Source: Candidatus Rokuibacteriota bacterium (lineage in GTDB: Bacteria; Methylomirabilota; Methylomirabilia; Rokubacteriales; CSP1-6). From it: a stretch of 64,000 nucleotides of DNA. Made by a program: the position numbers and the translations under genes. The stretch covers positions 107,502 to 171,501 of the forward strand of contig JACPDG010000037.1 of the NCBI GenBank assembly GCA_016184125.1, in the 5' to 3' direction. Every line of letters begins with the position of its first letter. Within the stretch, counting starts at the first letter, position 1. This document shows positions 1 to 64,000 of this stretch, one piece after another. Below the pieces are notes generated by a model that saw nothing but the letters and a program-made list of their open reading frames with translations, did no database searches and was not told the origin of the DNA.

Positions 1-41
1 GGCGCGCGCCTCGACGGGACCGGCCTTCGGGCATCCCGCTG

Positions 42-794
42 ATGCCACCGCGGTACGAGGTGATCGGCGTCGACGGCATCCCCGAGGTGCGCCCCGGGGA
101 CGACGTCGCCCGGCTGATCGTGGACGCGACACGCGCCCAGGGCACGCCGATCGTCGCGGGCGACGTCCTCGTGATCGGGCAGAAGATCGTGTCGAAGGCG
201 GAGGGGCGGCTCGTGCGCCTCGCGGACGTCGCGCCGTCGGCGATCGCGACGTCGATCGCGTCCGGGACCGGCCGCGACCCGCGGCTCGTCGAGATCATCC
301 TCCGCGAGTCCCGCCGCGTGGTGCGGATGGACAAGGGCGTGCTCATCACGGAGACGCACCACGGCTGGGTGTGCGCGAACGCGGGCGTCGACCAGTCCAA
401 CGTGGACGTCGACACCGTCGCGCTCCTGCCCGCCGATCCCGACGCGTCGGCGCGTGGGCTCCGCGAGACGATCCGCTCGCTCACCGCCCGCGAGGTCGCG
501 ATCATCATCGCGGACACGTTCGGGCGGCCGTGGCGCGAGGGGCTCACGAACGTGGCGATCGGGCTCGCGGGCTTCGCGCCGCTCAAGAGCTACATCGGCG
601 AGCTCGACTCCGCAGGCCGGCCGCTCTCCGCGACGATTCTCGCCGTGGCCGACGAGCTGGCGTCCGCGGCCGAGCTCGTGATGGGCAAGCTCGACCGCAT
701 TCCCGTCGCGATCGTCCGCGGGCTCCCCCTCACGCCGAGCGAGGAAGGGTCGAAGCCGCTGCTGCGTGACCCCGCGCGCGACCTGTTCCGCTGA
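42..794 (+). CDS. cofE: Coenzyme F420-0:L-glutamate ligase (CofE)
   Basis: 250 aa. Full-length similarity to archaeal/actinobacterial CofE (GIPEV..GDVLVI.QKIVSKAEGR, CANAGVD.SN, IIADTFGRPWREG). Start ATG overlaps the upstream gene stop (TGATG at 40-44). Confidence 0.85.
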   Translation: MPPRYEVIGVDGIPEVRPGDDVARLIVDATRAQGTPIVAGDVLVIGQKIVSKAEGRLVRLADVAPSAIATSIASGTGRDPRLVEIILRESRRVVRMDKGVLITETHHGWVCANAGVDQSNVDVDTVALLPADPDASARGLRETIRSLTAREVAIIIADTFGRPWREGLTNVAIGLAGFAPLKSYIGELDSAGRPLSATILAVADELASAAELVMGKLDRIPVAIVRGLPLTPSEEGSKPLLRDPARDLFR

Positions 795-795
795 G

Positions 796-843
796 AGTTC
801 GAGCAACAATCGACCGGCGCGCCGGTCGATTGTTGCTCGAACT
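796..843. repeat. 48-nt perfect palindrome (AGTTCGAGC-N30-GCTCGAACT) between cofE and npdG
   Basis: Verified self-reverse-complementary over all 48 nt. It begins 2 nt after the cofE stop. A second copy with identical 9-nt ends lies at 45365-45412. Confidence 0.9.
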
Positions 844-867
844 GAACCCCAGGAAGGAGGCACCCGC

Positions 868-1512
868 GTGAAGATCGCGATCCTCGGAGGCACCGGCAAG
901 GAGGGATTCGGGTTGGCCGCGCGGTGGGTCGAGCTCGACCACGCCATCGTCATCGGCTCGCGCGACGCCGAGCGCGCGCGCGCGAAGGCGGCGGAGCTCC
1001 GTGCCGCGACCGGGTGCCAGTCCATCACCGGGGCGTCGAACCGTGACGCGGCCGCCGAGGGTGACGTCGTCGTGGTCGCGCTGCCCGCGAACGGCCTCGC
1101 CAGCACGCTTCCCGACGTCCGCGACGGGTGCCGCGGCAAGGTCGTGATCTCGACCGTCGTGCCCCTCACCTTCGGCACGTCGCGCCTCTTCACGCCTCCC
1201 GCCGCCGGCTCGTCCGCGGAGGAGGTGCAGGCGCTCCTGCCCGAGGCGCGCGTCGTCGCGGCGTTCCACCACGTCGCCGCGCACGAGCTCAGCGAGACGG
1301 AGCACGAGATCGACTGCGACCTGCTCTACTGCGGAGGTGACGCGGACGCGAAGCAGGTCGCCGCCACGCTGGGTGCGTCGATGGGCCTGCGCCCGCTCGA
1401 CATCGGACCGCTCACGAACGCCGGGCCGCTCGAAGGCATCACCGCCGTGCTCGCGACGGTGAACCGCCGCTACAAGCTGAAGAACGCGGGGATCAAGATC
1501 ACGGGGGTGTGA
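868..1512 (+). CDS. npdG: NADPH-dependent F420 reductase (Fno/NpdG)
   Basis: GTG start preceded by GGAAGGAGG. The protein aligns end-to-end with F420H2:NADP+ oxidoreductase (ILGGTG..G.ALR, VVGSR, PLDIGPL). Confidence 0.85.
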   Translation: MKIAILGGTGKEGFGLAARWVELDHAIVIGSRDAERARAKAAELRAATGCQSITGASNRDAAAEGDVVVVALPANGLASTLPDVRDGCRGKVVISTVVPLTFGTSRLFTPPAAGSSAEEVQALLPEARVVAAFHHVAAHELSETEHEIDCDLLYCGGDADAKQVAATLGASMGLRPLDIGPLTNAGPLEGITAVLATVNRRYKLKNAGIKITGV

Positions 1513-1520
1513 ACCGATCT

Positions 1521-1643
1521 CATGGGGGGCCTCGAAGGGCCCCCCAAACCCCCCGAACGCTCGGCCACGCCCCGGGGAACCCGGGGCGTGCCTCGATCTC
1601 GCATGCGGCCGGGAGGGCCGACGTGGCGGCCAGTTCCCGTTTT
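1521..1643. repeat. GC-rich hairpin repeat element, copy A (CATGGGGGGCCTCGAAGGGCCCCCC...)
   Basis: Member of a ~110-125 bp family recurring at 13 or more loci in this window. It starts 9 nt after the npdG stop. Confidence 0.8.
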
Positions 1644-1650
1644 CTTCCTA

Positions 1651-2268
1651 TCAGGTGCGGAGCTCGGCGAGGAAGGCGCGGACCGCCTTCGTGTGGCTGC
1701 GCATCTCTACGAAGGACGCGAGACGGGCGAAGTCGAGCTCGGGAAGGAACTCGCTCGCGTCCCGCCGCTCGTACCCGGCGTCGGTCAGCCTGTAGATCTC
1801 GAAACCGCCCCTGCGCCAGAACCAGACCTCGGGAACTCCCAGGCCCTCGTAGATGGCGAGGCGATCGAGACCACGGCGGGTGATGATCACCTCGAACGCA
1901 ATGTCCGGGAATTCCTTCGCTTCCCAATCGTCGCCGAGGACGTAGCACTCATCGGGTTCGACGCCGCGCTCCTTCGCCTCCTTGCGGAAGGTCGTAGAAC
2001 CGAGGCCGTTCAAGGAAATGTCGCGATCGAGCGCATAGGCCTCGACCAACCGCCCGACGATCGACTTGACGTGCTCGTGCTTGCGCGATGGGCTCATGAT
2101 CTCGAGCGTCCCCTCGAGGTACGCCATGCGGGCGCCTGGTTGGTCGTCGCCGAACAGCTCGAGCAGGGCTTCGTACTGCTGCCAGGTGACGCCGGTCAGC
2201 AGCACCCACCGGTCGACGTCATCGGCTGGCGCGGCGGTCGTGTCGCGCTCGACAAGAGCAGGGTCCAT
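1651..2268 (-). CDS. Uma2-family (DUF820) putative restriction endonuclease
   Basis: 205 aa with a conserved Uma2 layout (YLEGTLEIMSP, CYVLGDDWE..PDIAFEVI, EVWFW). A paralog lies at 51341-51925. Confidence 0.7.
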   Translation of the reverse strand: MDPALVERDTTAAPADDVDRWVLLTGVTWQQYEALLELFGDDQPGARMAYLEGTLEIMSPSRKHEHVKSIVGRLVEAYALDRDISLNGLGSTTFRKEAKERGVEPDECYVLGDDWEAKEFPDIAFEVIITRRGLDRLAIYEGLGVPEVWFWRRGGFEIYRLTDAGYERRDASEFLPELDFARLASFVEMRSHTKAVRAFLAELRT

Positions 2269-2362
2269 GCATGTAGGGTATCAGAGCCCCGCGCGGCGGC
2301 GCTCACGCACCCGTGCTGGCCGGCGCCACCGATAGTGCTCGTGGCGGTCGGCGATGAGATAG

Positions 2363-3100
2363 TCAGGCATTAGCCGGCTGACAACCGAACGGCCACGCTT
2401 GACAATCGGCCGTCGACGTCACCAGCGCCCTCAGCACGGCGGCGACGTCGGCGAGATCCGCGAACAGCAGGTCGGAGCCGCAGGTCGCGAGGTCGGTGGC
2501 CGCGTGGTGGCCCGTCGCGACCGCCACCGCCACCGCGCCGCACGCCCGCGCGCAGTCGACATCGAGCGGCGTGTCCCCGATGATCACCACGCGGTCGAAC
2601 GGGACCTCGACGCCGGCAACGCCGCGGGCACGCGCGCATGCGATCGCCGGGAGCCTGCGGCGGTCGGCGTCGTCGGACCCGAACGCGCCGACCCGGAACA
2701 GCGGCCAGAGTCCCGTGTGACGCAGCTTCACGCGCGCGCCGCTCTCGATGTTCCCGGTGAGGAGGCCCACGATCGCGTCGGTGCGCGCCGCGAGCGCGCG
2801 CACCACGTCGGCCACCCCGGGCATGATCTCGACGCGCGCGCCGTCCCCGACGAGCGCCTCCAGCTCGAGCACGTATCGCTCGAAGCACTCGTCGAGGCGG
2901 CCCGCGATCGCGGCGTCGTCGAATCCCGCGTCGCGCAGGATGTCGAACACCGCCCGCGGATCGGTCTTGCCCCGGAAGTCGTAGCCGTCGATGCCCGCGC
3001 GCGTCCCGTAGACGGCCTCGAGGGCGCGCGCCATCGCGGCGCGGCCCGCGCCTCGCGCGCTCACCAGCGTGCCATCGACGTCGAAGAGGAAGAGCCGCAT
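2363..3100 (-). CDS. HAD-family hydrolase (phosphoglycolate phosphatase-like)
   Basis: Begins MRLFLFDVDGTLV (HAD motif I) and contains the IGDT.LDV motif. Start placed at the ATG at 3100, whose complement 'cat' is at 3098-3100. The ORF-track N-terminal extension is Arg-rich junk. Confidence 0.7.
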   Translation of the reverse strand: MRLFLFDVDGTLVSARGAGRAAMARALEAVYGTRAGIDGYDFRGKTDPRAVFDILRDAGFDDAAIAGRLDECFERYVLELEALVGDGARVEIMPGVADVVRALAARTDAIVGLLTGNIESGARVKLRHTGLWPLFRVGAFGSDDADRRRLPAIACARARGVAGVEVPFDRVVIIGDTPLDVDCARACGAVAVAVATGHHAATDLATCGSDLLFADLADVAAVLRALVTSTADCQAWPFGCQPANA

Positions 3101-3123
3101 CCGGGTCGCCACGCGCGTGACGC

Positions 3124-4272
3124 TCACCGCCCCGCCAGCCGCCGCAGCCGCTCGACGGCGGTCGCGACGGCGGCGAGCGCGTGGTCGATCTCCGCCCCGG
3201 TCGTCCATCGCCCGAGCGTGAACACGAGCGAGGCCTCGGCGTCCTCGCTGGGCAGCCCGATCGCGCGCAGCACGTGCGACGGCTCTCCCGTGAGCGTCGC
3301 GCACGCGGACCCCGAGGACGCCGCGATCCCGTGCAGGTCGAGCTCCAGCAGCACCGCCTCGGCCTTCACGCCGCCGATCACGACGCTCGCGTGGTGCGGC
3401 AGTCGCGCGGGCGGCTCCGGACCCGTGAGGCGCACGCCGGGCACCTGCGCCCGCAGCCCCGCGAGGAGCCGATCGCGCAGGCGCTCGATCCGACGCACCT
3501 CCCGGTCACGCTCGACGCAGGCGATGTCGGCGGCGACCCCCATGCCGACGATCCCGGGCAGATTCTGCGTCCCCGACCGGTACCCGTTCTCCTGGCCGCC
3601 GCCGAGCAGCACCGGCGCCAGCTTCACGTCCCGTCCGACCCACAGCACGCCGGTTCCGGGAGGACCGTGCAGGTCGTTGGACGACACGCTGAGGAGGTCG
3701 ATCGCGTCGTCGGTCACGCTCAGAGGAACGCGCCCCACCGCATGCACGCCGTCCACGTGCAGCGGCACGCCGCGGCGGCGAACGAGCGCGCCGATCTCGC
3801 GGACGGGCTGGAGCGTGCCGATCTCGCCGTTCGCGGCGCCGACGGACACGAGCGCGGTGTCGGTCCTGAGCGCGGACGCGACCGCCTCGGGGACGATCCG
3901 TCCGTCACGGCCGACGGGGACGAGCGTCACGTCCCAGCCGCGCTTGATCAGCGCGCGGCAGGCATTGAGGACCGCGATGTGCTCGACGGCCGACGTGACG
4001 ACGTGACGACCCGCCGCCCGCGCGGCGACGCCGAGCACGGCGAGGTTGATCGCCTCGGTCGCTCCCGACGTGAAGATCACGCCGTCGGGCCTGCCACCCA
4101 CCAGCCGCGCGACCCGCGCCCGGGCCTCGTCCAGCGCCGCGCGCGCGCGCCGCCCCGGCTCGTGGAGCGCCGACGGGTTCCCGAGACCGTCCTCGAGCGC
4201 GGCCATCATCGCCGCGACGACGCGTCGGTCGACCGGCGCGAGGCCGGAGAGGTCGAGGTAGGCGCGAGTCAC
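3124..4272 (-). CDS. Cysteine desulfurase (class V aminotransferase, IscS/NifS family)
   Basis: 382 aa with the motifs TSGATEAIN, SSNDLHGPPG, the active-site region SSGSAC and the PLP-lysine region. Confidence 0.85.
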   Translation of the reverse strand: MTRAYLDLSGLAPVDRRVVAAMMAALEDGLGNPSALHEPGRRARAALDEARARVARLVGGRPDGVIFTSGATEAINLAVLGVAARAAGRHVVTSAVEHIAVLNACRALIKRGWDVTLVPVGRDGRIVPEAVASALRTDTALVSVGAANGEIGTLQPVREIGALVRRRGVPLHVDGVHAVGRVPLSVTDDAIDLLSVSSNDLHGPPGTGVLWVGRDVKLAPVLLGGGQENGYRSGTQNLPGIVGMGVAADIACVERDREVRRIERLRDRLLAGLRAQVPGVRLTGPEPPARLPHHASVVIGGVKAEAVLLELDLHGIAASSGSACATLTGEPSHVLRAIGLPSEDAEASLVFTLGRWTTGAEIDHALAAVATAVERLRRLAGR

Positions 4273-4305
4273 GCGCGGAGCCCTGACGTGGCCCCTGACA
4301 CGCTC

Positions 4306-4536
4306 CTACCGTGTCTTCCGGACGAGGAAGCGGAAGACGACCCCACGCCTCTCGATCTCGAGGAGCTCGTTCCCGGACCTGGCGCTCCAACTCCGCATGT
4401 CCGCCTCGGACGCCGGATCGTCGGAGGTCATCGCGAGCACCTGCCCGGGATCGAGGGCGCGGAGCGCCTCGCGGGTCTTGAGGATCGGCATCGGGCAGTA
4501 GAGCCCGAGACAGTCGAGACACTTGTCGGGTATGAC
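4306..4536 (-). CDS. TusA-like sulfurtransferase (SirA/YedF/YeeD family)
   Basis: 77 aa. Has the CPMP signature (LGLYCPMPILKTREAL) and lies immediately downstream of the cysteine desulfurase. Confidence 0.7.
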   Translation of the reverse strand, partial: VIPDKCLDCLGLYCPMPILKTREALRALDPGQVLAMTSDDPASEADMRSWSARSGNELLEIERRGVVFRFLVRKTR

Positions 4537-4593
4537 AGCCATACGTCGAACGGAAATTCTCACATTGACACGCCACGGGGGCAACAGAGAATA

Positions 4594-5574
4594 ATGGCCG
4601 CTATGCGCGAGTCTCCCGTGGTCGCCGCGCGCGCCGGGAAGCGGGTCAGACAGAAGGTGCTCTGGGCGCTCGCGCTCTCGTCGGTGCTGCCGCTTCTCGT
4701 GCTCGCCTACGTCGTCCACGGGTACGTCGTGCCCGCGCTCGACCCGTCGGACCGCGTCCAGTTCGTGGGCCTCCAGGCCCTCGTCTTCTTCACGCTCGTG
4801 GCGATGATCGCGGGCGGCTGGATCATCTGGAGCGTCGGCCGCACCGTGGCGCGCATGGCCGACCTCATGGCCCGCGACCCGAGCATGACGCATCTTTCGA
4901 CGCGGACGGACGAGGTCGGCGCGCTCATGACGAGCTTCTCGAAGATGTTCGAGACGATCGAGCGGCAGGCGAACGAGATCAACAGCTTCGCGATGCGCCT
5001 GGACGCCGCGTACAAGGAGCTGGAGACGACGAACGCGCGCCTGAAGGAGACCTCGTTCAAGGACGAGGTGACGGGCCTCTACAACCGCCGGTTCTTCACG
5101 ATCCGCCTCGAGGAGGAGATCTCGCGCCACCGGCGCTTCAACCACCCGGTGTCCGTCGTCCTGCTCGACCTCGACGGCTTCAAGCAGGTCAACGACGAGC
5201 TCGGCCACGCCATCGGCGACGAGACCCTCCGCGACGTGGCGCAGATCCTCATGAAGCACTCGCGGGGCATCAACGTCGTCTCCCGCTACGGCGGGGACGA
5301 GTTCGCGATCCTGCTCGTGGAGACGTCGAAAGCGGGGGCGAGACTGTATGCCGACCGCATCCGCGAGGTGATCGCCAGGCACGCCTTCACCCACAGCAAG
5401 CGGGTGACGGCGAGCCTCGGCGTCGCGAGCCTGCCCGAGGACGACGTGGCGACCGCCGAGGACCTGTTCAAGCTCGCCGACGAGGCGCTCTACACCGCCA
5501 AGCGCCGGGGCAAGAACCAGGTCGCGGCCTCGGAATCGACGGAGAAGAAGACGTGGAACGCCGCGACCTCCTGA
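4594..5574 (+). CDS. Membrane-anchored diguanylate cyclase (2 TM + GGDEF)
   Basis: Two N-terminal hydrophobic helices followed by a GGDEF domain (RYGGDEF, DGFKQVND). ATG at 4594. Confidence 0.85.
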   Translation: MAAMRESPVVAARAGKRVRQKVLWALALSSVLPLLVLAYVVHGYVVPALDPSDRVQFVGLQALVFFTLVAMIAGGWIIWSVGRTVARMADLMARDPSMTHLSTRTDEVGALMTSFSKMFETIERQANEINSFAMRLDAAYKELETTNARLKETSFKDEVTGLYNRRFFTIRLEEEISRHRRFNHPVSVVLLDLDGFKQVNDELGHAIGDETLRDVAQILMKHSRGINVVSRYGGDEFAILLVETSKAGARLYADRIREVIARHAFTHSKRVTASLGVASLPEDDVATAEDLFKLADEALYTAKRRGKNQVAASESTEKKTWNAATS

Positions 5575-6605
5575 TCGTCGACGACGACTGGCAGGTCCGC
5601 GAGGTCCTGCACGAGATCTTCCTCTCGTCCGGCTACAACTGTCACCTGGCGCAGGACGGCCGCGAAGCGCTCGAGGTGTTTCGCGCGGCCCGGCCGCCGC
5701 TCGTCGTGACGGACCTCAAGATGCCGAACATGGACGGCATCCAGCTCCTGCACGCGATCCTGGCGGAGGAGGGTGACACCGCCGTCGTCATCCTCACCGG
5801 CGCCGCCGACGTCAAGACGGCGATCGACAGCCTGAAGCTCGGGGCCTACGACTTCATCATGAAGCCGGTGAACGTGGACGAGCTGGTGATCGCGGCGGAG
5901 CGGGCGCTCGAGCGGCGGAACCTGCTCATCGAGCGGCGCCAGTACCAGGCGTACCTGGAGCTGCGCGTCGAGGAGGCCACGCGGGACCTCCAGGCCGCGT
6001 ACCAGCAGCTCCAGGACACGTACCGGGCGACCCTCGAGGCGCTCGGCTCGGCGCTCGACACGCGCGACATCGGCACCGAGTCGCACTCGCGACGCGTCCA
6101 CGGGTACTCGCTCGCGACCGCGCGCGAGTACGGCGTACCGGAGGAACAGCTCTCCGACGTCGCGCACGGGGTGCTCCTCCACGACATCGGCAAGATCGGC
6201 ATCCCGGACGCCATCCTCCTCAAGCCCGGTCCGCTGACGCCGGAGGAATGGACGGTCATGCGCCGCCACCCCGAGATCGGCAAGCGCCTGATCGAGCGCA
6301 TCCCGTTCCTGCGCGGCGCGGTCCCGGTCGTCTACCATCATCACGAGCGCTGGGACGGCAGCGGCTATCCGCTCGGGCTCAAGGGTGAGGAGATCCCGCT
6401 CGGCGCGCGCATCTTCTCGGTGGTGGATGCGTTCGACGCGATGACGTTCGACCGCCCGTACTCCAAGGCCATCCCGATCGACGCGGCGAAGGGGGAGATC
6501 CGGCGCTGCTCGGGCTCGCACTTCGATCCGCTCGTCGCCGAGGCCTTCTTCCGCGTCCCGGAGCCGCTCCTCGCCGAGATCCGCCGCAAGAGCATCGAGC
6601 CCTGA
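5553..6605 (+). CDS. Response-regulator receiver + HD-GYP c-di-GMP phosphodiesterase
   Basis: REC domain (LLIVDDD..VTDLKMP) followed by an HD-GYP domain (HDIGKIGIP, HHERWDGSGYP). It overlaps the cyclase gene by 22 nt. Confidence 0.85.
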   Translation: MERRDLLIVDDDWQVREVLHEIFLSSGYNCHLAQDGREALEVFRAARPPLVVTDLKMPNMDGIQLLHAILAEEGDTAVVILTGAADVKTAIDSLKLGAYDFIMKPVNVDELVIAAERALERRNLLIERRQYQAYLELRVEEATRDLQAAYQQLQDTYRATLEALGSALDTRDIGTESHSRRVHGYSLATAREYGVPEEQLSDVAHGVLLHDIGKIGIPDAILLKPGPLTPEEWTVMRRHPEIGKRLIERIPFLRGAVPVVYHHHERWDGSGYPLGLKGEEIPLGARIFSVVDAFDAMTFDRPYSKAIPIDAAKGEIRRCSGSHFDPLVAEAFFRVPEPLLAEIRRKSIEP

Positions 6606-6659
6606 CGGGCGCTGCGTCACGTGCGCTAGAGCGTGACGCGCGGAATCCTCGCGGAGCGG

Positions 6660-6745
6660 CAAGTTCCTGGCCGGTGACTCTCTTTACCCCCCACGCTCGG
6701 AACCGGCCCGGGACACCCGGGCCGGTCCTCGACAGGCCGCCGGGT
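6660..6745. repeat. Partial (right-half) copy of the hairpin repeat family; convergent-gene hairpin
   Basis: ACGCTCGGAACCGGCCCGGGACACCCGGGCCGGTCCTCGA matches the right arm of the family. It contains the stem CCGGCCCGGG/CCCGGGCCGG. Confidence 0.5.
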
Positions 6746-8226
6746 CAGCCGAGCTCGGCGGTGAGCGCGCGGATGGTCGCCCGCACGTCCTCGACCGTAT
6801 CCGTCGGGACGCCGGCCTGGAGCGCGCTCTCGACGAGGACGCCAAGCTTCTCGACCTGCACGCGCGCGGACTCCCGGTTGCCCATCTCGGCGACTTCGCG
6901 GATGACTGCCGCCCGGTCCTCGACCAACCGCTGCAGCGCGTCCGCGAGCAAGGCTCCCGGCTCCTGGCGCCGTGACTCGTCGTCGCCGGCGTAGGTCAGC
7001 GCACGCAGCAGTGCCTTCACCGCGTCCTCGTGCTCTCCGGCTTCCAGCCGGCGCATCCCGGTCTTCGTGTACGCGAGCCAGAGGCGCCGGGCGATCTCCT
7101 GGTACCGGTCGGGATGCAACGCGTCGCCGCTCTCGGTCAGCAGGCTCTCCGCCTGATCGAGTGTGGACGCGACCTCCCACTCACGGCCCTGCTGGGTGTC
7201 GCGAATCGCCGCGGCGGTCAGCTGACCGATCTCCGAGCCGAGCACCTCGGCGTGGAGCTCGTCGAAGGCCTCGCGCGTGGCCGCCGGAAGCCCGGGGTCG
7301 GCACGCGCCTCGACGAGGAGGCCGCGGGCGGCCGCGAACTCCTGGCGGCGCACGAGGCCGCGGATCACGCTCTCGCTCGCCGACCAGTAGCCGGTGTTCA
7401 CCGCCTCGCGCGCAGCGGCAATGCCCTCGTCGCCCGGGCGCTCGTTCTGCGCGCGCTCGAGCCAGGTCCGTGCCTCGCGCAGCAGGGCGAGGCGGCGCTC
7501 GTCGGGGAGCCCGCGACACCGCGTGAGGATGTCGCTCGCGACGGAGAGCGCGAGCGACGCGAGCTGCACGCGGAACGTCTCGCGCTCGGCTTGGGGCGCC
7601 ACGTCGATGGCGCGCTCGAGCGCGGTGCGCGCGGCCTCGTGATCGCCGAGCCGCTCCCGGGCGCGACCGACGAGGTTCCAGAGGGCGGCCTGCTCGCGGG
7701 GACTCGGCGCAGCCTCGTCGCCGGCGGCGAGCGCCGCCGTCGCCTGCGTCACGACATCGACGAAGCGCCCGCCCTCGAAGAGCGCCTGGCACTGCTCGAA
7801 GGGCGGCAACCGCGCGGGCGGCGGCGTGGGGCCGGCGTCGCCGGCGTCGGCACCGGACGGCAGCTCGAGCTGCGGCGTCGGAACCGCGTCCGAGGGACGG
7901 CGCGACACCGCGTCCGGGGAAACGACGGTCGACGGGCGCGCTCCACCGCGCGGGCGGCGACTCGGCACGGGGCCGGCGCGCCGCGGCATCTCCGACGCCG
8001 CCTCGCCGCCGCGCGACTCGTCGGCGACGTCCGGCGCCCGGCCAGCGGGTTCGGGAGCTGCGAGCTGCGTGATGGATCGCGGGGGCGCCGGCCGCGCCGC
8101 GGGACGGGGGCGCGGACGCCGGCTGTCGACCTCGCGCGTCGGCCAGAGCAGCTCGAGGACCGAGAACAGGATGAGCCCGGACGCGATCAGCGTGCCGGCC
8201 AGCACGAGGACGACGTCGATCAACAC
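6745..8226 (-). CDS. Hypothetical membrane-anchored TPR-like repeat protein
   Basis: Start placed at the in-frame GTG at 8226 (VLIDVVLVLAGTLIASGLILFSV is a TM helix). The protein then has a Pro/Ala-rich linker and a C-terminal alpha-helical TPR-like region. The ORF-track N-terminal extension overlaps the Gfo/Idh/MocA gene and is rejected. Confidence 0.45.
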   Translation of the reverse strand: MLIDVVLVLAGTLIASGLILFSVLELLWPTREVDSRRPRPRPAARPAPPRSITQLAAPEPAGRAPDVADESRGGEAASEMPRRAGPVPSRRPRGGARPSTVVSPDAVSRRPSDAVPTPQLELPSGADAGDAGPTPPPARLPPFEQCQALFEGGRFVDVVTQATAALAAGDEAAPSPREQAALWNLVGRARERLGDHEAARTALERAIDVAPQAERETFRVQLASLALSVASDILTRCRGLPDERRLALLREARTWLERAQNERPGDEGIAAAREAVNTGYWSASESVIRGLVRRQEFAAARGLLVEARADPGLPAATREAFDELHAEVLGSEIGQLTAAAIRDTQQGREWEVASTLDQAESLLTESGDALHPDRYQEIARRLWLAYTKTGMRRLEAGEHEDAVKALLRALTYAGDDESRRQEPGALLADALQRLVEDRAAVIREVAEMGNRESARVQVEKLGVLVESALQAGVPTDTVEDVRATIRALTAELG

Positions 8227-9200
8227 GCGACCTCGACGGCACGGCCCTCGGCGGCCGATCGATAGGCGGCGAGCACGATCGCCAGGTCGCGGCGACCGTC
8301 CGGGCCGTCGGTCTCGGGCGGCTTGCCCGTCGCGATGGCGTCGCGGAAGGCACGGAGCATGGCCTCGTGACCTCGTACGTCCCGACGGAAGAGCTTGATC
8401 CGCGGCCGTCCGGCGCCGCGCAGGACGAGGAACCGGCCCCGGTTGTCGGCGAAGCAGGTCGCGCGGATGCCGGTCAGCGTGGACCACTGGAGGCGCGGAA
8501 CACCGGGCGCCGCCAGCGAGTTCGACACGAACCCCACGGCGCCGCCGGGCAGCGTCGCGAGCACGTCGATCGCGTCTTCCCCCTCGAGCTCCGGAAACGT
8601 CCGGGGAGGACGAAGCGCGTAGACCGACCGCACTTCGCCCCCCCACCATCGCAGCATGTGGATGTAGTGGATCCCCCCGTCGATCAGGGTCCCTCCACCC
8701 ATCTGCGCCGCGGCGGTCCGCCAGCCGGCGTGCCGCCGAAAGCCGCGGGCGACGAGGTGGACCTCGCGGAGCGAGCCGAGCGCCCCCTCGTCCACCCAGG
8801 CCCGCACGCGGCGGAACGCGGGCATCCAGTGGACGTTCTCGCCCACCATCAGGATGCGATCGGCAGCGCGCGCCGCCGCGATGATGCAGTCGGCCTCCTC
8901 GATCGTGCGCGCGATCGGCTTCTCGACGAGGACGTGCTTGCCGGCGGCGAGCACCGCGAGCGTGTCGTCGACGTGCCGGTCGTGAGGCGTGCACACGACG
9001 GCGGCCGTCGCACGCCCGTCGGTGAGCGCGCCGGCGTAGTCGCCGACGGCGTCGATGCCGCCGAACTCGCGCGCGTACGCGCGGGCGCGCAACGGATCCC
9101 GGCTCGCGAAGATGACCGGGATCCCGAGCCGTCGCGCCGCGGCGGCGTGACGACGGGCGATCCACCCGCAGCCGAGCAGGACCACCGCGTCCGAAGCCAT
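8220..9200 (-). CDS. Gfo/Idh/MocA-family NAD(P)-dependent oxidoreductase
   Basis: Rossmann N-terminus LLGCGWIARRHA, the EKP motif (VLVEKPIA) and a C-terminal GFO_IDH_MocA_C region. Confidence 0.8.
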   Translation of the reverse strand: MASDAVVLLGCGWIARRHAAAARRLGIPVIFASRDPLRARAYAREFGGIDAVGDYAGALTDGRATAAVVCTPHDRHVDDTLAVLAAGKHVLVEKPIARTIEEADCIIAAARAADRILMVGENVHWMPAFRRVRAWVDEGALGSLREVHLVARGFRRHAGWRTAAAQMGGGTLIDGGIHYIHMLRWWGGEVRSVYALRPPRTFPELEGEDAIDVLATLPGGAVGFVSNSLAAPGVPRLQWSTLTGIRATCFADNRGRFLVLRGAGRPRIKLFRRDVRGHEAMLRAFRDAIATGKPPETDGPDGRRDLAIVLAAYRSAAEGRAVEVAC

Positions 9201-9359
9201 TCTGCCTGATGCTAGCACCGCGGTCGTGTCGCTCTGCTATCATGGGAAATGTTTTCCACACCCTCGGCTCCCCCGCTTGGCCGAGCGCGAACCCGAGGAG
9301 CGCCGGGGGGTGTGGGGGACCCGTCGCGGGTCCCACACTCGATCGGTCCAGGAGGACCT

Positions 9360-10514
9360 ATGCGGCGGGTCGCGGTCATCGGGGTGGGCGTCACGAAGTT
9401 CGGTCGCCACGACCGGTCATCGGGCGAGCTGTTCGCCGAGGCCGCCGTCGAAGCGCTGGCCGACGCGGAGCTCGAGCCGAGCGCGATCCAGGCGCTCTAC
9501 TACGGGAACGTCGTCGGCGGAGAGACCGAGAAGCAGCTCCACTGCGGGCCGCAGGCCGCCTCCATCCTCGGCATCACGGGCGTGCCCACGACGCGCTTCG
9601 AGACGGCGTGCGCCAGCTCGCACGCCGCGTTCCGCCACGCCGTGATGGAGGTCGGCGCGGGGATCAGCGACATCGTGATGGTCGGCGGCGGCGAGCGCGT
9701 CCTGAACGTGCCGACCGAGGACTCCACCGAGTACTTCGCCTACGCCTCCGACGCGATCTGGGAGCAGCCGCTCGGGCTGACGTTCCCGGGCGTCTTCGCG
9801 CTCGTCGCCCGCGCGCACATGCACAAGCACGGGACGACCGAGGAGCAGATGGCGGCCGTCGCGGTGAAGAATCACCGGCACGGCACGCTGAATCCCAAGG
9901 CGCAGTTCCGCAAGGAGATCACGCTCGAGCAGGTCATGACCTCCGCGAAGGTCGCGGACCCGCTCAAGCTCTACGACTGCTGCCCGTTCTCCGACGGCGG
10001 CGCCGCGGTCATCCTCGCGTCCGAGGACGTGGCGCGGTCCCGCAAGCGCGCCGTGTGGGTGCTCGGGTCGTCGGCGGCGTCCGACTGGATGCTGATCGGC
10101 GACAAGCCTGATCTGTCCCGGGTCCTGGCGACCGAGCGCGCGGCGGCGGCGGCGTACCGGCAGGCGGGTCTCGGACCGCAGGACGTCGACGTCGTCGAGC
10201 TCCACGACTGCTTCACGATCGCCGAGATCGTCGCGACCGAGGGCCTCGGACTCTTCGAGCCCGGCATGGGTGGCGTCGCCGCCGAGAAGGGCTGGACGAG
10301 CCTCGGCGGCAAGGTCCCGGTGAACCCGTCCGGAGGTCTGAAGGCGAAGGGACACCCGATCGGCGCGACCGGAGCCGCGCAGGTCGCGGAGATCGTCACG
10401 CAGCTTCGCGGAGAGGCGGGTCCGCGACAGGTCGGTGGGGCGAAGACGGGTCTCGTCCACACGCTCGGCGGAAACACGGCAACCGTAGTCGTGAGCGTGC
10501 TCGGCCGTGAGTGA
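9360..10514 (+). CDS. Thiolase-like protein (SCP-x/nsLTP-type thiolase domain)
   Basis: ATG at 9360 after GGAGGA. Condensing-enzyme fold motifs (CASS active-site Cys, GGGE, HTLGGN at C-terminus). Confidence 0.8.
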   Translation: MRRVAVIGVGVTKFGRHDRSSGELFAEAAVEALADAELEPSAIQALYYGNVVGGETEKQLHCGPQAASILGITGVPTTRFETACASSHAAFRHAVMEVGAGISDIVMVGGGERVLNVPTEDSTEYFAYASDAIWEQPLGLTFPGVFALVARAHMHKHGTTEEQMAAVAVKNHRHGTLNPKAQFRKEITLEQVMTSAKVADPLKLYDCCPFSDGGAAVILASEDVARSRKRAVWVLGSSAASDWMLIGDKPDLSRVLATERAAAAAYRQAGLGPQDVDVVELHDCFTIAEIVATEGLGLFEPGMGGVAAEKGWTSLGGKVPVNPSGGLKAKGHPIGATGAAQVAEIVTQLRGEAGPRQVGGAKTGLVHTLGGNTATVVVSVLGRE

Positions 10515-10890
10515 GGGAGGGGCCGTGACGCTCAAGTCGTTCTTCGAGGGCGCGCGGGATGGTCGCCTGACGGCCGTGCGGTGCACCGCCTGCGGCGGGC
10601 TCGCGATCCCGCCGAAGGAGTTCTGCCCGGCCTGCGGCAAGCGCGGCTGGCAGGCCGCGCCGCTGTCGGGGAGCGGCACGATCGCGAGCTACACCGTCAT
10701 CCGCGTCGCGCCGAGAAAGTTCGCGCCGGAGGCGCCGTACGCGCTGGCCCAGGTGCGCCTGGCCGAGGGCGTGTCGATCCTCGGCAGGATCGTCGACGTC
10801 CCGCTCGACCGACTCGCCATCGGTCTCGCGGTCAAGTTCCACCCGCTGGTCCGCGGCGACCAGACGGGCATCGCGTTCGGCCCCGCCTGA
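10507..10890 (+). CDS. DUF35 Zn-ribbon/OB-fold protein (thiolase partner)
   Basis: C-x2-C...C-x2-C zinc ribbon (CTACGG..CPACG) plus an OB fold. This is the classic thiolase+DUF35 gene pair. The start could instead be the GTG at 10525 after GGGAGGGG. Confidence 0.7.
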   Translation: MSEGGAVTLKSFFEGARDGRLTAVRCTACGGLAIPPKEFCPACGKRGWQAAPLSGSGTIASYTVIRVAPRKFAPEAPYALAQVRLAEGVSILGRIVDVPLDRLAIGLAVKFHPLVRGDQTGIAFGPA

Positions 10891-11000
10891 TCGCTCGGAG
10901 GGGGCTCCGCCTCCCTTCCGAACCTCCCCCGTCGATTGCGGGCTCTCTGATCTCCGCCCCCTCGGTTGCGACGCCGCAGGCCGCCGGATAGGATGGCGGC

Positions 11001-12614
11001 CTGAGCACCATCACCGTCCTCAACATCAATGACGATCCCGCACGGCAGTACGTGATCCGGCGCGTCTTGCAAGCCGCGGGGTTTCACGTCGTCGACGCCG
11101 CGACCGGCCGCGAGGCCCTCGATCGACTCGCCCTCGTGCGGCCCACGGTCGTCGTGCTCGACGTGAAGCTGCCGGACCTCGACGGCTTCGAGGTGTGCCG
11201 GCGGATGAAGGCGAACGCGGCGACGTCGTCCATCCCGGTGCTGATGTTCTCTGCGGTGCTCGTCGAGGACGCCGACAAGATCAAGGGGCTCGAGCACGCC
11301 GACGCCTATCTCGCCGAGCCGGTGCCTCCACCGGTGCTCACCGCGACGGTCCGGGCGCTGGCCCGCATGGCGCAGGCGGAGGCGGAGCGCTCCGAGCTCC
11401 TGGCGAGCCAGCGCATGGAGCGGGCGGCGAGCGCGCTCGTCGACGTGGGACGCCGTCTCATGACGACGTGGGACCGGATCGAGCGCAGCCGGATCATCGT
11501 CTCGGCGCTCGTCGACGTGTACCAGGCGCGGCGCGGCGCACTGCTCACGCTCGACGCGTCCCGGACGGAGCTGCGATGCGCGGCGGCCGCGGGCGAGGAC
11601 GAGGTGACCGCGCTCGTCGGCAAGACGCTCCTCGTGGACGAGGCGCTATCGGGACGTGCGGTGGCTGAGCGACGACCGCGCTGGACGGCCGACATCCTCG
11701 CGGAGCCGGACCTGAAGCTGCCCCGATGGATCCACACGATGTTCCGGACGGGCTGCCGCGCGTGGATCAGCGTGCCGCTCGTCGTGAACGACGACGTCCT
11801 CGGCGCCGTCTCGCTGGGCGACACGACCGGCCGCGTCTTCCGCAAGGACGAGATCCAGCTCCTCGAGGCCTTCGCGGCGCAGGCCGCGCTCGCTCTCCGC
11901 AACGCCAGGCTATGGAACCAGCTCGCCAAGTCCGGTGAGCGACTCGAGGCGCTGTCCCGCCGGCTGCTCGAGGTCCAGGAGGCGGAGCAACGCCGGCTCG
12001 CCCGCGAGCTGCACGACGAGATGGGCGCGGCGATCAGCGCGGTGAAGATGGAGCTCCAGGCGCTCGGGCGCCGCCCGGAGCTCGCCCCGGCGGCGCGCGA
12101 TCTCGATCGGACCGTCACCGCCGTCGACGGGCTGCTCCAGCGCGTCCGTCAGGTGTCGCTGGACCTGCGCCCGTCGCTCCTGGACGACTACGGTCTCGAG
12201 CCGGCGCTCCGCTGGTACGTCGACCGCCAGTCACAGCGTTCGCGGGCGGATATCCGCATCGCGTCCGACGTCGGGGAACTGCGCTTGCCGACCGGGGTCG
12301 AGACCGCGTGTTACCGCGTCGCGCAGGCCGCCATCACGAACGCGCTCCGCCACGCCGCCGCGAACCGGATCACGGTCGAGCTCCGTCTCGCCGGCGACGA
12401 CCTGAAGCTCACCGTCCGGGACGACGGCGCCGGATTCGATGTCGCGGCAGCGCGGGCCCGCGCGCGCCGCGGCGAGAGCCTCGGCCTGCTCGCCATGGAG
12501 GAGCGCGCCGGCCTCGCCGGCGGCACGCTCGAGATCGAATCCGTCGCGGGTCACGGCACGGAGCTGCGCGCCTCGTTTCCCGCGCGGCCCCCACGGCCGG
12601 CGACGCCCCGATGA
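11001..12614 (+). CDS. Hybrid sensor: REC + GAF + HisKA_3/HATPase_c histidine kinase
   Basis: REC (DD...K), GAF, and a NarX-type kinase core (ELHDEMG, HATPase). No ATG or GTG precedes REC strand beta1 (ITVLNINDDP). The only in-frame candidates are CTG at 11001 and GTG at 11052, which would truncate REC. The start is therefore uncertain. Confidence 0.7.
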   Translation: MSTITVLNINDDPARQYVIRRVLQAAGFHVVDAATGREALDRLALVRPTVVVLDVKLPDLDGFEVCRRMKANAATSSIPVLMFSAVLVEDADKIKGLEHADAYLAEPVPPPVLTATVRALARMAQAEAERSELLASQRMERAASALVDVGRRLMTTWDRIERSRIIVSALVDVYQARRGALLTLDASRTELRCAAAAGEDEVTALVGKTLLVDEALSGRAVAERRPRWTADILAEPDLKLPRWIHTMFRTGCRAWISVPLVVNDDVLGAVSLGDTTGRVFRKDEIQLLEAFAAQAALALRNARLWNQLAKSGERLEALSRRLLEVQEAEQRRLARELHDEMGAAISAVKMELQALGRRPELAPAARDLDRTVTAVDGLLQRVRQVSLDLRPSLLDDYGLEPALRWYVDRQSQRSRADIRIASDVGELRLPTGVETACYRVAQAAITNALRHAAANRITVELRLAGDDLKLTVRDDGAGFDVAAARARARRGESLGLLAMEERAGLAGGTLEIESVAGHGTELRASFPARPPRPATPR

Positions 12615-13261
12615 CCGTCCGCGCGCTCCTCGCGGACGACCACGCCCTGTTCCGCGCCGGGTTGCGGAAGCTGCTCGAGACCTTCGAGGGCGTCGAGATC
12701 GCAGGCGAGGCCGCCGACGGCCACGAGGCGCTGGAGCTGGTCGAGCGGTACCGCCCGCATCTGCTGATCCTCGACATCGCGATGCCCGGGCTGAACGGCA
12801 TCGAGGTGACGGCGCGCGTCGTGCGCGAGCATCCGAGCACGCGCGTCATCGTCCTCTCCATGCACTCCGCCGAGGAATATGTCCTCCGCGCGATCCGCGC
12901 GGGCGCCGACGGATACGTCCTCAAGGACGCGACGCCCGCGGAGCTCGAGGAGGCGATCCGGACGGTCAGCCGCGGGCACACGTACCTGCACCCGGCCGTC
13001 TCGAGACACGTCGTGGAGGACTACGTCCGGCGGGTGTCGCGCGAGGCGGACCCGGTGGAGCGCCTGACGCCGCGACAGCGCGAAGTGCTCCAGCTCATCG
13101 CCGAGGGGCACACGACGAAGGGCATCGCGCAGAAGCTCGGCCTGAGCGTCAAGACCGTCGAGAGCCACCGCGCGCAGCTCATGGAACGTCTGGAGATCCA
13201 CGACGTCCCGGGTCTCGTCCGCTTCGCGATCCGGTGCGGGCTGATCAAGCCCGAGGATTGA
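12611..13261 (+). CDS. LuxR/NarL-family response regulator
   Basis: REC domain plus a C-terminal LuxR HTH (LTPRQREVLQLIAEGHTTKGIAQKLGLSVKTVESHR). Its ATG overlaps the kinase stop as ATGA. Confidence 0.85.
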   Translation: MTVRALLADDHALFRAGLRKLLETFEGVEIAGEAADGHEALELVERYRPHLLILDIAMPGLNGIEVTARVVREHPSTRVIVLSMHSAEEYVLRAIRAGADGYVLKDATPAELEEAIRTVSRGHTYLHPAVSRHVVEDYVRRVSREADPVERLTPRQREVLQLIAEGHTTKGIAQKLGLSVKTVESHRAQLMERLEIHDVPGLVRFAIRCGLIKPED

Positions 13262-13263
13262 CC

Positions 13264-13385
13264 TCATGGGGGGGCCCGACATGGCCCCCGGCTCGAATCG
13301 GGGAATCCCTGATGCCCACCTCGGGGACCTCCACGCTCCGACTGGGGGATCGCCCGGATTGGCAGCAGGGCGCCGGAGCGCGAGG
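13264..13385. repeat. Hairpin repeat family, degenerate copy B
   Basis: CATGGGGGGGCCCGACATGGCCCCC head, 2 nt after the LuxR regulator stop. Confidence 0.6.
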
Positions 13386-13432
13386 CTGACGACGGTATAC
13401 GCCTTGCCCCACCGCACGTTGAGGAGGCCCTG

Positions 13433-14296
13433 ATGCCCACGGACCCGTGGCTCGCGCACATCGTGTCGAAGTTCGAGAGCGAGATCCTGGCCGACTGGAT
13501 CCAGCACCAGCTCGCCGCCGACACGCTCCGTCGCGACCTGATGTCGGAGGCGGAGCTGGTGGAGCAGTCCCGTGCCTTTCTCGGGCTCCTCCGCGAGGCG
13601 GTCCAGAAGGGCAACCTCGCGGACACGACGGGGCCGGAGTGGACCCCGGTGCGCGAGATGCTCGCCTGCGTCTCGCGGGCGCGCGCCAAGCAGGGGTTCA
13701 CCGCCAGCGAGACGGCGACGTTCGTGTTCTCGCTGAAGCAGCCGCTCTTCGCCCGGCTGCGGGGCGAGGTGGGCACGGACGTGGACGCCCTCGGCGATGC
13801 GGTGTGGCGAACGACCGTGCTGCTGGACAAGCTCGGCCTCTACACCGCCGAGAGCTATCAGAAGGGCCGCGAGGAGGTCATCGCGCGGCAGCAGCAGGAG
13901 ATGATGGAGCTCTCGACCCCGGTCGTGAAGCTGTGGGAGGGCATCCTGGCCCTGCCGCTGATCGGCACCCTCGACAGCGCGCGGACGCAGATCGTCATGG
14001 AGAACCTCCTCGAGCGCATCGTGGAGACCGGAGCGTCGATCGCCATCATCGACATCACCGGTGTCCCGACCGTCGACACGCTGGTCGCGCAGCACTTGCT
14101 CAAGACCGTCGCGGCCGCGCGGCTGATGGGCGCCGACTGCATCATCAGCGGCATCCGGCCGCAGATCGCGCAGACGATCGTCCACCTCGGCGTCGAGCTC
14201 ACGAACGTGATCACCAAGGCGACCCTCGCGGACGCCTTCACCGTCGCGCTCGAGCGCACCGGGGCGACGATCGCGCCCCGCAGCGGCCATGTTTGA
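13433..14296 (+). CDS. RsbR-like stressosome sensor (N-terminal globin-like domain + STAS)
   Basis: 287 aa. The C-terminal STAS domain carries the conserved Thr-rich ITGVPTVDT region. Confidence 0.8.
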   Translation: MPTDPWLAHIVSKFESEILADWIQHQLAADTLRRDLMSEAELVEQSRAFLGLLREAVQKGNLADTTGPEWTPVREMLACVSRARAKQGFTASETATFVFSLKQPLFARLRGEVGTDVDALGDAVWRTTVLLDKLGLYTAESYQKGREEVIARQQQEMMELSTPVVKLWEGILALPLIGTLDSARTQIVMENLLERIVETGASIAIIDITGVPTVDTLVAQHLLKTVAAARLMGADCIISGIRPQIAQTIVHLGVELTNVITKATLADAFTVALERTGATIAPRSGHV

Positions 14297-14714
14297 ATCG
14301 GGGTCGAGCGTCGAGCGGATCCCCATCCTGAAGATGGGGAGCTACCTGCTGGTCACCATCCAGGTCGACATGCACGACCGCCTCGCGACGTCGCTGCAGG
14401 ACGACCTCACGGCACGGATCGTCGAGACGCGTGCCCGCGGCGTCCTCATCGACATCTCCTCGCTCGAGGTCGTCGACTCGTTCATCGGGCGGATGCTGGG
14501 CAACATCGCCGCGATGGCCAGGGTGCTCGATGCGGAGACCGTCGTCGTCGGGATGCGACCGGCCGTCGCGATCACCCTCGTGGAGCTCGGGCTCTCCCTG
14601 CCCGGCGTGCGGACGGCGCTCAACGTCGACAAGGGCATGGAGCTGCTGCGCGGGTCGGTCGAGCGAGTGGCGAAGGTGAACAGCCGTGGCCGTCGTCAAG
14701 CACGAGACGCGTGA
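14289..14714 (+). CDS. RsbS-like STAS-domain stressosome scaffold
   Basis: 141 aa single STAS domain (VLIDISSLEVVDS) immediately downstream of the RsbR-like gene. Confidence 0.8.
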   Translation: MFESGSSVERIPILKMGSYLLVTIQVDMHDRLATSLQDDLTARIVETRARGVLIDISSLEVVDSFIGRMLGNIAAMARVLDAETVVVGMRPAVAITLVELGLSLPGVRTALNVDKGMELLRGSVERVAKVNSRGRRQARDA

Positions 14715-15090
14715 GATACGGAGCGCGGAGGACATCGTGCTCGTCCGCCAGGCGGTCCGCGCCTGGGCCATCGAGCTCGGGTTCCGTCTCGTCGACCAGA
14801 CGAAGCTCGTCACGGCCGCCAGCGAGCTCGCGCGCAACATCGTCGACTACGGCGGCGGCGGCACCGTGGTGATCGAGGCGCTCAACGACGCCGAGCGCCG
14901 CGGCCTGCGCCTGCGCTTCGAGGACCACGGCCCGGGCATCGAGGACGTGGACACCGCGCTGCGCGACGGCTACACCACGGGCGGCGGTCTCGGCCTCGGG
15001 CTCGGCGGCGCGCGGCGCCTCGTGAACGAGTTCGAGATCGTGTCCGCGCCGGGCCGGGGCACCCGCGTCACGATCACCCGGTGGCGATGA
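14686..15090 (+). CDS. RsbT-like serine kinase (HATPase_c, anti-sigma regulatory factor family)
   Basis: GTG start. Single GHKL ATPase domain (ELARNIV.YGGGG, DHGPGI). Confidence 0.8.
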   Translation: MAVVKHETREIRSAEDIVLVRQAVRAWAIELGFRLVDQTKLVTAASELARNIVDYGGGGTVVIEALNDAERRGLRLRFEDHGPGIEDVDTALRDGYTTGGGLGLGLGGARRLVNEFEIVSAPGRGTRVTITRWR

Positions 15091-16109
15091 CGGCGTCCCT
15101 CGCGCTGCCCATCGCGGATACCTCGCAGGTCGGCGAGGCCCGGCGCCTCGCGACGACCCTGGCGCGCCGCGTGGAGTTCGACGACACGGACGCCGGGCGC
15201 GTCTCGCTCGCCGTCACCGAGGCGGCCACCAACCTGGTCAAGCACGCCCGCGGCGGCGAGATCCTCATGCGGGCGCTGTCCGTCCAGGAAGGCGGCGGGA
15301 TCGAGATCCTGGCGCTCGACGCCGGCGCGGGGATCCGCGACGTCGCGGCGTGCCTGCGCGACGGCTACTCGACCGCCGGCAGTCCAGGGACCGGACTCGG
15401 CGCGTTGATGCGACTGGCTTCCGTCTTCGACCTCTACTCGCTGCCCGGCCGTGGCACCGCGGTGCTCGCCCGCATCGTACGCACGCCGGGACCACGGCCG
15501 GCGGCCGGCTCGCCGATCGAGTTCGGTGTCGTGTGCGTGCCCAAGCCCGGTGAGGAGCGCTCGGGCGACGCGTGGGCCGTCGAGCCGCACGCGGGGGGCG
15601 CCGCGATCCTGATGTCCGATGGACTCGGCCACGGCCCCGACGCCGCGTCCGCGTCTGCCGTGGCGATTGCCAGGTTCCGGTCGCTCGGCTCGTCCGCGCC
15701 GGCCGCGGCCCTGTCCGTGATTCACGAAGCCATGCGGCCCACGCGGGGTGCCGCGGTCACGGTCACCGAGATCGACGTGAGCCAGCAGCTCGTCCGACAT
15801 GCCGGCATCGGCAACATCGCCGGTAGCGTGATCACGCCGTCCGCGGTGCGGCGCATGGTGTCGCACAACGGCATCGCGGGCCACGAGGCCCGCCGCATCG
15901 GCGAGTTCACCTACCCGTGGAGCGACGACGCGGTGCTCGTGCTGCACTCGGACGGTCTCAACACGCACTGGGACCTCGACCGGTACCCGGGCCTCACCGC
16001 GCGACGCCCGAGCCTCGTGGCCGGCGTGCTCTACCGTGACTTCCGGCGCCGCCGTGACGACGTCGCGGTCCTCGTCGTGCGCGGACGACGCGCGGGAGGG
16101 GCCCGGTGA
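15081..16109 (+). CDS. RsbT-like kinase domain fused to PP2C (SpoIIE-type) phosphatase
   Basis: N-terminal GHKL domain paralogous to the RsbT-like protein. The C-terminus carries PP2C motifs (GDAWAV, ILMSDGLGHG, HSDGL). Confidence 0.75.
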   Translation: MAMTASLALPIADTSQVGEARRLATTLARRVEFDDTDAGRVSLAVTEAATNLVKHARGGEILMRALSVQEGGGIEILALDAGAGIRDVAACLRDGYSTAGSPGTGLGALMRLASVFDLYSLPGRGTAVLARIVRTPGPRPAAGSPIEFGVVCVPKPGEERSGDAWAVEPHAGGAAILMSDGLGHGPDAASASAVAIARFRSLGSSAPAAALSVIHEAMRPTRGAAVTVTEIDVSQQLVRHAGIGNIAGSVITPSAVRRMVSHNGIAGHEARRIGEFTYPWSDDAVLVLHSDGLNTHWDLDRYPGLTARRPSLVAGVLYRDFRRRRDDVAVLVVRGRRAGGAR

Positions 16110-18247
16110 GCTGGTCGCTCCTGACCCTCGACGTGACGTACGAGCACGACGTCGTCGCCGCCCGGCAGCGCGCCCGGCAGATCACGGCGTTGCTCGGCTT
16201 CGACGTCCAGGACCAGACGCGCGTCGCGACCGCGGTGTCCGAGATCGCGCGCAACGCCTTCCGCTACGCGGGCGGCGGCAAGGTCGAATTCGTCGTCGAG
16301 GGACGCACCGCACCCCAGCTCCTGCTCGTCAGGATCAGCGACCACGGGCCCGGCATCCGCGACCTGGAACGCGTGCTCGACGGCAGCTACCGATCGGCGA
16401 CCGGCATGGGGCTCGGCATCGTGGGCGCGCGGCGACTGATGGACCGGTTCGACATCGAGACGGAGCCGGCGCGCGGGACCACCGTCTGGCTGCGGAAGAT
16501 CTTCCCGGCGCGCCAGAGCGTGGTCGCGGCGGGCGAGCTCGCCGAGGTGTCCACGGCCCTCGGCCGGCAGCGGCCCGAGACGCCGCTCGAGGAGGTCCAG
16601 CGCCAGAGCCAGGAGCTGTTGCGGACGCTGGAGGAGCTCCAGCGCCGGCAGGAAGAGCTGACCCGGCTCAACCAGGAGCTGGCCGACACCAACCGCGGCG
16701 TCGTCGCGCTCTACGCCGAGCTCGACGAAAAGGCCGATCATCTGCGGCGCGCCGACGAGATGAAGTCCCGGTTCCTCTCGAACATGAGCCACGAGTTCCG
16801 GACGCCGCTGAACTCGATCCTGGCGCTCTCGCGGCTCCTGCTCGAGTTCACCGACGGGCCGCTGACCGACGCGCAGAAGACGCAGGTCGGCTACATCAGG
16901 AAGGCGGCCTCCGACCTCTCGGACCTCGTGAACGACCTCCTCGACCTCGCGAAGGTCGAGGCGGGCAAGGTCATCGTCCGGCCGGTCGAGTTCGAGGTCA
17001 CGAATCTCTTCGGCGCGCTCCGCGGAATGCTGCGGCCCCTGCTCGTGACGGAGGCCGTCGCGCTGGTCTTCGAGGAGCCGGAGGCGATGCCGCCGCTCTT
17101 CACCGACGAGGCGAAGGTCTCGCAAATCCTCAGGAACTTCATCTCGAACGCGCTCAAGTTCACGGAGCGTGGCGAGGTGCGGGTGTCGGCGACGCTCGAC
17201 CCCGGCGGCGATGCCGTCGTCTTCTCCGTCGCGGACAGCGGTATCGGCATCGCCCCCGAGGACCAGGAGCGCATCTTCGAGGAGTTCTCGCAGCTCGACC
17301 ACCCCATCCAGAAGCGCGTCAAGGGCACGGGCCTGGGTCTGCCGCTCACGAAGAAGCTCGCCGCCCTGCTGGGCGGCACCGTGTGGGTGACGAGCACGCC
17401 CGGCGCCGGGTCGACCTTCTCCGTCGTCATCCCGCGGCACGACGTCGAGCCGGCGCCGCTGCTCGGCCCGCACGATCGCGCGGTCGAGCCCGGGCGCCTG
17501 CCGGTCCTCGTGGTCGAGGATCGCGCGGAGGACGCGCTGGTCTACGAGGGGTTCCTGCGCGCCTCCCGGTTCCAGCCGATCCACGCGCGCTCGCTGCGCG
17601 AGGCGCGACACGTCCTCGCCACCGTGCGCCCGCGCGTGATCATCCTGGACATCCTGCTGCGTGGCGAGAACGCCCGGGGGTTCCTGGCGACGCTCGAGCG
17701 GGACGAGCGGACCCGCGCGATTCCGATCATCGTCGCGACGACGGTCGAGGATCAGCAGAAGGGACTGGCCCTCGGCGCGAACGCCTACGGGGTGAAACCG
17801 ATCACCCGCGAATGGCTCCTCGACGCCCTCGCGATGGTGAGCGGCACCGTCCGCCCCTGCCGCGTCCTCGTCGTCGACGACGACGAGATCTCGCGGTACC
17901 TGCTGCGAAGCGTCCTCGCCGAGGCGCGGTGCACCGTCCACGAGGCGGCGAACGGCCAGGACGGCCTCGAGCGCGCCATCGACAAGCGGCCGGACGTGAT
18001 CTTCCTCGACCTCATCATGCCGGACGTCACCGGGTTCGAGGTCCTCGAGCGCTTGAAGGCCGAGCCGCGGACGCGGGACATTCCGGTGATCGTCTTCACG
18101 TCGAAGCCGCTCGCCGGTGACGAGCGCGCCTGGCTCGAGGAACGGGCCGTGGCGGTGCTGTCCAAGGAGGCCGCGTCACGCCAGGCGGGCAGCGAGGTGC
18201 TCGATGCGCTCGGGCTCGCCGCCCTCGCGTCAGGAGGCGCGTCGTGA
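16106..18247 (+). CDS. Hybrid histidine kinase: RsbT-like GHKL domain + coiled coil + HisKA/HATPase_c + 2 REC
   Basis: N-terminal domain paralogous to RsbT. H-box SHEFRTPLN, HATPase G-boxes, then two receiver domains. Confidence 0.85.
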   Translation: MSWSLLTLDVTYEHDVVAARQRARQITALLGFDVQDQTRVATAVSEIARNAFRYAGGGKVEFVVEGRTAPQLLLVRISDHGPGIRDLERVLDGSYRSATGMGLGIVGARRLMDRFDIETEPARGTTVWLRKIFPARQSVVAAGELAEVSTALGRQRPETPLEEVQRQSQELLRTLEELQRRQEELTRLNQELADTNRGVVALYAELDEKADHLRRADEMKSRFLSNMSHEFRTPLNSILALSRLLLEFTDGPLTDAQKTQVGYIRKAASDLSDLVNDLLDLAKVEAGKVIVRPVEFEVTNLFGALRGMLRPLLVTEAVALVFEEPEAMPPLFTDEAKVSQILRNFISNALKFTERGEVRVSATLDPGGDAVVFSVADSGIGIAPEDQERIFEEFSQLDHPIQKRVKGTGLGLPLTKKLAALLGGTVWVTSTPGAGSTFSVVIPRHDVEPAPLLGPHDRAVEPGRLPVLVVEDRAEDALVYEGFLRASRFQPIHARSLREARHVLATVRPRVIILDILLRGENARGFLATLERDERTRAIPIIVATTVEDQQKGLALGANAYGVKPITREWLLDALAMVSGTVRPCRVLVVDDDEISRYLLRSVLAEARCTVHEAANGQDGLERAIDKRPDVIFLDLIMPDVTGFEVLERLKAEPRTRDIPVIVFTSKPLAGDERAWLEERAVAVLSKEAASRQAGSEVLDALGLAALASGGAS

Positions 18248-19440
18248 CGGACGGCGCGCGGTCGCTCGTCCTCAACGTGGACGATTACGCGCCCGGCCGC
18301 TACGCCCGGACGCAGGTCCTGCGGGGCGCGGGCTTCGACGTCGCCGAGGCCGCGTCCGGCGGCGAGACGCTGTCGCTGGCATCGCGCTGCGAGCCCGCGC
18401 TCGTGGTCCTCGACGTCAACCTCCCCGACATGAGCGGGTACGACGTCTGCCGCCGTCTCAAGGCCGATCCGCGCACCGCGATGACGCCGGTCATCCAGGT
18501 GTCGGCGACGTTCACACACGGCAGCGACCGCGCCACGGGACTCGAGGCGGGCGCCGACGCGTACCTGACGGAACCGCTGGAGCCCCGGGTGCTCCTCGCG
18601 ACCGTCGGCACCCTGCTCCGGACGAGGCAGGCGCTCGTCGAGGCGGAGAAGGCGCGCGCCGAGGCCGAAGCTGCACGCGCGGACGCGGAGCGGGCGCGCG
18701 CCGACGCCGAAGCCGCGCGCGCAGATGCGGAGGCGACCAACCGCAGCAAGGACGAGTTCATCGCGATGCTGTCCCACGAGCTGCGCGGGCCGCTCAATAC
18801 GCTCGTCGGCTGGACCCGGCTGCTCGCCTCCGGACGGCTCGAGCCGTGGAGGGAGTCCCGGGCGCTCGACGCCCTCGCCCGCAGCATCCAGGCGCTCACG
18901 CGGCTGACGGACGATCTGCTGGACGTCTCGCGGATCGTCAACGGCAAGCTGCCCCTCGACGTCCGGCCGCTCGACCTCGGCGCCGTCATCGCCGCCGCGA
19001 TCGACGGCGTCCGCGATGCCGCGGACGCGAAGGGCGTCGTGATCGGGACGTCGATCGATTCCGAGGCCACCGCGGTCGCTGGCGACGCGCACCGGCTCCA
19101 GCAGGTCGTCTGGAACCTGCTGTCGAACGCCGTGAAGTTCACGGCGCCGGAGGGCCGCGTCGACGTGCGCCTCGAGAACCACGGGCAGGAGGTCGCGATC
19201 GTCGTGGCCGACACGGGTATCGGCATCGCGCCCGAGTTCCTGCCGCACGTCTTCGAGCGCTTCCAGCAGGCGGAGAGCGGCGAGCTGCGCCACGGCGGGC
19301 TCGGCCTCGGCCTCGCCATCGTGCGCCACCTCGTGGAGGCGCACGGCGGGCATGTCCACGCTCACAGCGAGGGCGCCGGCCAGGGTGCGGCGTTCACGGT
19401 GGTGCTGCGCCGCGACGTGGCGGCGCCGCGCGCGGCCTAG
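18244..19440 (+). CDS. REC + HisKA/HATPase_c histidine kinase with Ala/Glu/Arg coiled-coil linker
   Basis: GTG start. REC domain, a tandem-repeat linker (AEAEAARADAERARADAEAARADAEA), H-box SHELRGPLN and an ATPase domain. Confidence 0.85.
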   Translation: MTDGARSLVLNVDDYAPGRYARTQVLRGAGFDVAEAASGGETLSLASRCEPALVVLDVNLPDMSGYDVCRRLKADPRTAMTPVIQVSATFTHGSDRATGLEAGADAYLTEPLEPRVLLATVGTLLRTRQALVEAEKARAEAEAARADAERARADAEAARADAEATNRSKDEFIAMLSHELRGPLNTLVGWTRLLASGRLEPWRESRALDALARSIQALTRLTDDLLDVSRIVNGKLPLDVRPLDLGAVIAAAIDGVRDAADAKGVVIGTSIDSEATAVAGDAHRLQQVVWNLLSNAVKFTAPEGRVDVRLENHGQEVAIVVADTGIGIAPEFLPHVFERFQQAESGELRHGGLGLGLAIVRHLVEAHGGHVHAHSEGAGQGAAFTVVLRRDVAAPRAA

Positions 19441-19469
19441 AACGGCCTAGGAACGACCGACCAACACAG

Positions 19470-19504
19470 CTCGGGGGGCTACGGCTGTGCCGCAACCCCC
19501 CGAG
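19470..19504. terminator. Hairpin (CTCGGGGGG-17 nt loop-CCCCCCGAG) between the REC-kinase gene and the tRNA
   Basis: 9-bp GC stem read directly from the sequence. It lies 30 nt downstream of the REC-kinase gene and 4 nt past the tRNA 3' end, so it could terminate both. Confidence 0.5.
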
Positions 19505-19507
19505 AGA

Positions 19508-19582
19508 TTGGAGCGGGCGACCGGAGTCGAACCGGCGACATCAAGCTTGGGAAGCTTGCGTTCTGCCTCTGAACTACGCCCG
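19508..19582 (-). tRNA. tRNA-Gly (anticodon CCC)
   Basis: The reverse complement folds into a cloverleaf: acceptor GCGGGCG/CGCCCGC, D-arm GTTCAGAGGCAGAAC, anticodon loop TTCCCAA, T-arm GCCGGTTCGACTCCGGT, with an encoded CCA. It is near-identical in layout to E. coli tRNA-Gly(CCC). Confidence 0.9.
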
Positions 19583-19617
19583 CTCGGCGCCCTCCATTCT
19601 ACACGAACCGGACCATG

Positions 19618-21171
19618 TTACTTGCCGTCCTTGAGCGACATGTCGTAGGCCTTGATCAGCTCGTCGCTCCGCGCCTTCCAGTTGATCCGCTTGGAGGCGC
19701 CGTAGAGGTCGAGCTGCTGGTAGAGCGGCACCGCCGGCATCTCCTCGATCCAGAGCTTGTTGATCCGGAGGTACTGCTCGCGGCGCTTCCTCTCGTCCAT
19801 GGTCGTCTGCGCCTCGTCCACGAGCCGGTTGAACTCCTCGTTGTGCCAGTTCGCGAAGATCGCCGGCGACTTGAAGAGCGGCACGTACACCGTCTCGGCG
19901 TCCATCGTCGGCGTTCCCCAGCCGATCAACCACACGGGCCCGGCCTTGTGCACGTACACCATGTTGTTGAGGTAGTTCACGAACTCGAACGTCCTCAGCG
20001 TCGTGCGGATACCGGCCTTGTGGAGCTGCCCGGTCACGGCCTCGGCGACTTCCTTGTCGCGGACGTACCGGCCCTGCGGAGCATTGAGGACGATGTCGAT
20101 GCCGTTCGGGTGCCCCGCCTCCGCGAGCAGCTTCTTGACCTTCGCGAGGTCCTGCTTGATCGGCTTCAGCGTCGCGTCGAACCCGAAGTGGAGCGGCGTC
20201 AGCATGAGCGGCGTCCGCATCGCCTTGCCGTCCAGCACGCCCTTGATGATCTCGTCCACGTCGAGCGCGTGCGCGATCGCCCGCCGCACGCGCTTGTCCG
20301 CCGTCGGGCCCCGGTACGGACCGATCGGCTTGTGCTGAGCGTCCATCTGGTGCGCGTAGATCATGAGCTGGATGGTCCGGATCGACGGCGCCGTCGACAG
20401 AAAGAGCTTCGGGTGCTTGTCGATGATAGGGGCGAGATGCGGCGGGATGTTCACGGCCAGGTCGACCTCGCCGTTCTGCAGCGCGGCGACTCGCACGGCG
20501 TCATCGGGGATCGGCCGGAAGACCACCGTCTTGATCTTCGGCGCGCCTCGCCAGTACCCCGCGTTCGCCTCGAGGACGATCTCCTCGTCCTTCGCCCAGC
20601 GCACGAACTTGTAGGGGCCGGTGCCGATCGGATTCTTCGAGATGTACGCGATGTCCTTGTCGTTGTAGGCCTTCGGCGGATACATCGCGCCGGAGACGAA
20701 GTTCATCACCGCCGAGAAGGTCGGCCACGGCTTCTTCGTGTGCACTTTCACGGTGTACGGATCGACGATCTCCACCCGGTCGATGGGCGCGAAGGATGTG
20801 GCGCCGCGGAGCTTCCCCTGACCGCCGGCGAGGCGCTCGAGGCTGAACTTGACCGACTCGGCGTTGAAGTCCTCGCCGTTGTGGAACTTCACGCCCTTGC
20901 GAAGCTTGACCTCCCACGTTGTCGGCGCGACGAGCTTCGGCATCTCGGCCGCAAGGGCGGGAACGAGCCTGAGGCTCGGGTCACGCTCGACGAGCATGTC
21001 GAAGATGTGCTTGCCGATCACGCTCGCCGGCGTCTCCGACTGATGGTGCATGTCGAGGGTCGTCGGATCGACGCCCTGCGCGATGATCACCTTCCCGGCC
21101 GGCGCAGCCCCCGCCGTGACCGGCACGAGCAGGACCGAGAGAGCGACAAACCACCGGCACCAACGAGTCAT
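19618..21171 (-). CDS. ABC transporter substrate-binding protein, family 5 (peptide/nickel/opine type)
   Basis: Signal peptide followed by an SBP_bac_5 fold (DPTTLD, KGVKFHNG). Confidence 0.85.
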   Translation of the reverse strand: MTRWCRWFVALSVLLVPVTAGAAPAGKVIIAQGVDPTTLDMHHQSETPASVIGKHIFDMLVERDPSLRLVPALAAEMPKLVAPTTWEVKLRKGVKFHNGEDFNAESVKFSLERLAGGQGKLRGATSFAPIDRVEIVDPYTVKVHTKKPWPTFSAVMNFVSGAMYPPKAYNDKDIAYISKNPIGTGPYKFVRWAKDEEIVLEANAGYWRGAPKIKTVVFRPIPDDAVRVAALQNGEVDLAVNIPPHLAPIIDKHPKLFLSTAPSIRTIQLMIYAHQMDAQHKPIGPYRGPTADKRVRRAIAHALDVDEIIKGVLDGKAMRTPLMLTPLHFGFDATLKPIKQDLAKVKKLLAEAGHPNGIDIVLNAPQGRYVRDKEVAEAVTGQLHKAGIRTTLRTFEFVNYLNNMVYVHKAGPVWLIGWGTPTMDAETVYVPLFKSPAIFANWHNEEFNRLVDEAQTTMDERKRREQYLRINKLWIEEMPAVPLYQQLDLYGASKRINWKARSDELIKAYDMSLKDGK

Positions 21172-21258
21172 GGGGCCTCCTCACGACGAGGGACGATGTC
21201 AGGCTAAGTGGTCGTTACTGTATGGAATCGGACCTCATCGGTCAAGCTGTGCCACCTG

Positions 21259-22722
21259 TCAGGCGTGCCGTCCCGCCGGCGTGCGCTCCGTCGCTTCGAG
21301 CCATGCCAGCGTCTCGTCGCGGCTCTGCACGAGTCCGAGGTCCTGCGCCTCGCGCGCCCGCCCGAGGAGGCGCCCGACCTCGGGGCCCGGCGACAACCCG
21401 AAGTGCGCCATGACGTCGCCACCGCGCACGAGCGGCGGCGCGGCCGTCGTCGTCTCGGCCTCCTGCCAGCCGGCGAGGAGCTCACGCACGACACGAGCGC
21501 GCCGCCATACGAGGAGCGGCGAGGCGCCCGTCACGGCCGCGGCGTCGACCAGCGTCAGCAGGAGCAGGTCGCGCGCGTCCCCGCCCAGGTCGCGGAAGAA
21601 CCGATAGCGCGCGCGGGGCGTGATCGGCCCGGCCTGGCCGAGGTGCATCGGACGCAGGTGATGCCGCACCAGGCGCTCCAGGAGCGCGACCACGCGCTCG
21701 GGCAGCCGCAGGCGCTCGCCGATCGCACGCACGCGCGCGGCACCGAGGAGATCGTGCTCGAAGAAGCGTACGCGTCCCTTCACCCGGCGCCGCGTCTCCG
21801 GCTTCGAGACGTCGTGGAGCAACGCGGCCAGCTTGAGGACGTGCGAGCGCTGGAAGCCGCCCCCCACCGGCTCCCGCACGTGCTCGACCAGTTCCTCGCC
21901 GAACGGGCTCAGCGCATCGAGCCGGCGCAGCAGGCGGTCGGCGCCGTCGACGGCTCGGAGCGAATGCTCGAGCACGCTGAACCGGTGCGGCGCCGGCTGC
22001 GCGGTCGCGCGCATCGGTTCGATCTCGGGCAGGATCGCGGCGAGCAGCGTCAGGGCATCGAGGCGGCGCAGCGCCCGCCCGGACGACGGGAGCCGGAGGA
22101 TGGCCAGCAGCTCGTCGCGCACGCGCTCGGCAGCGACGTCCGCGATCCGCGCCGCGACGCCGCGGATCGCCCGGATGGTGCGCGGAGCGAGCGCGAGCCC
22201 GAGCTCGGCCTCGAGCCGCCCTCCGCGGAGCGCACGGAGGGGGTCGTCGTCGAGCACGCGCGGCGACGGCAGCCGCAGACGCCGGAGCGCGAGATCCCGG
22301 AGGCCGCCGGTGGGATCCACGATCGGCGCGCGCCCGTGCGCGAGCAACGGGACGAGCGGCACGGCGAGCGCGTTGACCGTGAAGTCCCGCGCGCGCAGGT
22401 CCCCCTCCAGCGTCGTGGCCCGGAAGTCGGTGAGATCGAGGCGCGCGCGCTCGGTGACCACGCGCGCCGAGGCATGCTCGGCGTCCAGCTCCACCAACGT
22501 GCCGCCGAGCCGCTCCGCGAGGCGCCGGCCGAGCGCGAGCGCGCCATGCCGCACGGCCACGTCGAGATCGGCAGGTCCCGTCGTCGCCTCGCGCCGGCGG
22601 ACCGCGTCGCGGACGGCGCCGCCGACCAGCACCGGCTCCGTGTCTGTCGCCGCTTCCGCCACGACGCCGCCGAGCAGCGCAACGTGCGCGGCCGCGAGCC
22701 TGTCGAGCCGGAACCACCGCAT
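21259..22722 (-). CDS. CCA-adding enzyme / poly(A) polymerase-family nucleotidyltransferase with HD domain
   Basis: Start at the ATG at 22722 (MRWFRLD...). PolyA_pol head (LVGGAVRD, RDFTVNAL) and a C-terminal HD domain (LLHDVSKP). Confidence 0.75.
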   Translation of the reverse strand: MRWFRLDRLAAAHVALLGGVVAEAATDTEPVLVGGAVRDAVRRREATTGPADLDVAVRHGALALGRRLAERLGGTLVELDAEHASARVVTERARLDLTDFRATTLEGDLRARDFTVNALAVPLVPLLAHGRAPIVDPTGGLRDLALRRLRLPSPRVLDDDPLRALRGGRLEAELGLALAPRTIRAIRGVAARIADVAAERVRDELLAILRLPSSGRALRRLDALTLLAAILPEIEPMRATAQPAPHRFSVLEHSLRAVDGADRLLRRLDALSPFGEELVEHVREPVGGGFQRSHVLKLAALLHDVSKPETRRRVKGRVRFFEHDLLGAARVRAIGERLRLPERVVALLERLVRHHLRPMHLGQAGPITPRARYRFFRDLGGDARDLLLLTLVDAAAVTGASPLLVWRRARVVRELLAGWQEAETTTAAPPLVRGGDVMAHFGLSPGPEVGRLLGRAREAQDLGLVQSRDETLAWLEATERTPAGRHA

Positions 22723-23134
22723 GCGCCCAGCATACGTCCCGCGCCACGTGGACGGTGCGCCGCAGCCTCCAGATGACGCCAGCGGTCCGCGGCCGCAGTT
22801 CACGCCACACGTCGGGGGTCGCCGCACGGATCGCGTCAGGGATCGCGGCGCGGAGCGCGCCGGACGGCGCGCCGGACGGCGCGCCGGGATGCGGCGGGCA
22901 TGGCACGTCGCGGGCGGACGCGCACCGCTGACACAGCCCGGTATCCCGGTCGGGCCGCGAGACGCTTCGCGGCGGGCGTCGGGGCGCACGGCGCGCCCGT
23001 GTCCGGACGGGGCGCGGCAGGTTGACCGAGGGCGAGGCCGATCGGCGCCGCGCGGTTGCCGGGCAACGTCGCCGCGGCGTGCCGCCGCGTGATGTCCCCG
23101 GAGGCGCGCCGCCCCGCGCGCCGGCGCGCGCCGC

Positions 23135-24025
23135 CTACATCTCGATACCCTTGGCTCCGATCCGGAACTCGGCGATCTCGTCGCTCATCGCGCTGCCGCG
23201 GTGCTTGACGACGCAGAGCATGCGGGCGAGGCGGTTGCCGACGCGCTCGCTGCCCATCACGATCACCGTGTTGGCCGTGGCGCCGATGTCGCCGGTCGCG
23301 ACCTTCCGCGCCAGCAGGTCCTCCAGGCGCGTCTCCTCCGTCGTCACCAGCAGCAGTGTCGTGAGGCTCGCGTGGTCGTACCGGTGCGAATCGATGAACT
23401 CGCGGTGCTGCCACACGGGCAGGCAGATCTCCATGCCCAGCGTCTCGGCGTCGCGGTGCACGATCGTGCGGTAGACGTCGTTGAACATGTGGAACTGGAT
23501 CGAGTCGGCCGGCGAGTCCATAGGCTCGACGCCGTCCACGACGACGCGGCGCGTACCGGCCGCGAAATGGAAGTACATGAACGGCCGGACCGTGTAGAGG
23601 GCGTGGTTGTACGCCGCCTTCCAGTTCCAGTCGAACTCGAGCCCGCCGTCCGCCGTCGGGACCTGGTAGTCACGCACCCGGCCGGTCCACCGCAGCGCGT
23701 TCGAGTAATGCGCGTCCATCGCGTCCGGCGGCGGGTATGGCGACGCCATCGGCGTCACCGTGTGCGTCCACGGCGTGAGCGTCCACCGGAACAAGCGAAG
23801 CGCGTAGTCGTCGTGCTGCTGCGAGTCACCGCGCGCGTTCATGTCGAGCACGATGCCGCGGGCGCCCTCGTCGATGAGGCCCTGGCTGGCGCACGTGAGG
23901 CCGAGATGCGTCTTGCCGATGCCGGTGGCGCCGTACACGACGGCGAGCGTTCCCGGCACGAGGCCTCCGCCGAGCATATCGTCGAGCTTCGCGAGTCCAG
24001 TCGAGACGCGTGGGCTCATGGCCAT
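23135..24025 (-). CDS. KaiC-like RecA-superfamily ATPase
   Basis: Start MAMSPRVSTGLAKLDDMLGGGL with a Walker A motif GATGIGKT, typical of KaiC/RadA-like single-domain ATPases. The ORF-track extension upstream is a repeat-array translation. Confidence 0.75.
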   Translation of the reverse strand: MAMSPRVSTGLAKLDDMLGGGLVPGTLAVVYGATGIGKTHLGLTCASQGLIDEGARGIVLDMNARGDSQQHDDYALRLFRWTLTPWTHTVTPMASPYPPPDAMDAHYSNALRWTGRVRDYQVPTADGGLEFDWNWKAAYNHALYTVRPFMYFHFAAGTRRVVVDGVEPMDSPADSIQFHMFNDVYRTIVHRDAETLGMEICLPVWQHREFIDSHRYDHASLTTLLLVTTEETRLEDLLARKVATGDIGATANTVIVMGSERVGNRLARMLCVVKHRGSAMSDEIAEFRIGAKGIEM

Positions 24026-24042
24026 GAGGCGCGATTCTACAC

Positions 24043-24335
24043 CACTGATCACATGGGGGGCCCCGACATGGCCCCCCATGCCCCCCAACGCTCGGATGCG
24101 CCCCGGGAAACCCGGGGCGCACCTCGAGCTCCCGTCCGCACGAGGCCCCCGACATGGCCCCCCATGCCCCCAACGCTCGGATGCGCCCCGGGAAACCTGG
24201 GGGGGAAACCCGGGGCGCACCTCGATCTCCCGTTCGCACGGGGGCCCTACATGCCTCCCGCGGCTCCCCCGCGCTCGGCCGCGCCCGGGGGAGTGCGCAG
24301 ACGCACCCGCGAACCCCGGGGCGCGCCTCGGCCCT
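24043..24335. repeat. Tandem array (~2.5 copies) of the hairpin repeat family
   Basis: CATGGGGGGCCCCGACATGGCCCCCCATGCCCCCCAACGCTCGG... repeated. The 3' end of the ligase ORF, including its stop, lies inside this array. Confidence 0.8.
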
Positions 24336-25878
24336 TGGTGGCGAACTGCCGCTCGTAGAGTGCCGTGAGCTCCTCGAGCGTCGTCGCCTGCCCCGGCGCC
24401 TTGTCCTCACGGATCCGCGCGATGCGCGCGAAGCGAAGCGCGAGCCCCGACGGGTACGTCGGGCTCTTCTGGATCTCGTTGTACTCGACCTCGACGACGA
24501 CCTCGGGCGTGACGCGCACAGTGTACCCGTCGTCCGCGACGGCGAGCGTCCAGAGCCGGTCGGTCATCGCGGCGAATTCCGCGTCCGTCAGGCCCTTGAA
24601 GGTCTTGCCGACGTCCGCGAAGCCGTCGCCGTCGCGGACCGCGAGGTGGTAGTTCGAGAGCCAGCCGATCCGCCGCCCGGAGCCGCGGTCGGCCGCGATG
24701 ATGACGCAGTCGATCGTCTCCGCCGCCTTCAGCTTGAACCAGCGCTTCCCTCGCCCGCCGGGCTCGTAGGCGCTCGCGAGGTCCTTCGCCATGACGCCCT
24801 CGTGACCCTCGGCGAGCGCCCGGGCGCGGAATTCGAGCGCCTCGTCCCCGGTCGTCACGATTCGCCGCTCGGCCAGGAACCGCCCGCGGGTCAGCCGCGC
24901 CAGCGCGTCCCAGCGCTCGGCGTACGGGCGATCGATCAGCGGCTCGCCGTGGGCGACGAGGCAGTCGAACAGGTGGAGCGCGAGCGGCATCTCCGCGACC
25001 GCCGCCTCCACGTCGTGGATCCGTCGAAAGCGGCGCATCAGCTCCTGGAACGGCAGCGGGCGTCCTGCCGCGTCGAGAGCCACCACCTCGCCGTCAACGA
25101 TGAACGGTCCGGAGCCCAGGTCCCGGCGCGCGAGCGCGACGACGTCGGGGAGGCTGCGCGTCACGTCCGACAGCCGTCGCGTCCAGATGCCGACCCGCTC
25201 GCCGTCACGATGGAGCTGGATGCGCGCGCCGTCGTACTTGAACTCGAGCGCGGTCCGGCCGCCGTGCACCGCGAGCACCTCGGCGAAGTCCGTCGCGATC
25301 TCGGCCAGCATCGGCAGCAGCGGGACGAACGGCCGCGGCCGGACGCTCGCGAGCGCCTCCGCACCGCCGCGCGCGAGGAGCGCCGCGACCGCGGACAGGT
25401 CGCCGAGGAAGAGGGCGGCGCGCCGGATGGCCGAGAGGTCCGCGCCGGCCATCTCGGCCAGCGCCTCGAGCACCACGCCCTCGCTCACGCCCGTCCGCAT
25501 CTCGCCGCCGATGATGCGTGCGAGGATTTCGCGCTGGTCATCGGAGGCGCGCCGCGCGAGCGCGCGCAGTCGCTGCTCCCTGCCCCGCCGCGAGCCCGAG
25601 CCCGTCGCGTCGGCCACGGCGGCGAATGCCGCGAGCACGTCGTCGATCATGAGCGGCTGGCCCCCCTCGTGACCCTCCGCTCCCGGCAGCCCACGCACAC
25701 CGAGCACCCGAGGATCGGACGGCGGGAACGGCCGGCCGGTGAGGAACGCCACGGCGGTACCGACTTCCGCGGGATCGAGGGAGCCGAGGAACGTGGCGGT
25801 GAGCCGGCGCTTGTCGAGGCGCCCCGGCGTCGTCGAAAGTCGCCGGCACAGTGCGACGAAGTCCGCGAACGGTGTCAC
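24247..25878 (-). CDS. ATP-dependent DNA ligase (Lig/Dnl1-like)
   Basis: Adenylation motif I EFKYDGARIQ, an OB domain and the DNA_ligase_A_N region. The last ~30 aa (KGRGAPRGSRVRLRTPPGAAERGG...) are encoded by repeat sequence. Confidence 0.85.
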   Translation of the reverse strand: MTPFADFVALCRRLSTTPGRLDKRRLTATFLGSLDPAEVGTAVAFLTGRPFPPSDPRVLGVRGLPGAEGHEGGQPLMIDDVLAAFAAVADATGSGSRRGREQRLRALARRASDDQREILARIIGGEMRTGVSEGVVLEALAEMAGADLSAIRRAALFLGDLSAVAALLARGGAEALASVRPRPFVPLLPMLAEIATDFAEVLAVHGGRTALEFKYDGARIQLHRDGERVGIWTRRLSDVTRSLPDVVALARRDLGSGPFIVDGEVVALDAAGRPLPFQELMRRFRRIHDVEAAVAEMPLALHLFDCLVAHGEPLIDRPYAERWDALARLTRGRFLAERRIVTTGDEALEFRARALAEGHEGVMAKDLASAYEPGGRGKRWFKLKAAETIDCVIIAADRGSGRRIGWLSNYHLAVRDGDGFADVGKTFKGLTDAEFAAMTDRLWTLAVADDGYTVRVTPEVVVEVEYNEIQKSPTYPSGLALRFARIARIREDKAPGQATTLEELTALYERQFATKGRGAPRGSRVRLRTPPGAAERGGAAGGM

Positions 25879-25943
25879 CCGGCCATTGTATCGGCCCCCG
25901 CGATTACTTGACCGGCGGGCGGGCGCCGCCCTACCTTCGCCTC

Positions 25944-27809
25944 ATGCTGCGTCGGGTGCTCTACGACCCGGGCGCCTGGTCTGCGGCCGCCGCGGCGACG
26001 CTGCTCGCCGGCGACTTCGACGTGCGGCCGCTTCCGGATGGACACCCGGCCGATGCCTCGGTCGTCATCCTGGTTGGAGCCGACTGGACCTCCGCCGCCG
26101 CGCCGAACGAGCGCGTGATCGGGCTCGTCGATCTCCGGGAGCCGCGCCCGTGGCCGGACGCATGGCACGCGCTCCTGCCCGAGCACCCCGGAGGTCCCGC
26201 GCTCGGCAAGGCCGTCCGCAACGCGTTCGCGGATCTCGAGGCCGCGGCGGACCGCGGTCGCCTCGAGCGGGAACTCTCCGAGCTGAACGCGATCGGCATC
26301 CGGCTCTCGTCGGAGCGGGACCCCCACGTGCTCCTCGAGCTGATCCTCCACAAGGCGCGCGAGATCACGCACAGCGACGCCGGCTCGCTGTACCTCATCG
26401 AGGACGACGACCGCGATGGACGGAGGCTGCGCTTCGCCCTCGCCCAGAACGACAGCCTGGCCGTCCCGTTCGAGACCACCACATTGCCGCTGTCCTGCGA
26501 GAGCCTCGCCGGATGGGTGGCGCTCGAGGGCGCTTCGCTGCACCTCGACGACGCGTACGCGCCGCCCGCAGACGCGCCCTTCCGCATCAATCGCTCGTTC
26601 GACGAGCGGACCGGCTACCGCACCAAGTCCATGCTCGTCGTCCCCATGCGGACGCCGCAGGGCGAGACGATCGGGGTCCTGCAGCTCATCAACTGCAAGC
26701 CCCGGTTCTCGATGACCCTGGCCAGCCGCGCGGCAACCGAGCGGGTCGTCCAGCCGTTCAGCGCGCGCTTCGTCGCCCTCGCCTCGTCCCTCGCGTCGCA
26801 GGCCGCGGTGGCGCTCCAGAACAGCCGGCTCTACGAATCGATCCAGCGGCTGTTCGACGGCTTCGTGCAGGCGTCGGTGGTCGCGATCGAGTCGCGCGAC
26901 CCCACGACCGCCGGTCACTCGTTCCGCGTGGCGGAGCTCGCCGTGGGTCTCGCGGAAGCTGCCGACCGCACCGTCCAGGGAGCGTACGCCGCGCTGACGT
27001 TCACCGCCTCCGACCTGATGGAGCTGCGCTACGCCTCGCTGCTCCACGACTTCGGCAAGGTCGGCGTGCGCGAGCACGTGCTCCAGAAGGCCAAGAAGCT
27101 GTCGCCCGAGGCGCTCGAGCGGATCCTCGGCCGCGTCGAGGCGCTCAGGCGCGGTCTGGAGATCGCGTCCACGCGGCGGAAGCTCGCCCTCGTCCTCGAC
27201 AAGGGCGTGCAGGATTATCACGCGCAGGCGCCGTCACTCGACGCGGAGCTCGAGGCCGCACTCGCCGACCTCGACCTGAGCCTCTCGCGAGTCCTCGCCG
27301 CGAACGAGCCGACCGTGCTGCCGCACGACACCCGCCAGGAGATCAGGCGACTCGCGGCCGCGCGCATCGACGATCCCCACGATGGTCCCGTGCCCATCCT
27401 CACCGCCGCGGAGGCCGAGATCCTCGCCATCCCGCGCGGAAGCCTCACACCCGAGGAGTTCGACGAGATCCGCTCTCACGTCGTCCACTCCTGGGAATTC
27501 CTGGTCCGCATCCTGTGGACGCGCGAGTTCCGGCGCATCCCGGAGATCGCGCGCTCCCATCACGAGAAGCTCGATGGCTCGGGCTACCCGGGGCGGCTTC
27601 GGGCCGACGAGATCCCCGTCCAGTCACGTATCATGACGATCGCGGACATCTACGACGCGCTCACCGCGTTCGACCGCCCCTACAAGCCGTCCGTCTCTCC
27701 GGAGAAGGCGCTCGACATCCTGCGCGACGAGCAGCGCCTCGGTCTCATCGACGGCGACCTGCTGGACCTCTTCATCGGCGCCGGCATCTGGCAGCGTCGG
27801 AGCGTGTGA
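25944..27809 (+). CDS. GAF + HD-GYP domain protein (c-di-GMP phosphodiesterase family)
   Basis: Start ATG at 25944. A GAF domain is followed by HD-GYP motifs (LLHDFGKVGV, HHEKLDGSGYP). Confidence 0.8.
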   Translation: MLRRVLYDPGAWSAAAAATLLAGDFDVRPLPDGHPADASVVILVGADWTSAAAPNERVIGLVDLREPRPWPDAWHALLPEHPGGPALGKAVRNAFADLEAAADRGRLERELSELNAIGIRLSSERDPHVLLELILHKAREITHSDAGSLYLIEDDDRDGRRLRFALAQNDSLAVPFETTTLPLSCESLAGWVALEGASLHLDDAYAPPADAPFRINRSFDERTGYRTKSMLVVPMRTPQGETIGVLQLINCKPRFSMTLASRAATERVVQPFSARFVALASSLASQAAVALQNSRLYESIQRLFDGFVQASVVAIESRDPTTAGHSFRVAELAVGLAEAADRTVQGAYAALTFTASDLMELRYASLLHDFGKVGVREHVLQKAKKLSPEALERILGRVEALRRGLEIASTRRKLALVLDKGVQDYHAQAPSLDAELEAALADLDLSLSRVLAANEPTVLPHDTRQEIRRLAAARIDDPHDGPVPILTAAEAEILAIPRGSLTPEEFDEIRSHVVHSWEFLVRILWTREFRRIPEIARSHHEKLDGSGYPGRLRADEIPVQSRIMTIADIYDALTAFDRPYKPSVSPEKALDILRDEQRLGLIDGDLLDLFIGAGIWQRRSV

Positions 27810-27831
27810 ACGCGTCGGATGGTCGGAGCCT

Positions 27832-28189
27832 GCGAACGAATCGCGTGATCGAGGAGCGCCACGGCTTTGCCGGGTGCGTCCGCGCACCGCCCGCGGCGCT
27901 CCGAGCGCGGGGCCGGGGGAGTCCGAGGGGAGCGCGAGCGAGCCCCCTTCATACGAGTGTCGGGGGCTTCGCTAGTCCCCCCATGAAGTGGAGCCCGTGA
28001 CCGAATCCGCTGCCCGAGCCGCGCCCCGGGTCCCCCGGGGCGCGTGCGAGCGTGGGGGGTTTGGGGGGCTTCGCTGGTCCCCCCATGAAGTGGAGCCCGT
28101 GACCGAATCCGACGCCCGAGCCGCGCCCCGGGTCCCCCGGGGCGCGTGCGAGCGTGGGGGGTTTGGGGGGCTTCGCTGGTCCCCCCATG
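27832..28189. repeat. Tandem array of the hairpin repeat family, inverse orientation
   Basis: Two near-identical ~120-bp units (..CCCCCCATGAAGTGGAGCCCGTGACCGAATCC..) plus a partial unit. They are the reverse complement of the CATGGGGGG units elsewhere. Confidence 0.8.
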
Positions 28190-28464
28190 TTGATAGTCAG
28201 AACAGGAAGACGACGTAGAGCACGCCCGCCCAGGCCACGACGTTCGCGAGCGCCGCGAGCCCGCGCGCCGTCTCCAGCCCCCATCGATGGGCCTGCACCT
28301 GTCGAGTAGTGCGCGTCCAGAAACAGCGCGCGCACGTGCACGATCCCGGCGACAAGCGGCGCGGGACACAGGCGCGAGGCCGTGGGCGATGCGTGCGGGT
28401 GCGCGAGATCGAGCGAGACGTGGTGGCATGCGCGTCCATGGCCATCGCTGCCCTCACCGGCGTC

Positions 28465-29085
28465 TCACAGCCCGCGCAGCAGACCGACGACCTTGCCGAC
28501 GATCCGCACGTGACGCTCGCGCGGATCGATGACGACCGGCGCCATCGTCGGATGCTCGGGCTTGAGGACGATGCGGTCGCCGTCCCGCTGGAAGCGCTTC
28601 ACGGTGGCTTCCGCGTCCACCATCGCGACCACGATGTCGTTCGGCTGCGCCGCGTCCTGCCGGCGCACGAGCACGAGGTCGCCGTCACAGATGTGCGCGC
28701 CGATCATGCTGTCGCCCCGGACACGGAGCGCGAAGACGTCGTCGCCTCCGTTCGGCAGCGCGGCCGGCGCGATCGGCACTTCGCCGTCTCGGTTCTCGAT
28801 GGCGTCGATCGGCGCGCCGGCGGCGATCCGACCGAGGATCGGCACCCGCCGGTAGCCGCCCGGCGCGCTGTCGGTGGGCACGAGCGAGCGCGACGTGCGT
28901 CCCGCGGCCTGCCGGCGCTGAAGCATGCCCTTGCGCTCGAGCGCCTTCAGGTGATCGAAGGCCGCCCGGGGCGTCACACGGAGCTTCTCCCCGATCTCGC
29001 GCACGGTCGGCGGAACGCCATGCGACGCGGTGAACGTGCGGATGAACTGCAGGACCTCGCGCTGTCGTCCGGTCATCTCGCGCAT
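28465..29085 (-). CDS. lexA: LexA SOS repressor
   Basis: N-terminal winged HTH (LT.RQREVLQFI, GVPPTVREIG) and a C-terminal S24 peptidase with the Ser/Lys dyad (GDSM...VKR). Confidence 0.9.
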   Translation of the reverse strand: MREMTGRQREVLQFIRTFTASHGVPPTVREIGEKLRVTPRAAFDHLKALERKGMLQRRQAAGRTSRSLVPTDSAPGGYRRVPILGRIAAGAPIDAIENRDGEVPIAPAALPNGGDDVFALRVRGDSMIGAHICDGDLVLVRRQDAAQPNDIVVAMVDAEATVKRFQRDGDRIVLKPEHPTMAPVVIDPRERHVRIVGKVVGLLRGL

Positions 29086-29130
29086 CCGTGTCTCCCTGTG
29101 GTCCAGGTAGGACCGTATGCGCGAGAATAC

Positions 29131-29154
29131 TCAACTGTTGATGAGGTGTCAACA
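29131..29154. promoter_or_regulatory. Candidate LexA operator: TCAAC-T-GTTGA-TGAGGTG-TCAACA
   Basis: Overlapping palindromes with three GTTGA/TCAAC half-sites about 50 bp upstream of the lexA start. No database comparison was possible. Confidence 0.35.
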
Positions 29155-29185
29155 AAAGTCGACACCAGCAGGGCTCACCCCGGCG

Positions 29186-29731
29186 TTACCCGGGCTCCCA
29201 GGGCTCGCAGACCGGACAGGTCGTAAACCCCTGCTCGCGCGCCTCGGCGACGGACTTGAGGGGAACGCGGTCCGCGGCACCGATCCGCGCGACCCACGAG
29301 CATTCGCGTCGATGGAACAGCCGCGAGCCACGCTGCGCGCAGAACGGCTCGGCCGGCTCTCTCAGCTCGCTCGGCTCCGTTTCCGTCGCCAGCGCGGTCG
29401 TCGTATCGCCCGCGGGGCGCGCGGCCGCGCCCGCGGTCGCGGGCTCGGTCTCCGAGGGAAGCGTCTCGGTCGAGACGGCGCTTCCTGGCGCTGACTCGGT
29501 TGAGGTCATGCCGGCCGGGGGGTGCGCGGACGCACCCGGTGTGTAGACGGGATCCGGCTCGTTGAGGTTCAGATTGGTCTCGACGGTCGAGCGGAACTCG
29601 TCGCTCGCGCGGCGAAACTCCCGGAGCGCGCGTCCGACCATCCGCCCGAGCTCGGGCAGCTTCGATGGTCCGAACACGAGCAGTGCGAGCACGCCGATGA
29701 GCACCATCTCCTGGAGGCCGATGTCGAACAT
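29186..29731 (-). CDS. TatB/TatA-like N-terminus fused to an Ada-type zinc-binding domain
   Basis: N-terminus MFDIGLQEMVLIGVLALLVFGPSKLPELGR.VG...REF.R (Tat family TM plus amphipathic helix). The C-terminus CAQRGSRLFHRREC...VPLKSVAEAREQGFTTCPVCEP resembles Ada_Zn_binding (..V.F..A.EA..AGFRPCKRC.P). It lies directly upstream of lexA on the same strand. Confidence 0.55.
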   Translation of the reverse strand: MFDIGLQEMVLIGVLALLVFGPSKLPELGRMVGRALREFRRASDEFRSTVETNLNLNEPDPVYTPGASAHPPAGMTSTESAPGSAVSTETLPSETEPATAGAAARPAGDTTTALATETEPSELREPAEPFCAQRGSRLFHRRECSWVARIGAADRVPLKSVAEAREQGFTTCPVCEPWEPG

Positions 29732-29753
29732 GCGCCTAGAGTAGCATCGGTCT

Positions 29754-29900
29754 CATGGGGGGCCCCGACATGGCCCCCCATACCCCCCAGCGCTCGGAGC
29801 GCCCCGGCACAGCCGTGGCGCTCCTCGACCGCCCGATTCGTTCACGGGCTCCGAGTTCATGGGGGCCCCACAGGCTCCGAGGGGAACGGGATTCCGGAAG
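29754..29900. repeat. Hairpin repeat family, copy E
   Basis: CATGGGGGGCCCCGACATGGCCCCCCATACCCCCCAGCGCTCGG...CGATTCGTTCACGGGCTCC. Confidence 0.8.
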
Positions 29901-30134
29901 GAGGAACGGAATTGCCACACGCGTGGCCCCGCCCGTCGCGCGTCGCGACGGGCGGGGACTGTGCTGTCCGGTACTTGGCGGCCCCCTGCGGGACGGGCAT
30001 GCCCGTTGCTGCCCCGGCGTGCGGAGGTGCCCGTGACGATCCTGAGGATGCTCTACTACTTTGTCCTGCTGACGTTCGTCGCTGCCCGCGAGATCGTCGC
30101 GGATCGCGCGCGGCGACGGTGAGCGGCGACCGCG

Positions 30135-31220
30135 CTACGACGCCATGATCTCCGTCTCCTTGACCGCCTCCGGTTCCTTGTCGTCCTGGTTCACGAGGCC
30201 ACACTGCACGATCTTGTAGAGCAGCGCCTTGTAGCTGATCTGGAGCAACCGCGCGGCCTTCGCGCGGTTCCAGTGCACGCGATCCAGGACCTCCTTGATC
30301 GCGACGCGCTCGGCCTCCCGCGCCGCTTGCCGTGCGATCTCCTTGAGGCTGACGACCTGGTCGGGGTTGACGGTGGCCGCCACGGCGGCCGTGAGAGGGC
30401 TCATCGTCCGCGGTCCGCGCGCGAGACTCGCCACGATCTCCTGGTGCACGGGACGGGCGCTGCCGAGCACGACGATCCGCTTGACGGCGTTCTCGAGCTC
30501 GCGGATGTTACCGGGCCAGTGGTACTCCATGAAGACGCGCACGGTGTCCGCAGGGATGTCGACGGTGCGGCCGTACTGTGCATTGAATCGGCGCCTGAAG
30601 TGCTCGATCAGGATCGGGATCTCCTCGCGCCGCTCGCGCAGCGGCGGGACGCGGATCTCGATCACGTTCAGGCGGTAGTAGAGATCCTCGCGGAACTGGT
30701 GCGCGCGCATCGCGGCCTCGAGGTCGCGGTTCGTCGCGGCGATCAACCGCACGTCGCTGCCGATCAGCTTCTCGCCGCCCACGCGGGAGAACTCGCCGTC
30801 CTGGAGGACGTGGAGGAGCTTCGCCTGCAGCCGGATCGGCATCTCGGCGATCTCGTCGAGCAGCAGCGTGCCGCCGTCCGCCGCCTCGAACTTGCCGGGC
30901 TTCTGGCGGTACGCGCCGGTGAACGCGCCCTTTTCATGCCCGAACAGCTCGGATTCGAGCAGTTCGCCGGGGAGCGCTGCGCAGTTGACCTTGAGGAACA
31001 GCTTGGCGGCGCGCGGCGAGAGCTTGTGGATCGCTCGCCCGACCACTTCCTTGCCGACGCCGCTCTCGCCCCGCAGGAGCACCGTGGTGTTCGTCGCCGC
31101 GACCTTCGCGACCAGATCGCGAATCGGCTGCATCTTGCTGCTCGTGCAGAGGCCGAGGCCTTCCATCAGGGGCTCCTTCATCTCCGGGTTGTTGTCCACG
31201 CCATACGTGGTCTCAATCAT
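30135..31220 (-). CDS. Sigma-54-dependent transcriptional activator (AAA+ core + Fis-type HTH, no receiver domain)
   Basis: Walker A GESGVGKE, the GAFTGA motif (KGAFTGA), [10 protein letters not shown], and a C-terminal HTH. Start chosen at the ATG at 31220. The alternative GTG at 31265 would place a sigma-54 promoter-like motif inside the ORF. Confidence 0.8.
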
Positions 31221-31248
31221 GCTCGGGTGCAGTCGATTGCAGGCGATA

Positions 31249-31266
31249 TGCCAAGGTTTTGCCACA
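31249..31266 (-). promoter_or_regulatory. Candidate sigma-54 promoter (TGGCA-N7-TTGGCA; GG-N10-GC) for the activator gene
   Basis: Minus-strand read: GTGTGGCAAAACCTTGGCATATCG, about 30 nt upstream of the ATG at 31220. Confidence 0.35.
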
Positions 31267-31381
31267 CGACGGACGCAATGATTACATGCACTTGGGGCGG
31301 GAAAGGAACGCCGGAACCCTCGTTGTTGTAAAAGATTCTCGGAGGACGATGTAATTCGTACAACAAACGTCGGAGGGAGAC

Positions 31382-31765
31382 ATGAACATCTTGATCGTGG
31401 ACGATGAACCGGCAGTCGCCGAGGTGCTCGCGCATTCGCTCAGTCGTCAGGGCCACGCGACGACGGTCGCGCACTCCGGCGAGGAGGCCCTGCGGATCGT
31501 GCGGGACGCCACGCCGGACGCGATGTTCCTCGACGTGTCGATGCCGGGCATGAACGGGCTCGACGTGCTGCAAGAGATCAAGCGCACCCGCCCGTCGCTC
31601 GCCGTGGTCGTGATCACCGGCCACGCGACGGACGCCGAGCTCGACGAGGTGAAGCGGCTCGGCGCGGTGGACGTGATCCCGAAGCCGGCGGCCCTCACGC
31701 ACTATCACCAGGCCATCGAACGCCTCGGCAGGAAAACCCGCTTCCCGAGCCCCAAGGGCGTGTGA
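31382..31765 (+). CDS. Single-domain response regulator (CheY-like REC)
   Basis: 127 aa ([17 protein letters not shown]...VITG..K). It follows an unusually AT-rich leader. Confidence 0.85.
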
Positions 31766-31777
31766 TACAGCACACCC

Positions 31778-33019
31778 GTGATTCCTTCCCGCTGGTTCCC
31801 CCCGTGCCTCGCCCTGCTCGCGGTCTGCCTTGCCGTCGCGCCGGTCTCGGCGCAGTTCCCCGCTGGGCGTCGCCCCGCCGCCGGTGCGCGGCGGCTCCAG
31901 CAACCGGTGCGCGCGCCGGTCACGCTCACGCCGTCGGTCACGGTGACCGAGGAGTACAACGACAACGTCCTCCTGAACAATGACGTCCGCCGCTGGGACC
32001 TGATCACGTCGATCACGCCCGCGCTCACCCTCGCGGCCGAGCAGCCGACGTGGCGCATCAACGCGGCGTACGATTTCTCGACGCGGCTCTACGCGCGCGA
32101 TCCGGACCGCAACCGCGCCTTCGACCGCCAGAACTTCGACCTCGAGAGCTCGTACCAGGTCGACCCGATGCTCGGGCTGTCCCTCGCCGACAGCTTCTCG
32201 TTGGACACCGGCATCAACGTGTTCTCGCCCGAGGGCATCGCCACCGGCCGCGACCGCGCCTGGAGCAACAGCATCCGGCCGGCGGCGAGCTTTCGCCTCG
32301 ACCGGCTCACCACGCTGCGCGGCGGCGGCGCGTGGACCGTGACGCGCTTCGAGCGCGCGGGCCTCAGGGACTCGGACACGTGGGGCGCCGACGCCACCGT
32401 GGATCGCGCGCTGACTCCGCGCCTGCGCGGAACGCTGGGCTACGAGTTCGGCCTCTTCGACATCGAGACCGTGCCGGACGTCACGACGCACACACCGCGC
32501 GTCGGCCTCACGTACGAGTTCACGCCGACGATCTCCGGCACGCTCTCCGGTGGCCCGACGTTCGAGCAGCGCGAGGACGGTGACGACCGGGTCACCCCGG
32601 CGATCGCCGCGAGTCTCGCGCAGCGCTTCATCTGGGGCGCCGTGACGCTGTCCTACGACCGCGCCGTCGGCACGGCGGGCGGCCTCGGCGGCACCACCGA
32701 CAACCAGAGCGCCGGCGCGGGCGTCGCGGTCACGACGCTCCTGCGCGGACTCACGATCGAGTTCGCGCCGCGCTACCGCACGTTCAAGAGCGACGACGCC
32801 GCGATCGGCCACATCGACGTCGTGTCCGTCTCGCTCCCGCTCCAGGCGACGTACCAGATCACGCCGTGGTTCGGCCTCACCGCCGGCTATGCGTTCTTCC
32901 GCCAGCGCGCGGACACGAACGTGGTCAGCACGACGACGCCGGCCACGCTCGGCAACGACGTCGATCAGAACCGCGTCTTCTTCGGCCTCCAGGTCGGCTA
33001 CCCGATTCGCTTCGATTGA
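31778..33019 (+). CDS. Predicted outer-membrane beta-barrel protein of the EPS/exosortase locus
   Basis: GTG start with a signal peptide (LALLAVCLAVAPVSAQ). It has alternating beta-strand patterning and a C-terminal aromatic residue (..GYPIRFD). It resembles the uncharacterised beta-barrel families associated with PEP-CTERM loci. Confidence 0.65.
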   Translation: MIPSRWFPPCLALLAVCLAVAPVSAQFPAGRRPAAGARRLQQPVRAPVTLTPSVTVTEEYNDNVLLNNDVRRWDLITSITPALTLAAEQPTWRINAAYDFSTRLYARDPDRNRAFDRQNFDLESSYQVDPMLGLSLADSFSLDTGINVFSPEGIATGRDRAWSNSIRPAASFRLDRLTTLRGGGAWTVTRFERAGLRDSDTWGADATVDRALTPRLRGTLGYEFGLFDIETVPDVTTHTPRVGLTYEFTPTISGTLSGGPTFEQREDGDDRVTPAIAASLAQRFIWGAVTLSYDRAVGTAGGLGGTTDNQSAGAGVAVTTLLRGLTIEFAPRYRTFKSDDAAIGHIDVVSVSLPLQATYQITPWFGLTAGYAFFRQRADTNVVSTTTPATLGNDVDQNRVFFGLQVGYPIRFD

Positions 33020-33346
33020 CCGATGCGGGGGCCGGCAACGGCCCCCACGCCCGCCTCCGCACCACGGCTCCGGCACCGACGCGACGCCGAGGAGCGAGCA
33101 GGGCGAGGCGCCCGACGACGGCACGCCCGAGGCGTACTCCGAGTACGCCGCAGGGCGGGCCGAGGAGGGCAACGAAGCCATGCGACGCTCATCGGCGTCG
33201 CGTGCGGGATGCAACGCGTTGCTCGCGTGCTCTGCAGCGGGTTGCTGAATCAGGCGGATTTCCCGCGCGGACGTGTGCGCGTGAGGCGCCGCGCACCGGT
33301 TCCGTAACTCGCCGTGAACACGGACAACTCCGCCGTCGTGCACGGT

Positions 33347-33361
33347 GTGGCACTCCCGTTG
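33347..33361 (+). promoter_or_regulatory. Consensus sigma-54 promoter TGGCAC-N5-TTGC upstream of the priming sugar transferase
   Basis: GTGTGGCACTCCCGTTGCGCT at 33344-33364, giving GG-N10-GC. The -12 GC lies 32 nt upstream of the ATG at 33393, followed by GAGAAGG. Confidence 0.55.
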
Positions 33362-33392
33362 CGCTCTGGTCCGCTCGAGAAGGCCACCGGCG

Positions 33393-34739
33393 ATGTCCCT
33401 CGCAGACCGCCTCCCGTGGATCGACGCGCTCTCCACCACGACGGCCATCGCGGCGGCGATGCTGCTGTGGCCGGTGCCGGGCCCACCCGCGACTCCGGCC
33501 GAGGTCACCGCGCGCGCCGCCGTCGTCGTCGGCGTCGCGTTGCTCGCCTTCTACTACAACGACCTCTACGACTTCGACGTGCCTCACGAGACCGGAGACG
33601 TCTTTCTCCGATTGTGCCGCGCGGTCGGCGTGACCGCGATCCTCCTCGCGGCGACGTACGCGATCTTCCCGGGGCTCGTCGTCACGAGCACCGCGGTCTC
33701 CCATGCGCTCCTGTTGATGCTCGCGGCGGTGCTCGCGACGCGTGTCGCCGTGTACGCGCTGGCGAAGCACCCGCCGTTCGCGGAGCGGATCGTGATCATG
33801 GGCGGCGGCGCGCTCGCCGCCGACCTCGCGGCACAGATCGGCACACGCCAGGACGTCCCGCTGGTCGTCGTCGGCTTCCTCGGTGATCCGGCGATGACGC
33901 CGACGCCCGGCCCGCGCCTGGGCGCGTACGCGGACGTCGACGAGGTCGTGCGGCGTCACCGTCCCGACCGCATCGTCGTGGCGATGCCCGACCGGCGCGG
34001 CAACCTGCCCGTCGCGCAACTCCTCGCCTGCCGCTTCCGCGGCGTCGCCGTCGAGGACGGCGCGCTCACGTGGGAGCGCGTCACGCGGCGCCTGCCGGTC
34101 GAGTCGCTCACGCCGAGCGCGCTCATCTTCGGCGACGGCTTCCGCGTGTCGCGGCCGCGCCAGGCGCTCCAGCGCGCGCTGAGCCTCGCGGTCGCCGTGA
34201 CCGGGCTCGTGCTCGCCGCCCCCCTCGGCGCGCTGATCGCGATCGCGATCACGCTCGAGTCGCGCGGTCCCGTCTTCTTCGTCCAGGAGCGGGTCGGCCT
34301 CGGCGGCCGCTCGTTCCGCCTCGTCAAGTTCCGCACCATGCGCGTGGGGGACGAGACATGCGATGGCGTCTGGCGGCGCGACAACGCGAGCCGCGTGACG
34401 CCGCTCGGCCGCGTGCTGCGCAAGTACCGGATCGACGAGCTGCCGCAGTTCCTCAACATCCTGCGCGGGGACATGAACCTCGTGGGTCCGCGTCCCGAGA
34501 TGGCGTCGAACGTCGCGACGTTCACCGCGTCGATCCCGTTCTACGGCCTGCGCCACGAGGTGCGGCCGGGCCTCACCGGCTGGGCCCAGGTGAAGGCGGG
34601 CTACTCGATGACGACGGAAGAGGTGACGCGCAAGCTCTGCTACGACCTCTACTACGTCAAGCACGCGTCCCTCGCGTTCGATCTGCGCCTCCTGGTCGAT
34701 ACGGTCAAGTTCGTCCTGAGCGGCAAGCGACCGGGATGA
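33393..34739 (+). CDS. Exopolysaccharide polyprenyl-phosphate glycosyl-1-phosphate transferase (WbaP/EpsB-like priming sugar transferase)
   Basis: N-terminal TM helices, then the C-terminal bacterial sugar-transferase domain (SRGPVFFVQERVGLGGR.F...KFRTM, DELPQF.N.L.G.M..VGPRP). Confidence 0.85.
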   Translation: MSLADRLPWIDALSTTTAIAAAMLLWPVPGPPATPAEVTARAAVVVGVALLAFYYNDLYDFDVPHETGDVFLRLCRAVGVTAILLAATYAIFPGLVVTSTAVSHALLLMLAAVLATRVAVYALAKHPPFAERIVIMGGGALAADLAAQIGTRQDVPLVVVGFLGDPAMTPTPGPRLGAYADVDEVVRRHRPDRIVVAMPDRRGNLPVAQLLACRFRGVAVEDGALTWERVTRRLPVESLTPSALIFGDGFRVSRPRQALQRALSLAVAVTGLVLAAPLGALIAIAITLESRGPVFFVQERVGLGGRSFRLVKFRTMRVGDETCDGVWRRDNASRVTPLGRVLRKYRIDELPQFLNILRGDMNLVGPRPEMASNVATFTASIPFYGLRHEVRPGLTGWAQVKAGYSMTTEEVTRKLCYDLYYVKHASLAFDLRLLVDTVKFVLSGKRPG

Positions 34740-34887
34740 GCCACGTCAAACGTTTCCCTACATGTGGCACGCGCCTCCCTCAATGCACGGTCGCGCCCGC
34801 GAAATGCGCGCGTCGCCGCACGATGTCGGCGGTCCGGCACGTGTCTTGCGACAACCCGTTCACGACATGCAAGCGAGTGCAGCCTCG

Positions 34888-36324
<1,437 letters not shown>

Positions 36325-36356
36325 CAGGGCGGCCGCATACCCGGAGGATCACGTTC

Positions 36357-37064
36357 ATGACCACACCGAGATCCATCGTGATGTCGCTGGCACTCGTCGC
36401 CGTCACGTCGACGGTCGCCGTCGCCCAGACGAAACCGGTGAACCCGCCGGCCGCCGTTTCCGGAGCGCCCGCGAGGAGCGTGCCGGCGGCCTCGGCCGCG
36501 ACCGGCACGACAGCGACGATCGCGCCGGCCGCGGCCCCCACGGGGCCGGCCACGGCCCCGCGCGGTCTCGCCCCGGCCGTCCCGACCGACTACGTGATCG
36601 GGCCCGACGACGTGCTGTTCGTCACCGTGTGGAAGAACGACACGCTGTCGAAGCAGGTCCCCGTGCGGCCCGACGGCAAGATCTCGCTGCCGCTGCTGCA
36701 CGACATCCAGGCGGCGGGGCTGACCGCGATGCAGCTGCAGGACAAGATCGCCGTGGCGCTCGGGGAGTTCATGCCGAACCCCGAGGTGTCCGTGATGATC
36801 ACCGACGTCCGCAGCTACCGCGTGTCGGTGCTCGGCGAGGTCAACCGGCCGGGCGTGCTGCAGCTCAAGGCCGAGACCTCGATCCTCGAGGCCCTCGCGA
36901 TGGCCGGCGGCTTCCGCGACTTCGCATCGCCGTCCAAGATCATGGTCTTCCGCAAGGACTCCTACGGGAACACGCACAAGCTGCGCTTCAACTACAACAA
37001 GGCCCTCCGCGGCGACGAGGACAACCTCGCGCTCAAGACCGGCGACGTCATCGTCGTGCCCTGA
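36357..37064 (+). CDS. Polysaccharide export outer-membrane protein (Wza/EpsE-like)
   Basis: Signal peptide, Poly_export motif (YVIGPDDVL.V.VW) and a SLBB domain. ATG after GGAGGA. Confidence 0.8.
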   Translation: MTTPRSIVMSLALVAVTSTVAVAQTKPVNPPAAVSGAPARSVPAASAATGTTATIAPAAAPTGPATAPRGLAPAVPTDYVIGPDDVLFVTVWKNDTLSKQVPVRPDGKISLPLLHDIQAAGLTAMQLQDKIAVALGEFMPNPEVSVMITDVRSYRVSVLGEVNRPGVLQLKAETSILEALAMAGGFRDFASPSKIMVFRKDSYGNTHKLRFNYNKALRGDEDNLALKTGDVIVVP

Positions 37065-37087
37065 CCTGATCCGGGAGAGGGTGTCCC

Positions 37088-38755
37088 ATGACGACCGTGC
37101 ACGAGACTCCAGCGCGCCAGCAGGGCCTGGCGGCCCTCGCCGAGACCCTGCGACGGCGCAAGCTCCTGGCCCTGGTGCCGTTCCTGTTCGTGCTCGCGGC
37201 GACCGCGTCGGTCGCGTTCTTCCTGCCGAGCGTGTGGCGCTCGCGCGCGGTGATCATGGTCGACCGCCAGCAGATCCCCGAGGCGTTCGTCAAGTCGACG
37301 GTCGTGAGCGGCCTCGAGAGCCGGCTCCTGACGCTCTCGCAGGAGATCCTGGCGCGCGCCCGCCTCCTCGAGATCATCGAGCGACACGCCCTCTATCCGG
37401 CGCTGCGCGACACGGCGAGTCCCGACGAGCTCGTGGACAAGATGCGGCGGGACATCCGCATCGAGTTCATGGATCAGGGTGACCGCCGCTCGCGCGGCCG
37501 CGACGCGCGCACGCTCGTCTTCAGCGTCGGCTACACCGCCCCGAGCCCGGCGGTGTCGACCGCGGTGTCGAACACCCTCGCCGCGCTCTACGTCGAGGAG
37601 AACGTCAAGCTGCGGGAGCGCCAGGCGGCCGGCACGTCCGACTTCCTCGAGGCGCAGCTCGCGGAGGTCCGGAAGCGGCTCGCCGACCAGGAGACGAAGA
37701 TCGCCGCGTACAAGGAAAAGCACATGGGCGAGCTGCCCGAGCAGCGGGACGCCAATCTCCGCACGCTCGAGCGCCTGCAGCAGCAGCTGGCCCTCGTCCA
37801 GGAGACCCACCGGCGCGCGCTCGAGCGCCGGCAGATGATCACGCACAGCCTCGCCGAGCTCGACGTGGCCGGGAGCGGTACCACGTCCGAGCCGGCGCCC
37901 AGCCGGGCGAGCACGGCCCAGGCGCGGCTCACGCTGCTCGGGCAGGAGCTCGCGCAGCTGCTGACCAAGTTCAGCGAGAAGTACCCCGACGTCATCTACA
38001 CGAAGGAGCAGATCCGCGTGCTCGAAGCGCGCGTCGCCGAGGAGGCCGCGCAGGCGAAGGCCGAGGCCGCCGCCTCGCCGCGCCCTGACGCCGACACCGC
38101 GCGCCGCCGGCTCGTCCCGCAGAACAGCTACGTGCAGAGCCTGATGAGCCAGCTCGACCAGGCGAACCTCGAGGCGAAGGCCGGCGTGCAGCAGATCGCC
38201 GACCTCCAGCGCCAGATCGCGCTCTACCAGAAGCGCGTCGACGCGACGCCGCGGCGCGAGCACGAGCTCGCCCTGATCACGCGCGACTACGAGACGACGC
38301 GGGAGCTGTTCCGCTCGCTCCTCGGGAAGCGTGAGGAAGCCAACATCGCCGCGGACCTCGAGCAGCGCAAGAAGGGCGAGACGTTCCGCATCCTGGAGGC
38401 GGCGACGCCGCCGGACCGGCCGCTCGGCCCCAACCGGCTGCGCCTGCTCCTGGTCGGCCTCGTCCTCGCGGTCGGCGCCGCCGGCGCCGCGGTCGTCCTC
38501 GCCGAGAACGTCGACACCTCGTTCCGCCGGGTCGACGAGCTGCGCGCCCGGTTCCCGGTCCCCGTGCTCTCCGCGATCCCGCGGATCACCACCGAGAGCG
38601 ACCGGCGACGGCTCGCGCGCCAACGGCGCGTCGCCGTGGCGGCCGCCGGCCTCGGGCTCCTCGTCGTGATCGGCTCGTCGTGGGCGATCGCGCGCGACAA
38701 CCAGGAGCTCGTCGGGCTGCTGGCGCCGGACACCGCTCCGACGACGAAGAGGTAG
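37088..38755 (+). CDS. Polysaccharide chain-length determinant (Wzz/GumC-like, PEP-CTERM locus type)
   Basis: N-terminal TM helix, a long periplasmic coiled-coil region and a C-terminal TM helix. Confidence 0.8.
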   Translation: MTTVHETPARQQGLAALAETLRRRKLLALVPFLFVLAATASVAFFLPSVWRSRAVIMVDRQQIPEAFVKSTVVSGLESRLLTLSQEILARARLLEIIERHALYPALRDTASPDELVDKMRRDIRIEFMDQGDRRSRGRDARTLVFSVGYTAPSPAVSTAVSNTLAALYVEENVKLRERQAAGTSDFLEAQLAEVRKRLADQETKIAAYKEKHMGELPEQRDANLRTLERLQQQLALVQETHRRALERRQMITHSLAELDVAGSGTTSEPAPSRASTAQARLTLLGQELAQLLTKFSEKYPDVIYTKEQIRVLEARVAEEAAQAKAEAAASPRPDADTARRRLVPQNSYVQSLMSQLDQANLEAKAGVQQIADLQRQIALYQKRVDATPRREHELALITRDYETTRELFRSLLGKREEANIAADLEQRKKGETFRILEAATPPDRPLGPNRLRLLLVGLVLAVGAAGAAVVLAENVDTSFRRVDELRARFPVPVLSAIPRITTESDRRRLARQRRVAVAAAGLGLLVVIGSSWAIARDNQELVGLLAPDTAPTTKR

Positions 38756-38757
38756 GC

Positions 38758-39723
38758 ATGTACCTCAAGTTCTACGGCCTGCGCGAGGCGCCGTTCGCCC
38801 CCACGCCGGATCCGAAGTTCCTCTTCCAGTCGACCCGTCACCGCGAGGCGCTCGCGCAGCTCGTCTACGGCGTGCGCGAGCGCAAGGGCTTCATCGTGCT
38901 CACCGGCGAGATCGGCACGGGCAAGACGACGCTGCTCCGCACGCTCCTCGAGCGGCTGGACGGGCAGACCCCCGTCGCATACGTCCACAACTCGGCCCTC
39001 GAGATCGAGGGACTGCTCGAGTACATCCTCCACGACTTCGGCGTGAAGTCCACCGCCCGGAGCCAGGCCCAGCGGCTCGTGGAGCTCAACGAGTTCCTCA
39101 TCGAGCAGCACCGCCAGGGGCGGTCGCCCGTGCTCGTGATCGACGAGGCGCAGAACCTCGCCATTCCCACCCTCGAGGCCGTGCGCCTGCTCTCGAACTT
39201 CGAGACCACGCACGAGAAGCTGATGCAGATCCTGCTCGTCGGGCAGCCGGAGCTCCGCGACAAGCTGAACGCGCCGGAGCTCCGGCAGCTCAAGCAGCGC
39301 GTCGGGCTGCGCTGCCACATCGCCCCGCTGTCGCCCGAGGAGGCGCGCCTCTACATCCGGCACCGCCTGCGCGTGGCCGGCGCCGCCGACGCGGGTCTCT
39401 TCACGGACGGCGCGATCCAGACGATCGCGGAGTACTCGCAGGGCACGCCGCGCGTGATCAACATCGTGTGCGACCACTGCCTGCTCACCGGCTACGCGGA
39501 TTCGACCAGGCGCATCGACGCCGACATCGCCGGCGAGGCCATCGAGTACCTCGAGGACGGCGAGCGGCGCGAGTGGAAGCGCAGCCGCCACGTGCGGCTC
39601 GTGCCCAGCCGCACGGCCGTGTGGGCGGCGCGCAGCGGCGTCGCCGTCCTCGTGGTCCTCGTCGCCCTCATGCTCGTCTTCGCCGCCAACGCCCTCGGCT
39701 GGCTCGGCGGCGTCATTCGATAG
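38758..39723 (+). CDS. ExeA-like AAA+ ATPase of exosortase/EPS loci
   Basis: MYLKFYGLREAPF...Walker A GEIGTGKTTL. Domain order matches the 'PEP-CTERM locus ATPase' family. Confidence 0.85.
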   Translation: MYLKFYGLREAPFAPTPDPKFLFQSTRHREALAQLVYGVRERKGFIVLTGEIGTGKTTLLRTLLERLDGQTPVAYVHNSALEIEGLLEYILHDFGVKSTARSQAQRLVELNEFLIEQHRQGRSPVLVIDEAQNLAIPTLEAVRLLSNFETTHEKLMQILLVGQPELRDKLNAPELRQLKQRVGLRCHIAPLSPEEARLYIRHRLRVAGAADAGLFTDGAIQTIAEYSQGTPRVINIVCDHCLLTGYADSTRRIDADIAGEAIEYLEDGERREWKRSRHVRLVPSRTAVWAARSGVAVLVVLVALMLVFAANALGWLGGVIR

Positions 39724-39732
39724 AGGAGCCCC

Positions 39733-40845
39733 ATGAGCAAGTTCTTCCAGGCCCTCGAGAACGCCGACCGGGAGCGCACGGCCAGGCACGGCCGGACCGC
39801 GGACTCGTCCGAGCCGACCGCGGCGCTCACGGCCGTCGTCGACGCACCGGCCGCGACCGTCGCCGTGGACGCGGCGCTGGCCGGGGCCGAGACGGATGTC
39901 GGGCCGCCGAATGGCGGCAGCGTCCCGTCGGTGGAGCCCACTCCCCCCGGTGCCGTCGATCGCCCGGCGGCCGCGGCGAGCGCGCCCAGGGCCACCGCCC
40001 CGACGCGCCGGGCGACCACCCCGACCACCACGTATGGCGCGCCGCTGTCCCGCCGCCGGAGCGGGCGCGGGGCGCATGCGGACGCCCTCGCCGACACGTT
40101 CGCGCCCGTGGACGTCGAGGAAGCGGGCGAGCTCGACGACCACCTGGTGAGCCTCCTGGCGCCGACGAGCTTCGCCGCCGAGCAGTACCGCACGGTGCGG
40201 CTCGCGATCGAGACGCACCAGCGCGAGCGCGGCCTGCACGTCGTCGCCGTGTCGAGCCCCGGTCGCCGTGAGGGCAAGACGGTGACGGCCATCAACGTCG
40301 CAGGCGCCCTCGCGCAGGCGCCGGACGCCCGCGTCGCGCTCGTCGACGCGGACCTGCGCCACCCGCGGCTCGCGGCGTACCTGGGCAGGCCCGCCACGCG
40401 CGGACTCTCGGCGTACCTGCTCGACTCGTCCCTCGGCGTGGACGACGTCGTGCAGAAGACCGGCGCCGCGGCCTTCTCGGCCGTCGTCGCCGGGCCGCCG
40501 TCCTCGATGCCGTACGAGCTGCTCAAGTCGCCGCGCCTCGTGGCGCTGTTCCAGGCGCTCCGCGCGCGCTTCGACTACGTCGTCGTCGACACGCCGCCGG
40601 TGCTGCTCTTCCCCGACGTCGGCATCCTCCGCGACGCCGTCGACGGGTTCGTGATCGTCGTCCGCGCCAACCACACGCCGCGTGAGGGCGTCCTCGACGG
40701 TCTCGACACGGTCGGTCGTCACCGGGTCGTGGGTCTGGTCTTCAACGACGACGGGCGACACGTCGCGGCGACGTCCGACGCCGAGCCCGACCGCGGGTGG
40801 CGTCGGTACTTCTCGCTGAGGCTCGGAGGCAGTCTCGTTGACTAA
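39733..40845 (+). CDS. Chain-length-determinant tyrosine-kinase-like P-loop protein (EpsG/BY-kinase catalytic-domain type)
   Basis: Walker A SSPGRREGKTVTAINVA, Walker A' VDADLRHP, and a C-terminal Tyr/Arg-rich tail (GWRRYFSL). Confidence 0.75.
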   Translation: MSKFFQALENADRERTARHGRTADSSEPTAALTAVVDAPAATVAVDAALAGAETDVGPPNGGSVPSVEPTPPGAVDRPAAAASAPRATAPTRRATTPTTTYGAPLSRRRSGRGAHADALADTFAPVDVEEAGELDDHLVSLLAPTSFAAEQYRTVRLAIETHQRERGLHVVAVSSPGRREGKTVTAINVAGALAQAPDARVALVDADLRHPRLAAYLGRPATRGLSAYLLDSSLGVDDVVQKTGAAAFSAVVAGPPSSMPYELLKSPRLVALFQALRARFDYVVVDTPPVLLFPDVGILRDAVDGFVIVVRANHTPREGVLDGLDTVGRHRVVGLVFNDDGRHVAATSDAEPDRGWRRYFSLRLGGSLVD

Positions 40846-41701
40846 CGTCCTCACCGTCGACGTCGAGGAGTACTACCACGGCGTGGAGTTCGGGCAGGCG
40901 CTGGGCATCGAGGAGCTCGCCCGCCTGCCGAGCCGCGTGGTGCCCGAGACGAGCCGGCTGCTCGACGTCCTCGACGCCGGCGGCGCGCGCGGGACCTTCT
41001 TCACGCTGGGCGTCGTCGCCGACCGTTACCCGCGCCTCGCGCGCGAGATCGTCGCGCGCGGCCACGAGCTCGCGTCGCACGGCTGGGACCACACCGTGGT
41101 CACGCGCCAGGACCGCGAGCGATTCCGGCTCGACGTCCGGCGCGCCAAGCACGCGCTCGAGCAGGCGACGGGACGCGCCGTGCGAGGCTACCGGACGCCC
41201 AACTTCTGCCTGACTCGCTCGACGCCGTGGTTCTTCGAGGCGCTCGCCGAGGAGGGCTACGCGTACGACTCGAGCGTCCACCCGATCACGCACGACCGGT
41301 ACGGGCTCCCGGACGCGCCGCGCTTCCCGTACTCGGTGCCGGCCGGCCGCGGCGCCACGCTCTGGGAGGTTCCGGTCGGCACCGCGCGCCTCGGCCGGAC
41401 AAACCTGCCGTTCGGTGGCGGATTCTTCCGCCTGTTCCCCCAGGCCCTCGTGCGGCACGCGATGGCGAGCGTGAACCGCCGCGAGGGCCGGCCCGTCGTG
41501 TTCTACCTCCACCCGTGGGAGCTGGACCGCGACCAGCCGCGCCCGCCGATGACGCTGCTCCACCGCTTCCGTCACTACGTCGGCATCCGCGCTGCCGAGT
41601 CGAAGCTCGCCGCGCTCCTCGCGGCGTTCCGGTTCACCTCCATCGAGCGGGCGTTCGCGGACGTCACACGGCCGGCCCTCCTCGAAGCGAACGCCGGGTG
41701 A
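40838..41701 (+). CDS. Polysaccharide deacetylase (PEP-CTERM-locus subfamily)
   Basis: Probable TTG start after GGAGG. MTNVLTVDVEEYYHG (NodB motif 1), FFTLG, HGWDH. Confidence 0.85.
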   Translation: MTNVLTVDVEEYYHGVEFGQALGIEELARLPSRVVPETSRLLDVLDAGGARGTFFTLGVVADRYPRLAREIVARGHELASHGWDHTVVTRQDRERFRLDVRRAKHALEQATGRAVRGYRTPNFCLTRSTPWFFEALAEEGYAYDSSVHPITHDRYGLPDAPRFPYSVPAGRGATLWEVPVGTARLGRTNLPFGGGFFRLFPQALVRHAMASVNRREGRPVVFYLHPWELDRDQPRPPMTLLHRFRHYVGIRAAESKLAALLAAFRFTSIERAFADVTRPALLEANAG

Positions 41702-41705
41702 GAGA

Positions 41706-41808
41706 GGAGCCCGTGAACGAATCCGGTGCCCGAGCCGCGTCCCGGGTCCCCCGGGACGCGTGCGAGCGACCGGGGGGGCTTGGGGGGGCTTCGATAGTCC
41801 CCCCCATG
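41706..41808. repeat. Hairpin repeat family, copy F (inverse orientation); supplies the udk start codon
   Basis: ..CTTGGGGGGGCTTCGATAGTCCCCCCCATG. The terminal CCCCCCATG is the ATG of the uridine kinase gene. Confidence 0.75.
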
Positions 41809-42456
41809 TTCGTCATCGGCATCGCAGGGGGCAGCGGCAGCGGCAAGACGACGCTGGCGGGCGCGGTTGCGAGCGCGCTCGGCCCGGATCGCGTCGCGCT
41901 GCTCGCGCACGACGCGTACTACCGGGACCGGAGCACCCTCGACCCCGAGGCGCGCGCGCTCGTCGACCACGACGTGCCGGACGCGCTCGACCACGAGCAA
42001 TTCCTCGCCGACCTCGCGCGCCTGAAAACGGGTCAGCCCGTCCGTCCCCCGCGGTACTGCTTCGCGACGCACCGCCGCATCGGGACCGAGGACCCGATCG
42101 AGCCGCGCGAGATCCTGATCGTCGAGGGCCTCCTGCTCTTCCACGACCCGGCGGGGCGCGAGGCGCTCGATCTGCGGATCTTCGTCGACGCGCCCGCCGC
42201 GCTGCGCCGGCAGCGGCGCATCGCGCGGGACACCGTCGAGCGCGGCCGCACGCGCGAGTCGGTCGTGCGGCAGTTCTCGGCGACCGTGTACCCGGCGCAC
42301 GTCGCGTACGTGGGGCCGACCAAGGCGTACGCGCACCTGGTCCTGCTGAACGCCGGCGCGCTCGCCCCGCTCGCCGAGGTCGCGGCGACCGTCATTCGCA
42401 CGCACCTCGCCCGGCGCATGGAGGACTCGCTCGGTGCCCGCAGACAGCTTGCGTAG
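41806..42456 (+). CDS. udk: Uridine kinase-family protein
   Basis: P-loop IGIAGGSGSGKTT, with D..YY.D and the EG.LLF motifs aligning with Udk over the full length. Confidence 0.8.
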   Translation: MFVIGIAGGSGSGKTTLAGAVASALGPDRVALLAHDAYYRDRSTLDPEARALVDHDVPDALDHEQFLADLARLKTGQPVRPPRYCFATHRRIGTEDPIEPREILIVEGLLLFHDPAGREALDLRIFVDAPAALRRQRRIARDTVERGRTRESVVRQFSATVYPAHVAYVGPTKAYAHLVLLNAGALAPLAEVAATVIRTHLARRMEDSLGARRQLA

Positions 42457-43696
42457 AGCCCCGGCCCGCGGGGGCGACGAGGTCATCGACTTCCCGCTCT
42501 GCCGGGACCCGCGCCACGAGGCCGCGATCCGGCGCGTGCTCGTGCGCTGCCTCGACGTCGTGCAGGAGCGGCTCGGCTCGGACAAGCTCGTAGCGCTCGT
42601 GCTGACCGGCAGCTTCGCGCGCGGCGAGGGGAGCGTCATGAGCGGCGAGCGCGTGCCGCGCGTGCTCGGCGACATCGAGTTCCTCGCCGTGTTGCCGGGC
42701 GAGGTCGACTTCCACCGGCTCCGCGGCTCCTTCCCCGCGTGGAGCGAAGAGGCGAGCCGGCTCGCGAGCGACGAGGTGCGTGTCGACATCGAGTTCGGCC
42801 CCGTCGAGATCGGCTATCTCGCGCGGCGCGCACGGCCCTCGATCTTCGTCTACGACCTGATCCGCCACGGCAAGGTGATCGCGGGCCGTGCGGACATCCT
42901 GGGCGAGGTGCCGGCGTTCACGCCGGCCGACATCCCGCCGCACGACGCGGTCCACCTCGTCTTCAACCGGCTCATCGAGCAGCTCGAGGCGTACGACCGG
43001 GCCGCGGAGCTCGACGACATCGCACTCTGGGACGTCGCGTACCAGCGGACCAAGCTCGTCCTGGATCTCGCCGGCTCCGCGCTCGCGTTCCGGGGTCGTC
43101 ACGAGCCGTCCTATGCCAGCCGCCCCCGCGCGTTCGCCCGGCTGCTCGAGGAGGAGCCCGCGCTCGCGCTCGCGCTCCCGCCGGGCTTCCTCGGCGAGCT
43201 CGACCGGGCGGCACGCCTGAAGCTCGTGCCGGGCGACGGTCGGGACGTTCTGCCCCCGCACCTCCCACCCGCAGCGCAGCGCGCATGGGTCCGCGAGCGC
43301 ATCGTCGCCGGCGTGCCAGCCGTCGCCTCCGTGCTCCGCTGGGAGCTCGAAGCCTTGCTCGGAATGCACGGCGACCTGCCGCCCCTGCTCGCTCGCTGGA
43401 TGCGCCGGCACCACTGGACGCGCCGGGCCTGGGACTGGACGAAGGTCGCGCTGCACCCGGTGCCGGCGCCCGTGCCGCTCGCGCGCATCCGCGCCGCCCG
43501 GCGCGCCGTCACGTCGACGCCGCGCGCGCTCCTCTACACGGCCGGCGCGCTCGCGTACCTGAACCTGCATCGCCCCACCGCCCGCCCGTCGGCGATCGCA
43601 CGGCTGCTGTTCGTGCGGCGCGCGGCACGCCGAGACCCGGCCGCGCAGCGGCAGACGATCACGTTGCTCTGGCGGTGGTGCGTGCGCAACACCTGA
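42434..43696 (+). CDS. Hypothetical protein with a Pol-beta-like nucleotidyltransferase motif
   Basis: GSFARGEG..S...D.EF region near the N-terminus, the rest unassigned. GTG start overlapping the udk stop. Its position inside the EPS operon is notable. Confidence 0.45.
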   Translation: MPADSLRRAPARGGDEVIDFPLCRDPRHEAAIRRVLVRCLDVVQERLGSDKLVALVLTGSFARGEGSVMSGERVPRVLGDIEFLAVLPGEVDFHRLRGSFPAWSEEASRLASDEVRVDIEFGPVEIGYLARRARPSIFVYDLIRHGKVIAGRADILGEVPAFTPADIPPHDAVHLVFNRLIEQLEAYDRAAELDDIALWDVAYQRTKLVLDLAGSALAFRGRHEPSYASRPRAFARLLEEEPALALALPPGFLGELDRAARLKLVPGDGRDVLPPHLPPAAQRAWVRERIVAGVPAVASVLRWELEALLGMHGDLPPLLARWMRRHHWTRRAWDWTKVALHPVPAPVPLARIRAARRAVTSTPRALLYTAGALAYLNLHRPTARPSAIARLLFVRRAARRDPAAQRQTITLLWRWCVRNT

Positions 43697-43706
43697 GGAC
43701 TCCCGA

Positions 43707-44990
43707 ATGCCCTTGGAGCCGCTGTCGATCTACGTGCTCGTGGACGCGCTCGGCTGGGAGCTCATCAAGGACCGGCCGTTCCTCGACGACATCCTCACCG
43801 AGAAGCGCTCGCTCACGACCATCCTCGGCTACAGCTCTGGCGCGATCCCGTCCATTCTCTGCGGGAGACCGCCGAGCGAGCACGGCCACTGGAACCTCTT
43901 CTACTACTCGCCCGCCACGTCGCCGTTCCGCTGGACCCGGCCGCTCTCACGCCTCCCCGCGCCACTGCGCGAGAACCGCGTGGCGCGCCGGCTGCTCAAG
44001 GGCGTCGCGCGACGGGTGTCGGGGTACACCGGCTACTTCTCGCTCCATGCGTACCCGGTGCCGCACCTGCCGTACTTCGACATGACCGAGAAGCGGGACA
44101 TCTACCAGCCGGGCGGCCTCGATGCGCCCTCGATCTTCGATGTCTTCGTCCGGCACGGGATCCGGTGGGAGACCTACAGCTACCACCGCCACACGGACGC
44201 CCAGATCCTCGACCTGGCGCCGCGCCGCGCCCGGCAGACGGACGCGCGCGTGCTCTTCCTGTACCTGTCCGGCCTCGATCACTACCTGCACTGGAACGTG
44301 CACGATCGCGAGGGCGTCCACGCGCAGCTCGACTGGTACGCGCACGGCCTCCGTGAGATCTGGCGCGCGGCGCAGCAGGCGCGGGACGACGTCCGCATGG
44401 TGCTCTTCTCCGACCACGGCATGACGCCGATCCGATGGACGTACGATCTCGCCCGCGACGTCCGCGCGCTCGGCCTCCGGCTCCCCGGCGACTATCTGTC
44501 GGCCTACGATTCGACGATGGCCCGCTTCTGGGTGTGGAACGACCGTGCGCGCGCGACGCTCGAGGCGCTGCTCGCCGACCATCCGTGCGGGCAGCTCCTC
44601 TCGCCGGCCGAGCTCGACCGGCTCGGCGTCTGGTTCGAGGACGGCCGGTACTACCACCTGCTTTTCCTCGCCCGGCCGGGCCTGCTCATCTCTCCGAGCG
44701 ACATGGGGCACGTCCGCTTCGCCGGCATGCACGGCTACCACCCGAGCGAGCCGACGGCCGACGCCGTGCTGCTGTCGACCATCGAGGTCCCCAAGCCGGT
44801 CGACCACATCACCGCCATCCAGCGCGTCTTGCTGGGCGACCTCGGCGTTCCTGGAAGTGGGGGCCCCGACATGGCCCCCACACCCCCCGCGCTCGGAAGC
44901 GCCCCGGGTTCCCCGGGGCGCTCCTCGACCACGCGATCGAGCCACCAGCCGCCGGCGTTGGAGGTCGCGACACCGGTGAAGCACACGTGA
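43707..44990 (+). CDS. Alkaline-phosphatase-superfamily protein (type I phosphodiesterase/nucleotide pyrophosphatase family)
   Basis: IYVLVDALGWE, the FSDHGMTP metal-site motif, and a C-terminal HGYHPSEP. Confidence 0.7.
   Translation: MPLEPLSIYVLVDALGWELIKDRPFLDDILTEKRSLTTILGYSSGAIPSILCGRPPSEHGHWNLFYYSPATSPFRWTRPLSRLPAPLRENRVARRLLKGVARRVSGYTGYFSLHAYPVPHLPYFDMTEKRDIYQPGGLDAPSIFDVFVRHGIRWETYSYHRHTDAQILDLAPRRARQTDARVLFLYLSGLDHYLHWNVHDREGVHAQLDWYAHGLREIWRAAQQARDDVRMVLFSDHGMTPIRWTYDLARDVRALGLRLPGDYLSAYDSTMARFWVWNDRARATLEALLADHPCGQLLSPAELDRLGVWFEDGRYYHLLFLARPGLLISPSDMGHVRFAGMHGYHPSEPTADAVLLSTIEVPKPVDHITAIQRVLLGDLGVPGSGGPDMAPTPPALGSAPGSPGRSSTTRSSHQPPALEVATPVKHT
44858..44945. repeat. Hairpin repeat family, copy G, inside the 3' end of the alkaline-phosphatase-like ORF
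   Basis: GGGGGCCCCGACATGGCCCCCACACCCCCCGCGCTCGG... The last ~45 aa of the ORF are repeat-encoded. Confidence 0.7.
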
Positions 44991-46159
44991 GCCCGATCCG
45001 CCTGCTCTTCGTCCTCACGTCCGCGGTGCGTGGCGGCGTGGAAGAGGTCGTCCTGGCGCTCGCGACCCGCCTCGATCGCTCGGAATTCCGGGTCGCGATC
45101 GCCGCGCCCGCGACGCTGCTCGACGCGTTCGCCGCGGACCTCGCGCGGCATCCCGTCGACACGCTCCCCGTCGACGCCGAGAGCTGGCTCAGACGCGCCG
45201 AGGTGGACCGCTTCGCGCGCTTCCTTCGCGCCTGGCGTCCGGAGATCGTGAACCCCCACTTGTTCCGGTCGACGCTCGTGTCCGTCCCGCTCGCCCGCTG
45301 GCACGGCGTCCCCGCGATCGTCGAGACGTACCACGGCCGGGAAGGCTGGCGACAGGACCGGCTCAGTTCGAGCCACGATCGAGCGCCCGGGCGCTCGATC
45401 GTGGCTCGAACTCTCGGCGCGTCGTTCGCACTCGACCGCGCGATGAGCCACCTCATCGATCGCGTCATCGCCGTATCGGAGGCGGCTCGTGACTTTCTCG
45501 TCCACGGCAAGGGGTACGCGGCCCGCAAGGTGGTCGTCGTCCCGAACGGCCGCGATCTCACGACGTTCACGCCCGGCGTGCACCGCGAGCAGATCAGGAA
45601 GGAGCTCGGGCTCGACGGCTCGGTCCCCATCGCCGGCGTCGTCGGCCGCCTCGAGATGCAGAAGGGCCACGCCTACCTCCTCGAGGCGTGGCCCGCGGTG
45701 CTCGCCGAGCTGCCCGACGCTCGGCTCGTGCTCGCCGGCGATGGCAGCCTGCGCGACGCGCTCGTGCAGAAGGCAGGTGCGCTCGGCATCGCCGACCGCG
45801 TGATCTTCCTCGGCTTCCGGCCGGACGTGCCCCGCGTCCTCGACGCGATCGACGTCCTGGCGCTGCCGTCCCTCTACGAAGGCATGCCGCTGACGGCGAT
45901 CGAGGCGGCCGCGATGGCGCGTCCCGTCGTCGCCACCGCGGTGGACGGCACGGTGGAGGTCGTGCGCGACGGGGTGACCGGCTCGCTCGTTCCGCCCGGC
46001 GATCCACCCGCACTCGCACGGGCGCTGACCGCGATCCTCGGTGATCCCCCCCGAGCCGCGCGCATGGGGGCGTCCGGACGCGCCTGGGCGTGCGAGCGCT
46101 TCGACCTGGACCGGCAGGTGGAAGCGACCGCGCGGGTCTACCGGAGCGCTCTGGCATGA
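44987..46159 (+). CDS. Glycosyltransferase family 1 (GT4-type), EPS locus
   Basis: GTG overlapping the upstream stop. GT1 C-terminal motifs (GRLE.QKG, LPSLYEG.P....EA.A) are present. It carries a 16-aa in-frame insert encoded by a 48-nt palindrome. Confidence 0.85.
   Translation: MSPIRLLFVLTSAVRGGVEEVVLALATRLDRSEFRVAIAAPATLLDAFAADLARHPVDTLPVDAESWLRRAEVDRFARFLRAWRPEIVNPHLFRSTLVSVPLARWHGVPAIVETYHGREGWRQDRLSSSHDRAPGRSIVARTLGASFALDRAMSHLIDRVIAVSEAARDFLVHGKGYAARKVVVVPNGRDLTTFTPGVHREQIRKELGLDGSVPIAGVVGRLEMQKGHAYLLEAWPAVLAELPDARLVLAGDGSLRDALVQKAGALGIADRVIFLGFRPDVPRVLDAIDVLALPSLYEGMPLTAIEAAAMARPVVATAVDGTVEVVRDGVTGSLVPPGDPPALARALTAILGDPPRAARMGASGRAWACERFDLDRQVEATARVYRSALA
45365..45412. repeat. 48-nt perfect palindrome (AGTTCGAGC-N30-GCTCGAACT) inserted in-frame in the GT1 gene
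   Basis: Verified self-reverse-complementary. It has the same length and 9-nt ends as the element at 796-843 and encodes SSSHDRAPGRSIVART within the ORF. Confidence 0.9.
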
Positions 46160-47553
46160 GTGAACCGCTGTTCTGGCTCGCCGCGCTGCTGCTCGCGTAC
46201 ACGTGGGCCGGCTACCCGCTCGTGCTGGGTCTCGTCACGCGTCGCGCGCGCCCGCGTCGACGTGAGCTCATGGGGGGATTGTCGATGCCCCCGACACCCT
46301 TACGAAGGGGGCTCACGCCCCCCTCGTCCCCCGGCCCCGCGCTCGGAGCGCCCCGGGGGGGGCGCGCGGACGCACCCGTGCGGTGCGCGGACGCACCCGT
46401 GCGGTGCGCGGACGCACCCGTGCGGTGCGCGGACGCACCCGTGGTGCGCGGACGCACCCGACAAAGCCGTGGCGCTCCTCGATCACCCGATTCGCTCTCA
46501 CGCCGCCGGACGTGCCCGCGAGTCAGCGTGATCGTCGCCGCGTACAACGAGGGCGGGTGCATCGCCGGCAAGATCCGCAGCACGTTCCAGCAGCGGTACC
46601 CCTGGGACTGCCTCGAGCTCATCGTCGTTTCCGACGGCTCGACCGATGGAACGGACGATGTCGTGAAGCGGTATCCGGACCCGCGCGTGAAGCTGATCCG
46701 GCAGGAGCCCCGCAGCGGGAAGTCGGTGGCCCTGAACCGGGGCGTCGCCGCCGCGCGCGGCGACGTCCTCGTCTTCACGGACGCGAACGCCGTGTTCGCG
46801 CCCGGCGCGATCGCGCGCCTCGCGGCGCCGTTCGACGACCGGCGGGTCGGCCTCGTCTCGGGACAAGGCCTCTACGCGTCCGGCGCGGCCGATGCCCGCG
46901 CGGTGTCGAACGGCTACGTCCGCTTCGAGGCGTTCCTCAAGCGTGGCGAGGCCGCGCTCGGCTTCGTCGCCGGGGCGGACGGGGCGATCTACGCGTTGCG
47001 GCGCGAGCTGTATCGCGAGCTGCACGGCGCGCAGGTGAACGACCTCCTGCACCCCGTCCAGGCGGCGCTGGCCGGGACCCTGTGCCGCTTCGATCCGAAG
47101 GCGTTCACCCTCGAGCCGCCGTCGCGCGGGGGCAGCCAGGAGTTCAGCCGGCACGTGCGGATCATCGCGCAGGGAGTCCACATCGTGCGCGAGTGGCTCC
47201 CCCGACTCGTCGCCGCGCGCCGCTGGCGCGCCGTGTGGATGCTCGTGTCGCACCGCATGCTCCGCTGGGTGACCGCGCCGTCGCTCGGCGTGATGCTGCT
47301 CGCGAACGCGCGACTCGCCGGCGGTGACACGTTCTACGCCATCACGCTGGCCGGACAGGGTCTGTTCTACGCGACGGCGCTCACCGGGTACCTCGCCGAG
47401 CGGCTCGGCGTCCACCTCGGGCCCCTCGCAATTCCGTACTACTTCTGCACGGTCGCAGCCGCCGGCATCGTCGGTCTCGCCCGGTTCGCGCGGCGCGGCG
47501 CCGAGAGCGTCTGGGCACCCCGGGGGCACGCCGCCGTGTCGAAGCGTGCATGA
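46156..47553 (+). CDS. Glycosyltransferase family 2 with an in-frame ~88-aa repeat-element insertion
   Basis: N-terminal TM helix (LFWLAALLLAYTWAGYPLVLGL), then the repeat-encoded segment, then the GT2 core (VSVIVAAYNE, VVSDGSTDGT, DAN). The frame is maintained throughout. Confidence 0.7.
   Translation: MSEPLFWLAALLLAYTWAGYPLVLGLVTRRARPRRRELMGGLSMPPTPLRRGLTPPSSPGPALGAPRGGRADAPVRCADAPVRCADAPVRCADAPVVRGRTRQSRGAPRSPDSLSRRRTCPRVSVIVAAYNEGGCIAGKIRSTFQQRYPWDCLELIVVSDGSTDGTDDVVKRYPDPRVKLIRQEPRSGKSVALNRGVAAARGDVLVFTDANAVFAPGAIARLAAPFDDRRVGLVSGQGLYASGAADARAVSNGYVRFEAFLKRGEAALGFVAGADGAIYALRRELYRELHGAQVNDLLHPVQAALAGTLCRFDPKAFTLEPPSRGGSQEFSRHVRIIAQGVHIVREWLPRLVAARRWRAVWMLVSHRMLRWVTAPSLGVMLLANARLAGGDTFYAITLAGQGLFYATALTGYLAERLGVHLGPLAIPYYFCTVAAAGIVGLARFARRGAESVWAPRGHAAVSKRA
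46269..46505. repeat. Hairpin repeat family copy H with internal 21-bp x ~4.5 tandem repeat, inside the GT2 coding sequence
   Basis: CATGGGGGGATTGTCGATGCCCCC... followed by GCGCGGACGCACCCGTGCGGT x4, which encodes RCADAPV repeats. Confidence 0.8.
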
Positions 47554-48716
47554 AGGTTGATCGACACGGGGGGGAGCGGTCGCCGCGACCGGCCGCGCCC
47601 GGGGGCACGGCGCTCACCGTGCGGCGCATCTACAACGCCGATCGGTGGAACTGCATCGTCCAGGGCTTCCCGCGGTACGACCTCAGGCAAGGGTTCGAGT
47701 GGGGCGAGCTGAGGGCCGAGCAGCGCTGGCGTCCCGTCCGGTTCGCGGTCTTGCGTGACGCGGAACCGGTCGCCGCGTGCGCGGTGCTCTGCCGCGCGAT
47801 CCCCGGCGCGGGCGGCATCCTCTATGTCCCGCGGGGGCCGCTGTTCCGGTCCGACGTTCCCGCCGGTCTCGATCGCGTCCTCGAAGAGCTGAGGGCGCTC
47901 GGTCGGCGCACGCGCGCGATCGCCGTCCGGATCAGCCCGCCCGTGCCGATGGACGACACCGACAGCATCGCGTGCCTCGACCGCAGCGCGCTCGCGACCG
48001 TGCCGGAGCCCTGGACGACGTGGAACTCGCCGCGCTACGTGCAGGTGCTCCATCTCCGGCGTCACGAGGCGGAGCTGCTCCGCGGCGTCCGCCGGCGGTT
48101 CCGCGAGTACATCGCCGCGGCACCGCGCCGGCGGCTCGTCATCGAGCCGTCGGACCGTGACGACGACCTCGTCGAGTTCCACGCGCTCATGCTGGACGCC
48201 GGGCGCATGAAGGGCTTCCCGGTCCGCGATCTCGCCTGGTACCGCGCGCTCGTGCGTCACTACCGGCCGGAACGTGCCGTCACGCTGCTCGTCGCCCGCG
48301 AGCAGGACACGATGGTCGGCGGACTGCTGGCGGTTCGCTTCGGACGCAAGAGCTACATGCTCTACACGTCGGTGCGCGGGACCCTCGCGGAGTCCGCCCG
48401 CCACCACGTCGCGCCGGCGCTCTGCTGGGAGTACAGCCGGCGGGCGCGCGCCGAAGGATGCGAGCTGGCCGACCTCGGTGGCACCGGCGTCGGCATCCCG
48501 CCGCAGGAGGGGGACCCGGGCTGGGGTCTCTACCACTTCAAGGCCGGGCTCGGATGCTCCCTGGAGACGTTCGTCCACCTGCGCGACATGGTGCTCCGGC
48601 CGCTCCTCTATCGCCTGTTCCGCGCCTGCGAGGCGCAGCTTCTGCCGCCCCTGTGGCGGCTCGTCGCCCGTGCGCCTCGAGCATGGCCGGCGCGCCTCGT
48701 CGGGGCGGCGGCGTGA
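47550..48716 (+). CDS. FemAB-family (GNAT-fold) protein, exosortase-locus subfamily
   Basis: Acyltransferase fold with the LYHFK...C motif near the C-terminus. ATG overlaps the GT2 stop (ATGA). Confidence 0.75.
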   Translation: MKVDRHGGERSPRPAAPGGTALTVRRIYNADRWNCIVQGFPRYDLRQGFEWGELRAEQRWRPVRFAVLRDAEPVAACAVLCRAIPGAGGILYVPRGPLFRSDVPAGLDRVLEELRALGRRTRAIAVRISPPVPMDDTDSIACLDRSALATVPEPWTTWNSPRYVQVLHLRRHEAELLRGVRRRFREYIAAAPRRRLVIEPSDRDDDLVEFHALMLDAGRMKGFPVRDLAWYRALVRHYRPERAVTLLVAREQDTMVGGLLAVRFGRKSYMLYTSVRGTLAESARHHVAPALCWEYSRRARAEGCELADLGGTGVGIPPQEGDPGWGLYHFKAGLGCSLETFVHLRDMVLRPLLYRLFRACEAQLLPPLWRLVARAPRAWPARLVGAAA

Positions 48717-50377
48717 GCGCCCGCGGCGCGCTGCTCAGGAACACGTTCTGGTACGGCCTCGTCACCGTCGGCGGCCTGCTCACCGGCGTCGTGATGTCCG
48801 TCGTGCTCGCGCGCGGGCTCGGGCCCGCCCGAATGGGCGAGTACTCGTACGTGCTCTGGGTGGGGCGCACGCTGACCGCGATCGCCACCCTGGGCTTCGC
48901 GCTCGCGACGACCCGCTACACCGCGACCGCCCTCGCGAAGGGCGACGCGGCGCTCGCGTGGGGCTTCGTCCAGCTCCTCAGGCGGCGCCAGCTCGCGACG
49001 ACGGCGATCGTCGCGGCGATCGCGATCCCCGTGATGCTGCTCGCCGCCCCCGGGTCACTCCGCTGGCCGCTGGTCGTCGTCTGCCTCGCGCTCTTTCCCG
49101 TGGCGCTCGAGCACATCTACTCGCACGCGGTGTACGGCGGGCAGCGGTACGAGCTCACCGCGAAGGCGAGCGCGGTCAAGATGTCGCTTCATCTCCTGGC
49201 CGCCGTCACGGTGCTGTCCCTCGGCTTCGACATCCTCGGCCTCGTCATCGCGAACACGATCGGGACGACGATCGCCTGCGCCGTGCAGCGTGGCAGCGTC
49301 CGCCGCATCTACCCGCGCGCGGCGGCGCCCGTGCCGGACGACGCCCGCGCCGAGCTGCGCGCCTACCTGGTGCCGCTGTCCGTGGTCGTCGTGCTCGATG
49401 CCATCGTGTGGGACCGGTCCGAGGTCTTCTTCCTGAGACTCTGGGCATCCCCGCAGGATGTGGCGTTCTACAGTCTCGCGTTCGGGCTCGCGACCAAGGC
49501 GATGGTGCTCCCCGAGGTCGCGGTCGGGGCGCTGCTGCCGACGTTCTCCGCGCTCCACGGCCGCGGCGCCTCGGGAGAGTTCCGTGCCGTCTACCGTTCG
49601 GCCCTGCGCCACGTCGCGCTCGCCGCCGTCGCCATCGCATCGATCGGCGGCGCCCTCGCTCCCGGCATCGTCGGCTTGCTCTATGGCGAGCAGTACCTCC
49701 CGGTCGCGGCGCTGTTCGCGGCGCTCGTCTCCGTGGCGGCGGTGTCCTCGATGCGCCGCGTCGCCTGGTCCGCGCTCCGTGGCGCCGGAGACCGCCGCTG
49801 GGCCGTCACGGCCACGAGCCTGGCGGCGGCCGTCAACCTCGCCGCCGCCGCGCTCCTGATCCCGAGCGGCGGCGTCTGGGGCGCGCTCGCCGCGAACAGC
49901 GCCGCCCAGGGCGTGGCGACGCTGATCGCCTTTGCGGTGATGGCGCGGACACACGACTGCGGCTTCCCGATCGCGGCCGTCGCGAGGATCGCCCTCGCGG
50001 GCACGCTCGCGCTCGTGACCACGATGGCCGTGCTCGACGGCGAGACGCACGTCCTGCGCCTGCTCGTCGCAGGCGCCACCGGATTCACGGTGTACGCCGG
50101 CGCGTGCGCCGGCCTCCGCGTGGTCGGGCGCGCCGAGTGGCACGTCGTGAGCCGGACGCTGCGTCGCAGGCTCGGGGCCCGTGAACGAATCGGCGTGCCG
50201 AGCCGGGCCCGGGTTCGCCCCGGGCCCGGCGAACGCTTGGGAGGGGTGCGGGGCCATGTCGGGGCCCCGCATGATCTCGGACCTCGACCCGCGCCGGCGC
50301 CCAGGACATCCGGCGCGCCGGGGAGCGAACCGTTCACGAAGGTGCCGGCCCCGGCCGCCCCTCCGCAGGGAGATTGA
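48713..50377 (+). CDS. Polysaccharide biosynthesis flippase (Wzx/MOP family); C-terminal tail encoded by repeat copy I
   Basis: GTG overlapping the FemAB-like gene stop. About 12 TM helices. The last ~60 aa (..ARERIGVPSRARVRPGPG..) are repeat-derived. Confidence 0.75.
   Translation: MSARGALLRNTFWYGLVTVGGLLTGVVMSVVLARGLGPARMGEYSYVLWVGRTLTAIATLGFALATTRYTATALAKGDAALAWGFVQLLRRRQLATTAIVAAIAIPVMLLAAPGSLRWPLVVVCLALFPVALEHIYSHAVYGGQRYELTAKASAVKMSLHLLAAVTVLSLGFDILGLVIANTIGTTIACAVQRGSVRRIYPRAAAPVPDDARAELRAYLVPLSVVVVLDAIVWDRSEVFFLRLWASPQDVAFYSLAFGLATKAMVLPEVAVGALLPTFSALHGRGASGEFRAVYRSALRHVALAAVAIASIGGALAPGIVGLLYGEQYLPVAALFAALVSVAAVSSMRRVAWSALRGAGDRRWAVTATSLAAAVNLAAAALLIPSGGVWGALAANSAAQGVATLIAFAVMARTHDCGFPIAAVARIALAGTLALVTTMAVLDGETHVLRLLVAGATGFTVYAGACAGLRVVGRAEWHVVSRTLRRRLGARERIGVPSRARVRPGPGERLGGVRGHVGAPHDLGPRPAPAPRTSGAPGSEPFTKVPAPAAPPQGD
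50178..50272. repeat. Hairpin repeat family, copy I (inverse orientation)
   Basis: CCCGTGAACGAATCGG...GGGGCCATGTCGGGGCCCCGCATG. Confidence 0.75.
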
Positions 50378-50380
50378 CCG

Positions 50381-50425
50381 ATGCGCATCCTCGTCACCGG
50401 CGGCGCCGGTTTCATCGCAGCATGA
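50381..50425 (+). pseudogene. 14-codon remnant of an NAD-dependent epimerase/dehydratase N-terminus (MRILVTGGAGFIAA*)
   Basis: Rossmann signature VTGGAGFI terminated by a TGA that overlaps the exosortase ATG. Confidence 0.35.
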
Positions 50426-51282
50426 CGGCGCTGGCGCGTGTCTCTTCGCAGTCGATCGGCGGCACGGCCGTCCTCGTCCTCGGCGGGCTGCTGGCGGTGG
50501 CCTACGTTCCCGTGCTGATCGATGTGACGGTCGTCGCGTGGAGCGTGTCCTACTACTCGCACGCGTTGCTCGTCCCGCTCTTCAGCGCCTGGCTGCTCTG
50601 GCAGGATCGCCGATCGAGGAACGGCGGCCCACCTGCGATCCTGCCGGGCGTCCTCCTCCTCGGGATCGCGGCGGCCGTGCTCGTGACCGGCACCGTCGCG
50701 GCGAGCCTCACGCTTCGCGCGCTGTCGATCGTCCCTGGCGCGTTCGGCATCGCACTCCTGACGGCCGGCCGCGCCGGCACACGCGCGAGCGCCTTCCCGA
50801 TCGGGTTCCTGGTGCTGATGGTCCCGCTGCCTTCCGGCGCGATCCCGCAGCTGTCGCTCCCGCTCCAGCAGCTCGCCGCCAACGTGGCGGCGTTCGCGCT
50901 GAACACGAGCGGCATCCCGTCGATCCAGCAGGGGCTCCTCGTCCACATGCCGAACGGCATCAGCCTTCACGTCACCGAAGCCTGCAACGGGCTGCGCTTC
51001 CTGTTCGCCATGCTCGTCGTCGGCGTCGCGTTCGCCGGGCTCGCGGTGCGCGGGACGATCCGGCGCGGGCTGACCGTGCTCCTGGCCCTCGCGATCGCGA
51101 TCGCCGCGAACCTCGTCCGTGTGAGCGGCACGGGCGTAATCGCGTACGCCTGGGGTCCGGAAGCCGCGTCCGGGTTCATGCACGTGGCGTACGGGAAGAT
51201 CGTGTACGCGGTCATGCTCGTGCCCTTCGCGGCGGTCGTGCTGCTCCTGCGCCGCTCGAGCGTGAGCGTCACGTCGCGATAG
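50422..51282 (+). CDS. Exosortase (EpsH/XrtA family)
   Basis: Polytopic membrane protein with the conserved exosortase Cys region (TEACNGLR) and an Arg (R.L.A.A.A.N..R). Confidence 0.8.
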   Translation: MTALARVSSQSIGGTAVLVLGGLLAVAYVPVLIDVTVVAWSVSYYSHALLVPLFSAWLLWQDRRSRNGGPPAILPGVLLLGIAAAVLVTGTVAASLTLRALSIVPGAFGIALLTAGRAGTRASAFPIGFLVLMVPLPSGAIPQLSLPLQQLAANVAAFALNTSGIPSIQQGLLVHMPNGISLHVTEACNGLRFLFAMLVVGVAFAGLAVRGTIRRGLTVLLALAIAIAANLVRVSGTGVIAYAWGPEAASGFMHVAYGKIVYAVMLVPFAAVVLLLRRSSVSVTSR

Positions 51283-51340
51283 CGCGAAGCGAGGGTTGGC
51301 TCCGCCCGTCGGCCTCTCCGCCGAGGTCCGACGCCGGTGC

Positions 51341-51925
51341 TCATGACCCGGCGCCGGGTGCAGCCAGCGGGTCGCGATAGACCTCGTCGACGGACAGCGC
51401 GACGTCGATCGACTCGAGCCTCAGGGCCTCGCCAGCGCCGGCCTCGGCCAGGACCCAGCGATCGTCCTGACGTCGATAGACCTCGATGCGAGTGGCGCGC
51501 TGGGAAACGAGGACGTACTCGCGGAGCGACGGCAGGCGGCGATAGTGCGCGAACTTCTCGCCTCGATCGTCGGCCTCCGTCGCGCCCGAGAGCACCTCCA
51601 CGATGACGACGGGATTGACGATCGCCTCGGGATCGTCGGCCGCGTGCTGGAGGCGATGGCAGACGACGCTCACGTCGGGATACGTTGTACGATCGGTCGC
51701 CTCGATGCGTACCCGGGCATCCGACGTGAACACGGCGCAGGGTCGGCCGCGCAGGGCCGCGCGGAGTTCCCCGATGAGGTTCGCCGCCAGCCGCGAGTGC
51801 TCGGGGCTGCCGCCAGCCAGGGCGAAGGCCTCCCCCCGCAGGTACTCGTGCTTGACCTCGCTCGAGCGCTCGAGCTCGAGGTACTCGGCATAGGTCATGC
51901 GGAGGACCGGCGCCGGCTGGCTCAC
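51341..51925 (-). CDS. Uma2-family (DUF820) putative endonuclease
   Basis: YLELER.S..KHEY..GE, VVIEVLS, and a PD-(D/E)xK-like core. Paralog of the gene at 1651-2268. Confidence 0.7.
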   Translation of the reverse strand: MSQPAPVLRMTYAEYLELERSSEVKHEYLRGEAFALAGGSPEHSRLAANLIGELRAALRGRPCAVFTSDARVRIEATDRTTYPDVSVVCHRLQHAADDPEAIVNPVVIVEVLSGATEADDRGEKFAHYRRLPSLREYVLVSQRATRIEVYRRQDDRWVLAEAGAGEALRLESIDVALSVDEVYRDPLAAPGAGS

Positions 51926-52046
51926 GTCGTGGCCAGCCTAGCCCATGCACAGGGCGTCCGTCCATCACGTAGCCCGGCGGCCTCGGCAGCCTCGGGGCCT
52001 CGGGCGGCCCCGGGACCGTTTTCGAGTCGAGCGGAATCGGGGTCGG

Positions 52047-55000
52047 TCAGCGGAGCCGGTAGCGCTTGACCTCGTAGGGCCCGAAGCGGTCGGACAGGAT
52101 CGTGCCTTCGCCCGTGAGGCGCGTGGCGTCGCCGGTGGCTGAGGCGGCAGGCCCGAGCCCCGAGACCTCTCTCGCCGGGTCGGTGAGGGTCAGCGTCACC
52201 TGGAGCGGGCTCGACCTTGTGTTGTACGCGAAGAGGTACCGCGTGCCGTCGGGCATGCGCTTGCCGAGCATGCGGATCGCACCGCCGCTCGACTCGCGCG
52301 CGACGACCGGCGCGTCCGGTGCGAGCAGCACCGGCTCGAGCGCCTTGATCTCCTTCGTCACGGTCACGAGGTCCTGCCAGCGCTGCTCGCGCTCGGCGGG
52401 ATCCTTGACCCACCCGAGCCCGCGCGCGCCGAACGACCAGTAGAAGAGTCCCTTCGCGCCCTCGACGATGGCCATCCAGCTCATCGTCCGGAGCTCTTCC
52501 CGGCTCGGCCACCCGGCCGCCTTGGTCAGCGGAAAGTACTGGAGAACCATCCACACCGGGCGACTTCGCATGACGGCGTCCTGGCCGAGACGTGTCCAGT
52601 CGCCGACCATCGCGAGGTTGTTGTCGCCGCCCGGCTTCGTGATCGGGTACGGGTCGAGCCCCATGACGTCGAGCGCGTCGCGCCAGAGCGGCGCCTGCCG
52701 CTGCCAGCCGTCGCCCAGGACGCCGTACGTCACCGTGCCGGGCGCCGCCCGCCTGAGCTCCCGGAGCTGGCGAAAGACCTTCGGCACCATCTCCGCGGTG
52801 CGCTCGTCCATCGTGTAGAACCCGGCGAGGCCCGGGTGGCTGGCGAGCGTCCTGCCGACCCAGCGGTTGAGGGCGTCCTCGCCGTCGCGCGCGGCCGGGT
52901 ACCGGAGCTTGCGGTACTGCCGGTCGTCCTCGTAGTAGAAGTTCACCGTCTGCAGGTAGTGGATGCCGCGCGTCTTCAGATCGTCCATGTAGGTCTGGAG
53001 CGCGGGGATCGGCGCCGCTCCGAGCCAGTAGTTGATGAGCATGTTGATCGGCGCCTGCGCGATGCGCTCGTTGCCCCATCCGCCCCGCCCGCTCGCGTAC
53101 TCCGCCCGCGCCGTCGAGTAGCCGCTCGTGTTGTAGAGACCGAGGATGAACGCGGGCTTGCCGTGGAGGTACGCGACGTTCTCCTCGTCGTACCAGACGT
53201 GGAGCGTCTCCCGCATGCGCGCGGGCGCCTTCACGATGCGGTACTCCGGATGGCGAAATACCTCGCGGCCGTCGGCGCCCACGAGCTCCGTACGGACGAG
53301 GTACTCGCCGTTGGGGATCGACGCGGCGTCGAGCTCGACGACGAGGGGCGCGCGGCCGCGCCCGAGGGGCGCGCGGCCGCGCCCGAGGCCAGCGTCCTTC
53401 GTCGGCACGGCAGCGGTTGCCGGATGCTCGCGTCGCGCGCGCACGGTGCCTCGGCTCTCGTCGACGAGCGAGACGCGGACGCGAGCACCGCCGAGCCCGT
53501 CGCCCGAGGGGCGCGCGGCCGCGCCCGAGGGGCGCGCGGCCGCGCCCGCGTGCACCGCGACCGCGATGCGCACGGTCTGTGGGCGGTCGTCGAACAGCAT
53601 GCCGCGGTAGTTCGGGTAGAGGAGGAAGGACTCGACCGGCGGGCGCTTCATCGGGGCGAGCACGACGTCGTCGAACCACGCGGTGCCGTCCGGCCTGCCG
53701 TACGCGCCGGCGGTGACCCGGTACGTCCCGGCGTCCTCCACGGGGATCGCCAGGCGCGCCAGCCGCGTCCAGCCCGACGTCCCGCGCGCGATGGGCGTGC
53801 AGTGCCACCAGTTGATCCGCGGCCGACCGTCCAGGCAGAGCCTCACGCCGGTCCGGTCGGACGCCCCGCCGAGGCCTTCGCTCTTCACCCAGCCCTCGAG
53901 CACGTAGTAACCCGCCTCGAGCGTCACCACCTGATCGGCCGCCGGAACGTATCGCGCGGTCCCGGCGTTCGCGAGACGCAGCGCCGCCTGCCCGGACCGC
54001 GCGCCGGTCGCAAGCGCCCACAGGGTGTCGTCGAGCGTCACGCGCCAGCCGTCCACGGTCTTGCCGGCCGACCCCTCGAAGCCCGGGTTCTTCAGCACGT
54101 TCGCCGCGGGCTCGAGCGTCGGCAGCGCCGTCAACCCGCCCGGCTGGGCGAGCGCCGCGCCGGGCAACGCCACGAGCGCGGGGACGAGCAGCCAGGCGGC
54201 GAAGCGCGAGGGCGCGGACCCGAAGGGCCACTCGAGAGCCCGCCCCTCGGGCGCGGCCGCCGCGGGTGCGCTCGCCTCGTCGCGCGCGGGCAGCATGCGA
54301 TGCAGGACGATCGAGACGAACACGACCATCCAGAACATCTTCTCGTACTGCGCGCTGATGAATGCGCCGGACACCATGAACCCGACGAGCCCGCTCCGGA
54401 GCCCCTCGGCCCAGCCAGCGAGCTCGCGGCCCTCGCGGTCGCCGCCGACGCGTGTCGCGCGGCCGAAGGTCCGCAGCACCTGCCCCACCATGAGCAGGAA
54501 GACGGCGAGCACGGGCAGGCCGAGCTCGGCCGCGAGCTCGAGGTAGCTGTTGTGGGCGATGTACTCGCGCCCCAGGTCCGGCGCGTACGCCACGGACAGC
54601 GACTTGAAGTTCTCCGGACCGACGCCGGTGAAGGGCGCGTCCGCGATCATGCGCAGTCCCGCCCAGAAGAGCGCGATGTGCGCGCGGTTCGACTGCTCGA
54701 GGCCGGGTGGCTGCGGGCTCGTCGGGTCGAGCGTCGCGACCGCGCGCTCCGCGAGGCCCGTCGGCAGGATCAGCGCCGCGACGATGATCACCACGAGTCC
54801 CGAGACCGTCGCCAGGAGGCCGCGTCGCCGGTACGCGTACATCGACGCGGCGACGACGAGGCCGAGGAAGCCGCCGCGGGACGCCGTGAGGAGGAGCTCG
54901 AGCACGAGCACCAGCCCGGCGCCGAACCACAGCCGGCGGCGCCAGACCGTCGACTGCAGTCTCGCGATCGCGAACGCGAGCGGGATCACCAGCACGAGGT

Positions 55001-55457
55001 TCGCGGCGAAGTAGTTGGTCTCGTACAGGCCGGTACCGAGACGGCTGTCGTAGCGGATCGACTGGCGGAACGCATACGGGAAGACGATCACGAACGTCAG
55101 CGCGATCGTGTACACGACCCGCCGGAGGTCCTCGTGCGTCCTCACGCTGCTGGCCACGAACGGCAGGAAGAGCAGGAACGCCAGGTAGCGCGAGATCGGC
55201 AGGAGGCCGCTGCCCGAGAGCGCGCCGGCGAAGAGCACGCCCGCATAGAACACGACGAACAGCCGCGCCTGTGGCGACGACCACAGACTGCCGCCACCGT
55301 CACCGCCGGCGATCCGGAGGGTCGCCCACGCGAAGCCGATCATTCCCAGCAGCTTGATGACCGTGAAGTCCGGGAACACGAGGAAGCTGTCGGCCAGCTT
55401 CAGATGGGGGTTCGTCTCGAACGGCATGATCAGGATCATCAAGAGCAGGAGCGGCAT
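52047..55457 (-). CDS. O-antigen ligase/polymerase-like (Wzy_C) membrane domain fused to ~700-aa periplasmic glycoside-hydrolase-like domain
   Basis: The N-terminal ~420 aa carry many TM helices with Wzy_C features (SRGGFLGL...HNSYLE). The C-terminal region has carbohydrate-binding-like and TIM-barrel-like segments. Internal tandem repeats encode GRGRAPLGRGRAPL and PSGAAARPSGAAARPSG. Confidence 0.7.
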   Translation of the reverse strand: MPLLLLMILIMPFETNPHLKLADSFLVFPDFTVIKLLGMIGFAWATLRIAGGDGGGSLWSSPQARLFVVFYAGVLFAGALSGSGLLPISRYLAFLLFLPFVASSVRTHEDLRRVVYTIALTFVIVFPYAFRQSIRYDSRLGTGLYETNYFAANLVLVIPLAFAIARLQSTVWRRRLWFGAGLVLVLELLLTASRGGFLGLVVAASMYAYRRRGLLATVSGLVVIIVAALILPTGLAERAVATLDPTSPQPPGLEQSNRAHIALFWAGLRMIADAPFTGVGPENFKSLSVAYAPDLGREYIAHNSYLELAAELGLPVLAVFLLMVGQVLRTFGRATRVGGDREGRELAGWAEGLRSGLVGFMVSGAFISAQYEKMFWMVVFVSIVLHRMLPARDEASAPAAAAPEGRALEWPFGSAPSRFAAWLLVPALVALPGAALAQPGGLTALPTLEPAANVLKNPGFEGSAGKTVDGWRVTLDDTLWALATGARSGQAALRLANAGTARYVPAADQVVTLEAGYYVLEGWVKSEGLGGASDRTGVRLCLDGRPRINWWHCTPIARGTSGWTRLARLAIPVEDAGTYRVTAGAYGRPDGTAWFDDVVLAPMKRPPVESFLLYPNYRGMLFDDRPQTVRIAVAVHAGAAARPSGAAARPSGDGLGGARVRVSLVDESRGTVRARREHPATAAVPTKDAGLGRGRAPLGRGRAPLVVELDAASIPNGEYLVRTELVGADGREVFRHPEYRIVKAPARMRETLHVWYDEENVAYLHGKPAFILGLYNTSGYSTARAEYASGRGGWGNERIAQAPINMLINYWLGAAPIPALQTYMDDLKTRGIHYLQTVNFYYEDDRQYRKLRYPAARDGEDALNRWVGRTLASHPGLAGFYTMDERTAEMVPKVFRQLRELRRAAPGTVTYGVLGDGWQRQAPLWRDALDVMGLDPYPITKPGGDNNLAMVGDWTRLGQDAVMRSRPVWMVLQYFPLTKAAGWPSREELRTMSWMAIVEGAKGLFYWSFGARGLGWVKDPAEREQRWQDLVTVTKEIKALEPVLLAPDAPVVARESSGGAIRMLGKRMPDGTRYLFAYNTRSSPLQVTLTLTDPAREVSGLGPAASATGDATRLTGEGTILSDRFGPYEVKRYRLR

Positions 55458-55487
55458 GCGATCCTCCAGGCCCCCGTCGGGGGCCTC

Positions 55488-56483
55488 TCAAGCTCGGGCG
55501 GGCAGCGCCCGGCGCAGCAGGGCCCGGGCGCCCTCGCGCAGGCCGCGCGGCCCCAGCGCTCCGAGCGCGCGCAGGAAGAGTCCGGCGTCGCCGGTCTCGA
55601 TGAAGCCGGTGAGGAACACGAACGCCGCGCGCCCCCACAGGCCCTGCCTGGCGTACGACCAGCCGAGATGCCGGCGCAGCCGGATGATCCCGCGACGCGC
55701 GGCGGCGGCGGCCTCCGGGTCCTCCGCGTGGCGCAGCCGCTCGCGGTGCAGCAACCGCAGCATCGCGGTGCGGCCGAACACCGCGTGCACGCGGTGGATC
55801 GAGTCGGACGAGATCCGGACGATCGCCACGGGCCGGTCGATGTACCCGAAACGAAACCGGCGGGCGAAGCGCACGAGGAATTCCCAGTCCGAGAACGACC
55901 GCCACGACTCCATGAAGCTGCCGACGACGTCGAAGGCGCTCGTGCGGATCGTGAACGCCGTCGGGAGCACCGGCACCTCCTCGAGCAGGACGAGGAACAT
56001 CTCGCGCTGCGACAGCGCGATGCCGTCCGGGCTCGCGCGGCCCGCGATCAGCCGGGAGAACACGGCGCTCGCCCGCACGAACGACGGCACGAAGTGGTCC
56101 CCGTCGATCTTCTCCACGTCCGAGAACACCGCGTGCACCTCGGGATGCGTGTCGAGAAACCTGACCTCCGCGGCCAGCTTGTCCGGCTTCCAGAGGTCAT
56201 CGGAGTCCAGGAACGACACGAGCTCGCCCTGAACGACGGCGAGCGCGGCGTTGCGTGCGGCGGCGGCGCCGCGGTTGACGCCGCGGATGGTCACCATACG
56301 GGGATCGGCGACCGCCCGCAGGACCTCGGCCGTCTCGTCGGTGGACCCGTCGTCCACCACGATGAGCTCGAAGTCCGCGTGCGTCTGCGCGAGCGCGCTC
56401 CGTATCGCGTCGCCGACGACCAGGGCTCGGTTGTACGTCGGGAGGATGATGGAGACGGCCGCGCGCGTCACCGTCGCCTTCAC
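55488..56483 (-). CDS. Glycosyltransferase family 2
   Basis: VSIILPTYNR, VVDDGSTD, and the DSDD motif (FLDSDD). Start GTG at 56483, or the GTG at 56471. Confidence 0.75.
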   Translation of the reverse strand: MKATVTRAAVSIILPTYNRALVVGDAIRSALAQTHADFELIVVDDGSTDETAEVLRAVADPRMVTIRGVNRGAAAARNAALAVVQGELVSFLDSDDLWKPDKLAAEVRFLDTHPEVHAVFSDVEKIDGDHFVPSFVRASAVFSRLIAGRASPDGIALSQREMFLVLLEEVPVLPTAFTIRTSAFDVVGSFMESWRSFSDWEFLVRFARRFRFGYIDRPVAIVRISSDSIHRVHAVFGRTAMLRLLHRERLRHAEDPEAAAAARRGIIRLRRHLGWSYARQGLWGRAAFVFLTGFIETGDAGLFLRALGALGPRGLREGARALLRRALPARA

Positions 56484-57262
56484 TCCCTGCCGCCCACGAT
56501 CGCGGCAACGGCGGGCGGCGTGTCCAGACGCCGGGCGTAGCGATGCGCCCGGCTGATCCACCAGACGTGCCCCGCCACCGCCCACCAGACCGCGAGGAGC
56601 GCCATGGCGTCGGCCAGGGCGGCGACGAGGGTCAACGCGTAGAGTCCTGGGCTCTCGAACGACAGCGCGAACGCCGCGCGGCCGATCCCGAGCGGGCTCC
56701 AGCGCTTCCCGGCCATACGCACCGGGACGACGTGACCGAGATCGCCGGCACCGAGCGCGCCCGACACGCAGGCGGCGTAGAAGCGCAGCGTGTCGCCGAC
56801 CGCGATCGCGACGGCGCCGAGCGCGCCGGCGGCGAGGAGCGCGCCGGAGCCGGTCTCGACCGCGGCGCTCCAGCCGACGCCAAGCGGCAGGCTGGTCTTG
56901 ACGAGCCCGTGACCGACCAGATCCAGGAACTCGCCGGCCGCCGACTTCCGGCCGGTGAGCCGCGCCACCTCGCCGTCGACGTAGTCGAGGAGGTACGAGA
57001 GCTGGAGCAGCAGCGCGCCGCCGATGCGTGCGAGCCAGCTCTCGGACGCGACGAGCGCGACCGCGGCCAGCCCGAGGACGATCCACGCGACGGTGATCCT
57101 GTTCGGCGTCGCGCCGACGCGGGCGAGCGGGATCGACACGTAGATCGATCCGAGGCGGTACAGCCGGTCCGTGATGCTCGGGCTGTACTCGCGGGGCTGG
57201 GCGATCGCCCGCAGCTCAGCGATCGAAGAGGGTCTCGGCACGCCGCAGGTCGTCGTGGTCAT
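56480..57262 (-). CDS. CDP-alcohol phosphatidyltransferase-family protein
   Basis: The D-G-x2-A-R...G...D...D signature is present (DYVDGEVARLTG...GEFLDLVGHGL), with multiple TM helices. Confidence 0.75.
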   Translation of the reverse strand: MTTTTCGVPRPSSIAELRAIAQPREYSPSITDRLYRLGSIYVSIPLARVGATPNRITVAWIVLGLAAVALVASESWLARIGGALLLQLSYLLDYVDGEVARLTGRKSAAGEFLDLVGHGLVKTSLPLGVGWSAAVETGSGALLAAGALGAVAIAVGDTLRFYAACVSGALGAGDLGHVVPVRMAGKRWSPLGIGRAAFALSFESPGLYALTLVAALADAMALLAVWWAVAGHVWWISRAHRYARRLDTPPAVAAIVGGRE

Positions 57263-57941
57263 CGATCTCCACCCACCGGAGCCCGGTGACGTCGGCGACC
57301 TCGAACCAGTGGCCGCCGGCAATGAGCCGCTGGAACGCCGCCTCGTAGTAGGCCTGCCGGCCGCCGCTCGTCCCGCTGCTCGCCAAGATCTCGCGCCCAC
57401 GGGCGAACAGTGGCGCGGCGCTCGTGCGGTCGATGCGTGCGATTCCGATCGACTCGGCGACGGCGACGAGCCCGGCGTCGAGCTGCTTGCCCACGCCGCT
57501 GACGTGACCACCGTCGAGCGCGATCTTGACGGCGTCGTCGTCGAGCGCGCGGCCGCGGTCCACCGCGAGCCGGGTTCCCGGCTCGAGCAGCGGCCTGAGG
57601 ACGGCCGGCTCGAACACGAGATCGCCGTCGATCAGCAGGAAGTCGTCGTCGACCCACGGCGCGGCGACGAGCAGCGACGCGAGCGTGTTGGTGTCGGCGT
57701 ACGCCGGGTTCTCGACCGTCGTCGCCTCGACGTCGCGGCGCGTGTCGAGGAATGCCGCGAGGCGCTCGCGCCGGTACCCGGTGACGACGACGACGGACTT
57801 CACGCCGGCCTCGACCAGCACGTCGAGCGTGCGATCGAGCACCGGCCGGCCCCCGAGCGGCACGAGCGCCTTGGGCCGGTCGTCGGTCAGCGGCCTAAGC
57901 CGCGACCCGAACCCGGCCGCCAGGATGAGGGCTTTGAGCAT
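57216..57941 (-). CDS. Sugar/alcohol-phosphate nucleotidyltransferase (LicC/MobA-like NTP_transferase)
   Basis: LILAAGFGSRLRPLTDDRPKALVPL signature motif. Confidence 0.75.
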   Translation of the reverse strand: MLKALILAAGFGSRLRPLTDDRPKALVPLGGRPVLDRTLDVLVEAGVKSVVVVTGYRRERLAAFLDTRRDVEATTVENPAYADTNTLASLLVAAPWVDDDFLLIDGDLVFEPAVLRPLLEPGTRLAVDRGRALDDDAVKIALDGGHVSGVGKQLDAGLVAVAESIGIARIDRTSAAPLFARGREILASSGTSGGRQAYYEAAFQRLIAGGHWFEVADVTGLRWVEIDDHDDLRRAETLFDR

Positions 57942-59781
57942 CCGGCACGTCCTTCACGATCGTCTCGAGGGCTGCGAGGAACGCGTCGCAGTGGCGCACC
58001 GTCAGGGCACCGATGTTCGCCACCTGGAAGACGCGGTCCGCGAGGATCCCCTTGCCGCCATAGACGATGTACCCGGCACGCTTCACGCGGTCGTGGAACT
58101 CGGCCGCGCCGAACCCGCGGGGCAGCTCGAGCGTCGTCAAGAGCGGCGACATCAGCGGCTCGGGGATGACCGGTCGCAGACCGAGCCGCCGGCATCCGCG
58201 CCGGAGCCGGCGCGCGAGCCGCTGGAACCGCAGGAAGCGCTGCTCGACGCCTTCGGCGAGCAGGTCGTCCAGCGCGGCCTCGAGCGCGAAGTAGAGGTTG
58301 ACGGCCGGGGTGTTCGGCGTCTGGTTCTGCTTGTCGTTGTACGAGAAGTGCTTGTAGAGGTCGAGGTAGACGCTGCGCGCGCGCACCGCGGCGAGCGCCT
58401 CGAAGGCGTCGCGCTGGCCGCAGACGAACGCGAGACCGGGAATCGAGCCGATCGCCTTGTTCGCGCTCGACGTACAGAACGTGAGCCCGTTGGCCTCCAC
58501 GTCGACGGGCACGCCGCCGAGGCTCGAGATGGCGTCGACGTAGGTCTCGAGCCCGTGGCGGCGCGCGAGGAGCGCGATCTCCCTGAGCGGGTTCAGCATG
58601 CCGGTCGACGTCTCGTGGTGGACCCACACGACCGCGTCGAGGTTGCCGCGCGCCATCGCCTGCTCTACCGCGGAGAGGTCGAACGGCTGCCCCCACCGCG
58701 CCGTGAGCGGCGTGACCGCGACGCCGAGGTGCCGGGCCATGGAGATCAGGCGCTCGCCGAACTCCCCGTTGGCGAGCACGAGCAGCCGGCGCCCGATCGC
58801 GGCCGTGCCCAGGAGCGCCTCGTTGGCGGCGGTGCCCGAGCCGGTCAGCACGACGGTCGTGTACCGGTGGAAGTTCCGCACGCCGAAGACCTTGCCGAGC
58901 TTGAGACGGACGCGGTTCAGCAGCTCGGAGAACTCCAGCTCGCGGTGCCCGATCTCCGGCGCGGCGACCGCGGCCTTCACGCGCTTGGCGACCATGACGG
59001 GGCCCGGGCAGAACAGCAGCTGCCGGCGCATGCCGGGCATCGCCGACAGCGCGGCCGCGCGCTCGGGATCGCCGAACTGCTTGAGCGCCTCGACGTAGTC
59101 GGACAGGAAGTCGATCTCGACCCACGGCTGGCCGGCGACGTCGACGGTGCCGAGCGGCCGGCGCACGGCCAGGCGCGTGATCGCGTCCTCGTACCACGCG
59201 GTGCGCTCGCCCGCGGCGAGCATCTGTCCGACCACGTCGAAGAGCTCGTCGGCGACGGCGGCCGCGTAGCGTGCGATGCCGAGGAACTCGCCGTGCGCCG
59301 TGCCGGCGGGCAACAGCTTGCCGATCGCGCTCACGTCCCCGTGCGGGCCCGTGACGACCTTCACCTCTTCCTCGCCCATGACCCGCACGCGGTCGATCGC
59401 CAGCACCGCGTCGCGCGGATCACGCAGGACCTCGGCGAGGATCTTGTCGTCGAGGACGAGGTCGCCGTCGACGACGAGCAGGTCGTCCCCGCGGCAGACC
59501 TCCCGCGTGAGCCAGAGCGAGTAGAGCGTGTTGGTGCGGTCGTGGAGCGGGTTGTCGACGATCTCGACGCGCGTCGCGAGATCGGAGCGCCGGAGCACGT
59601 CGAGCACGCGCTGTTTCGCCCAGCCGACCACGATCGCCGGGGTGACCCCGTGCGCGGTGAGCTGACCGAGGAGCCGCTCGAGCAGCGTCGTGTTCCCGAG
59701 CTCGAGGAGGGTCTTCGGTCGGTCCTGCGTGAGGGGGTACAGCGAGCGGCCCGCTCCGGCGGCGAGAATGACGGCCTTCAT
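57895..59781 (-). CDS. Fusion: LicC/PntC-like cytidylyltransferase + 2-aminoethylphosphonate-pyruvate transaminase (PhnW-like class V aminotransferase)
   Basis: N-terminus MKAVILAAGAGRSLYPLTQDRPKTLL. The C-terminus aligns with AEP transaminase (HHETSTGMLNP, SSANKAIGSIPGLAFV, FQVANIG). Confidence 0.8.
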   Translation of the reverse strand: MKAVILAAGAGRSLYPLTQDRPKTLLELGNTTLLERLLGQLTAHGVTPAIVVGWAKQRVLDVLRRSDLATRVEIVDNPLHDRTNTLYSLWLTREVCRGDDLLVVDGDLVLDDKILAEVLRDPRDAVLAIDRVRVMGEEEVKVVTGPHGDVSAIGKLLPAGTAHGEFLGIARYAAAVADELFDVVGQMLAAGERTAWYEDAITRLAVRRPLGTVDVAGQPWVEIDFLSDYVEALKQFGDPERAAALSAMPGMRRQLLFCPGPVMVAKRVKAAVAAPEIGHRELEFSELLNRVRLKLGKVFGVRNFHRYTTVVLTGSGTAANEALLGTAAIGRRLLVLANGEFGERLISMARHLGVAVTPLTARWGQPFDLSAVEQAMARGNLDAVVWVHHETSTGMLNPLREIALLARRHGLETYVDAISSLGGVPVDVEANGLTFCTSSANKAIGSIPGLAFVCGQRDAFEALAAVRARSVYLDLYKHFSYNDKQNQTPNTPAVNLYFALEAALDDLLAEGVEQRFLRFQRLARRLRRGCRRLGLRPVIPEPLMSPLLTTLELPRGFGAAEFHDRVKRAGYIVYGGKGILADRVFQVANIGALTVRHCDAFLAALETIVKDVPDAQSPHPGGRVRVAA

Positions 59782-59915
59782 GCGTCCATGGAGAGCGCAA
59801 GAGCCGTACCGAGCCGGAGGCGGCCGCGCCGTGCGGCCTTACGACGGATTCAGGCGGACGGCGTACCGTCGGTGTGCAACAGGTTGGCGCATCTCGCGAG
59901 CCGGTTGCGGCCTCG

Positions 59916-60272
59916 TCACACGGCCGCCTGAACGATCGCGGAGGCGCCGCCCCAGCGCCCACGCGCGTCGACCGCGCGCACCGTGAGCGCGTGGCGGCCG
60001 GGGAGCAGAGCAGGCAGCAGCAGCTCGCACGTCTCGTGCGCCGGCATCCACGATTCGATGAGGTCACCGTTGACGTAGAGGGACAGGCGCACCGGCGCGA
60101 CACCACCGGCGAGCTTCACCAGCGCCACGCGGGCGCGCGGCGCGGACAGCGGCCCGATGCCGACCGTCAGGAAGACGCGCAGCCCCGGACTCTTGCTCGT
60201 GCTCCGCCTCGGCGCGAGCAGCATCTCCTGCGTCGTCTCGGTGTGTCGCCGCACGATCGTCCTTCCCTGCAT
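59916..60272 (-). CDS. Hypothetical protein (possible Ig-like fold)
   Basis: ORF only. Weak beta-sandwich-like patterning and no supporting signal. Confidence 0.25.
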   Translation of the reverse strand: MQGRTIVRRHTETTQEMLLAPRRSTSKSPGLRVFLTVGIGPLSAPRARVALVKLAGGVAPVRLSLYVNGDLIESWMPAHETCELLLPALLPGRHALTVRAVDARGRWGGASAIVQAAV

Positions 60273-60610
60273 CCCGCTCTCCTTGCCGACGGCGACGCTC
60301 CGGCGTCACTCGGCGGACCGCGGAAGGGCAAGGAGAACGCCAGACCGGCGGCGGCGCAACTTCGCGCGCGTACAGGCCTTGGAGTTTCTACCTTCGCGCC
60401 CGAGCGATCGATCCGTGACAGTGCGACGGCCATCTGACACAGGACACGCCGCGAGACGTGTGCAACGCGGGTCCTGATTCGGCGACGAACGTGCGGACGT
60501 CGCCGGCCCCGGTCCACGACGCAGGACGCGTGTCGGCCGCGGCGACGCACCAGGACGCACGAGGACCCGGCACACCGGGCATGGCATTCCCCTTGCGCCC
60601 TGCCTCGAGC

Positions 60611-61684
60611 ATGGCCCGCATGATGACGCCCGATCCCGTGCACGCGTTTCACGGTCGCGTCGTCCGCGCTCGCGAGGTCGACAAGCGCTGGGACCGCTTC
60701 GTCGAGCGCCACCCGAACCCGACCGTCGGTCATCTCTCCGCCTGGGGTCGTATCGCCGAGCGGACGTACGGCCACGAGCCGGTGTATCTCACGGCCGAGG
60801 AGGACGGCGAGGTCCTCGGTGTCCTGCCGCTCGTCCTGATGCGCAGCCGCCTCTTCGGCCGCCGGCTGGTGTCCATGCCGTTCCTCGACTACGGTGGCGT
60901 GGTCGCCGAGCCCGGCCGCCGCGTCGAGCAGGCGCTCGTCGACGCGGCGCTCGCGGCCGGGCGCGACCTCGGCGCCGCGACCATCGGCCTGAGACAGTTC
61001 GAGCGCGCCGACGTGCCCTACCCCGTCACCGACGACCGCGTGACGATGCTCATGCCGCTCACGACGGAAGAGCGGGCGTGGAAGGTGTTGCCCTCCGAGC
61101 GCAGGAATCGCGTCCGCAAGGGCGAGAAGCACGGTCTCGTGGCGACCTGGTGCGGCGCCGAGGCGCTCGAGGAATTCTACGAGGTCTTCGCGGTCAACAT
61201 GCGCGACCTCGGCTCACCCGTTCACAGCCGGCGCTTCTTCGAGACGATGCTCGCCGAGCTCCCGGGCACCGCGCGCGTGGTGCTCGCGCGCGATCGGGGC
61301 GCGCGCGTGCTCGGCGCCGCCGTCTGCCTCTTCTTTCGCGACACGATCATGGTGCCCTGGGTCTCGTCGCTGCGGGAGGCGTTCGCGCTCTGCCCGAACT
61401 TCGTCCTGTACTGGGACATCATCCGCTTCGGCTGCCGCAACGGCTACCGGGTGCTCGACCTCGGGCGATCGTTCCGGAACGCCGGCACCTTCGAGTTCAA
61501 GCGCCAGTGGGGCGCCCACCCGCACACGCTGCCGTGGGTCTTCGTCGACGTCGTGCCCGGCGCGCCGCCGCCCGTCGACCGGGACCGCAGCCGCTTCGAG
61601 CGCCTCATCGCGCTGTGGAAGCGTGTCCCCGTCCCTGTCGCCAACGTGGTGGGTCCGTGGATCCGCGGGCAAGTGCCCAACTGA
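60611..61684 (+). CDS. Second FemAB-family protein (exosortase-locus subfamily)
   Basis: Paralogous to the FemAB-like gene at 47550-48716 (VLPLVLM, LDLGRS, FKRQWGA). The start is uncertain: Met residues at 60581, 60611 and 60620. Confidence 0.7.
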   Translation: MARMMTPDPVHAFHGRVVRAREVDKRWDRFVERHPNPTVGHLSAWGRIAERTYGHEPVYLTAEEDGEVLGVLPLVLMRSRLFGRRLVSMPFLDYGGVVAEPGRRVEQALVDAALAAGRDLGAATIGLRQFERADVPYPVTDDRVTMLMPLTTEERAWKVLPSERRNRVRKGEKHGLVATWCGAEALEEFYEVFAVNMRDLGSPVHSRRFFETMLAELPGTARVVLARDRGARVLGAAVCLFFRDTIMVPWVSSLREAFALCPNFVLYWDIIRFGCRNGYRVLDLGRSFRNAGTFEFKRQWGAHPHTLPWVFVDVVPGAPPPVDRDRSRFERLIALWKRVPVPVANVVGPWIRGQVPN

Positions 61685-61687
61685 CTT

Positions 61688-61985
61688 CATGGGGGGCCTC
61701 GAAGGGCCCCCCAATCCCCCCGACACTCGCAACCGGCCCGGGGGACCCGGGCCGCTGCTCGAGTTCGCTCGGCGGACCGCAATCATGGGGGGCCTCGAAG
61801 GGCCCCCCAATCCCCCCGACACTCGCAAGCGGCCCGGGGGACCCGGGCCGCTGCTCGAGTTCGCTCGACGGACCGCAATCATGGGGGGCCCCGACATGGC
61901 CCCCCATACCCCCCAGCGCTCGGCGCCGTCCCGGGAAACCCGGGACGGCCCTCGATGCCACGATCCGGTCACCGGCTCTGAACGC
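61688..61985. repeat. Tandem array (3 units) of the hairpin repeat family
   Basis: Two near-identical units with a TCGAAG loop variant and one unit with a CCGACAT loop variant, ending 2 nt before the GT2 ATG. Confidence 0.85.
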
Positions 61986-61986
61986 G

Positions 61987-62919
61987 ATGGCGCCGTCCGT
62001 CTCGATCTCCGTCCTCAACTACCAGCGGCGGGAGGCCCTGCGCGAGGCGCTCGACGGCGCACGGCGTCAGCACGGCCCGGTCCTCGAGCTCATCGCCGTC
62101 GACAACGCGTCGGCCGACGGCAGCGCCGAGATGGTCCGCGACGACTTCCCGGACGTGCGTCTCGTCCGCCTGCCCGAGAACGTAGGCGCGGCGGCGCGCA
62201 ACGCCGGCGTGGCGGCCGCCAAGGGCGACATCGTCGTCACCATCGACAACGACGTGCGCTTCACCACGCCGGACGACGTCGAGCGGGCGGTCGAGGCGTT
62301 CGCGCGGCACCCGGGGGCCGCGGTGGTGAACTTCATGATCGTCGGGGCCGACGGTCGCCTGTCGCGGCGCGACTGGTGCCACCCGCGCGACCCCGACCGC
62401 TGGGCCGAGCACGAGTTCCTCACCGATTACGTCCTCGAGGGCGCCTCCGCGTGCCGGCGGGACGCGTTCCTCGCGACGGGCGGCTACTGGCCGCCCTTCT
62501 TCATCGGCCACGAGGGCTGGGACCTGGCGCTGCGGCTCATCGGCGCCGGTCACGATCTCGTCTACACGCCCACGGTGCGCGTGCGCCACCTGGCCGACCC
62601 GAGCGTGCGGCCGTCGAGCCGCATCTACTACACGTTCGCGCGCAACGCGGTGTGGGTGGCGCTTCGCCACCACCGGCCCCTGGCGGCGGCGCGGTCGATC
62701 GCGCAGGACCTCGCGCTCATGGCCTTTGCTGCGGCGCGCGCCGGCGAGATCCGCGCGTGGGCGCGCGGCGTGCGCGACGCCGTCCGCGGCGCTCCGGTCG
62801 CACTCGCCAGCCGCCAGCCGCTGCCGCCCTCGGCCTCCGCGCGACTGGCCGCGATTCGAGCGCTCAAGCCGGGCGTGCTCGCACGCGTCCGGCGGCACGT
62901 TCGTGAGCGACTGATCTGA
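61987..62919 (+). CDS. Glycosyltransferase family 2
   Basis: VSISVLNY, AVDNASADGS, and the DND motif (TIDNDVRF). Confidence 0.8.
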   Translation: MAPSVSISVLNYQRREALREALDGARRQHGPVLELIAVDNASADGSAEMVRDDFPDVRLVRLPENVGAAARNAGVAAAKGDIVVTIDNDVRFTTPDDVERAVEAFARHPGAAVVNFMIVGADGRLSRRDWCHPRDPDRWAEHEFLTDYVLEGASACRRDAFLATGGYWPPFFIGHEGWDLALRLIGAGHDLVYTPTVRVRHLADPSVRPSSRIYYTFARNAVWVALRHHRPLAAARSIAQDLALMAFAAARAGEIRAWARGVRDAVRGAPVALASRQPLPPSASARLAAIRALKPGVLARVRRHVRERLI

Positions 62920-63240
62920 TGGGGGGCCCCGACATGGCCGACATGGCCCCCCATACCCCCCGACGCTCGCACCCGGCCCGGGGAACCCGGGCCGGGGCTC
63001 GACACTGCGCTCGGCCGGGCCCCGACATGGCCCCCCATACCCCCCAACGTTCGCCGGGCCCGGGATGAACCCGGGCCCGTCTCTACCTCGCGCTCGCTCG
63101 GGCGGTGCGACTTCGCGCCCTCCCCGTCTCGACCTCGCGCTCGCTCGGGCGGTGCGACTTCGCGCCCTCCCCCGACGTTCGACCGGCCCGGGGTGAGCCA
63201 GGTCCGCGCCGATTCGTTCACGAGCTCCGAGGCGGGCTCC
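62917..63240. repeat. Tandem array of the hairpin repeat family with an internal 47-bp duplication
   Basis: GATGGGGGGCCCCGACATGGCCGACATGGCCCCCCATACCCCCC.... It also contains CTCGCGCTCGCTCGGGCGGTGCGACTTCGCGCCCTCCCC twice. Confidence 0.8.
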
Positions 63241-63384
63241 CGGCGAGCGCTTGACGCCGCCGCGCGATCGGCGGTTAATGAAGACCTCTTCGGTCGCCCA
63301 ACCTCGCGCCGTGCGCGAGATGCGCCCTCCCGGCATCGCGGCCGGGCCCAGCGCTGGAGGGATCGGGCCGTGACGTCCCGAACG

Positions 63385-63615
63385 ATGACGCTCCGCGACC
63401 GCATCACGGCATTGCTCAGGACACGCACCGGTGAGGAGTTCTGCGCCGCCTGCATCGCGAAGATGCTCGACGTCCGCCACAAGAGCGCTCACCAGGCCGC
63501 GCTCAAGCTCGAGGCGTCCGTCGCGTTTCGCCGGCAGTACGGGCGCTGTTCCACGTGCGGCAAGACGCGGCTCGTCGCCACGGCGCTCGGGCCCACCGCG
63601 GCGCCGCCGGATTGA
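63385..63615 (+). CDS. Small hypothetical zinc-ribbon protein (C-x2-C...C-x2-C)
   Basis: 76 aa (MTLRDRITALL...CAAC...CSTC) flanked on both sides by repeat arrays. No homology support. Confidence 0.35.
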   Translation: MTLRDRITALLRTRTGEEFCAACIAKMLDVRHKSAHQAALKLEASVAFRRQYGRCSTCGKTRLVATALGPTAAPPD

Positions 63616-63618
63616 AAT

Positions 63619-63722
63619 CATGGGGGGCCCGACATGGCCCCCAAGCCCCCCCAACGCTCGCCGGGCCCGGGGTGAACTCGGCCCCGTCTCGACCACCCGA
63701 TTCGTTCACGGGCTCGAGCGGG
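63619..63722. repeat. Hairpin repeat family, copy L
   Basis: CATGGGGGGCCCGACATGGCCCCCAAGCCCCCCCAACGCTCG...CGATTCGTTCACGGGCTCGAG. Confidence 0.75.
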
Positions 63723-63735
63723 GAGAGCCGCCGGG

Positions 63736-64000
63736 TCACGCCTCCGGGCCGTCGTCGTCCTTCGCGCGGTCCGCCTTCGGGCTCGGCGGCAGTCCGGCGA
63801 GCGATGCCAGCACGTCGAAGACGACGGCGAAGTCGTGCTCGGCGAGGCCACGCCCCCGGGCGGCGGTGAGCATCTCGTGCGCGAGTGCGGCGGAGGGCAG
63901 CGGGACGCCGCTGGCGCGGCCCAGCTCGAGCGCCAGCCCGAGGTCCTTCTGCATCATCGGGACGTCGAACCAGGCCTCGGCCGGCATGCCGAGGACGAAC
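63736..64000 (-). CDS. 3-Hydroxyisobutyrate-dehydrogenase-family oxidoreductase, C-terminal part (gene runs off window)
   Basis: ..WFDVPMMQKDLGLALELGRASGVPLPSAALAHEML matches the NAD-binding C-terminal domain of the HIBADH/6PGDH family. Confidence 0.55.
   Translation of the reverse strand, partial: FVLGMPAEAWFDVPMMQKDLGLALELGRASGVPLPSAALAHEMLTAARGRGLAEHDFAVVFDVLASLAGLPPSPKADRAKDDDGPEA

Follow-up and report, generated by a model that had tools for sequence, protein, structure and literature searches.

Receiver-less activators of sigma-54 promoters are exemplified by HrpR/HrpS of Pseudomonas syringae and PspF of E. coli, and activators with atypical receivers by the FlbD type and the VpsR/BerB/Nla24 type; BerB, VpsR and Nla24 control exopolysaccharide synthesis. 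The XrtA/PEP-CTERM EPS system of Proteobacteria (PMC1569441; PMC9850573 for floc formation in Aquincola and Zoogloea) combines an exosortase with TIGR03006, TIGR03019, TIGR03013-like and TIGR03015-like proteins, a chain-length determinant, a Tyr kinase, Wza and a TIGR03016-like outer-membrane protein (OMP), and uses sigma-54 with an NtrC-family activator encoded beside the transferase. In the Aquincola cluster epsB2-prsK-prsR the activator gene stands beside the transferase gene (PMC9850573), and the PrsKRT set, with its promoter box, has been found only in Proteobacteria (Haft et al., PMC1569441).

We analysed a 64,000-nt stretch of DNA (the window) from an uncultured soil bacterium, Candidatus Rokubacteria (Methylomirabilota), with gene families assigned by NCBIfam and Pfam profiles and their family cut-offs. 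As can be seen from Table 1, the gene content indicates that 30135-62919 (~33 kb) is an XrtA-like, exosortase-type locus for the synthesis and export of a cell-surface polysaccharide (exopolysaccharide, EPS), with the same gene repertoire, from exosortase to OMP, as given above for the Proteobacterial system and likewise with a sigma-54 activator gene beside the transferase gene. Five transcription units start at -24/-12 promoters conserved in relatives: the bEBP0 gene (minus strand); the priming transferase gene (plus strand); a 14-gene operon with bEBP1 first and the exosortase last (plus strand); the O-antigen-ligase-like protein with a phosphonate-type decoration module (minus strand, candidate promoter); and the TIGR03019 FemAB gene with a GT2 (plus strand). 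The whole is best explained as an exosortase EPS locus read as a sigma-54 regulon, which we consider probable. This kind of cluster is already known; its unusual part is the switch, which combines two activators not open to the usual phosphorylation with conserved sigma-54 promoters, at least five in number.

Table 1. Genes, promoters and candidate control elements of the locus (positions in the window; bit scores against family cut-offs).
Feature	Position	Strand	Evidence or context
bEBP0, sigma-54 activator, 361 aa, AAA+ and HTH_8, no receiver	30135-31220	-	PF00158 232 bits; PF02954
TGCA-N6-TGCA dyad, candidate operator	31228-31241		overlaps -12 to +1 region of P_bEBP0
P_bEBP0, TGGCAT-N5-CTGC	31239-31253	-	18 nt before ATG 31220
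TTTACA	31332-31327	-	between bEBP0 and REC; only one in window
TGTA-N5-TACA dyad	31350-31362		between bEBP0 and REC; only TGTA-N4-7-TACA in window
Stand-alone REC, 127 aa	31382-31765	+	PF00072 101 bits
TIGR03016-like outer-membrane beta-barrel protein	31778-33019	+	TIGR03016 59 bits, cut-off 91
Candidate P_primGT enhancer, TGCA-N6-TGCT in two copies 23 bp apart	33210-33246	+	138 and 115 nt upstream of -24
P_primGT, TGGCAC-N5-TTGC	33348-33362	+	only exact match in window
Priming polyprenyl-phosphate sugar-phosphate transferase	33393-34739	+	TIGR03025 354 bits (passes); PF02397; TIGR03013 360 bits, cut-off 393 (below)
P_bEBP1, CGGCAC-N5-TTGC	34835-34849	+	38 nt before ATG 34888
bEBP1, pseudo-receiver-AAA+-HTH sigma-54 activator, 478 aa	34888-36324	+	PF00158 236 bits; PF00072 57 bits; PF02954
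Thirteen further genes of bEBP1-headed operon (Wza to exosortase)	36357-51282	+	intergenic gaps -23 to +104 nt
Wza	36357-37064	+	family match
Chain-length determinant	37088-38755	+	family match
TIGR03015 ATPase	38758-39723	+	311 bits, cut-off 324.5
Tyrosine kinase	39733-40845	+	family match
TIGR03006 deacetylase	40838-41701	+	325 bits, cut-off 276 (passes)
Uridine kinase	41806-42456	+	inside bEBP1-headed operon
420-aa protein without family name	42434-43696	+	inside bEBP1-headed operon
Type I phosphodiesterase	43707-44990	+	inside bEBP1-headed operon
GT4	44987-46159	+	family match
GT2	46156-47553	+	family match
FemAB-like	47550-48716	+	family match
Flippase	48713-50377	+	family match
Exosortase	50374-51282	+	TIGR02602 151 bits, cut-off 105.6 (passes); PF09721 201 bits (passes)
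Minus-strand operon	52047-60272	-	Pfam and NCBIfam
P_s118 (candidate), TGGCGT-N5-TTGC	60329-60343	-	56 nt before ATG 60272
[CG]TGAC[AG]C repeats, candidate shared enhancer	60408-60450		between divergent P_s118 and P_FemAB2
P_FemAB2, TGGCAT-N5-TTGC	60582-60596	+	14 nt before ATG 60611
TIGR03019 FemAB-family XrtA-system protein, then GT2 (PF00535)	60611-62919	+	TIGR03019 305 bits, cut-off 260 (passes)

The gene order is the same in 12 orthologous MAG loci, and a 361-aa NCBI protein 100% identical to bEBP0 comes from a Candidatus Rokubacteria MAG. The minus-strand operon encodes a small protein, a cytidylyltransferase/2-aminoethylphosphonate-aminotransferase fusion, an NTP transferase, a CDP-alcohol transferase, a GT2 and the 1136-aa O-antigen-ligase-like protein. 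A first-pass annotation of this DNA had recognised an exosortase-type EPS gene set, which the NCBIfam and Pfam matches support. The genes it named are there, but it had missed the uridine kinase, the 420-aa protein, the phosphodiesterase and the second sigma-54 activator, and the locus runs ~11 kb beyond the extent it gave, 31382-51282, to ~62919. The long, tightly coupled operons it described are borne out, and the ATGA/GTGA overlaps it listed (46156, 47550, 48713, 44987 and 12611) are present in the sequence.

The exosortase belongs to the EpsH family by its TIGR02602 and PF09721 scores, and it carries the exosortase signature TIGR04178 (56 bits, cut-off 23). The conserved Cys, Arg and His of the family (Haft 2006, PMC1569441) can be read as C204 and R208 in TEACNGLRF and H270 in FMHVAYG. 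The protein stays below the cut-off of TIGR03109, the model of the XrtA subtype (174 bits, cut-off 208); it scores nearly equally against the XrtW model (172.5 bits, cut-off 425). Two XrtA accessory families, TIGR03006 and TIGR03019, are above cut-off, and seven are below it: TIGR03013, TIGR03015 and TIGR03016 (Table 1), TIGR03007 (265 bits, cut-off 279), TIGR03018 (139, 231), TIGR03027 (137, 180) and TIGR03097 (76, 188). PEP-CTERM tails were sought by two regex scans, which covered every ORF of the window and of loci L001-L080; the window and the 12 orthologous loci had none, and the role of the exosortase here is putative because no such substrate was seen. A tail was present in one other Rokubacteria MAG locus (L027), in a gene with no obvious sigma-54 site upstream. 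In contrast to the Proteobacterial system, the present locus, from another phylum, has no PEP-CTERM gene in view and an exosortase below the XrtA cut-off. Its promoters stand in front of genes for EPS synthesis and for regulators; in the described system the box precedes PEP-CTERM substrate genes.

The regulators differ as well: the locus is without PrsK and PrsT, its transferase-adjacent activator, with a dead receiver, does not reach the PrsR cut-off, and it adds a receiver-less second activator and an orphan REC. The receiver-less protein, bEBP0, has no PF00072 match in Pfam and carries GAFTGA at residue 98; its best 120 homologs are all 330-387 aa long and all without REC. Like HrpR/HrpS and PspF, bEBP0 consists of AAA+ and HTH only. 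As with HrpR/HrpS, it has a close paralog in the same locus, bEBP1 (53% identity, Fis-type HTH in both and a nearly identical recognition helix), and, as with pspF, its gene diverges from the neighbouring operon and has a putative activator site over its own promoter. Unlike in those systems, the partner keeps a degenerate receiver, and no PspA- or HrpV-like antagonist was recognised. In bEBP1, which also has GAFTGA, all five phosphorylation-site residues of the receiver are replaced (D12E, D13S, D57A, T87A and K109R, in 13/13 orthologs), which indicates that this response regulator cannot be phosphorylated. It shares the REC-AAA+-HTH order and a receiver that cannot or need not be phosphorylated with the FlbD and VpsR/BerB/Nla24 types (PMC3333781, PMC5552954), but differs from them in the replacement of the whole site and in having its gene behind a sigma-54 promoter, first in a structural operon. 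The stand-alone REC keeps the equivalents of D12, D13, D57, T87 and K109 in the window and in nine orthologs. In every syntenic locus its gene points away from bEBP0 and comes first in the operon of the TIGR03016-like OMP, consistent with the earlier description of a plain CheY-like REC heading a beta-barrel operon; the OMP gene, whose product has a signal-peptide-like N-terminus on reading the sequence, starts 12 nt downstream.

We propose that RNA polymerase-sigma-54 would stay closed at the promoters until the open complex is formed through ATP hydrolysis by one or both activators, bound to dyads further upstream; the candidate dyad at the transferase promoter is TGCA-N6-TGCA. With both activator genes themselves predicted to need sigma-54, the circuit would feed back on itself, as a cascade or by mutual activation. 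The activator would not receive its signal from a PrsK-type kinase. The most likely entry of the signal may be the adjacent stand-alone REC, which has an intact site and would act in trans, the alternative being a ligand on the degenerate receiver. In its complete form the proposal describes a kinase-independent, self-reinforcing sigma-54 switch, in which paralogous activators, one with no receiver and one with a dead one, each sigma-54-dependent for its own synthesis, would act together, possibly as mixed rings like HrpR/HrpS, and the sole phosphorylatable element, the divergent REC, would be a detached receiver acting in trans (a 'split NtrC'). At several promoters the mRNAs would moreover be essentially leaderless, the start codon following the -12 element by 13-15 nt. 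We offer this combination tentatively and consider it unlikely.

Ligand control is another possible, though doubtful, explanation: a small molecule, for instance c-di-GMP, would switch bEBP1 and/or bEBP0, in the manner of VpsR, FleQ, BerB and Nla24, and the REC would serve another pathway. No c-di-GMP-binding motif was recognised and no FleQ-type LFRS was seen on reading the activator sequences, although activators independent of phosphorylation typically have a degenerate receiver and BerB/RpoN control of the Bep EPS provides a precedent (PMC5552954). The surroundings also speak for such control, with a GAF-HD-GYP gene at 25851-27809 that is syntenic in all orthologs reaching that far and GGDEF and REC-HD-GYP genes at 4591-6605. 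However, the constant placement of the REC, divergent from bEBP0 and heading the OMP operon, argues that it belongs to the system.

It is very unlikely that the locus is governed by a canonical PrsK/PrsR two-component system, with a REC-AAA+-HTH protein phosphorylated by a PrsK encoded elsewhere and driving one transferase promoter. The domain order of bEBP1 would fit, as would the position of its gene next to a TIGR03013-like transferase gene, the arrangement of Aquincola epsB2-prsK-prsR (PMC9850573). The match of bEBP1 to the PrsR model TIGR02915 is strong but partial (330.5 bits, cut-off 502.6), and the AtoC, NifA, NtrC and NorR models score higher, so that the first-pass label 'PrsR-like' has to be withdrawn. 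The phospho-acceptor Asp is among the residues lost in all 13 orthologs. The kinase PrsK and the TPR lipoprotein PrsT usually have adjacent genes. PrsK (TIGR02916) was absent among the 25 best family matches listed for each of the three kinases of the window, the TPR protein of the window reached 19.5 bits against PrsT (TIGR02917, cut-off 312), and neither PrsK nor PrsT occurs in the 12 syntenic loci. PrsKRT motif 1 ends in TTTACA ~63 nt upstream of the sigma-54 site. This hallmark is missing before P_primGT, P_bEBP1 and P_FemAB2; the one TTTACA in the window is on the strand of P_bEBP0, 73 nt upstream of that promoter, where orthologs mostly have TTCTACA. The restriction of the PrsKRT set and its box to Proteobacteria speaks against this model too. 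The earlier view that PrsK, PrsT and PEP-CTERM genes are missing from the window, and that the wiring differs from the PrsK/PrsR pair, is thus upheld.

The promoters themselves are conserved in relatives. Exact TGGCAC-N5-TTGC (GG-N10-GC core) occurs once in the window, against 0.03 expected, upstream of the transferase gene in the right orientation. P_primGT is kept in 11/11 orthologous Rokubacteria loci (exact in ten, TGGCAT in one) and is absent from 68 loci with more distant transferase homologs. Since its hexamer and tetramer are kept while the 5-nt spacer and flanks vary, it is most readily taken as a real sigma-54 promoter, as the first-pass annotation had claimed; that annotation had placed it at 33347-33361 rather than 33348-33362, and 32 nt before the transferase ATG, where we count 30 nt between TTGC and ATG 33393. 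An N-terminal extension of the transferase from GTG 33345, which would make the motif coding, was rejected because indels before the ATG change the promoter-ATG distance by non-multiples of three. The single promoter and single activator reported earlier both exist, but they belong to a set of at least five conserved promoters and two paralogous activators. P_bEBP1 is invariant as CGGCA[CT]-N5-TTGC in 13/13 sequences, and all 11 orthologous loci have P_bEBP0 on their minus strand in the form TGGCA[CT]-N5-nTGCA. P_FemAB2 (TGG[CT]A[CT]-N5-TTGC) is kept in ~60/75 related metagenome loci, with the start codon fixed 13-15 nt after TTGC. The candidate P_s118, with two departures from consensus, has counterparts of the form TGGCG[CT]-N5-TTGC[CG] in 22/50 related loci (44%), on the minus strand and 158-213 nt upstream of P_FemAB2. 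Eight relaxed -24/-12 matches occur in the 64 kb, four of them 15-39 nt before locus genes in the right orientation; those at 29995 and 41581 were taken as chance. The REC-OMP operon has no sigma-54 site, and rpoN is not in the window. A scan of 29700-37200 found no intrinsic terminators, and the 374-nt leader region had no Rfam match to a riboswitch or other RNA element. It is barely credible that ordinary sigma-70 promoters read the locus and that the -24/-12 matches arose by chance or are kept for a different reason, coding sequence for example: allowing one mismatch gives three matches in the window against 2.2 expected, but invariant elements beside a varying spacer, ATG distances out of frame, no sigma-70 consensus promoter in the scan of 29700-37200 and two GAFTGA activators encoded on site all oppose it.

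A sigma-54 promoter immediately upstream of an activator gene, with Wza, Wzz, Tyr kinase and priming transferase genes following it, was also found in 25 loci of Acidobacteria (Vicinamibacterales) and other Rokubacteria (L015-L072). The Vicinamibacterales loci differ from ours in an intact receiver (DD-D-S-K) and in a transferase gene that lies downstream in the operon without its own promoter. The analysis extends the link between sigma-54 and exosortase loci beyond Proteobacteria, where it uses different parts (no PrsK/PrsT) and has promoters before biosynthesis and regulator genes, not substrate genes alone. Among the papers searched, none linked Rokubacteria to an exosortase or to sigma-54, and none brought together exosortase, sigma-54 and Acidobacteria. 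Both Rokubacteria and Acidobacteria abound in soil and are mostly uncultured; their matrix polysaccharides influence how soil aggregates and retains carbon. The comparative footprints provide a testable regulon map of five promoters, candidate enhancers and two activators, which could be rebuilt in a heterologous host.

As candidate activator sites, TGCA-N6-TGCA-type dyads occur five times in the window against 0.92 expected (0/100 shuffles reach five), all within the regulatory region 31129-34881, and 20/23 matches in orthologs are at the same places. The site at 31129 lies in conserved coding sequence and that at 34868 is not conserved in orthologs. TGCA of the candidate P_primGT enhancer is invariant in alignment A1, and a dyad lies ~165 nt before the transferase ATG in 8/10 orthologs. 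Because the same dyad overlies the core promoter of bEBP0, and is kept there in 8/10 ortholog loci, it suggests that bEBP0 may be negatively autoregulated via this candidate operator. Alignment A3 shows the TGTA/TACA elements between bEBP0 and REC (31327-31362) as conserved blocks. A strict TGCA-N24-31-TGC[AG] enhancer common to P_primGT and P_FemAB2 was enriched (16/47 against ~1.3 expected), but was found in 3/11 for P_primGT and was dropped for the TGCA-N6-TGCA dyad; the 9-mer TGCAACGCG, common to both regions, was not significant alone. The dyad upstream of P_FemAB2 differs in form (TGTGCA...TGCG with TGACAC repeats), so that a single shared enhancer would be hypothetical. The [CG]TGAC[AG]C repeats between P_s118 and P_FemAB2, which these two divergent promoters may share as an enhancer, recur in related loci.

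We chose reading frames through third-position G+C (the window is 71.7% G+C) and assigned them with NCBIfam and Pfam. All the gene classes that the first-pass annotation had listed for an exosortase EPS locus were found in the window, the ATGA and GTGA gene junctions it described were confirmed on inspection of the sequence, and PrsK, PrsT and a PEP-CTERM tail were, as it had stated, not found within the window. Two XrtA-system families scored above their curated cut-offs, the TIGR03006 deacetylase (325 versus 276) and the TIGR03019 FemAB protein (305 versus 260), the gene for the latter lying beyond the range originally given; most others fell slightly under theirs (TIGR03013, 360 versus 393; TIGR03007, 265 versus 279; TIGR03015, 311 versus 324.5). 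The exosortase exceeded the cut-offs of the general models TIGR02602 and PF09721 and retains Cys204, Arg208 and His270; it was under the XrtA cut-off (174 versus 208), with an equal score for XrtW.

The priming transferase led to 12 orthologous loci (59–71% identity) in Rokuibacteriota/Methylomirabilota MAGs, which have a common gene order: GAF-HD-GYP, LexA, TatA, activator (minus strand), REC, OMP, transferase, activator, Wza, Wzz, ATPase, Tyr kinase, deacetylase, uridine kinase, unknown protein, phosphodiesterase and GT4. The uridine kinase, the unknown 420-aa protein and the type I phosphodiesterase/nucleotide pyrophosphatase are operon members in all orthologs reaching that far; the 420-aa protein has a GS-x-ARGE nucleotidyltransferase-like motif and no family match. 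Five orthologs carry an additional GT1-like gene between deacetylase and kinase, which is absent from the window.

We analysed the sigma-54 site proposed upstream of the transferase (P_primGT). The motif, TGGCAC-N5-TTGC, stood, while its position and its distance to the start codon needed correction (see table). It is the single exact match in the window, against 0.03 expected, and 3 of 100 shuffles contain one. The comparative evidence is decisive for judging this promoter real: the motif (TGGCAT once) lies 45–57 nt upstream of the transferase start in each of the 11 orthologous loci whose upstream region is available, with variable spacers (TTCCC, TCCCC, TGACC, CCCCC, TTCGC, CTGGC, TCGGC and TGCCC). 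Coding constraint was ruled out, because the motif-to-ATG distance shifts by non-multiples of three. None of 68 loci with more distant transferase homologs (<50% identity) had the motif at that place.

Predicted sigma-54 promoters and other features of the window
Feature	Position	Strand	Description
P_primGT	33348-33362		transferase promoter; 30 nt to ATG at 33393
P_bEBP1	34835-34849	+	CGGCA[CT]-N5-TTGC, invariant in 13/13 sequences; ATG at 34888 is 38 nt downstream
P_bEBP0	31253..31239	-	TGGCAT-N5-CTGC, upstream of second activator gene
P_FemAB2	60582-60596	+	TGGCAT-N5-TTGC, upstream of TIGR03019 gene
P_s118	60343..60329	-	TGGCGT-N5-TTGC, upstream of minus-strand operon
bEBP0	30135-31220	-	receiver-less sigma-54 activator
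REC	31382-31765	+	stand-alone receiver
OMP	31778-33019	+	TIGR03016-like outer-membrane protein
bEBP1	34888-36324	+	REC-AAA+-HTH activator
Uridine kinase, 420-aa protein, phosphodiesterase	41806-44990		operon members
TIGR03019 FemAB gene	60611-61684		
Stressosome-like set	13433-19440		RsbR-N plus STAS, STAS, RsbT-like kinase, kinase/PP2C protein
c-di-GMP genes	4591-6605, 25851-27809		GGDEF, REC-HD-GYP, GAF-HD-GYP (the last at 25851-27809)
Decoration module	55488-59781	-	phosphonate type
118-aa ORF	59916-60272	-	downstream of P_s118
Aminotransferase/hydrolase pair	2363-4272	-	class-V aminotransferase, HAD hydrolase
Uma2-family genes	1651-2268, 51341-51925	-	putative endonucleases
tRNA gene	19512-19583	-	sole Rfam match in window

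On sequence evidence, the one-mismatch −24/−12 matches at P_bEBP1 and P_FemAB2 are also genuine promoters. A relaxed scan gave 8 matches in the 64 kb, 4 of them correctly oriented and 15–39 nt upstream of locus genes, and none of the 8 was upstream of an unrelated gene. Orthologs of bEBP1 align from residue 1 of the start downstream of P_bEBP1. P_bEBP0 is kept as TGGCA[CT]-N5-nTGCA in 11 of 11 orthologs and P_FemAB2 as TGG[CT]A[CT]-N5-TTGC in ~60 of 75 related soil-metagenome loci; the P_s118 form is shared by 22 of 50 related loci. Neither a sigma-70 consensus nor a terminator or Rfam element gives the promoter regions within 29700–37200 a competing explanation. At P_FemAB2 (60596–60611) the start codon lies 13–15 nt past the −12 TTGC, constant in ~50 loci (L081–L160), and the activator-gene promoter of Vicinamibacterales loci (L024–L072) has the same constant gap. 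With transcription starting ~12 nt past the GC, this gap predicts leaders of at most ~3 nt, without a Shine-Dalgarno sequence.

The activator bEBP0 consists of a sigma-54 AAA+ domain, an AAA+ lid and a Fis-type HTH only. Its best 120 homologs (78–100% identity; 330–387 aa) are all receiver-less too, which marks the architecture as stable rather than truncated. In the receiver of bEBP1 the D12, D13, D57, T87 and K109 positions (aligned with CheY and NtrC) are occupied by E, S, A, A and R, replacements common to all 13 orthologs save two single substitutions. With these residues bEBP1 cannot work as a conventional response regulator; this accounts for PrsK being missing. Nor did the description of this activator as ‘PrsR-like’ survive, as it failed the PrsR model (330 versus 503), with the AtoC, NifA and NtrC models scoring above it. 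The two activators are 53% identical, both contain GAFTGA, and one of their two recognition helices is ISYRALLYKI. REC (127 aa), divergent from bEBP0, keeps the five phosphorylation-site residues intact in every ortholog. Downstream of the stressosome-like set lie a 713-aa hybrid histidine kinase and a 398-aa kinase, candidate kinases for the orphan REC. Among the c-di-GMP genes, the GAF-HD-GYP gene keeps its synteny with the EPS genes in each orthologous locus reaching that far.

We found five TGCA-N6-TGC[AT] sites, against 0.92 expected (0 of 100 shuffles reach five), all within 31129–34881. P_primGT has a pair of copies 138 and 115 nt upstream, spaced 23 bp apart, at a classical enhancer position, and another copy overlies P_bEBP0 from −12 to +1. 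Across ten orthologous loci, 20 of 23 dyad occurrences are at these places. Judging by these candidate sites, an activator with this dyad specificity would switch on the transferase promoter and damp the bEBP0 promoter. Of the other sites, the one at 31129 falls within conserved coding sequence, and that at 34868 was given no weight because it is not conserved. The bEBP0–REC interval also holds the window's sole TGTA-N5-TACA dyad and sole TTTACA. The TTTACA shares its strand with P_bEBP0, 73 nt farther upstream, and is reminiscent of the box ending in TTTACA that Haft et al. (PMC1569441) described; since orthologs mostly carry TTCTACA, the link is tentative. TGAC[AG]C repeats lie between the divergent promoters at 60.3–60.6 kb and were found again in relatives. 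In the alignment upstream of bEBP1 orthologs, a conserved block, CAAAC-N-TTT...ATC-GGCA (34741–34770), lies just past the transferase stop and ~90 nt ahead of P_bEBP1. Its similarity to an IHF core (TCAA-N4-TT) makes it a possible site for DNA bending or for activator binding.

From bEBP1 to the exosortase (34888–51282), 14 genes follow with intergenic gaps of −23 to +104 nt, from which we infer a single operon headed by the activator gene. A 7-bp G+C hairpin (GGCCGCC-TGACAG-GGCGGCC, 36316–36335) spans the bEBP1 stop codon, 22 nt upstream of the Wza ATG; as it has no T-run, it may serve in attenuation or processing. The activator-headed arrangement is widespread: 25 more distantly related loci, from Vicinamibacterales and other Rokubacteria, have a sigma-54 promoter right before an activator gene heading Wza-Wzz-kinase-transferase. 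The receivers in these loci are intact in Vicinamibacterales and partly degenerate in Rokubacteria paralogs.

Haft et al. (PMC1569441) reported PrsK/PrsR/PrsT, together with a two-part box ahead of the genes for PEP-CTERM substrates, and saw them in Proteobacteria only; in Aquincola, the PEP-CTERM gene pepA is RpoN-dependent and epsB2-prsK-prsR are clustered (PMC9850573). By its gene content and predicted promoters, the present locus resembles these XrtA/PEP-CTERM systems in its structural genes and in using sigma-54. In contrast to them, it lacks PrsK and the TPR protein PrsT, its activator has a dead receiver, an orphan REC and a receiver-less paralog are additional, and its promoters precede biosynthesis and regulator genes. 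The first-pass reading held as observation and only partly as interpretation. Among the papers searched, none joined exosortase and Rokubacteria, sigma-54 and Rokubacteria, or exosortase, sigma-54 and Acidobacteria.

The decoration module within the EPS locus comprises a 628-aa nucleotidyltransferase/2-aminoethylphosphonate aminotransferase fusion (TIGR03301, 307 bits versus a cut-off of 361), a second NTP transferase, a CDP-alcohol phosphatidyltransferase and a GT2; the window showed no sign of a PEP mutase. In related loci an O-antigen-ligase paralog adjoins the FemAB gene in its place. The 118-aa ORF matches a segment between two O-antigen-ligase-like genes in relatives, has a weak Ig-like BiPBP_C match, and may be a remnant of a larger, rearranged gene. 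The class-V aminotransferase and HAD hydrolase form a separate pair, and the second Uma2-family gene sits at the convergent junction of the exosortase and minus-strand operons.

Follow-up and report, generated by a model that had tools for sequence, protein, structure and literature searches.

The stretch of Rokubacteria DNA analyzed here (the window, 64 kb) contains five co-directional genes, g1 to g5, which occupy positions 52047-59781 of the minus strand and have been delineated by GC3-guided gene calling and ORF translations. The same five minus-strand genes were called independently on metagenome contigs of identical sequence, which confirms the set with overlapping or abutting ends outlined in a preliminary description. 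The overlap amounts to 47 nt between g1 and g2 (the g1 stop lying within it), 47 nt between g2 and g3 and 4 nt between g3 and g4; g4 and g5 are separated by a 30 nt gap, and SD-like sequences are found 5' of g2 to g5. A small conserved ORF of 118 aa (59916..60272, minus strand), located 134 nt upstream of g1, is also called on L001 and L002, and a 117-aa homologue precedes the g1-like fusion in L012 and L013. Its sole Pfam match is a weak one to BiPBP_C and its membership in the operon is uncertain. In agreement with the preliminary description, Pfam analysis showed that the 31-62 kb region around the operon is an exosortase (EpsH) EPS locus. This exosortase/PEP-CTERM-type locus (31355..51282, plus strand) encodes, among others, a response regulator, a priming sugar transferase and a sigma-54 activator, together with Poly_export, Wzz/GNVR, AAA ATPases, a deacetylase-DUF3473 and a PF01663 phosphodiesterase, as well as GT2, FemAB-like, Wzx flippase and exosortase EpsH proteins.

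The first gene, g1 (57895-59781, minus strand, 628 aa), combines NTP_transf_3/NTP_transferase (aa 2-121) and Aminotran_5 (aa 274-513) Pfam domains. Its N-terminal domain (aa 1-240; 59062..59781, minus strand) is a LicC/PntC-like cytidylyltransferase which scores 40.4 bits against NTP_transf_3 (cut-off 27), also matches NTP_transferase and can be aligned with the PntC domain of Tde1415, the PntC-AEPT fusion of Treponema denticola (PDB 6PD1/6PD2; Rice et al. 2019, PMC6697681). Lys25, Asp106, Lys153 and Tyr195-Glu196 of the Treponema enzyme are kept across 68 fusions. The Arg residue of the Gly-loop is shifted by one position in the g1 subclade ("GAGRSL"), the Firmicutes relatives having the canonical "GERL". 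The C-terminal domain (aa 250-628; 57898..59034, minus strand) is a PhnW-like class-V aminotransferase with conserved PLP Lys442 and Asp416. Altogether, g1 aligns end to end with 6PD1 (E = 6e-61, query 2-606/chain 4-606), making it a full-length homologue of Tde1415 with the fusion architecture initially proposed.

The second gene, g2 (57216-57941, minus strand, 241 aa), encodes another LicC/PntC-like cytidylyltransferase (NTP_transf_3, 67 bits) which shares 42% identity with the N-terminal domain of g1, carries the canonical GFGSRL...PK motif and has the PntC domain of Tde1415 (5e-18), LicC (3e-15) and IPCT as best PDB matches. Its orthologues are found 3' of the fusion in L012, L014, L016, L017 and L018. 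The acidic pair contacting the substrate amine in the Treponema PntC is Asp/Glu in both cytidylyltransferases, which therefore argues for a small amino-phosph(on)ate as substrate. Downstream, g3 (56480-57262, minus strand, 260 aa) encodes an integral-membrane CDP-alcohol phosphotransferase (CDP-OH_P_transf, 28.3 bits, cut-off 22) with AF2299 as its only PDB match (6e-8) and NCBIfam matches to PIP and archaetidylinositol-P synthases. In its motif (aa 93-118; nt 56909-56986, DYVDGEVARLTGRKSAAGEFLDLVGH), the fourth Asp is replaced by His.

The last two genes relate to glycan assembly. g4 (55488-56483, minus strand, 331 aa, GTG start) is a family-2 glycosyltransferase (Glycos_transf_2, 109 bits) similar to TuaG/EpsD-like enzymes in NCBIfam. 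Since g4 is missing at the corresponding position in L012, a relative with 86% identity, it is a variable accessory gene. g5 (52047-55457, minus strand, 1136 aa) contains Wzy_C at aa 182-321 and about 700 aa without Pfam match. Its N-terminal part (aa 1-400; 54258..55457, minus strand) is a polymerase/ligase-like membrane domain (Wzy_C, 59 bits, cut-off 31.7), which also scores 76 bits against TIGR03097, the exosortase-A-associated O-glycosylation ligase model, under the cut-off of 188. For the C-terminal part (aa 430-1136; 52050..54170, minus strand), Pfam and PDB sequence searches gave no match. Its AF2 model (pLDDT 81.9, pTM 0.80) comprises two beta-sandwich/CBM domains, a TIM barrel and a beta-sandwich, and the best Foldseek hits in the PDB are GH2 and GH5 enzymes (E ~1e-14, 10-12% identity), pointing to a glycoside-hydrolase-like module. 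Homologues of this part exist as stand-alone proteins of ~680 aa in Rokubacteria/Methylomirabilota; in other members of the family, an OafA-type acyltransferase is fused to it. The assignments first made from the sequence alone for g2 to g5, a second NTP-transferase, a CDP-alcohol phosphatidyltransferase-family membrane enzyme, a GT2 and an O-antigen-ligase-like fusion protein, are thus all borne out.

The identity of the head group hinges on the aminotransferase domain of g1. Its best NCBIfam match is the PhnW-AepZ model TIGR03301 (307.5 bits) and the next family is BhcA (148 bits), a wide margin which sets PhnW/AepZ models apart from every other named family. However, it remains below both curated cut-offs, namely 360.8 bits for TIGR03301 and 400.8 bits for the AEPT model TIGR02326, against which it scores 226.8 bits. 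Likewise, the three segments HHETSTGMLNP, SSANKAIGSIPGLAFV and FQVANIG put forward in the preliminary description are all present, but the block-for-block match to AEPTs masks the decisive difference: the Gln of FQVANIG (Gln586; codon 58024..58026, minus strand) occupies the position of the AEPT substrate-binding Arg (Arg339/340 in 1M32). This residue is Arg in 4/4 solved AEPTs (1M32, 9KK8, 7E7G and 6PD1), in 26/26 Ppd/Ppm-linked environmental AEPTs and in all R-type loci, as we designate those which retain it. Two equally absolute switches, Tyr91 to Phe (F341; codon 58759-58761, minus strand) and Phe241 to Asn (N490; codon 58312-58314, minus strand), accompany this replacement, g1 having F341/N490/Q586 in place of a Tyr/Phe/Arg triad invariant in 29 validated AEPTs. 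The Gln and the associated "Q-type" signature are common to the 119/119 closest database homologues. In a neighbor-joining tree built without the diagnostic columns and without outgroup, Q-type enzymes separate from R-type ones with a bootstrap of 74/100, which falls to 32-42/100 when an outgroup is included; tree support for the split is thus moderate. Judged by scores, residues and tree, the g1 transaminase is not a canonical AEPT, and Q-type enzymes represent a widespread sister lineage of AEPTs devoid of the key substrate-binding Arg.

The genomic context was compared over dereplicated loci having an NTase/CDP-OH partner and an upstream flank of 1.2 kb or more (180 kb of sequence for Q-type and 186 kb for R-type loci), with an inspected span of +/-8-10 kb around each relative and of 64 kb at the g1 locus. 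Ppd-like and Ppm-like genes were found at 0/11 and 0/11 Q-type loci, which span widely differing organisms and contexts, vs 11/15 and 5/15 R-type loci with the same partners (Fisher p = 2e-4). R-type loci reproduce the published phosphonolipid layout composed of split Ppd, AEPT, PntC, CDP-OH and HpnL-like genes (PMC8942020, PMC5987646). In the window itself, a search for the EDKx5NS motif, phmmer searches with real Ppm and split-Ppd probes and a Pfam search for PEP_mutase or TPP families among the 43 ORFs spanning 3-64 kb were all negative, in line with what had been noted from the sequence. Similarly, the module lies amid housekeeping genes on groundwater contigs, perhaps from small genomes, and neither there nor at L021 is Ppm or Ppd present within 8 kb.

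These data bear directly on the initial proposal of a CMP-2-aminoethylphosphonate product, according to which g1 would convert phosphonoacetaldehyde into 2-aminoethylphosphonate (AEP), CMP-AEP would be formed with or without g2, and g3 would transfer the head group to EPS or lipid, the precursor arising from Ppm and Ppd encoded elsewhere in the genome or from scavenged AEP/PnAA. The homology of g1 to a biochemically characterized enzyme over its full length, the AEPT models as best family matches and the combination of an AEPT, two PntCs and a CDP-OH transferase, which is the published group-1 phosphonolipid core (PMC8942020), speak for it. Moreover, the known pocket positions of the partner NTases of Q-type modules are indistinguishable from those of true, Ppd-linked AEP clusters, and C–P genes can be unlinked, since the R-type AEP clusters L080 and L091 retain Ppd but have no Ppm in the surrounding 10 kb. 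Conversely, the three absolute active-site switches, the scores under the curated cut-offs and the absence of Ppd and Ppm in every tested context do not support this product, and scavenging of AEP would make the transaminase needless. We consequently regard the AEP proposal as a minority reading. Since the substrate-binding Arg is lost and C–P-forming genes adjoin none of the eleven Q-type loci compared, the head group is probably an amino-alcohol phosphate other than AEP, and the "phosphoserinol-type" substrate formerly kept as a fallback becomes the better-supported option. No recurring precursor-supply gene was found beside the Q-type module at the inspected loci, which fits a central metabolite as substrate.

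Taken together, we favor, with middling confidence, a Kennedy-type module for head-group activation and transfer (g1 to g3), which would be a paralogue of the AEP module uncoupled from C–P synthesis and acting on a central keto-phosphate. The Q-type PLP domain of g1 would aminate a phosphorylated aldehyde or ketone straight from central metabolism. The leading candidate, a guess from chemistry, is the conversion of dihydroxyacetone phosphate (DHAP) into serinol phosphate, glyceraldehyde-3-P or glycolaldehyde-P being alternative substrates. In C. jejuni, Cj1437 is the enzyme catalyzing this transamination. The reaction has precedents in this organism, in connection with its capsule, and in RtxA (PMC3222319). 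The N-terminal domain of g1 and/or g2, whatever their division of labor, would then convert the amino-alcohol phosphate and CTP into a CDP-amino-alcohol, from which g3 would move the phospho-amino-alcohol onto an acceptor hydroxyl at the cytoplasmic face with release of CMP. In this operon, a sugar within the lipid-linked EPS repeat unit is the most plausible acceptor; g4 may extend this unit and g5 may polymerize or ligate it, the periplasmic glycoside-hydrolase-like domain of g5 possibly trimming or sizing the polymer. This favored scheme does not account for one consequence of the Arg loss, which also takes away the usual anchor of the amino-donor alpha-carboxylate.

The choice of acceptor can be weighed against the distribution of the module, as the aminotransferase (fused or not), the NTase and the CDP-OH transferase form a recurring conserved unit. 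It has been found in Rokubacteria- and Acidobacteria-like EPS loci and beside deoxysugar genes; with a stand-alone aminotransferase, it occurs as AT + CDP-OH + NTase triads. Transfer by g3 to a membrane lipid such as diacylglycerol, yielding an unusual amino-phospho(no)lipid with either head group, would reduce the link with EPS genes to co-regulation. CDP-alcohol phosphotransferases typically make lipid head groups, consistent with the synthases matched by g3; R-type relatives sit in phosphonolipid-type clusters, and no polysaccharide genes are located near the module in Tumebacillus, its relative and the stand-alone-AT loci. Nevertheless, the triad of the window and of L012/L013 is flanked by EPS genes and stands directly upstream of a Wzy gene; at L014/L015, genes for Wzx, Wzy and GT precede it, and the start of the L010/L011 triad coincides with the end of a GT2 gene. 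The His variant of g3 is also confined to the window, L010, L012, L014, L022, L024 and L025, the closest fusion-type relatives, and those with enough flank lie in polysaccharide loci; wherever else the motif is visible at Q-type loci, the Asp is kept. This switch suggests a changed acceptor. In addition, the HpnL/LPG_synthase-like lipid gene of R-type clusters is present at none of the Q-type loci inspected. A lipid acceptor thus appears doubtful, and slightly more so than the AEP proposal.

A last scheme, in which a CDP-amino-alcohol would react with a second alcohol phosphate, activated by g2, to give a soluble, compatible-solute-like phosphodiester reminiscent of di-myo-inositol phosphate, is highly improbable. 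It finds an echo in the weak matches of g2 and g3 to the bifunctional IPCT/DIPPS model (79 and 33 bits, cut-off 580), in the Q-type locus L018, which adjoins a myo-inositol-1-phosphate synthase and two methyltransferases, and in the LigT-like phosphoesterase which accompanies the module in Firmicutes (Tumebacillus and one relative). Yet the inositol link is seen in one locus only, the window ORFs screened with Pfam include no phosphatase or inositol-phosphate synthase, and the overlapping or abutting triad-Wzy stretch of the window couples the module translationally to the GT2 and Wzy genes.

Among known systems, Tde1415 is the closest to g1. In addition to the two-domain architecture, they share the cytidylyltransferase residues K25, D106, K153 and E196, the PLP Lys/Asp and a cell-surface glycan context. 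However, their identity is just ~30%, the AEPT Tyr/Phe/Arg triad of Tde1415 is Phe/Asn/Gln in g1, and Tde1415 adjoins ppm and ppd, which are lacking near g1; Glu104 of Tde1415 is Asp in g1, but likewise in real AEP clusters. [quoted passage not shown] 2013; Li & Horsman 2022, PMC8942020), including those of Nostoc (PMC5987646), resemble g1 to g3 by their PhnW-like transaminase, two LicC/PntC-like cytidylyltransferases and CDP-alcohol phosphotransferase. In contrast, they possess their own Ppm (often PntC-fused), Ppd, alpha-KG oxygenase and HpnL/LPG_synthase-like protein, none of which occurs here or at the inspected Q-type loci, and the CDP-OH proteins of R-type clusters have 450-500 aa vs 260 aa for g3. 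Di-myo-inositol-phosphate synthesis by IPCT/DIPPS (PDB 4MND, 2XME) also pairs a cytidylyltransferase with a small CDP-alcohol phosphotransferase, but it involves no transaminase and its product is soluble. With the RtxA N-domain and Cj1437 the likeness drawn here is in the chemistry proposed for the first step, from central keto-phosphate to amino-alcohol phosphate for a surface polysaccharide, serinol ending there as an amide or free alcohol and not as a CDP-activated phosphodiester. Finally, phosphocholine decoration by LicC/LicD and the eukaryotic Kennedy pathway (ECT, EPT/CEPT) share LicC-type CMP-activation of an amino-alcohol phosphate followed by transfer to a glycan or lipid hydroxyl; g3 is not LicD-like but, as EPT/CEPT, a CDP-alcohol phosphotransferase. 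While these pathways rely on a kinase, here the fused transaminase apparently makes the amino-alcohol phosphate in situ.

Five minus-strand genes (52047-59781) constitute the operon, and the same calls were made independently on identical Logan contigs. Due to the 72% G+C content of the window, the real reading frames were chosen by third-position GC. The first gene, g1 (57895-59781), encodes a 628-aa cytidylyltransferase–aminotransferase fusion (NTP_transf_3 and Aminotran_5) and is followed by a second cytidylyltransferase, g2 (57216-57941; 241 aa; NTP_transf_3), a CDP-alcohol phosphotransferase, g3 (56480-57262; 260 aa; CDP-OH_P_transf), a GT2 glycosyltransferase, g4 (55488-56483; 331 aa), and g5 (52047-55457; 1136 aa), in which a Wzy_C domain is joined to ~700 aa without Pfam match. 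The genes overlap by 47 nt at both the g1/g2 and g2/g3 junctions and by 4 nt at g3/g4, g4 and g5 are separated by a 30-nt gap, and Shine–Dalgarno-like sequences lie 5′ of g2, g3, g4 and g5. Reading frames, Pfam matches and independent gene calls thus bear out in full the five-gene operon reported in the preliminary description. A promoter and terminator scan of the region gave no usable signal at 72% GC.

The operon lies in an exosortase (EpsH) exopolysaccharide (EPS) locus which, according to Pfam, spans 31-62 kb of the window and contains a priming transferase, Poly_export, Wzz/GNVR, ATPases, a DUF3473 deacetylase, FemAB-like genes, GT2s, a Wzx flippase and sigma-54 regulators. This locus also encodes a PF01663 type-I phosphodiesterase/nucleotide pyrophosphatase of the alkaline-phosphatase superfamily (43563-44990, plus strand), which could act on phosphodiester-linked substituents or nucleotide by-products. 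Directly upstream of g1, a conserved small ORF (59916-60272, minus strand; 117-118 aa), with a counterpart at 9409-9762 of L012, a contig carrying an 86%-identical g1, has a weak BiPBP_C (Ig-like) hit as its sole match. A gene for a Uma2-family putative endonuclease (51341-51925, minus strand) separates the exosortase gene from the end of g5 and is missing at the corresponding site of L012. A second class-V aminotransferase (3124-4305, minus strand; full-length Aminotran_5, 222 bits) is unrelated to and far from the operon.

Kinship of g1 with the machinery of 2-aminoethylphosphonate (AEP) metabolism is evident at the family level. The protein aligns end to end with Tde1415, the PntC–AEP transaminase (AEPT) fusion from Treponema denticola (PDB 6PD1; E = 6e-61), and its C-terminal half with PhnW from S. 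typhimurium (1M32). The fold-type I class-V PLP machinery is kept, with the Schiff-base lysine K442, the pyridine-nitrogen aspartate D416, the phosphate-binding S315-G316 and T491. Among NCBIfam families, AEPT models score best over their full length, yet all under their curated cut-offs (TIGR03301, 307.5 against 360.8; TIGR02326, 226.8 against 400.8; NF010006, 237.4 against 296). In the profile searches suggested in the preliminary description, g3 exceeds the CDP-OH_P_transf cut-off (Pfam score 28.3 against 22), and g1 stays below those of the AEPT models.

Both nucleotidyltransferases (NTases) match NTP_transf_3 (40.4 bits for g1 and 67 bits for g2; cut-off 27), g2 being a paralogue of the g1 N-domain (42% identical) whose closest solved relatives are Tde-PntC, LicC and IPCT. 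What tells PntC from LicC is that it prefers AEP to phosphate esters. The catalytic and amine-contacting residues established for Tde-PntC by Rice et al. (PMC6697681) are kept in g1 and 68 related fusions (K23, D107, the lysine aligned with Tde K153, and Y197-E198), while the Gly-loop arginine, canonical in g2, is shifted by one residue in g1. An aspartate at the position of Tde-PntC E104 was considered as pointing to an NTase substrate of larger size and rejected, since the same residue occurs in NTases of true AEP clusters. Collectively, the 6PD1 alignment, the NCBIfam ranking and the catalytic residues show that the fusion architecture and the family-level relationship had been correctly recognized.

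The aminotransferase active site tells a different story. Alignment of the best 120 database homologues of g1 with Tde1415 and PhnW revealed glutamine in 119 of 119 alignable homologues at the conserved, substrate-anchoring AEPT arginine position (1M32 Arg339/340; F-R-I-G/A-N-I-G), which is occupied by arginine in all four solved AEPTs (1M32, 9KK8, 7E7G and 6PD1). The FQVANIG motif, previously cited as a match to AEPT, is precisely the block in which this replacement occurs. When metagenome contigs were scanned with a pattern common to both aminotransferase types, the 80 loci obtained fell into three groups on alignment: classical PhnW, a large arginine-keeping group (R-type; TPFT...FRVANMG) and the clade of g1 (Q-type; TPNT...FQVANIG). 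Between 119 Q-type sequences and 29 context- or structure-validated AEPTs, three differences are absolute: F341 for Tyr, N490 for Phe and Q586 for Arg (1M32 Tyr91, Phe241 and Arg339/340), the Arg/Tyr/Phe set being present in the four solved AEPTs and in 26 Ppd/Ppm-linked environmental ones (Ppd, phosphonopyruvate decarboxylase; Ppm, PEP mutase). Further near-absolute differences (Q-type/AEPT) are C258/N, G278/C, N320/V, E340/V, A443/C and G455/V. Two other candidate discriminators, loss of the AEPT loop arginine (1M32 R240) and gain of g1 R527, were discarded, both being common to Ppd/Ppm-linked R-type AEPTs. Without an outgroup and after removal of the three diagnostic columns, neighbor-joining trees separate Q-type from R-type with a bootstrap of 74/100; the phylogenetic claim is limited to this unrooted split, its support being 32-42/100 once a long-branch AGT-like outgroup is added.

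The genomic context follows the same division. A genuine AEPT, which interconverts AEP plus pyruvate with phosphonoacetaldehyde plus alanine, would be expected to be coupled in the genome to genes that supply this aldehyde (Ppm and Ppd, in biosynthesis) or consume it (PhnX, PhnA or PhnY, in catabolism). Two R-type loci, L080 and L091, exhibit by Pfam the published phosphonolipid layout, with a split TPP decarboxylase (Ppd-like), an aminotransferase, PntC, a 450-500 aa CDP-OH transferase and an LPG_synthase_TM/HpnL-like protein, and another locus, L063, encodes a genuine Ppm–NTase fusion. The Ppm of L063 and the Ppd-like proteins served as phmmer probes for ORFs translated in six frames from the window and all 101 loci, and the count covers dereplicated loci with no less than 1.2 kb of upstream flank in which an NTase/CDP-OH partner lies no farther than 3 kb away. 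Ppd-like genes were found in 11 of 15 R-type loci (186 kb inspected) and Ppm-like genes in 5 of 15, in contrast to 0/11 for each in Q-type loci (180 kb; Fisher's exact test, p = 2e-4). In the inspected Q-type loci, there is likewise no EDKx5NS motif, no phmmer match to the L063 Ppm probe and no HpnL-like gene. As noted in the preliminary description, ppm and ppd are missing from the 64-kb window, a statement which holds by motif scan, phmmer and the Pfam families (TPP, PEP_mutase) of the ORFs examined. Since Ppd occurs beside most of the counted R-type modules and beside none of the Q-type ones, it seems that where such a module truly handles AEP, the decarboxylase accompanies it.

A Ppm motif scan as the sole control was abandoned in favor of phmmer with real probes, as it missed Ppm–NTase fusions with EDNx5CS in four R-type loci. 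These fusions (L034:5577-8753; L046:7134-8909; L053:2586-4274, minus strand; L090:2983-4941) carry IEDNVFPKRCS instead of EDKx5NS and adjoin split Ppd, AEPT and CDP-OH genes, the classic context of phosphonolipid clusters; the motif filter of published Ppm inventories would drop them. One such inventory contains no match for Tumebacillus or Rokubacteria.

These data favor, at about even odds, the view that g1-g3 form a paralogue of the AEP module which is independent of C–P bond synthesis. It is rather unlikely, but would accord with g1 still being closest to the PhnW/AepZ models, that the operon makes CMP-AEP from ppm and ppd located remotely in the genome. Further points speak against C–P independence: in some real AEP clusters, Ppm lies away from the module although Ppd stays with it; the absence of C–P genes concerns the 64-kb window and the flanks of its relatives; and loss of the AEPT arginine leaves binding of the amino-donor carboxylate without explanation. 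Against remote C–P genes stand both the contrasting gene context and the Phe/Asn/Gln set of g1 in place of the Tyr/Phe/Arg of validated AEPTs. Thus, while architecture and family kinship stand, the phosphonate chemistry initially assigned to the operon is probably wrong, given the Arg-to-Gln replacement, the sub-cut-off scores and the 0/11 context.

The Q-type module combines a PhnW-like aminotransferase (fused or free) with an NTase and a CDP-OH transferase, and the settings in which it is found again vary widely. With decreasing identity to g1, it is found in a syntenic exosortase locus (L012/13, 86%), next to deoxysugar genes (L010/11, 63%), after a Wzx flippase (L014/15, 57%) and, without polysaccharide genes, in Tumebacillus sp. 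ITR2 and a relative (L016 and L017, 43-44%), in which the triad and a LigT/2H-family phosphoesterase form a four-gene unit (L016:9280-13169; L017:9276-13151). Stand-alone aminotransferases occur in an aminotransferase, CDP-OH transferase and NTase triad (L021, 46% over the aminotransferase half) and, with an NTase, amid housekeeping genes of groundwater contigs (L019/20, 49% over that half). In the most distant case (L018:265-7555, 37%), the Q-type fusion is accompanied by an NTase of 443 aa and a CDP-OH transferase of 203 aa, and the three adjoin myo-inositol-1-phosphate synthase and two SAM methyltransferases, a setting suggestive of an N-methylated amino-alcohol-phospho-inositol as the product of this organism. 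No PEP_mutase or TPP decarboxylase was found within 8-10 kb in any of these relatives. Carriers include Rokubacteria, Terriglobia/Acidobacteria, Tumebacillus and uncultured groundwater and other metagenome contigs; in a collection of species-representative genomes, the closest match (67% identical) lies on a 3.3-kb contig of a Binatia MAG.

Regarding the acceptor, the PF01066 signature D-x2-D-G-x2-A-R-x8-G-x3-D-x3-D (TM2-3) reads DYVDGEVARLTGRKSAAGEFLDLVGH in g3 (aa 93-118; nt 56909-56986), with histidine in place of the fourth aspartate. In CDP-alcohol phosphotransferases, this aspartate is the catalytic base. The variant occurs only in the window and its closest fusion-type relatives (L010, L012, L014, L022, L024 and L025), and all those with enough flank lie in polysaccharide loci; the aspartate is kept in Firmicutes, in most other Q-type loci and in R-type loci having a CDP-OH gene. 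The histidine variant, the overlapping or abutting gene ends and the position of the triad among Wzx, Wzy and glycosyltransferase genes in relatives suggest a glycan as the g3 acceptor here, a lipid being a serious alternative.

The 86% relative has no counterpart of the accessory GT2 g4 at this site. As for the last gene, g5 scores 59 against Wzy_C (PF04932; cut-off 31.7) and 76 against TIGR03097, the exosortase-associated O-glycosylation ligase, below its cut-off of 188. At the sequence level, the 700 C-terminal residues of g5 match nothing in Pfam or PDB. Their AF2 model (pLDDT 82, pTM 0.80) has a TIM barrel together with two beta-sandwich domains and a further beta-sandwich at the C terminus, with GH2 and GH5 glycosidases as best Foldseek matches in the PDB (E ~1e-14, 10-12% identity, TM 0.3-0.47). 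In glycosidases of clan GH-A, which this candidate resembles in fold, the catalytic glutamate pair is carried by strands 4 and 7 of the (beta/alpha)8 barrel. A plausible role for this predicted glycosidase-like domain, joined to a Wzy-like polymerase/ligase, would be to trim or size the polymer in the periplasm. This part (52050-54170) belongs to a large family of ~680-aa stand-alone Rokubacteria/Methylomirabilota proteins and not with a 635-aa ORF of L014, for which fusion with the Wzy_C gene had been considered and BLASTP gave no significant similarity. The family, to which P0153, P0162, P0170, P0172 and P0192 belong, is very abundant in the form of stand-alone hypothetical proteins, and the module, joined to Wzy_C in g5, is joined to an OafA/YrhL O-acyltransferase in others (~976 aa), which suggests a general EPS-modifying accessory domain. 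In addition, g5 contains two perfect in-frame 21-bp tandem duplications (53342-53388, AAARPSG twice; 53501-53548, GRGRAPL twice) which share a 17-nt core, lie in low-confidence loops of the AF2 model and may reflect recent slippage or an assembly artefact.

As Q-type modules share no recurring precursor-supply gene, the aminotransferase substrate would most simply be a phosphorylated carbonyl compound of central metabolism. A candidate first reaction is conversion of DHAP to serinol phosphate, a compound isosteric with glycerol phosphate and near AEP and phosphoethanolamine. Known NTase pocket positions do not discriminate Q-type from R-type loci, and a serinol-phosphate product fits these unchanged residues. 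This substrate assignment is one that we only infer. With a confidence just short of even, we propose that Q-type loci encode a widespread CDP-amino-alcohol pathway which would take a central keto-phosphate such as DHAP and decorate exopolysaccharides, membrane lipids or both with a non-phosphonate amino-alkyl phosphate, e.g., phosphoserinol. Its origin would lie in an AEP/phosphonolipid module, through Tyr/Phe/Arg to Phe/Asn/Gln rewiring of the active site and loss of its dependence on Ppm/Ppd. A phosphoserinol-type substrate, mentioned at the outset as an alternative for the class-V enzyme, is now favored by the residue switch and the absence of C–P genes.

PhnW-like aminotransferases and PntC-like NTases are counted as markers of AEP metabolism by phosphonate surveys and automatic annotation, and most Q-type clade members are labeled "2-aminoethylphosphonate-pyruvate transaminase" in JGI/IMG. 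If Q-type enzymes do not act on phosphonates, many AEP-transaminase annotations of soil and groundwater metagenomes are mistaken and the phosphonate-cycling potential deduced from them is overestimated. The findings would redefine a large set of database annotations and point to an uncharacterized head-group pathway. The module is compact, self-contained and portable, and the surface or lipid head group that it seems to produce would be new, which makes it a candidate source of novel cell-surface chemistry in little-studied phyla. The F/N/Q versus Y/F/R signature allows sequences to be sorted easily and yields a hypothesis, directly open to mutagenesis, on how class-V aminotransferases switch substrates, and Tumebacillus is a culturable carrier usable for identifying the product.

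In the literature searched, nothing relevant was found on CDP-serinol or phosphoserinol, on this gene combination or on links to Rokubacteria or Tumebacillus. Transamination of DHAP to serinol phosphate has a precedent in RtxA (PMC3222319), and work on the C. jejuni capsule provides a second one for serinol phosphate chemistry. Among published phosphonolipid clusters, which include those of Nostoc, the "Burkholderiales_CDP-OH" type (PMC8942020) resembles the window operon in combining a PhnW-like aminotransferase (there AEPT), two PntC-like NTases and a CDP-alcohol transferase.

Follow-up and report, generated by a model that had tools for sequence, protein, structure and literature searches.

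The open reading frame at positions 52047–55457 of the minus strand raises the question of how a membrane domain of the Wzy/WaaL superfamily came to be joined to a large glycoside hydrolase (GH)-like domain, and what such a protein might do. The ORF lies in a 64,000-nucleotide stretch of a Candidatus Rokuibacteriota genome, which we call the window. The gene runs from an ATG at 55455–55457, with a GGAGGA Shine-Dalgarno sequence 4 nt upstream, to a stop codon at 52047–52049, and encodes 1136 residues. Two further frames in the ORF listing overlap it and also exceed 1100 aa. The codon-position GC contents are 0.69 (GC1), 0.51 (GC2), and 0.94 (GC3), and this pattern is even along the whole length, including the junction between the two halves. 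Because of this pattern, the ORF is the coding one among the three overlapping long ORFs, and 52047–55457 is the true coding frame.

We considered whether the long ORF might be an artefact, produced by an assembly or sequencing join of two genes or arising spuriously in DNA of 72% GC. The three overlapping ORFs of more than 1100 aa at this site and the occurrence of two separate genes in most relatives would be in line with such an origin. However, the codon-position GC supports the frame over its full length and across the junction, homologs exist for both halves, and the C-terminal half folds confidently in prediction. Moreover, four different assemblies each contribute a fused protein, and the junction is in frame in all of them despite divergence to 73% identity. 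Since the architecture recurs in three more fused proteins, 73–87% identical and drawn from separate metagenomes, a frameshift artefact can be dismissed, and the caveat of the original prediction that two genes might be split by an unrecognised frameshift or stop is contradicted. An artefact is thus effectively refuted, and we regard it as extremely improbable. The original prediction of a 1136-aa ORF combining Wzy_C with a large C-terminal domain was borne out by codon-position GC, Pfam, and AlphaFold2.

The gene converges on an XrtA-like exosortase exopolysaccharide (EPS) locus on the plus strand (33318–51282). This locus encodes a priming phosphoglycosyltransferase (PGT), a sigma54 response regulator, OPX and PCP proteins, an AAA ATPase, a BY-kinase-like ATPase, an XrtA-system deacetylase, a PRK-like kinase, a phosphodiesterase-family protein, GT4 and GT2 glycosyltransferases, a FemAB-like protein, a Wzx flippase, and an exosortase. 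Of these, the deacetylase and the FemAB-family protein exceed the cutoffs of their models. The exosortase (50374–51282, plus strand) matches 8TM_EpsH with 151 bits against a cutoff of 105.6, and scores 174 bits against 208 for the XrtA model. Upstream genes on the minus strand (55488–59781) share an operon with the fusion gene, and their synteny is kept in fused and unfused relatives. They encode a GT2 (about 55497–56483), a member of the CDP-alcohol phosphatidyltransferase family (about 56546–57217), an NTP_transf_3 protein (57216–57941), and an NTP-transferase fused to an AEP-aminotransferase-like domain (57895–59781). An XrtA-like exosortase EPS pathway is encoded in full by the locus. Besides the fusion protein, no second Wzy-like protein was present in the locus inventory, and no PEP-CTERM substrate gene was found within the window.

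The N-terminal domain (residues 1–395; 54273–55457, minus strand) belongs to the Wzy/WaaL superfamily. Pfam Wzy_C (PF04932) matches residues 182–321 (nt 54495–54914) with 59 bits against a gathering cutoff of 31.7, spanning model positions 4–149 of 149. Hydropathy indicated about 11 transmembrane segments (at least 9–11) and a 74-residue periplasmic loop (residues 232–305), in which R238, S256-N257, H260, and H302-N303 are conserved. R194, R210, R238, N257, and H302-N303 are invariant in 14 orthologs, and H260 is kept in at least 90%. PDB sequence searches found no relative of this domain. Its best curated match is PEP_O_lig_1 (TIGR03097), the exosortase A system-associated putative O-glycosylation ligase, at 76.1 bits against a curated cutoff of 188.1, which is below the level of a hypothetical equivalog. 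The gene does share the location that this family model describes, an exosortase EPS locus. The suggestion of an exosortase-associated O-glycosylation ligase therefore holds for the exosortase neighbour and fails for the family score. The locus supplies PGT, Wzx, PCP, OPX, and glycosyltransferases but nothing else that resembles Wzy, and the domain is therefore most likely a repeat-unit polymerase rather than a ligase, judging from gene context.

The origin of the fusion can be read from its relatives. A Wzy_C gene is located directly upstream of the module gene in 18 related Rokubacteria loci, and none of the 21 related loci examined contains a Wzy_C–module fusion. In the unfused relatives, a Wzy_C gene of about 415 aa is followed by a secreted module of about 680 aa with an overlapping stop and start; in loci L001 and L003–L005 the two genes encode 413–420 and 676–686 aa and overlap by 1 or 4 nt. 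The former lengths agree with the usual ligase size of 400–450 aa assumed at the outset. Only four fused proteins, 73–100% identical, were found in a collection of 5.8 billion proteins, and a single 50%-identity cluster out of 150 representatives is fused, in agreement with the view that the architecture is non-standard. The fusion and the synteny are kept across orthologs at 73–87% identity. In the window protein, an Arg-rich cytoplasmic linker (residues 387–418; 54204–54299, minus strand) matches the C-terminal tail of unfused Wzy_C proteins. The junction follows, between GSAPS and RFAAW, at the position where unfused loci have a TGATG stop/start overlap. Immediately beyond it lies what was the signal peptide of the downstream gene before the fusion, FAAWLLVPALVALPGAALA (residues 419–437; 54147–54203, minus strand), followed by Q438-PGGLTALP. 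This signal peptide, with its A-x-A↓Q motif, persists as an internal hydrophobic segment. The motif is kept in all four fused orthologs, together with the n-region Arg and an h-region that contains proline, as is typical of signal peptides, and the motif aligns exactly with the cleavage site position of the standalone paralogs. The segment may now be an internal signal-anchor or, possibly, a signal-peptidase-I site.

The fusion protein thus arose from the merging of two adjacent EPS-pathway genes within a small set of Rokubacteria from soil, and it ties an unnamed, uncharacterised secreted module family to polysaccharide assembly. The same module is fused elsewhere in Rokubacteria to an OafA-type acyltransferase (Acyl_transf_3; P0202 and others), and this fusion also retains the signal peptide. 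In locus L002, such an acyltransferase–module fusion is the gene downstream of Wzy_C. As for the coupling of polymer attachment with trimming that was put forward originally, the persistence of the signal-peptidase motif and the acyltransferase fusions in other genomes suggest that the covalent link to Wzy may be incidental and may have no mechanistic meaning. Flippase–exosortase fusions are also present in the same loci.

Pfam and NCBIfam gave no match in the C-terminal 700 residues or so of the window protein, the region for which a domain search had been proposed, and the module matched no GH-family sequence model above threshold; no CAZy-type family could be assigned. In contrast, AlphaFold2 predicted a confident structure for this region (pLDDT 90.3, pTM 0.91). 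The model consists, in order, of a CBM-type β-sandwich (residues 439–604, bounded by NPGFE and FDDVxL motifs; 53646–54143), an Ig-like β-sandwich with two disordered loops that bear tandem duplications (residues 608–744; 53226–53636), a (β/α)8 barrel as the putative catalytic domain (residues 754–1044; 52326–53198), and a C-terminal β-sandwich of the type that trails many GH barrels (residues 1049–1135; 52053–52313), all on the minus strand. The barrel region was predicted with a pLDDT of 92.1 and eight β-α units, and in this model it has the fold of the clan GH-A-type GHs (GH5/30/35/39/42/140). In Foldseek searches, the whole module matched GH66, GH2, and GH13, and the barrel plus sandwich (residues 745–1136) matched GH35, GH140 (5msy, 3kzs, and 4qfu), GH30, GH39, GH27, and GH5-like structures. 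The latter matches had a probability of 1.0 and a TMq of 0.60–0.65; global TM-scores against GHs of solved structure do not exceed 0.65, a moderate value. The CBM-like and TIM-barrel-like features noticed originally were therefore confirmed by structure prediction and Foldseek, and the possibility that the region has neither a glycosidase nor a CBM fold is contradicted by a model with folds of both types.

Sequence profiles of the family point in the same direction for the first domain. The window protein itself reaches only 12.6 bits against CBM_4_9 (PF02018; gathering cutoff 25.9). Among 60 close relatives in the family, however, 42 match this model (best E-value 2.9e-7), and P0173 exceeds the cutoff at 29.4 bits. 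The family profile also matches the solved CBM70 (4d0q, 1e-4) and CBM61 (2xom, 1e-3). For the C-terminal sandwich, family members gave weak matches to Glyco_hydro_42C, Melibiase_C, Malt_amylase_C, and Collagen_bind_2, the last in one member only (E = 0.04, far under the cutoff). Only one of the 60 matched the GH140/Apiosidase-like model (PF13204), with an E-value of 0.19 that is also far under the cutoff. The family contains at least 2300 clusters, and its distant members also adjoin Wzx, GT2, or FemAB genes. The module is thus a member of a large uncharacterised family of secreted GH-like proteins in Wzx/Wzy loci.

The strand ends of the barrel bear family-conserved residues: Y775, N809-Y810, N839, D884-E885 (nt 52803–52808), D930, D935, Y937, Q973, and W1007. 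Across 108 diverse members, D884 is conserved in 100%, E885 and D930 in 99%, and D935 in 95%. According to the secondary structure of the model, D884-E885 is located at the end of β4. A Glu is thus predicted at the clan GH-A acid/base position, preceded by Asp and not by the usual Asn. The same mapping places Gln973 at the β7 nucleophile position, where Gln is found in 95% of the 108 members and Glu in none. On this mapping, the Gln excludes the canonical retaining GH-A mechanism. The idea of a hydrolase or lyase thus retains its GH-type fold and loses any known GH family and the usual nucleophile. Because the D-E pair, D930, and D935 are near-invariant at strand ends among members that are 30–45% identical, catalysis is favoured over mere binding, and we propose D884-E885 (β4) and D935 (β6) as candidate catalytic residues on the basis of the model.

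The disordered loops of the Ig-like domain contain two tandem duplications with a period of 21 bp and 100% identical copies. Site 1 (53501–53548) has 2.3 copies of GGCGCGGCCGCGCGCCCCTCG, encoding GAAARPS twice (residues 638–651), and site 2 (53342–53388) has 2.2 copies of the same unit, encoding GRGRAPL twice (residues 692–705); both lie on the minus strand in low-pLDDT loops. The duplications described originally are therefore real, with a unit of 21 nt instead of 20 and with HA instead of PS before the first repeat. The identity of the unit at both sites, which read it in different frames, had not been noticed. An inverted 22/23-nt copy (54238–54260) encodes AAAPEGR (residues 400–406) in the Arg-rich linker. 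In the window, the unit has five matches with at most three mismatches against 0.39 expected, and none of 100 shuffles reached five. It is hairpin-forming and dispersed in other genes of this sub-lineage. The copy number differs between orthologs (2/2/0–1 for the first site, 2/1/0 for the second), the duplication at site 2 is unique to the window protein among them, and the repeat-bearing loops vary by indels. To this extent, the repeats vary as had been suggested. A phase-variable contingency tract was rejected, as the unit is 21 nt long, in frame, and present in only two copies per site. Because the unit is in frame, a change in copy number alters only loop length. The two duplications, 7-residue additions to disordered surface loops, are probably functionally neutral.

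The explanation that we prefer, and hold to be fairly probable as a whole, is a fusion of adjacent, translationally coupled genes of an XrtA-like, Wzx/Wzy-dependent EPS locus that unites a polymerase with a polymer-processing module. The N-terminal 395 residues or so would polymerise the EPS repeat units. Once the overlapping stop and start codons were lost, a single protein resulted, in which the former signal peptide, as hydropathy and the positive-inside rule suggest, would be an extra membrane-crossing segment that places the 700-residue module in the periplasm. There, the CBM may bind the nascent polymer, and the barrel may cleave or remodel it with D884-E885 and D935. Such a role would resemble that of dedicated EPS hydrolases in chain-length or quality control or in release. 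The fusion would enforce 1:1 co-expression and co-localisation of the two parts, and the module would be either tethered or freed by signal peptidase I between A437 and Q438.

The last alternative has a substantial, though lesser than even, chance of being right. Signal peptidase I would cut the polyprotein after A437 (GAALA, followed by QPGG) and release a soluble periplasmic module, equivalent to the two-gene ancestor. On this view, the fusion would amount to the near-neutral disappearance of a stop codon, and no tethered polymerise-and-cut machine would have been created. The n-region Arg, the proline-containing h-region, and the A-x-A-Q of all four fused orthologs agree with this, one base change suffices for fusion at the TGATG overlap, the Acyl_transf_3 fusions also retain the signal peptide, and the flippase–exosortase fusions suggest a general tendency to fuse neighbours. 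However, an internal signal-like segment after 11 transmembrane helices is not cleaved by default, and the maintenance of the fusion through about 27% divergence fits neutrality but equally selection for tethering. This question bears on the coupling of the two parts, not on the biochemical role of either.

It is less likely that the module is no hydrolase, but a glycan-binding scaffold or co-polymerase (from Wzy to PCP/OPX) or a transglycosylase that joins the polymer to PEP-CTERM proteins, another glycan, or some other acceptor, with Wzy_C as a WaaL/PglL-like ligase. The Gln at β7, the below-cutoff top match to an exosortase-A O-glycosylation ligase, the NCBI name, which suggests a ligase, and the adjoining exosortase gene all lean this way. 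The acyltransferase fusions hint at acceptor presentation, as the module there takes the place at which OafA-type proteins bear their periplasmic transfer domain. Against this, the near-invariant D-E, D930, and D935 point to catalysis, a PCP already serves the locus as co-polymerase, there is no other candidate for the polymerase that the locus needs, and the window has no PEP-CTERM substrate gene. We also entertain, as unlikely readings, that the module represents a new GH or transglycosylase family with non-canonical catalysis (β4 Asp-Glu and no β7 carboxylate), dedicated to Wzx/Wzy-dependent assembly and tethered beside the polymerase site in the fused clade, and, separately, that the 21-nt hairpin is a new minimal in-frame insertion element. 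Such a catalytic pattern would fit substrate-assisted catalysis on N-acetyl-hexosamine residues or a β4/β6 Asp pair. One polypeptide would then extend and cut the chain, setting EPS length independently of a Wzz-type co-polymerase, and the element would be spreading among the linkers and loops of proteins in Rokubacteria.

Short palindromic elements tolerated in frame within genes are known as Rickettsia palindromic elements. Like these, the 21-nt unit is hairpin-forming, occurs in unrelated genes in several frames and orientations, and sits in linkers and loops that tolerate insertion. However, it is much shorter, usually forms a 42-nt tandem pair, and is known in very few copies.

Compared with Wzy, WaaL, and PglL proteins, including PEP_O_lig_1, the N-terminal 395 residues are likewise polytopic, with a big periplasmic loop and conserved Arg, His, and Asn, and the unfused orthologs have the usual size; the fusion protein differs by an added transmembrane segment and the periplasmic module. 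Dedicated GHs or lyases of EPS operons include PslG (GH39), BcsZ (GH8), PelA (GH166), the PgaB C-domain (GH153), Sph3 (GH135), and ExoK/ExsH of succinoglycan. Separate GH10 and GH16 genes are present in a Wzy-dependent promonan EPS cluster (PMC11340318). The module likewise has a secreted or periplasmic GH fold encoded in a biosynthetic locus, here with translational coupling to the presumed polymerase gene, and processing of the self-made polymer is the presumed common role. However, it is covalently fused to the Wzy-like enzyme in this clade, and it belongs to none of their GH families, with a CBM-Ig-barrel-sandwich layout and a putative activity.

The best structural matches, GH140/DUF4038 (BT_1012; 3kzs, 5msy, and 4qfu) and the GH35 β-galactosidases (3og2 and 4iug), are clan GH-A-like and have the barrel and C-terminal sandwich in common with the module. 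GH140 also deviates from the canonical Glu-Glu pair, with Asp187/Glu284 (PMC4032388). The module differs from both in its sequence, which is only 10–14% identical, in the D-E on β4 and the Gln on β7 of its family, and in a genomic context that is biosynthetic and not catabolic (PUL). Its joining to a membrane protein has a counterpart in glycan modification. The OafA/OafB-type O-acetyltransferases combine an Acyl_transf_3 membrane domain with a periplasmic SGNH domain. The fusion protein has the same design principle, in which a polytopic glycan-modifying domain is joined via an extra transmembrane segment or linker to a periplasmic domain acting on the same glycan; here, however, the periplasmic domain is GH-like and its membrane partner is Wzy_C.

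The window has a GC content of 72%, so spurious long ORFs are to be expected, and at the position of the Wzy_C-module gene (52047–55457, minus strand; 1136 aa) three overlapping ORFs each exceed 1100 aa. Codon-position GC decides which of them is coding. In the minus-strand frame of 52047–55457, GC1/GC2/GC3 are 0.69/0.51/0.94, and this pattern is kept over the full length, including the middle. A GGAGGA sequence precedes the ATG at 55457. A spurious or frameshifted ORF was rejected on the basis of codon-position GC and comparison with orthologs. The coordinates and the description of the gene and its duplications in the original prediction were essentially correct. A perfect hairpin (GGCCCCC-GAC-GGGGGCC; 55458–55490, minus strand) separates the stop codon of GT2, the next gene upstream, from the Shine-Dalgarno sequence of the target, with a potential effect on mRNA stability or translational coupling.

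Wzy_C matches aa 182–321 (59 bits against a cutoff of 31.7), and the Pfam search of the target gave no other domain. The best NCBIfam match was the exosortase-A-associated PEP_O_lig_1 model, with 76 bits against a cutoff of 188. Comparison of the Wzy_C domain with PDB sequences, either singly or through a profile of 14 sequences, yielded no match of use for telling a ligase from a polymerase. A hydropathy survey indicated that the target is the sole Wzy-like polytopic protein among the coding ORFs of the window. Therefore, in its locus context, the N-terminal domain is probably the repeat-unit polymerase, contrary to the ligase annotation.

The window contains a complete XrtA-like Wzx/Wzy-type EPS locus. 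It encodes a priming sugar transferase, a sigma54 response regulator, an OPX protein (Poly_export/SLBB), a PCP (265, below the cutoff of 279 of the XrtA-system chain-length-determinant model), an AAA ATPase and a BY-kinase-like ATPase, an XrtA-system polysaccharide deacetylase (325, above the cutoff of 276), a PRK-like kinase, a phosphodiesterase-family protein, GT4 and GT2 enzymes, FemAB-family proteins (one with 305 against a cutoff of 260), a Wzx flippase, and an exosortase. No PEP-CTERM substrate gene turned up in the window with a simple search for the C-terminal motif. A convergent operon has the target as its final biosynthetic gene; its other members encode an NTP-transferase/2-aminoethylphosphonate-aminotransferase-like fusion, a second nucleotidyltransferase, a CDP-alcohol phosphatidyltransferase-family membrane protein, and GT2. 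The upstream part of the operon, with both nucleotidyltransferase genes and the CDP-alcohol phosphatidyltransferase-family gene (56480–59781, minus strand), suggests by its gene content that the polysaccharide may carry a phosphonate or phospho-alcohol decoration; the aminotransferase-like domain of the NTP-transferase fusion scores 307 bits against the TIGR03301 cutoff of 361. A Uma2-family putative endonuclease gene (51341–51925, minus strand) lies between the target and the exosortase gene, and a response-regulator receiver gene holds this position in the fused orthologs.

An exhaustive HMMER search with aa 430–1136 retrieved 2306 cluster representatives with E ≤ 1e-3, of which 205 reached E ≤ 1e-30; lengths of ~650–700 aa prevail. 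The family, with at least 2300 clusters defined at 50% identity, is labelled "hypothetical protein" throughout. The closest relatives in a word-indexed search are proteins of ~680 aa from Rokubacteria/Methylomirabilota (55–63% identity) without a Pfam domain. No sequence match of the module to known GH families was found, and a local Pfam copy did not recover PF25839, which the precomputed domain annotations give for three paralogs.

An AlphaFold2 model of the module, built from a 60-sequence alignment (pLDDT 90.3, pTM 0.91), consists of a first β-sandwich (aa 439–604), an Ig-like second sandwich (aa 608–744), a (β/α)8 barrel (aa 754–1044), and a C-terminal β-sandwich (aa 1049–1135). In a Foldseek search, the whole module matched only multi-domain GHs with the same domain order in the PDB, namely GH66 dextranase, GH2 glucuronidases, and GH13 enzymes. 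Residues 745–1136, modelled separately (pLDDT 92.1), matched GH35 β-galactosidases and the GH140 apiosidase BT_1012 with its relatives 4qfu and 3kzs, followed by GH30, GH39, GH27, and GH13 (TMq 0.60–0.65; sequence identity 10–14%). The first sandwich appears to be of a genuine CBM type: among 60 family members, 42 match CBM_4_9, and a profile of the family finds the solved structures of CBM70 and CBM61. The C-terminal sandwich weakly matches the C-terminal domains of GH42, GH13, and GH27. Structure modelling and Foldseek thus bear out the earlier description of this region as CBM-like and TIM-barrel-like. The nearly invariant motif GGLTALP directly follows the predicted signal-peptidase site (aa 440–446 of the window protein) and is common to standalone, Wzy-fused, and acyltransferase-fused modules.

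Residue conservation was derived from an alignment of 108 diverse representatives (30–45% identity) and mapped onto the strands of the predicted model. The conserved polar residues gather at the C-terminal ends of the barrel strands: Y775 (β1), N809 and Y810 (β2), N839 (β3), D884 (100%) and E885 (99%) on β4, D930 (99%), D935 (95%), and Y937 before or at β6, Q973 (95%) on β7, and W1007 (β8). The active sites of TIM-barrel enzymes are located at these strand ends; therefore, the modelled arrangement argues for a module that is an enzyme rather than a binding scaffold. At the end of β7, where clan GH-A enzymes have their nucleophile, 95% of the 108 members have Gln and none has Glu according to the model strands, so mechanistic membership of clan GH-A fails. 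An Asp-Glu pair on β4 is known in substrate-assisted hexosaminidase families, and a β4/β6 carboxylate pair is known in GH27/31/36-type enzymes. GH140/DUF4038, the nearest structural neighbour of the barrel, has itself been reported to deviate from the Glu-Glu pair (PMC4032388).

Loci in which the two genes are separate show how the fusion arose. In all five paralog loci (L001–L005), a Wzy_C gene of 413–420 aa lies directly upstream of the module gene, and the two overlap at stop and start by 1 or 4 nt. In L004 and L005, the unfused pair belongs to an exosortase EPS locus; L001 has the same syntenic operon, and the sequence read there contains no exosortase gene. A Wzy_C gene directly precedes the module in 18 Rokubacteria loci with enough upstream sequence, and none of the 21 fetched loci containing both genes is fused. 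The unfused junction reads …ALPASS* / MRAALRLAAF… with a TGATG overlap, and the window junction reads …FGSAPS-RFAAWLLVPALVALPGAALAQ-PGGLTALP…. Standalone modules begin with a signal peptide ending in A-x-A↓Q-x-GGLTALP, and the fused proteins retain this hydrophobic segment internally (aa 419–437), including the n-region Arg and A-x-A↓Q. The preceding linker (aa 387–418) is Arg-rich; hydropathy and the positive-inside rule place it in the cytoplasm, in which case segment 419–437 would take the module to the periplasm.

The architecture and synteny are common to four fused proteins (100, 87, 73, and 73% identity), each from a different assembly, so the fusion is no assembly artefact. Polytopic fusions among the 271 family proteins collected were limited to these four and five Acyl_transf_3-module proteins; the acyltransferase-module gene in L002 is also preceded by a separate Wzy_C gene. 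A seeming CDP-OH_P_transf-Wzy_C protein (P0005) was excluded as a probable frameshifted gene call because its middle part is rich in Gly, Ser, Arg, and Pro and appears to be in the wrong frame. A metagenome scan for DNA of the fused orthologs gave only relatives of ≤63% identity, and literature searches gave no account of the module family or of any Wzy_C-GH fusion. The fusion is rare and conserved, and it reveals that Wzy-type enzymes are functionally linked to a large GH-like family lacking annotation. A Wzx-type flippase and an exosortase are called as one protein of 767–768 aa (Polysacc_synt and Exosortase_EpsH) in L004 (12421–14727, minus strand) and L005 (10785–13088, minus strand), which is a second neighbour-gene fusion in such loci; in the window, the flippase (48458–50377, plus strand) and exosortase (50374–51282, plus strand) genes are separate, with a 4-nt overlap.

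Module homologs of ~35% identity in other lineages are found beside a Wzx flippase, GT2, or FemAB in four of five loci examined, which ties the family to polysaccharide assembly rather than catabolism. The promonan cluster is an example of a Wzy-dependent cluster that has separate GH10 and GH16 genes (PMC11340318). Many Rokubacteria loci contain a second, larger GH-like module paralog (1010–1277 aa, P0006-like, Big_7/Big_13 Ig domains, ~35% identity; L002 939–4772, L004 1948–5184, L005 2304–5336, L003 1–2762), followed by a small BiPBP_C-like protein, both upstream of the Wzy_C gene. In the window, the small BiPBP_C-like ORF is present (59916–60272, minus strand) and the large paralog is absent.

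Beyond the observed domain content, fold, residue conservation, gene coupling, and fusion origin, the reading with the best support is that the Wzy domain would polymerise repeat units after flipping, while the module would be kept at the periplasmic face or released there. Its CBM would bind the nascent chain, and the barrel would cleave or remodel it using E885 with D884 and/or D935, possibly for length control or release. The main rival explanation concerns the coupling: the fused gene may do no more than encode a polyprotein that is equivalent to having two genes. The intact signal-peptidase motif in the fused proteins and the parallel fusion of the module to an acyltransferase both favour a polyprotein.

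Tandem Repeats Finder located two perfect 21-bp duplications (53342–53388 and 53501–53548), which encode GRGRAPLGRGRAPL and GAAARPSGAAARPS. Within the Ig-like domain of the AlphaFold2 model, both occupy the only loops of low confidence, and these loops differ by indels among orthologs. In protein-level alignments, the fused ortholog P0002 has AAAHPSGAAAHPS at the 53501–53548 site and one GPDRAPL at the other, and neither repeat site is present in P0003 and P0004, two further fused orthologs. Copy number therefore varies among the orthologs on an evolutionary scale, but two in-frame copies of a 21-nt unit do not make a phase-variation tract.

The two sites carry one common unit, GGCGCGGCCGCGCGCCCCTCG, in different reading frames. 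An inverted copy (22/23 match) is found in the target linker (54238–54260, peptide AAAPEGR), and a 20/21 copy is found in the tail of a TatA-like protein (29411–29431). The unit can form a hairpin of −8.6 kcal/mol singly and −23.5 kcal/mol as a tandem pair. Exact matches occurred in only 25 stretches in 596 Gb of genomes, five of them in Rokuibacteriota MAGs (AR8, AR22, and AR23), some as tandem pairs. Copies outside the window (L095, about 7813–7854; L097, 5975–6016; L100, 2550–2570; L101, 3995–4015) include MAG copies in unrelated genes, in the linker of a GT4-like protein and just past the signal peptide of a solute-binding protein. The unit is read in differing frames and orientations (GAAARPS, GRGRAPL, and AAAPEGR). 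A general Rokubacteria repeat was rejected because 219 kb of other Rokubacteria loci contained only six weak matches (about 1.4 expected), five of them at one orthologous position, and a search for exact copies in other Rokubacteria loci gave none. The unit resembles a DNA-level element specific to one Rokubacteria sub-lineage, or a product of template switching, to which linkers are tolerant.

A 21-bp × 4.7 tandem array (GCGCGGACGCACCCGTGCGGT, 97% identical; 46364–46460) occupies a ~530-bp non-coding stretch that separates the GT4 gene from the GT2 gene; in related loci these two genes are directly adjacent. It was set aside as a relative of the 21-nt unit, since it is non-coding and its best match covers 16/21 positions. 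Four large intergenic tandem repeats (24105–24290, 27962–28189, 61687–61914, and 63076–63172; periods 98, 102, 96, and 47 bp; 2–2.4 copies, 80–98% identical) with G-run/C-run hairpin motifs may be REP-like elements.

Chain length, release, and quality control are poorly understood in Wzx/Wzy-dependent EPS pathways, and dedicated EPS hydrolases are well studied mainly for synthase-dependent systems. The fusion and the stop/start-overlapping gene pair behind it are genomic evidence that the module family works with a Wzy-type enzyme. The family thereby gains a concrete function hypothesis and is a candidate new CAZy family. Polymerase-hydrolase coupling in exosortase/PEP-CTERM EPS systems, whose hosts here are abundant, uncultured soil bacteria, could be studied with the fused protein as a natural construct. 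Glycosidase genes are common in EPS loci, as is the fusion of neighbouring genes; the rest of the biology is therefore as expected, and the novelty is modest, with no new kind of system. The target varies on the known themes of EPS-locus glycosidases, neighbour-gene fusion, and two-domain membrane glycan-modifying enzymes, and what it adds to them, modest but concrete, is a conserved fusion pointing to a partnership between Wzy-type and GH-like enzymes.
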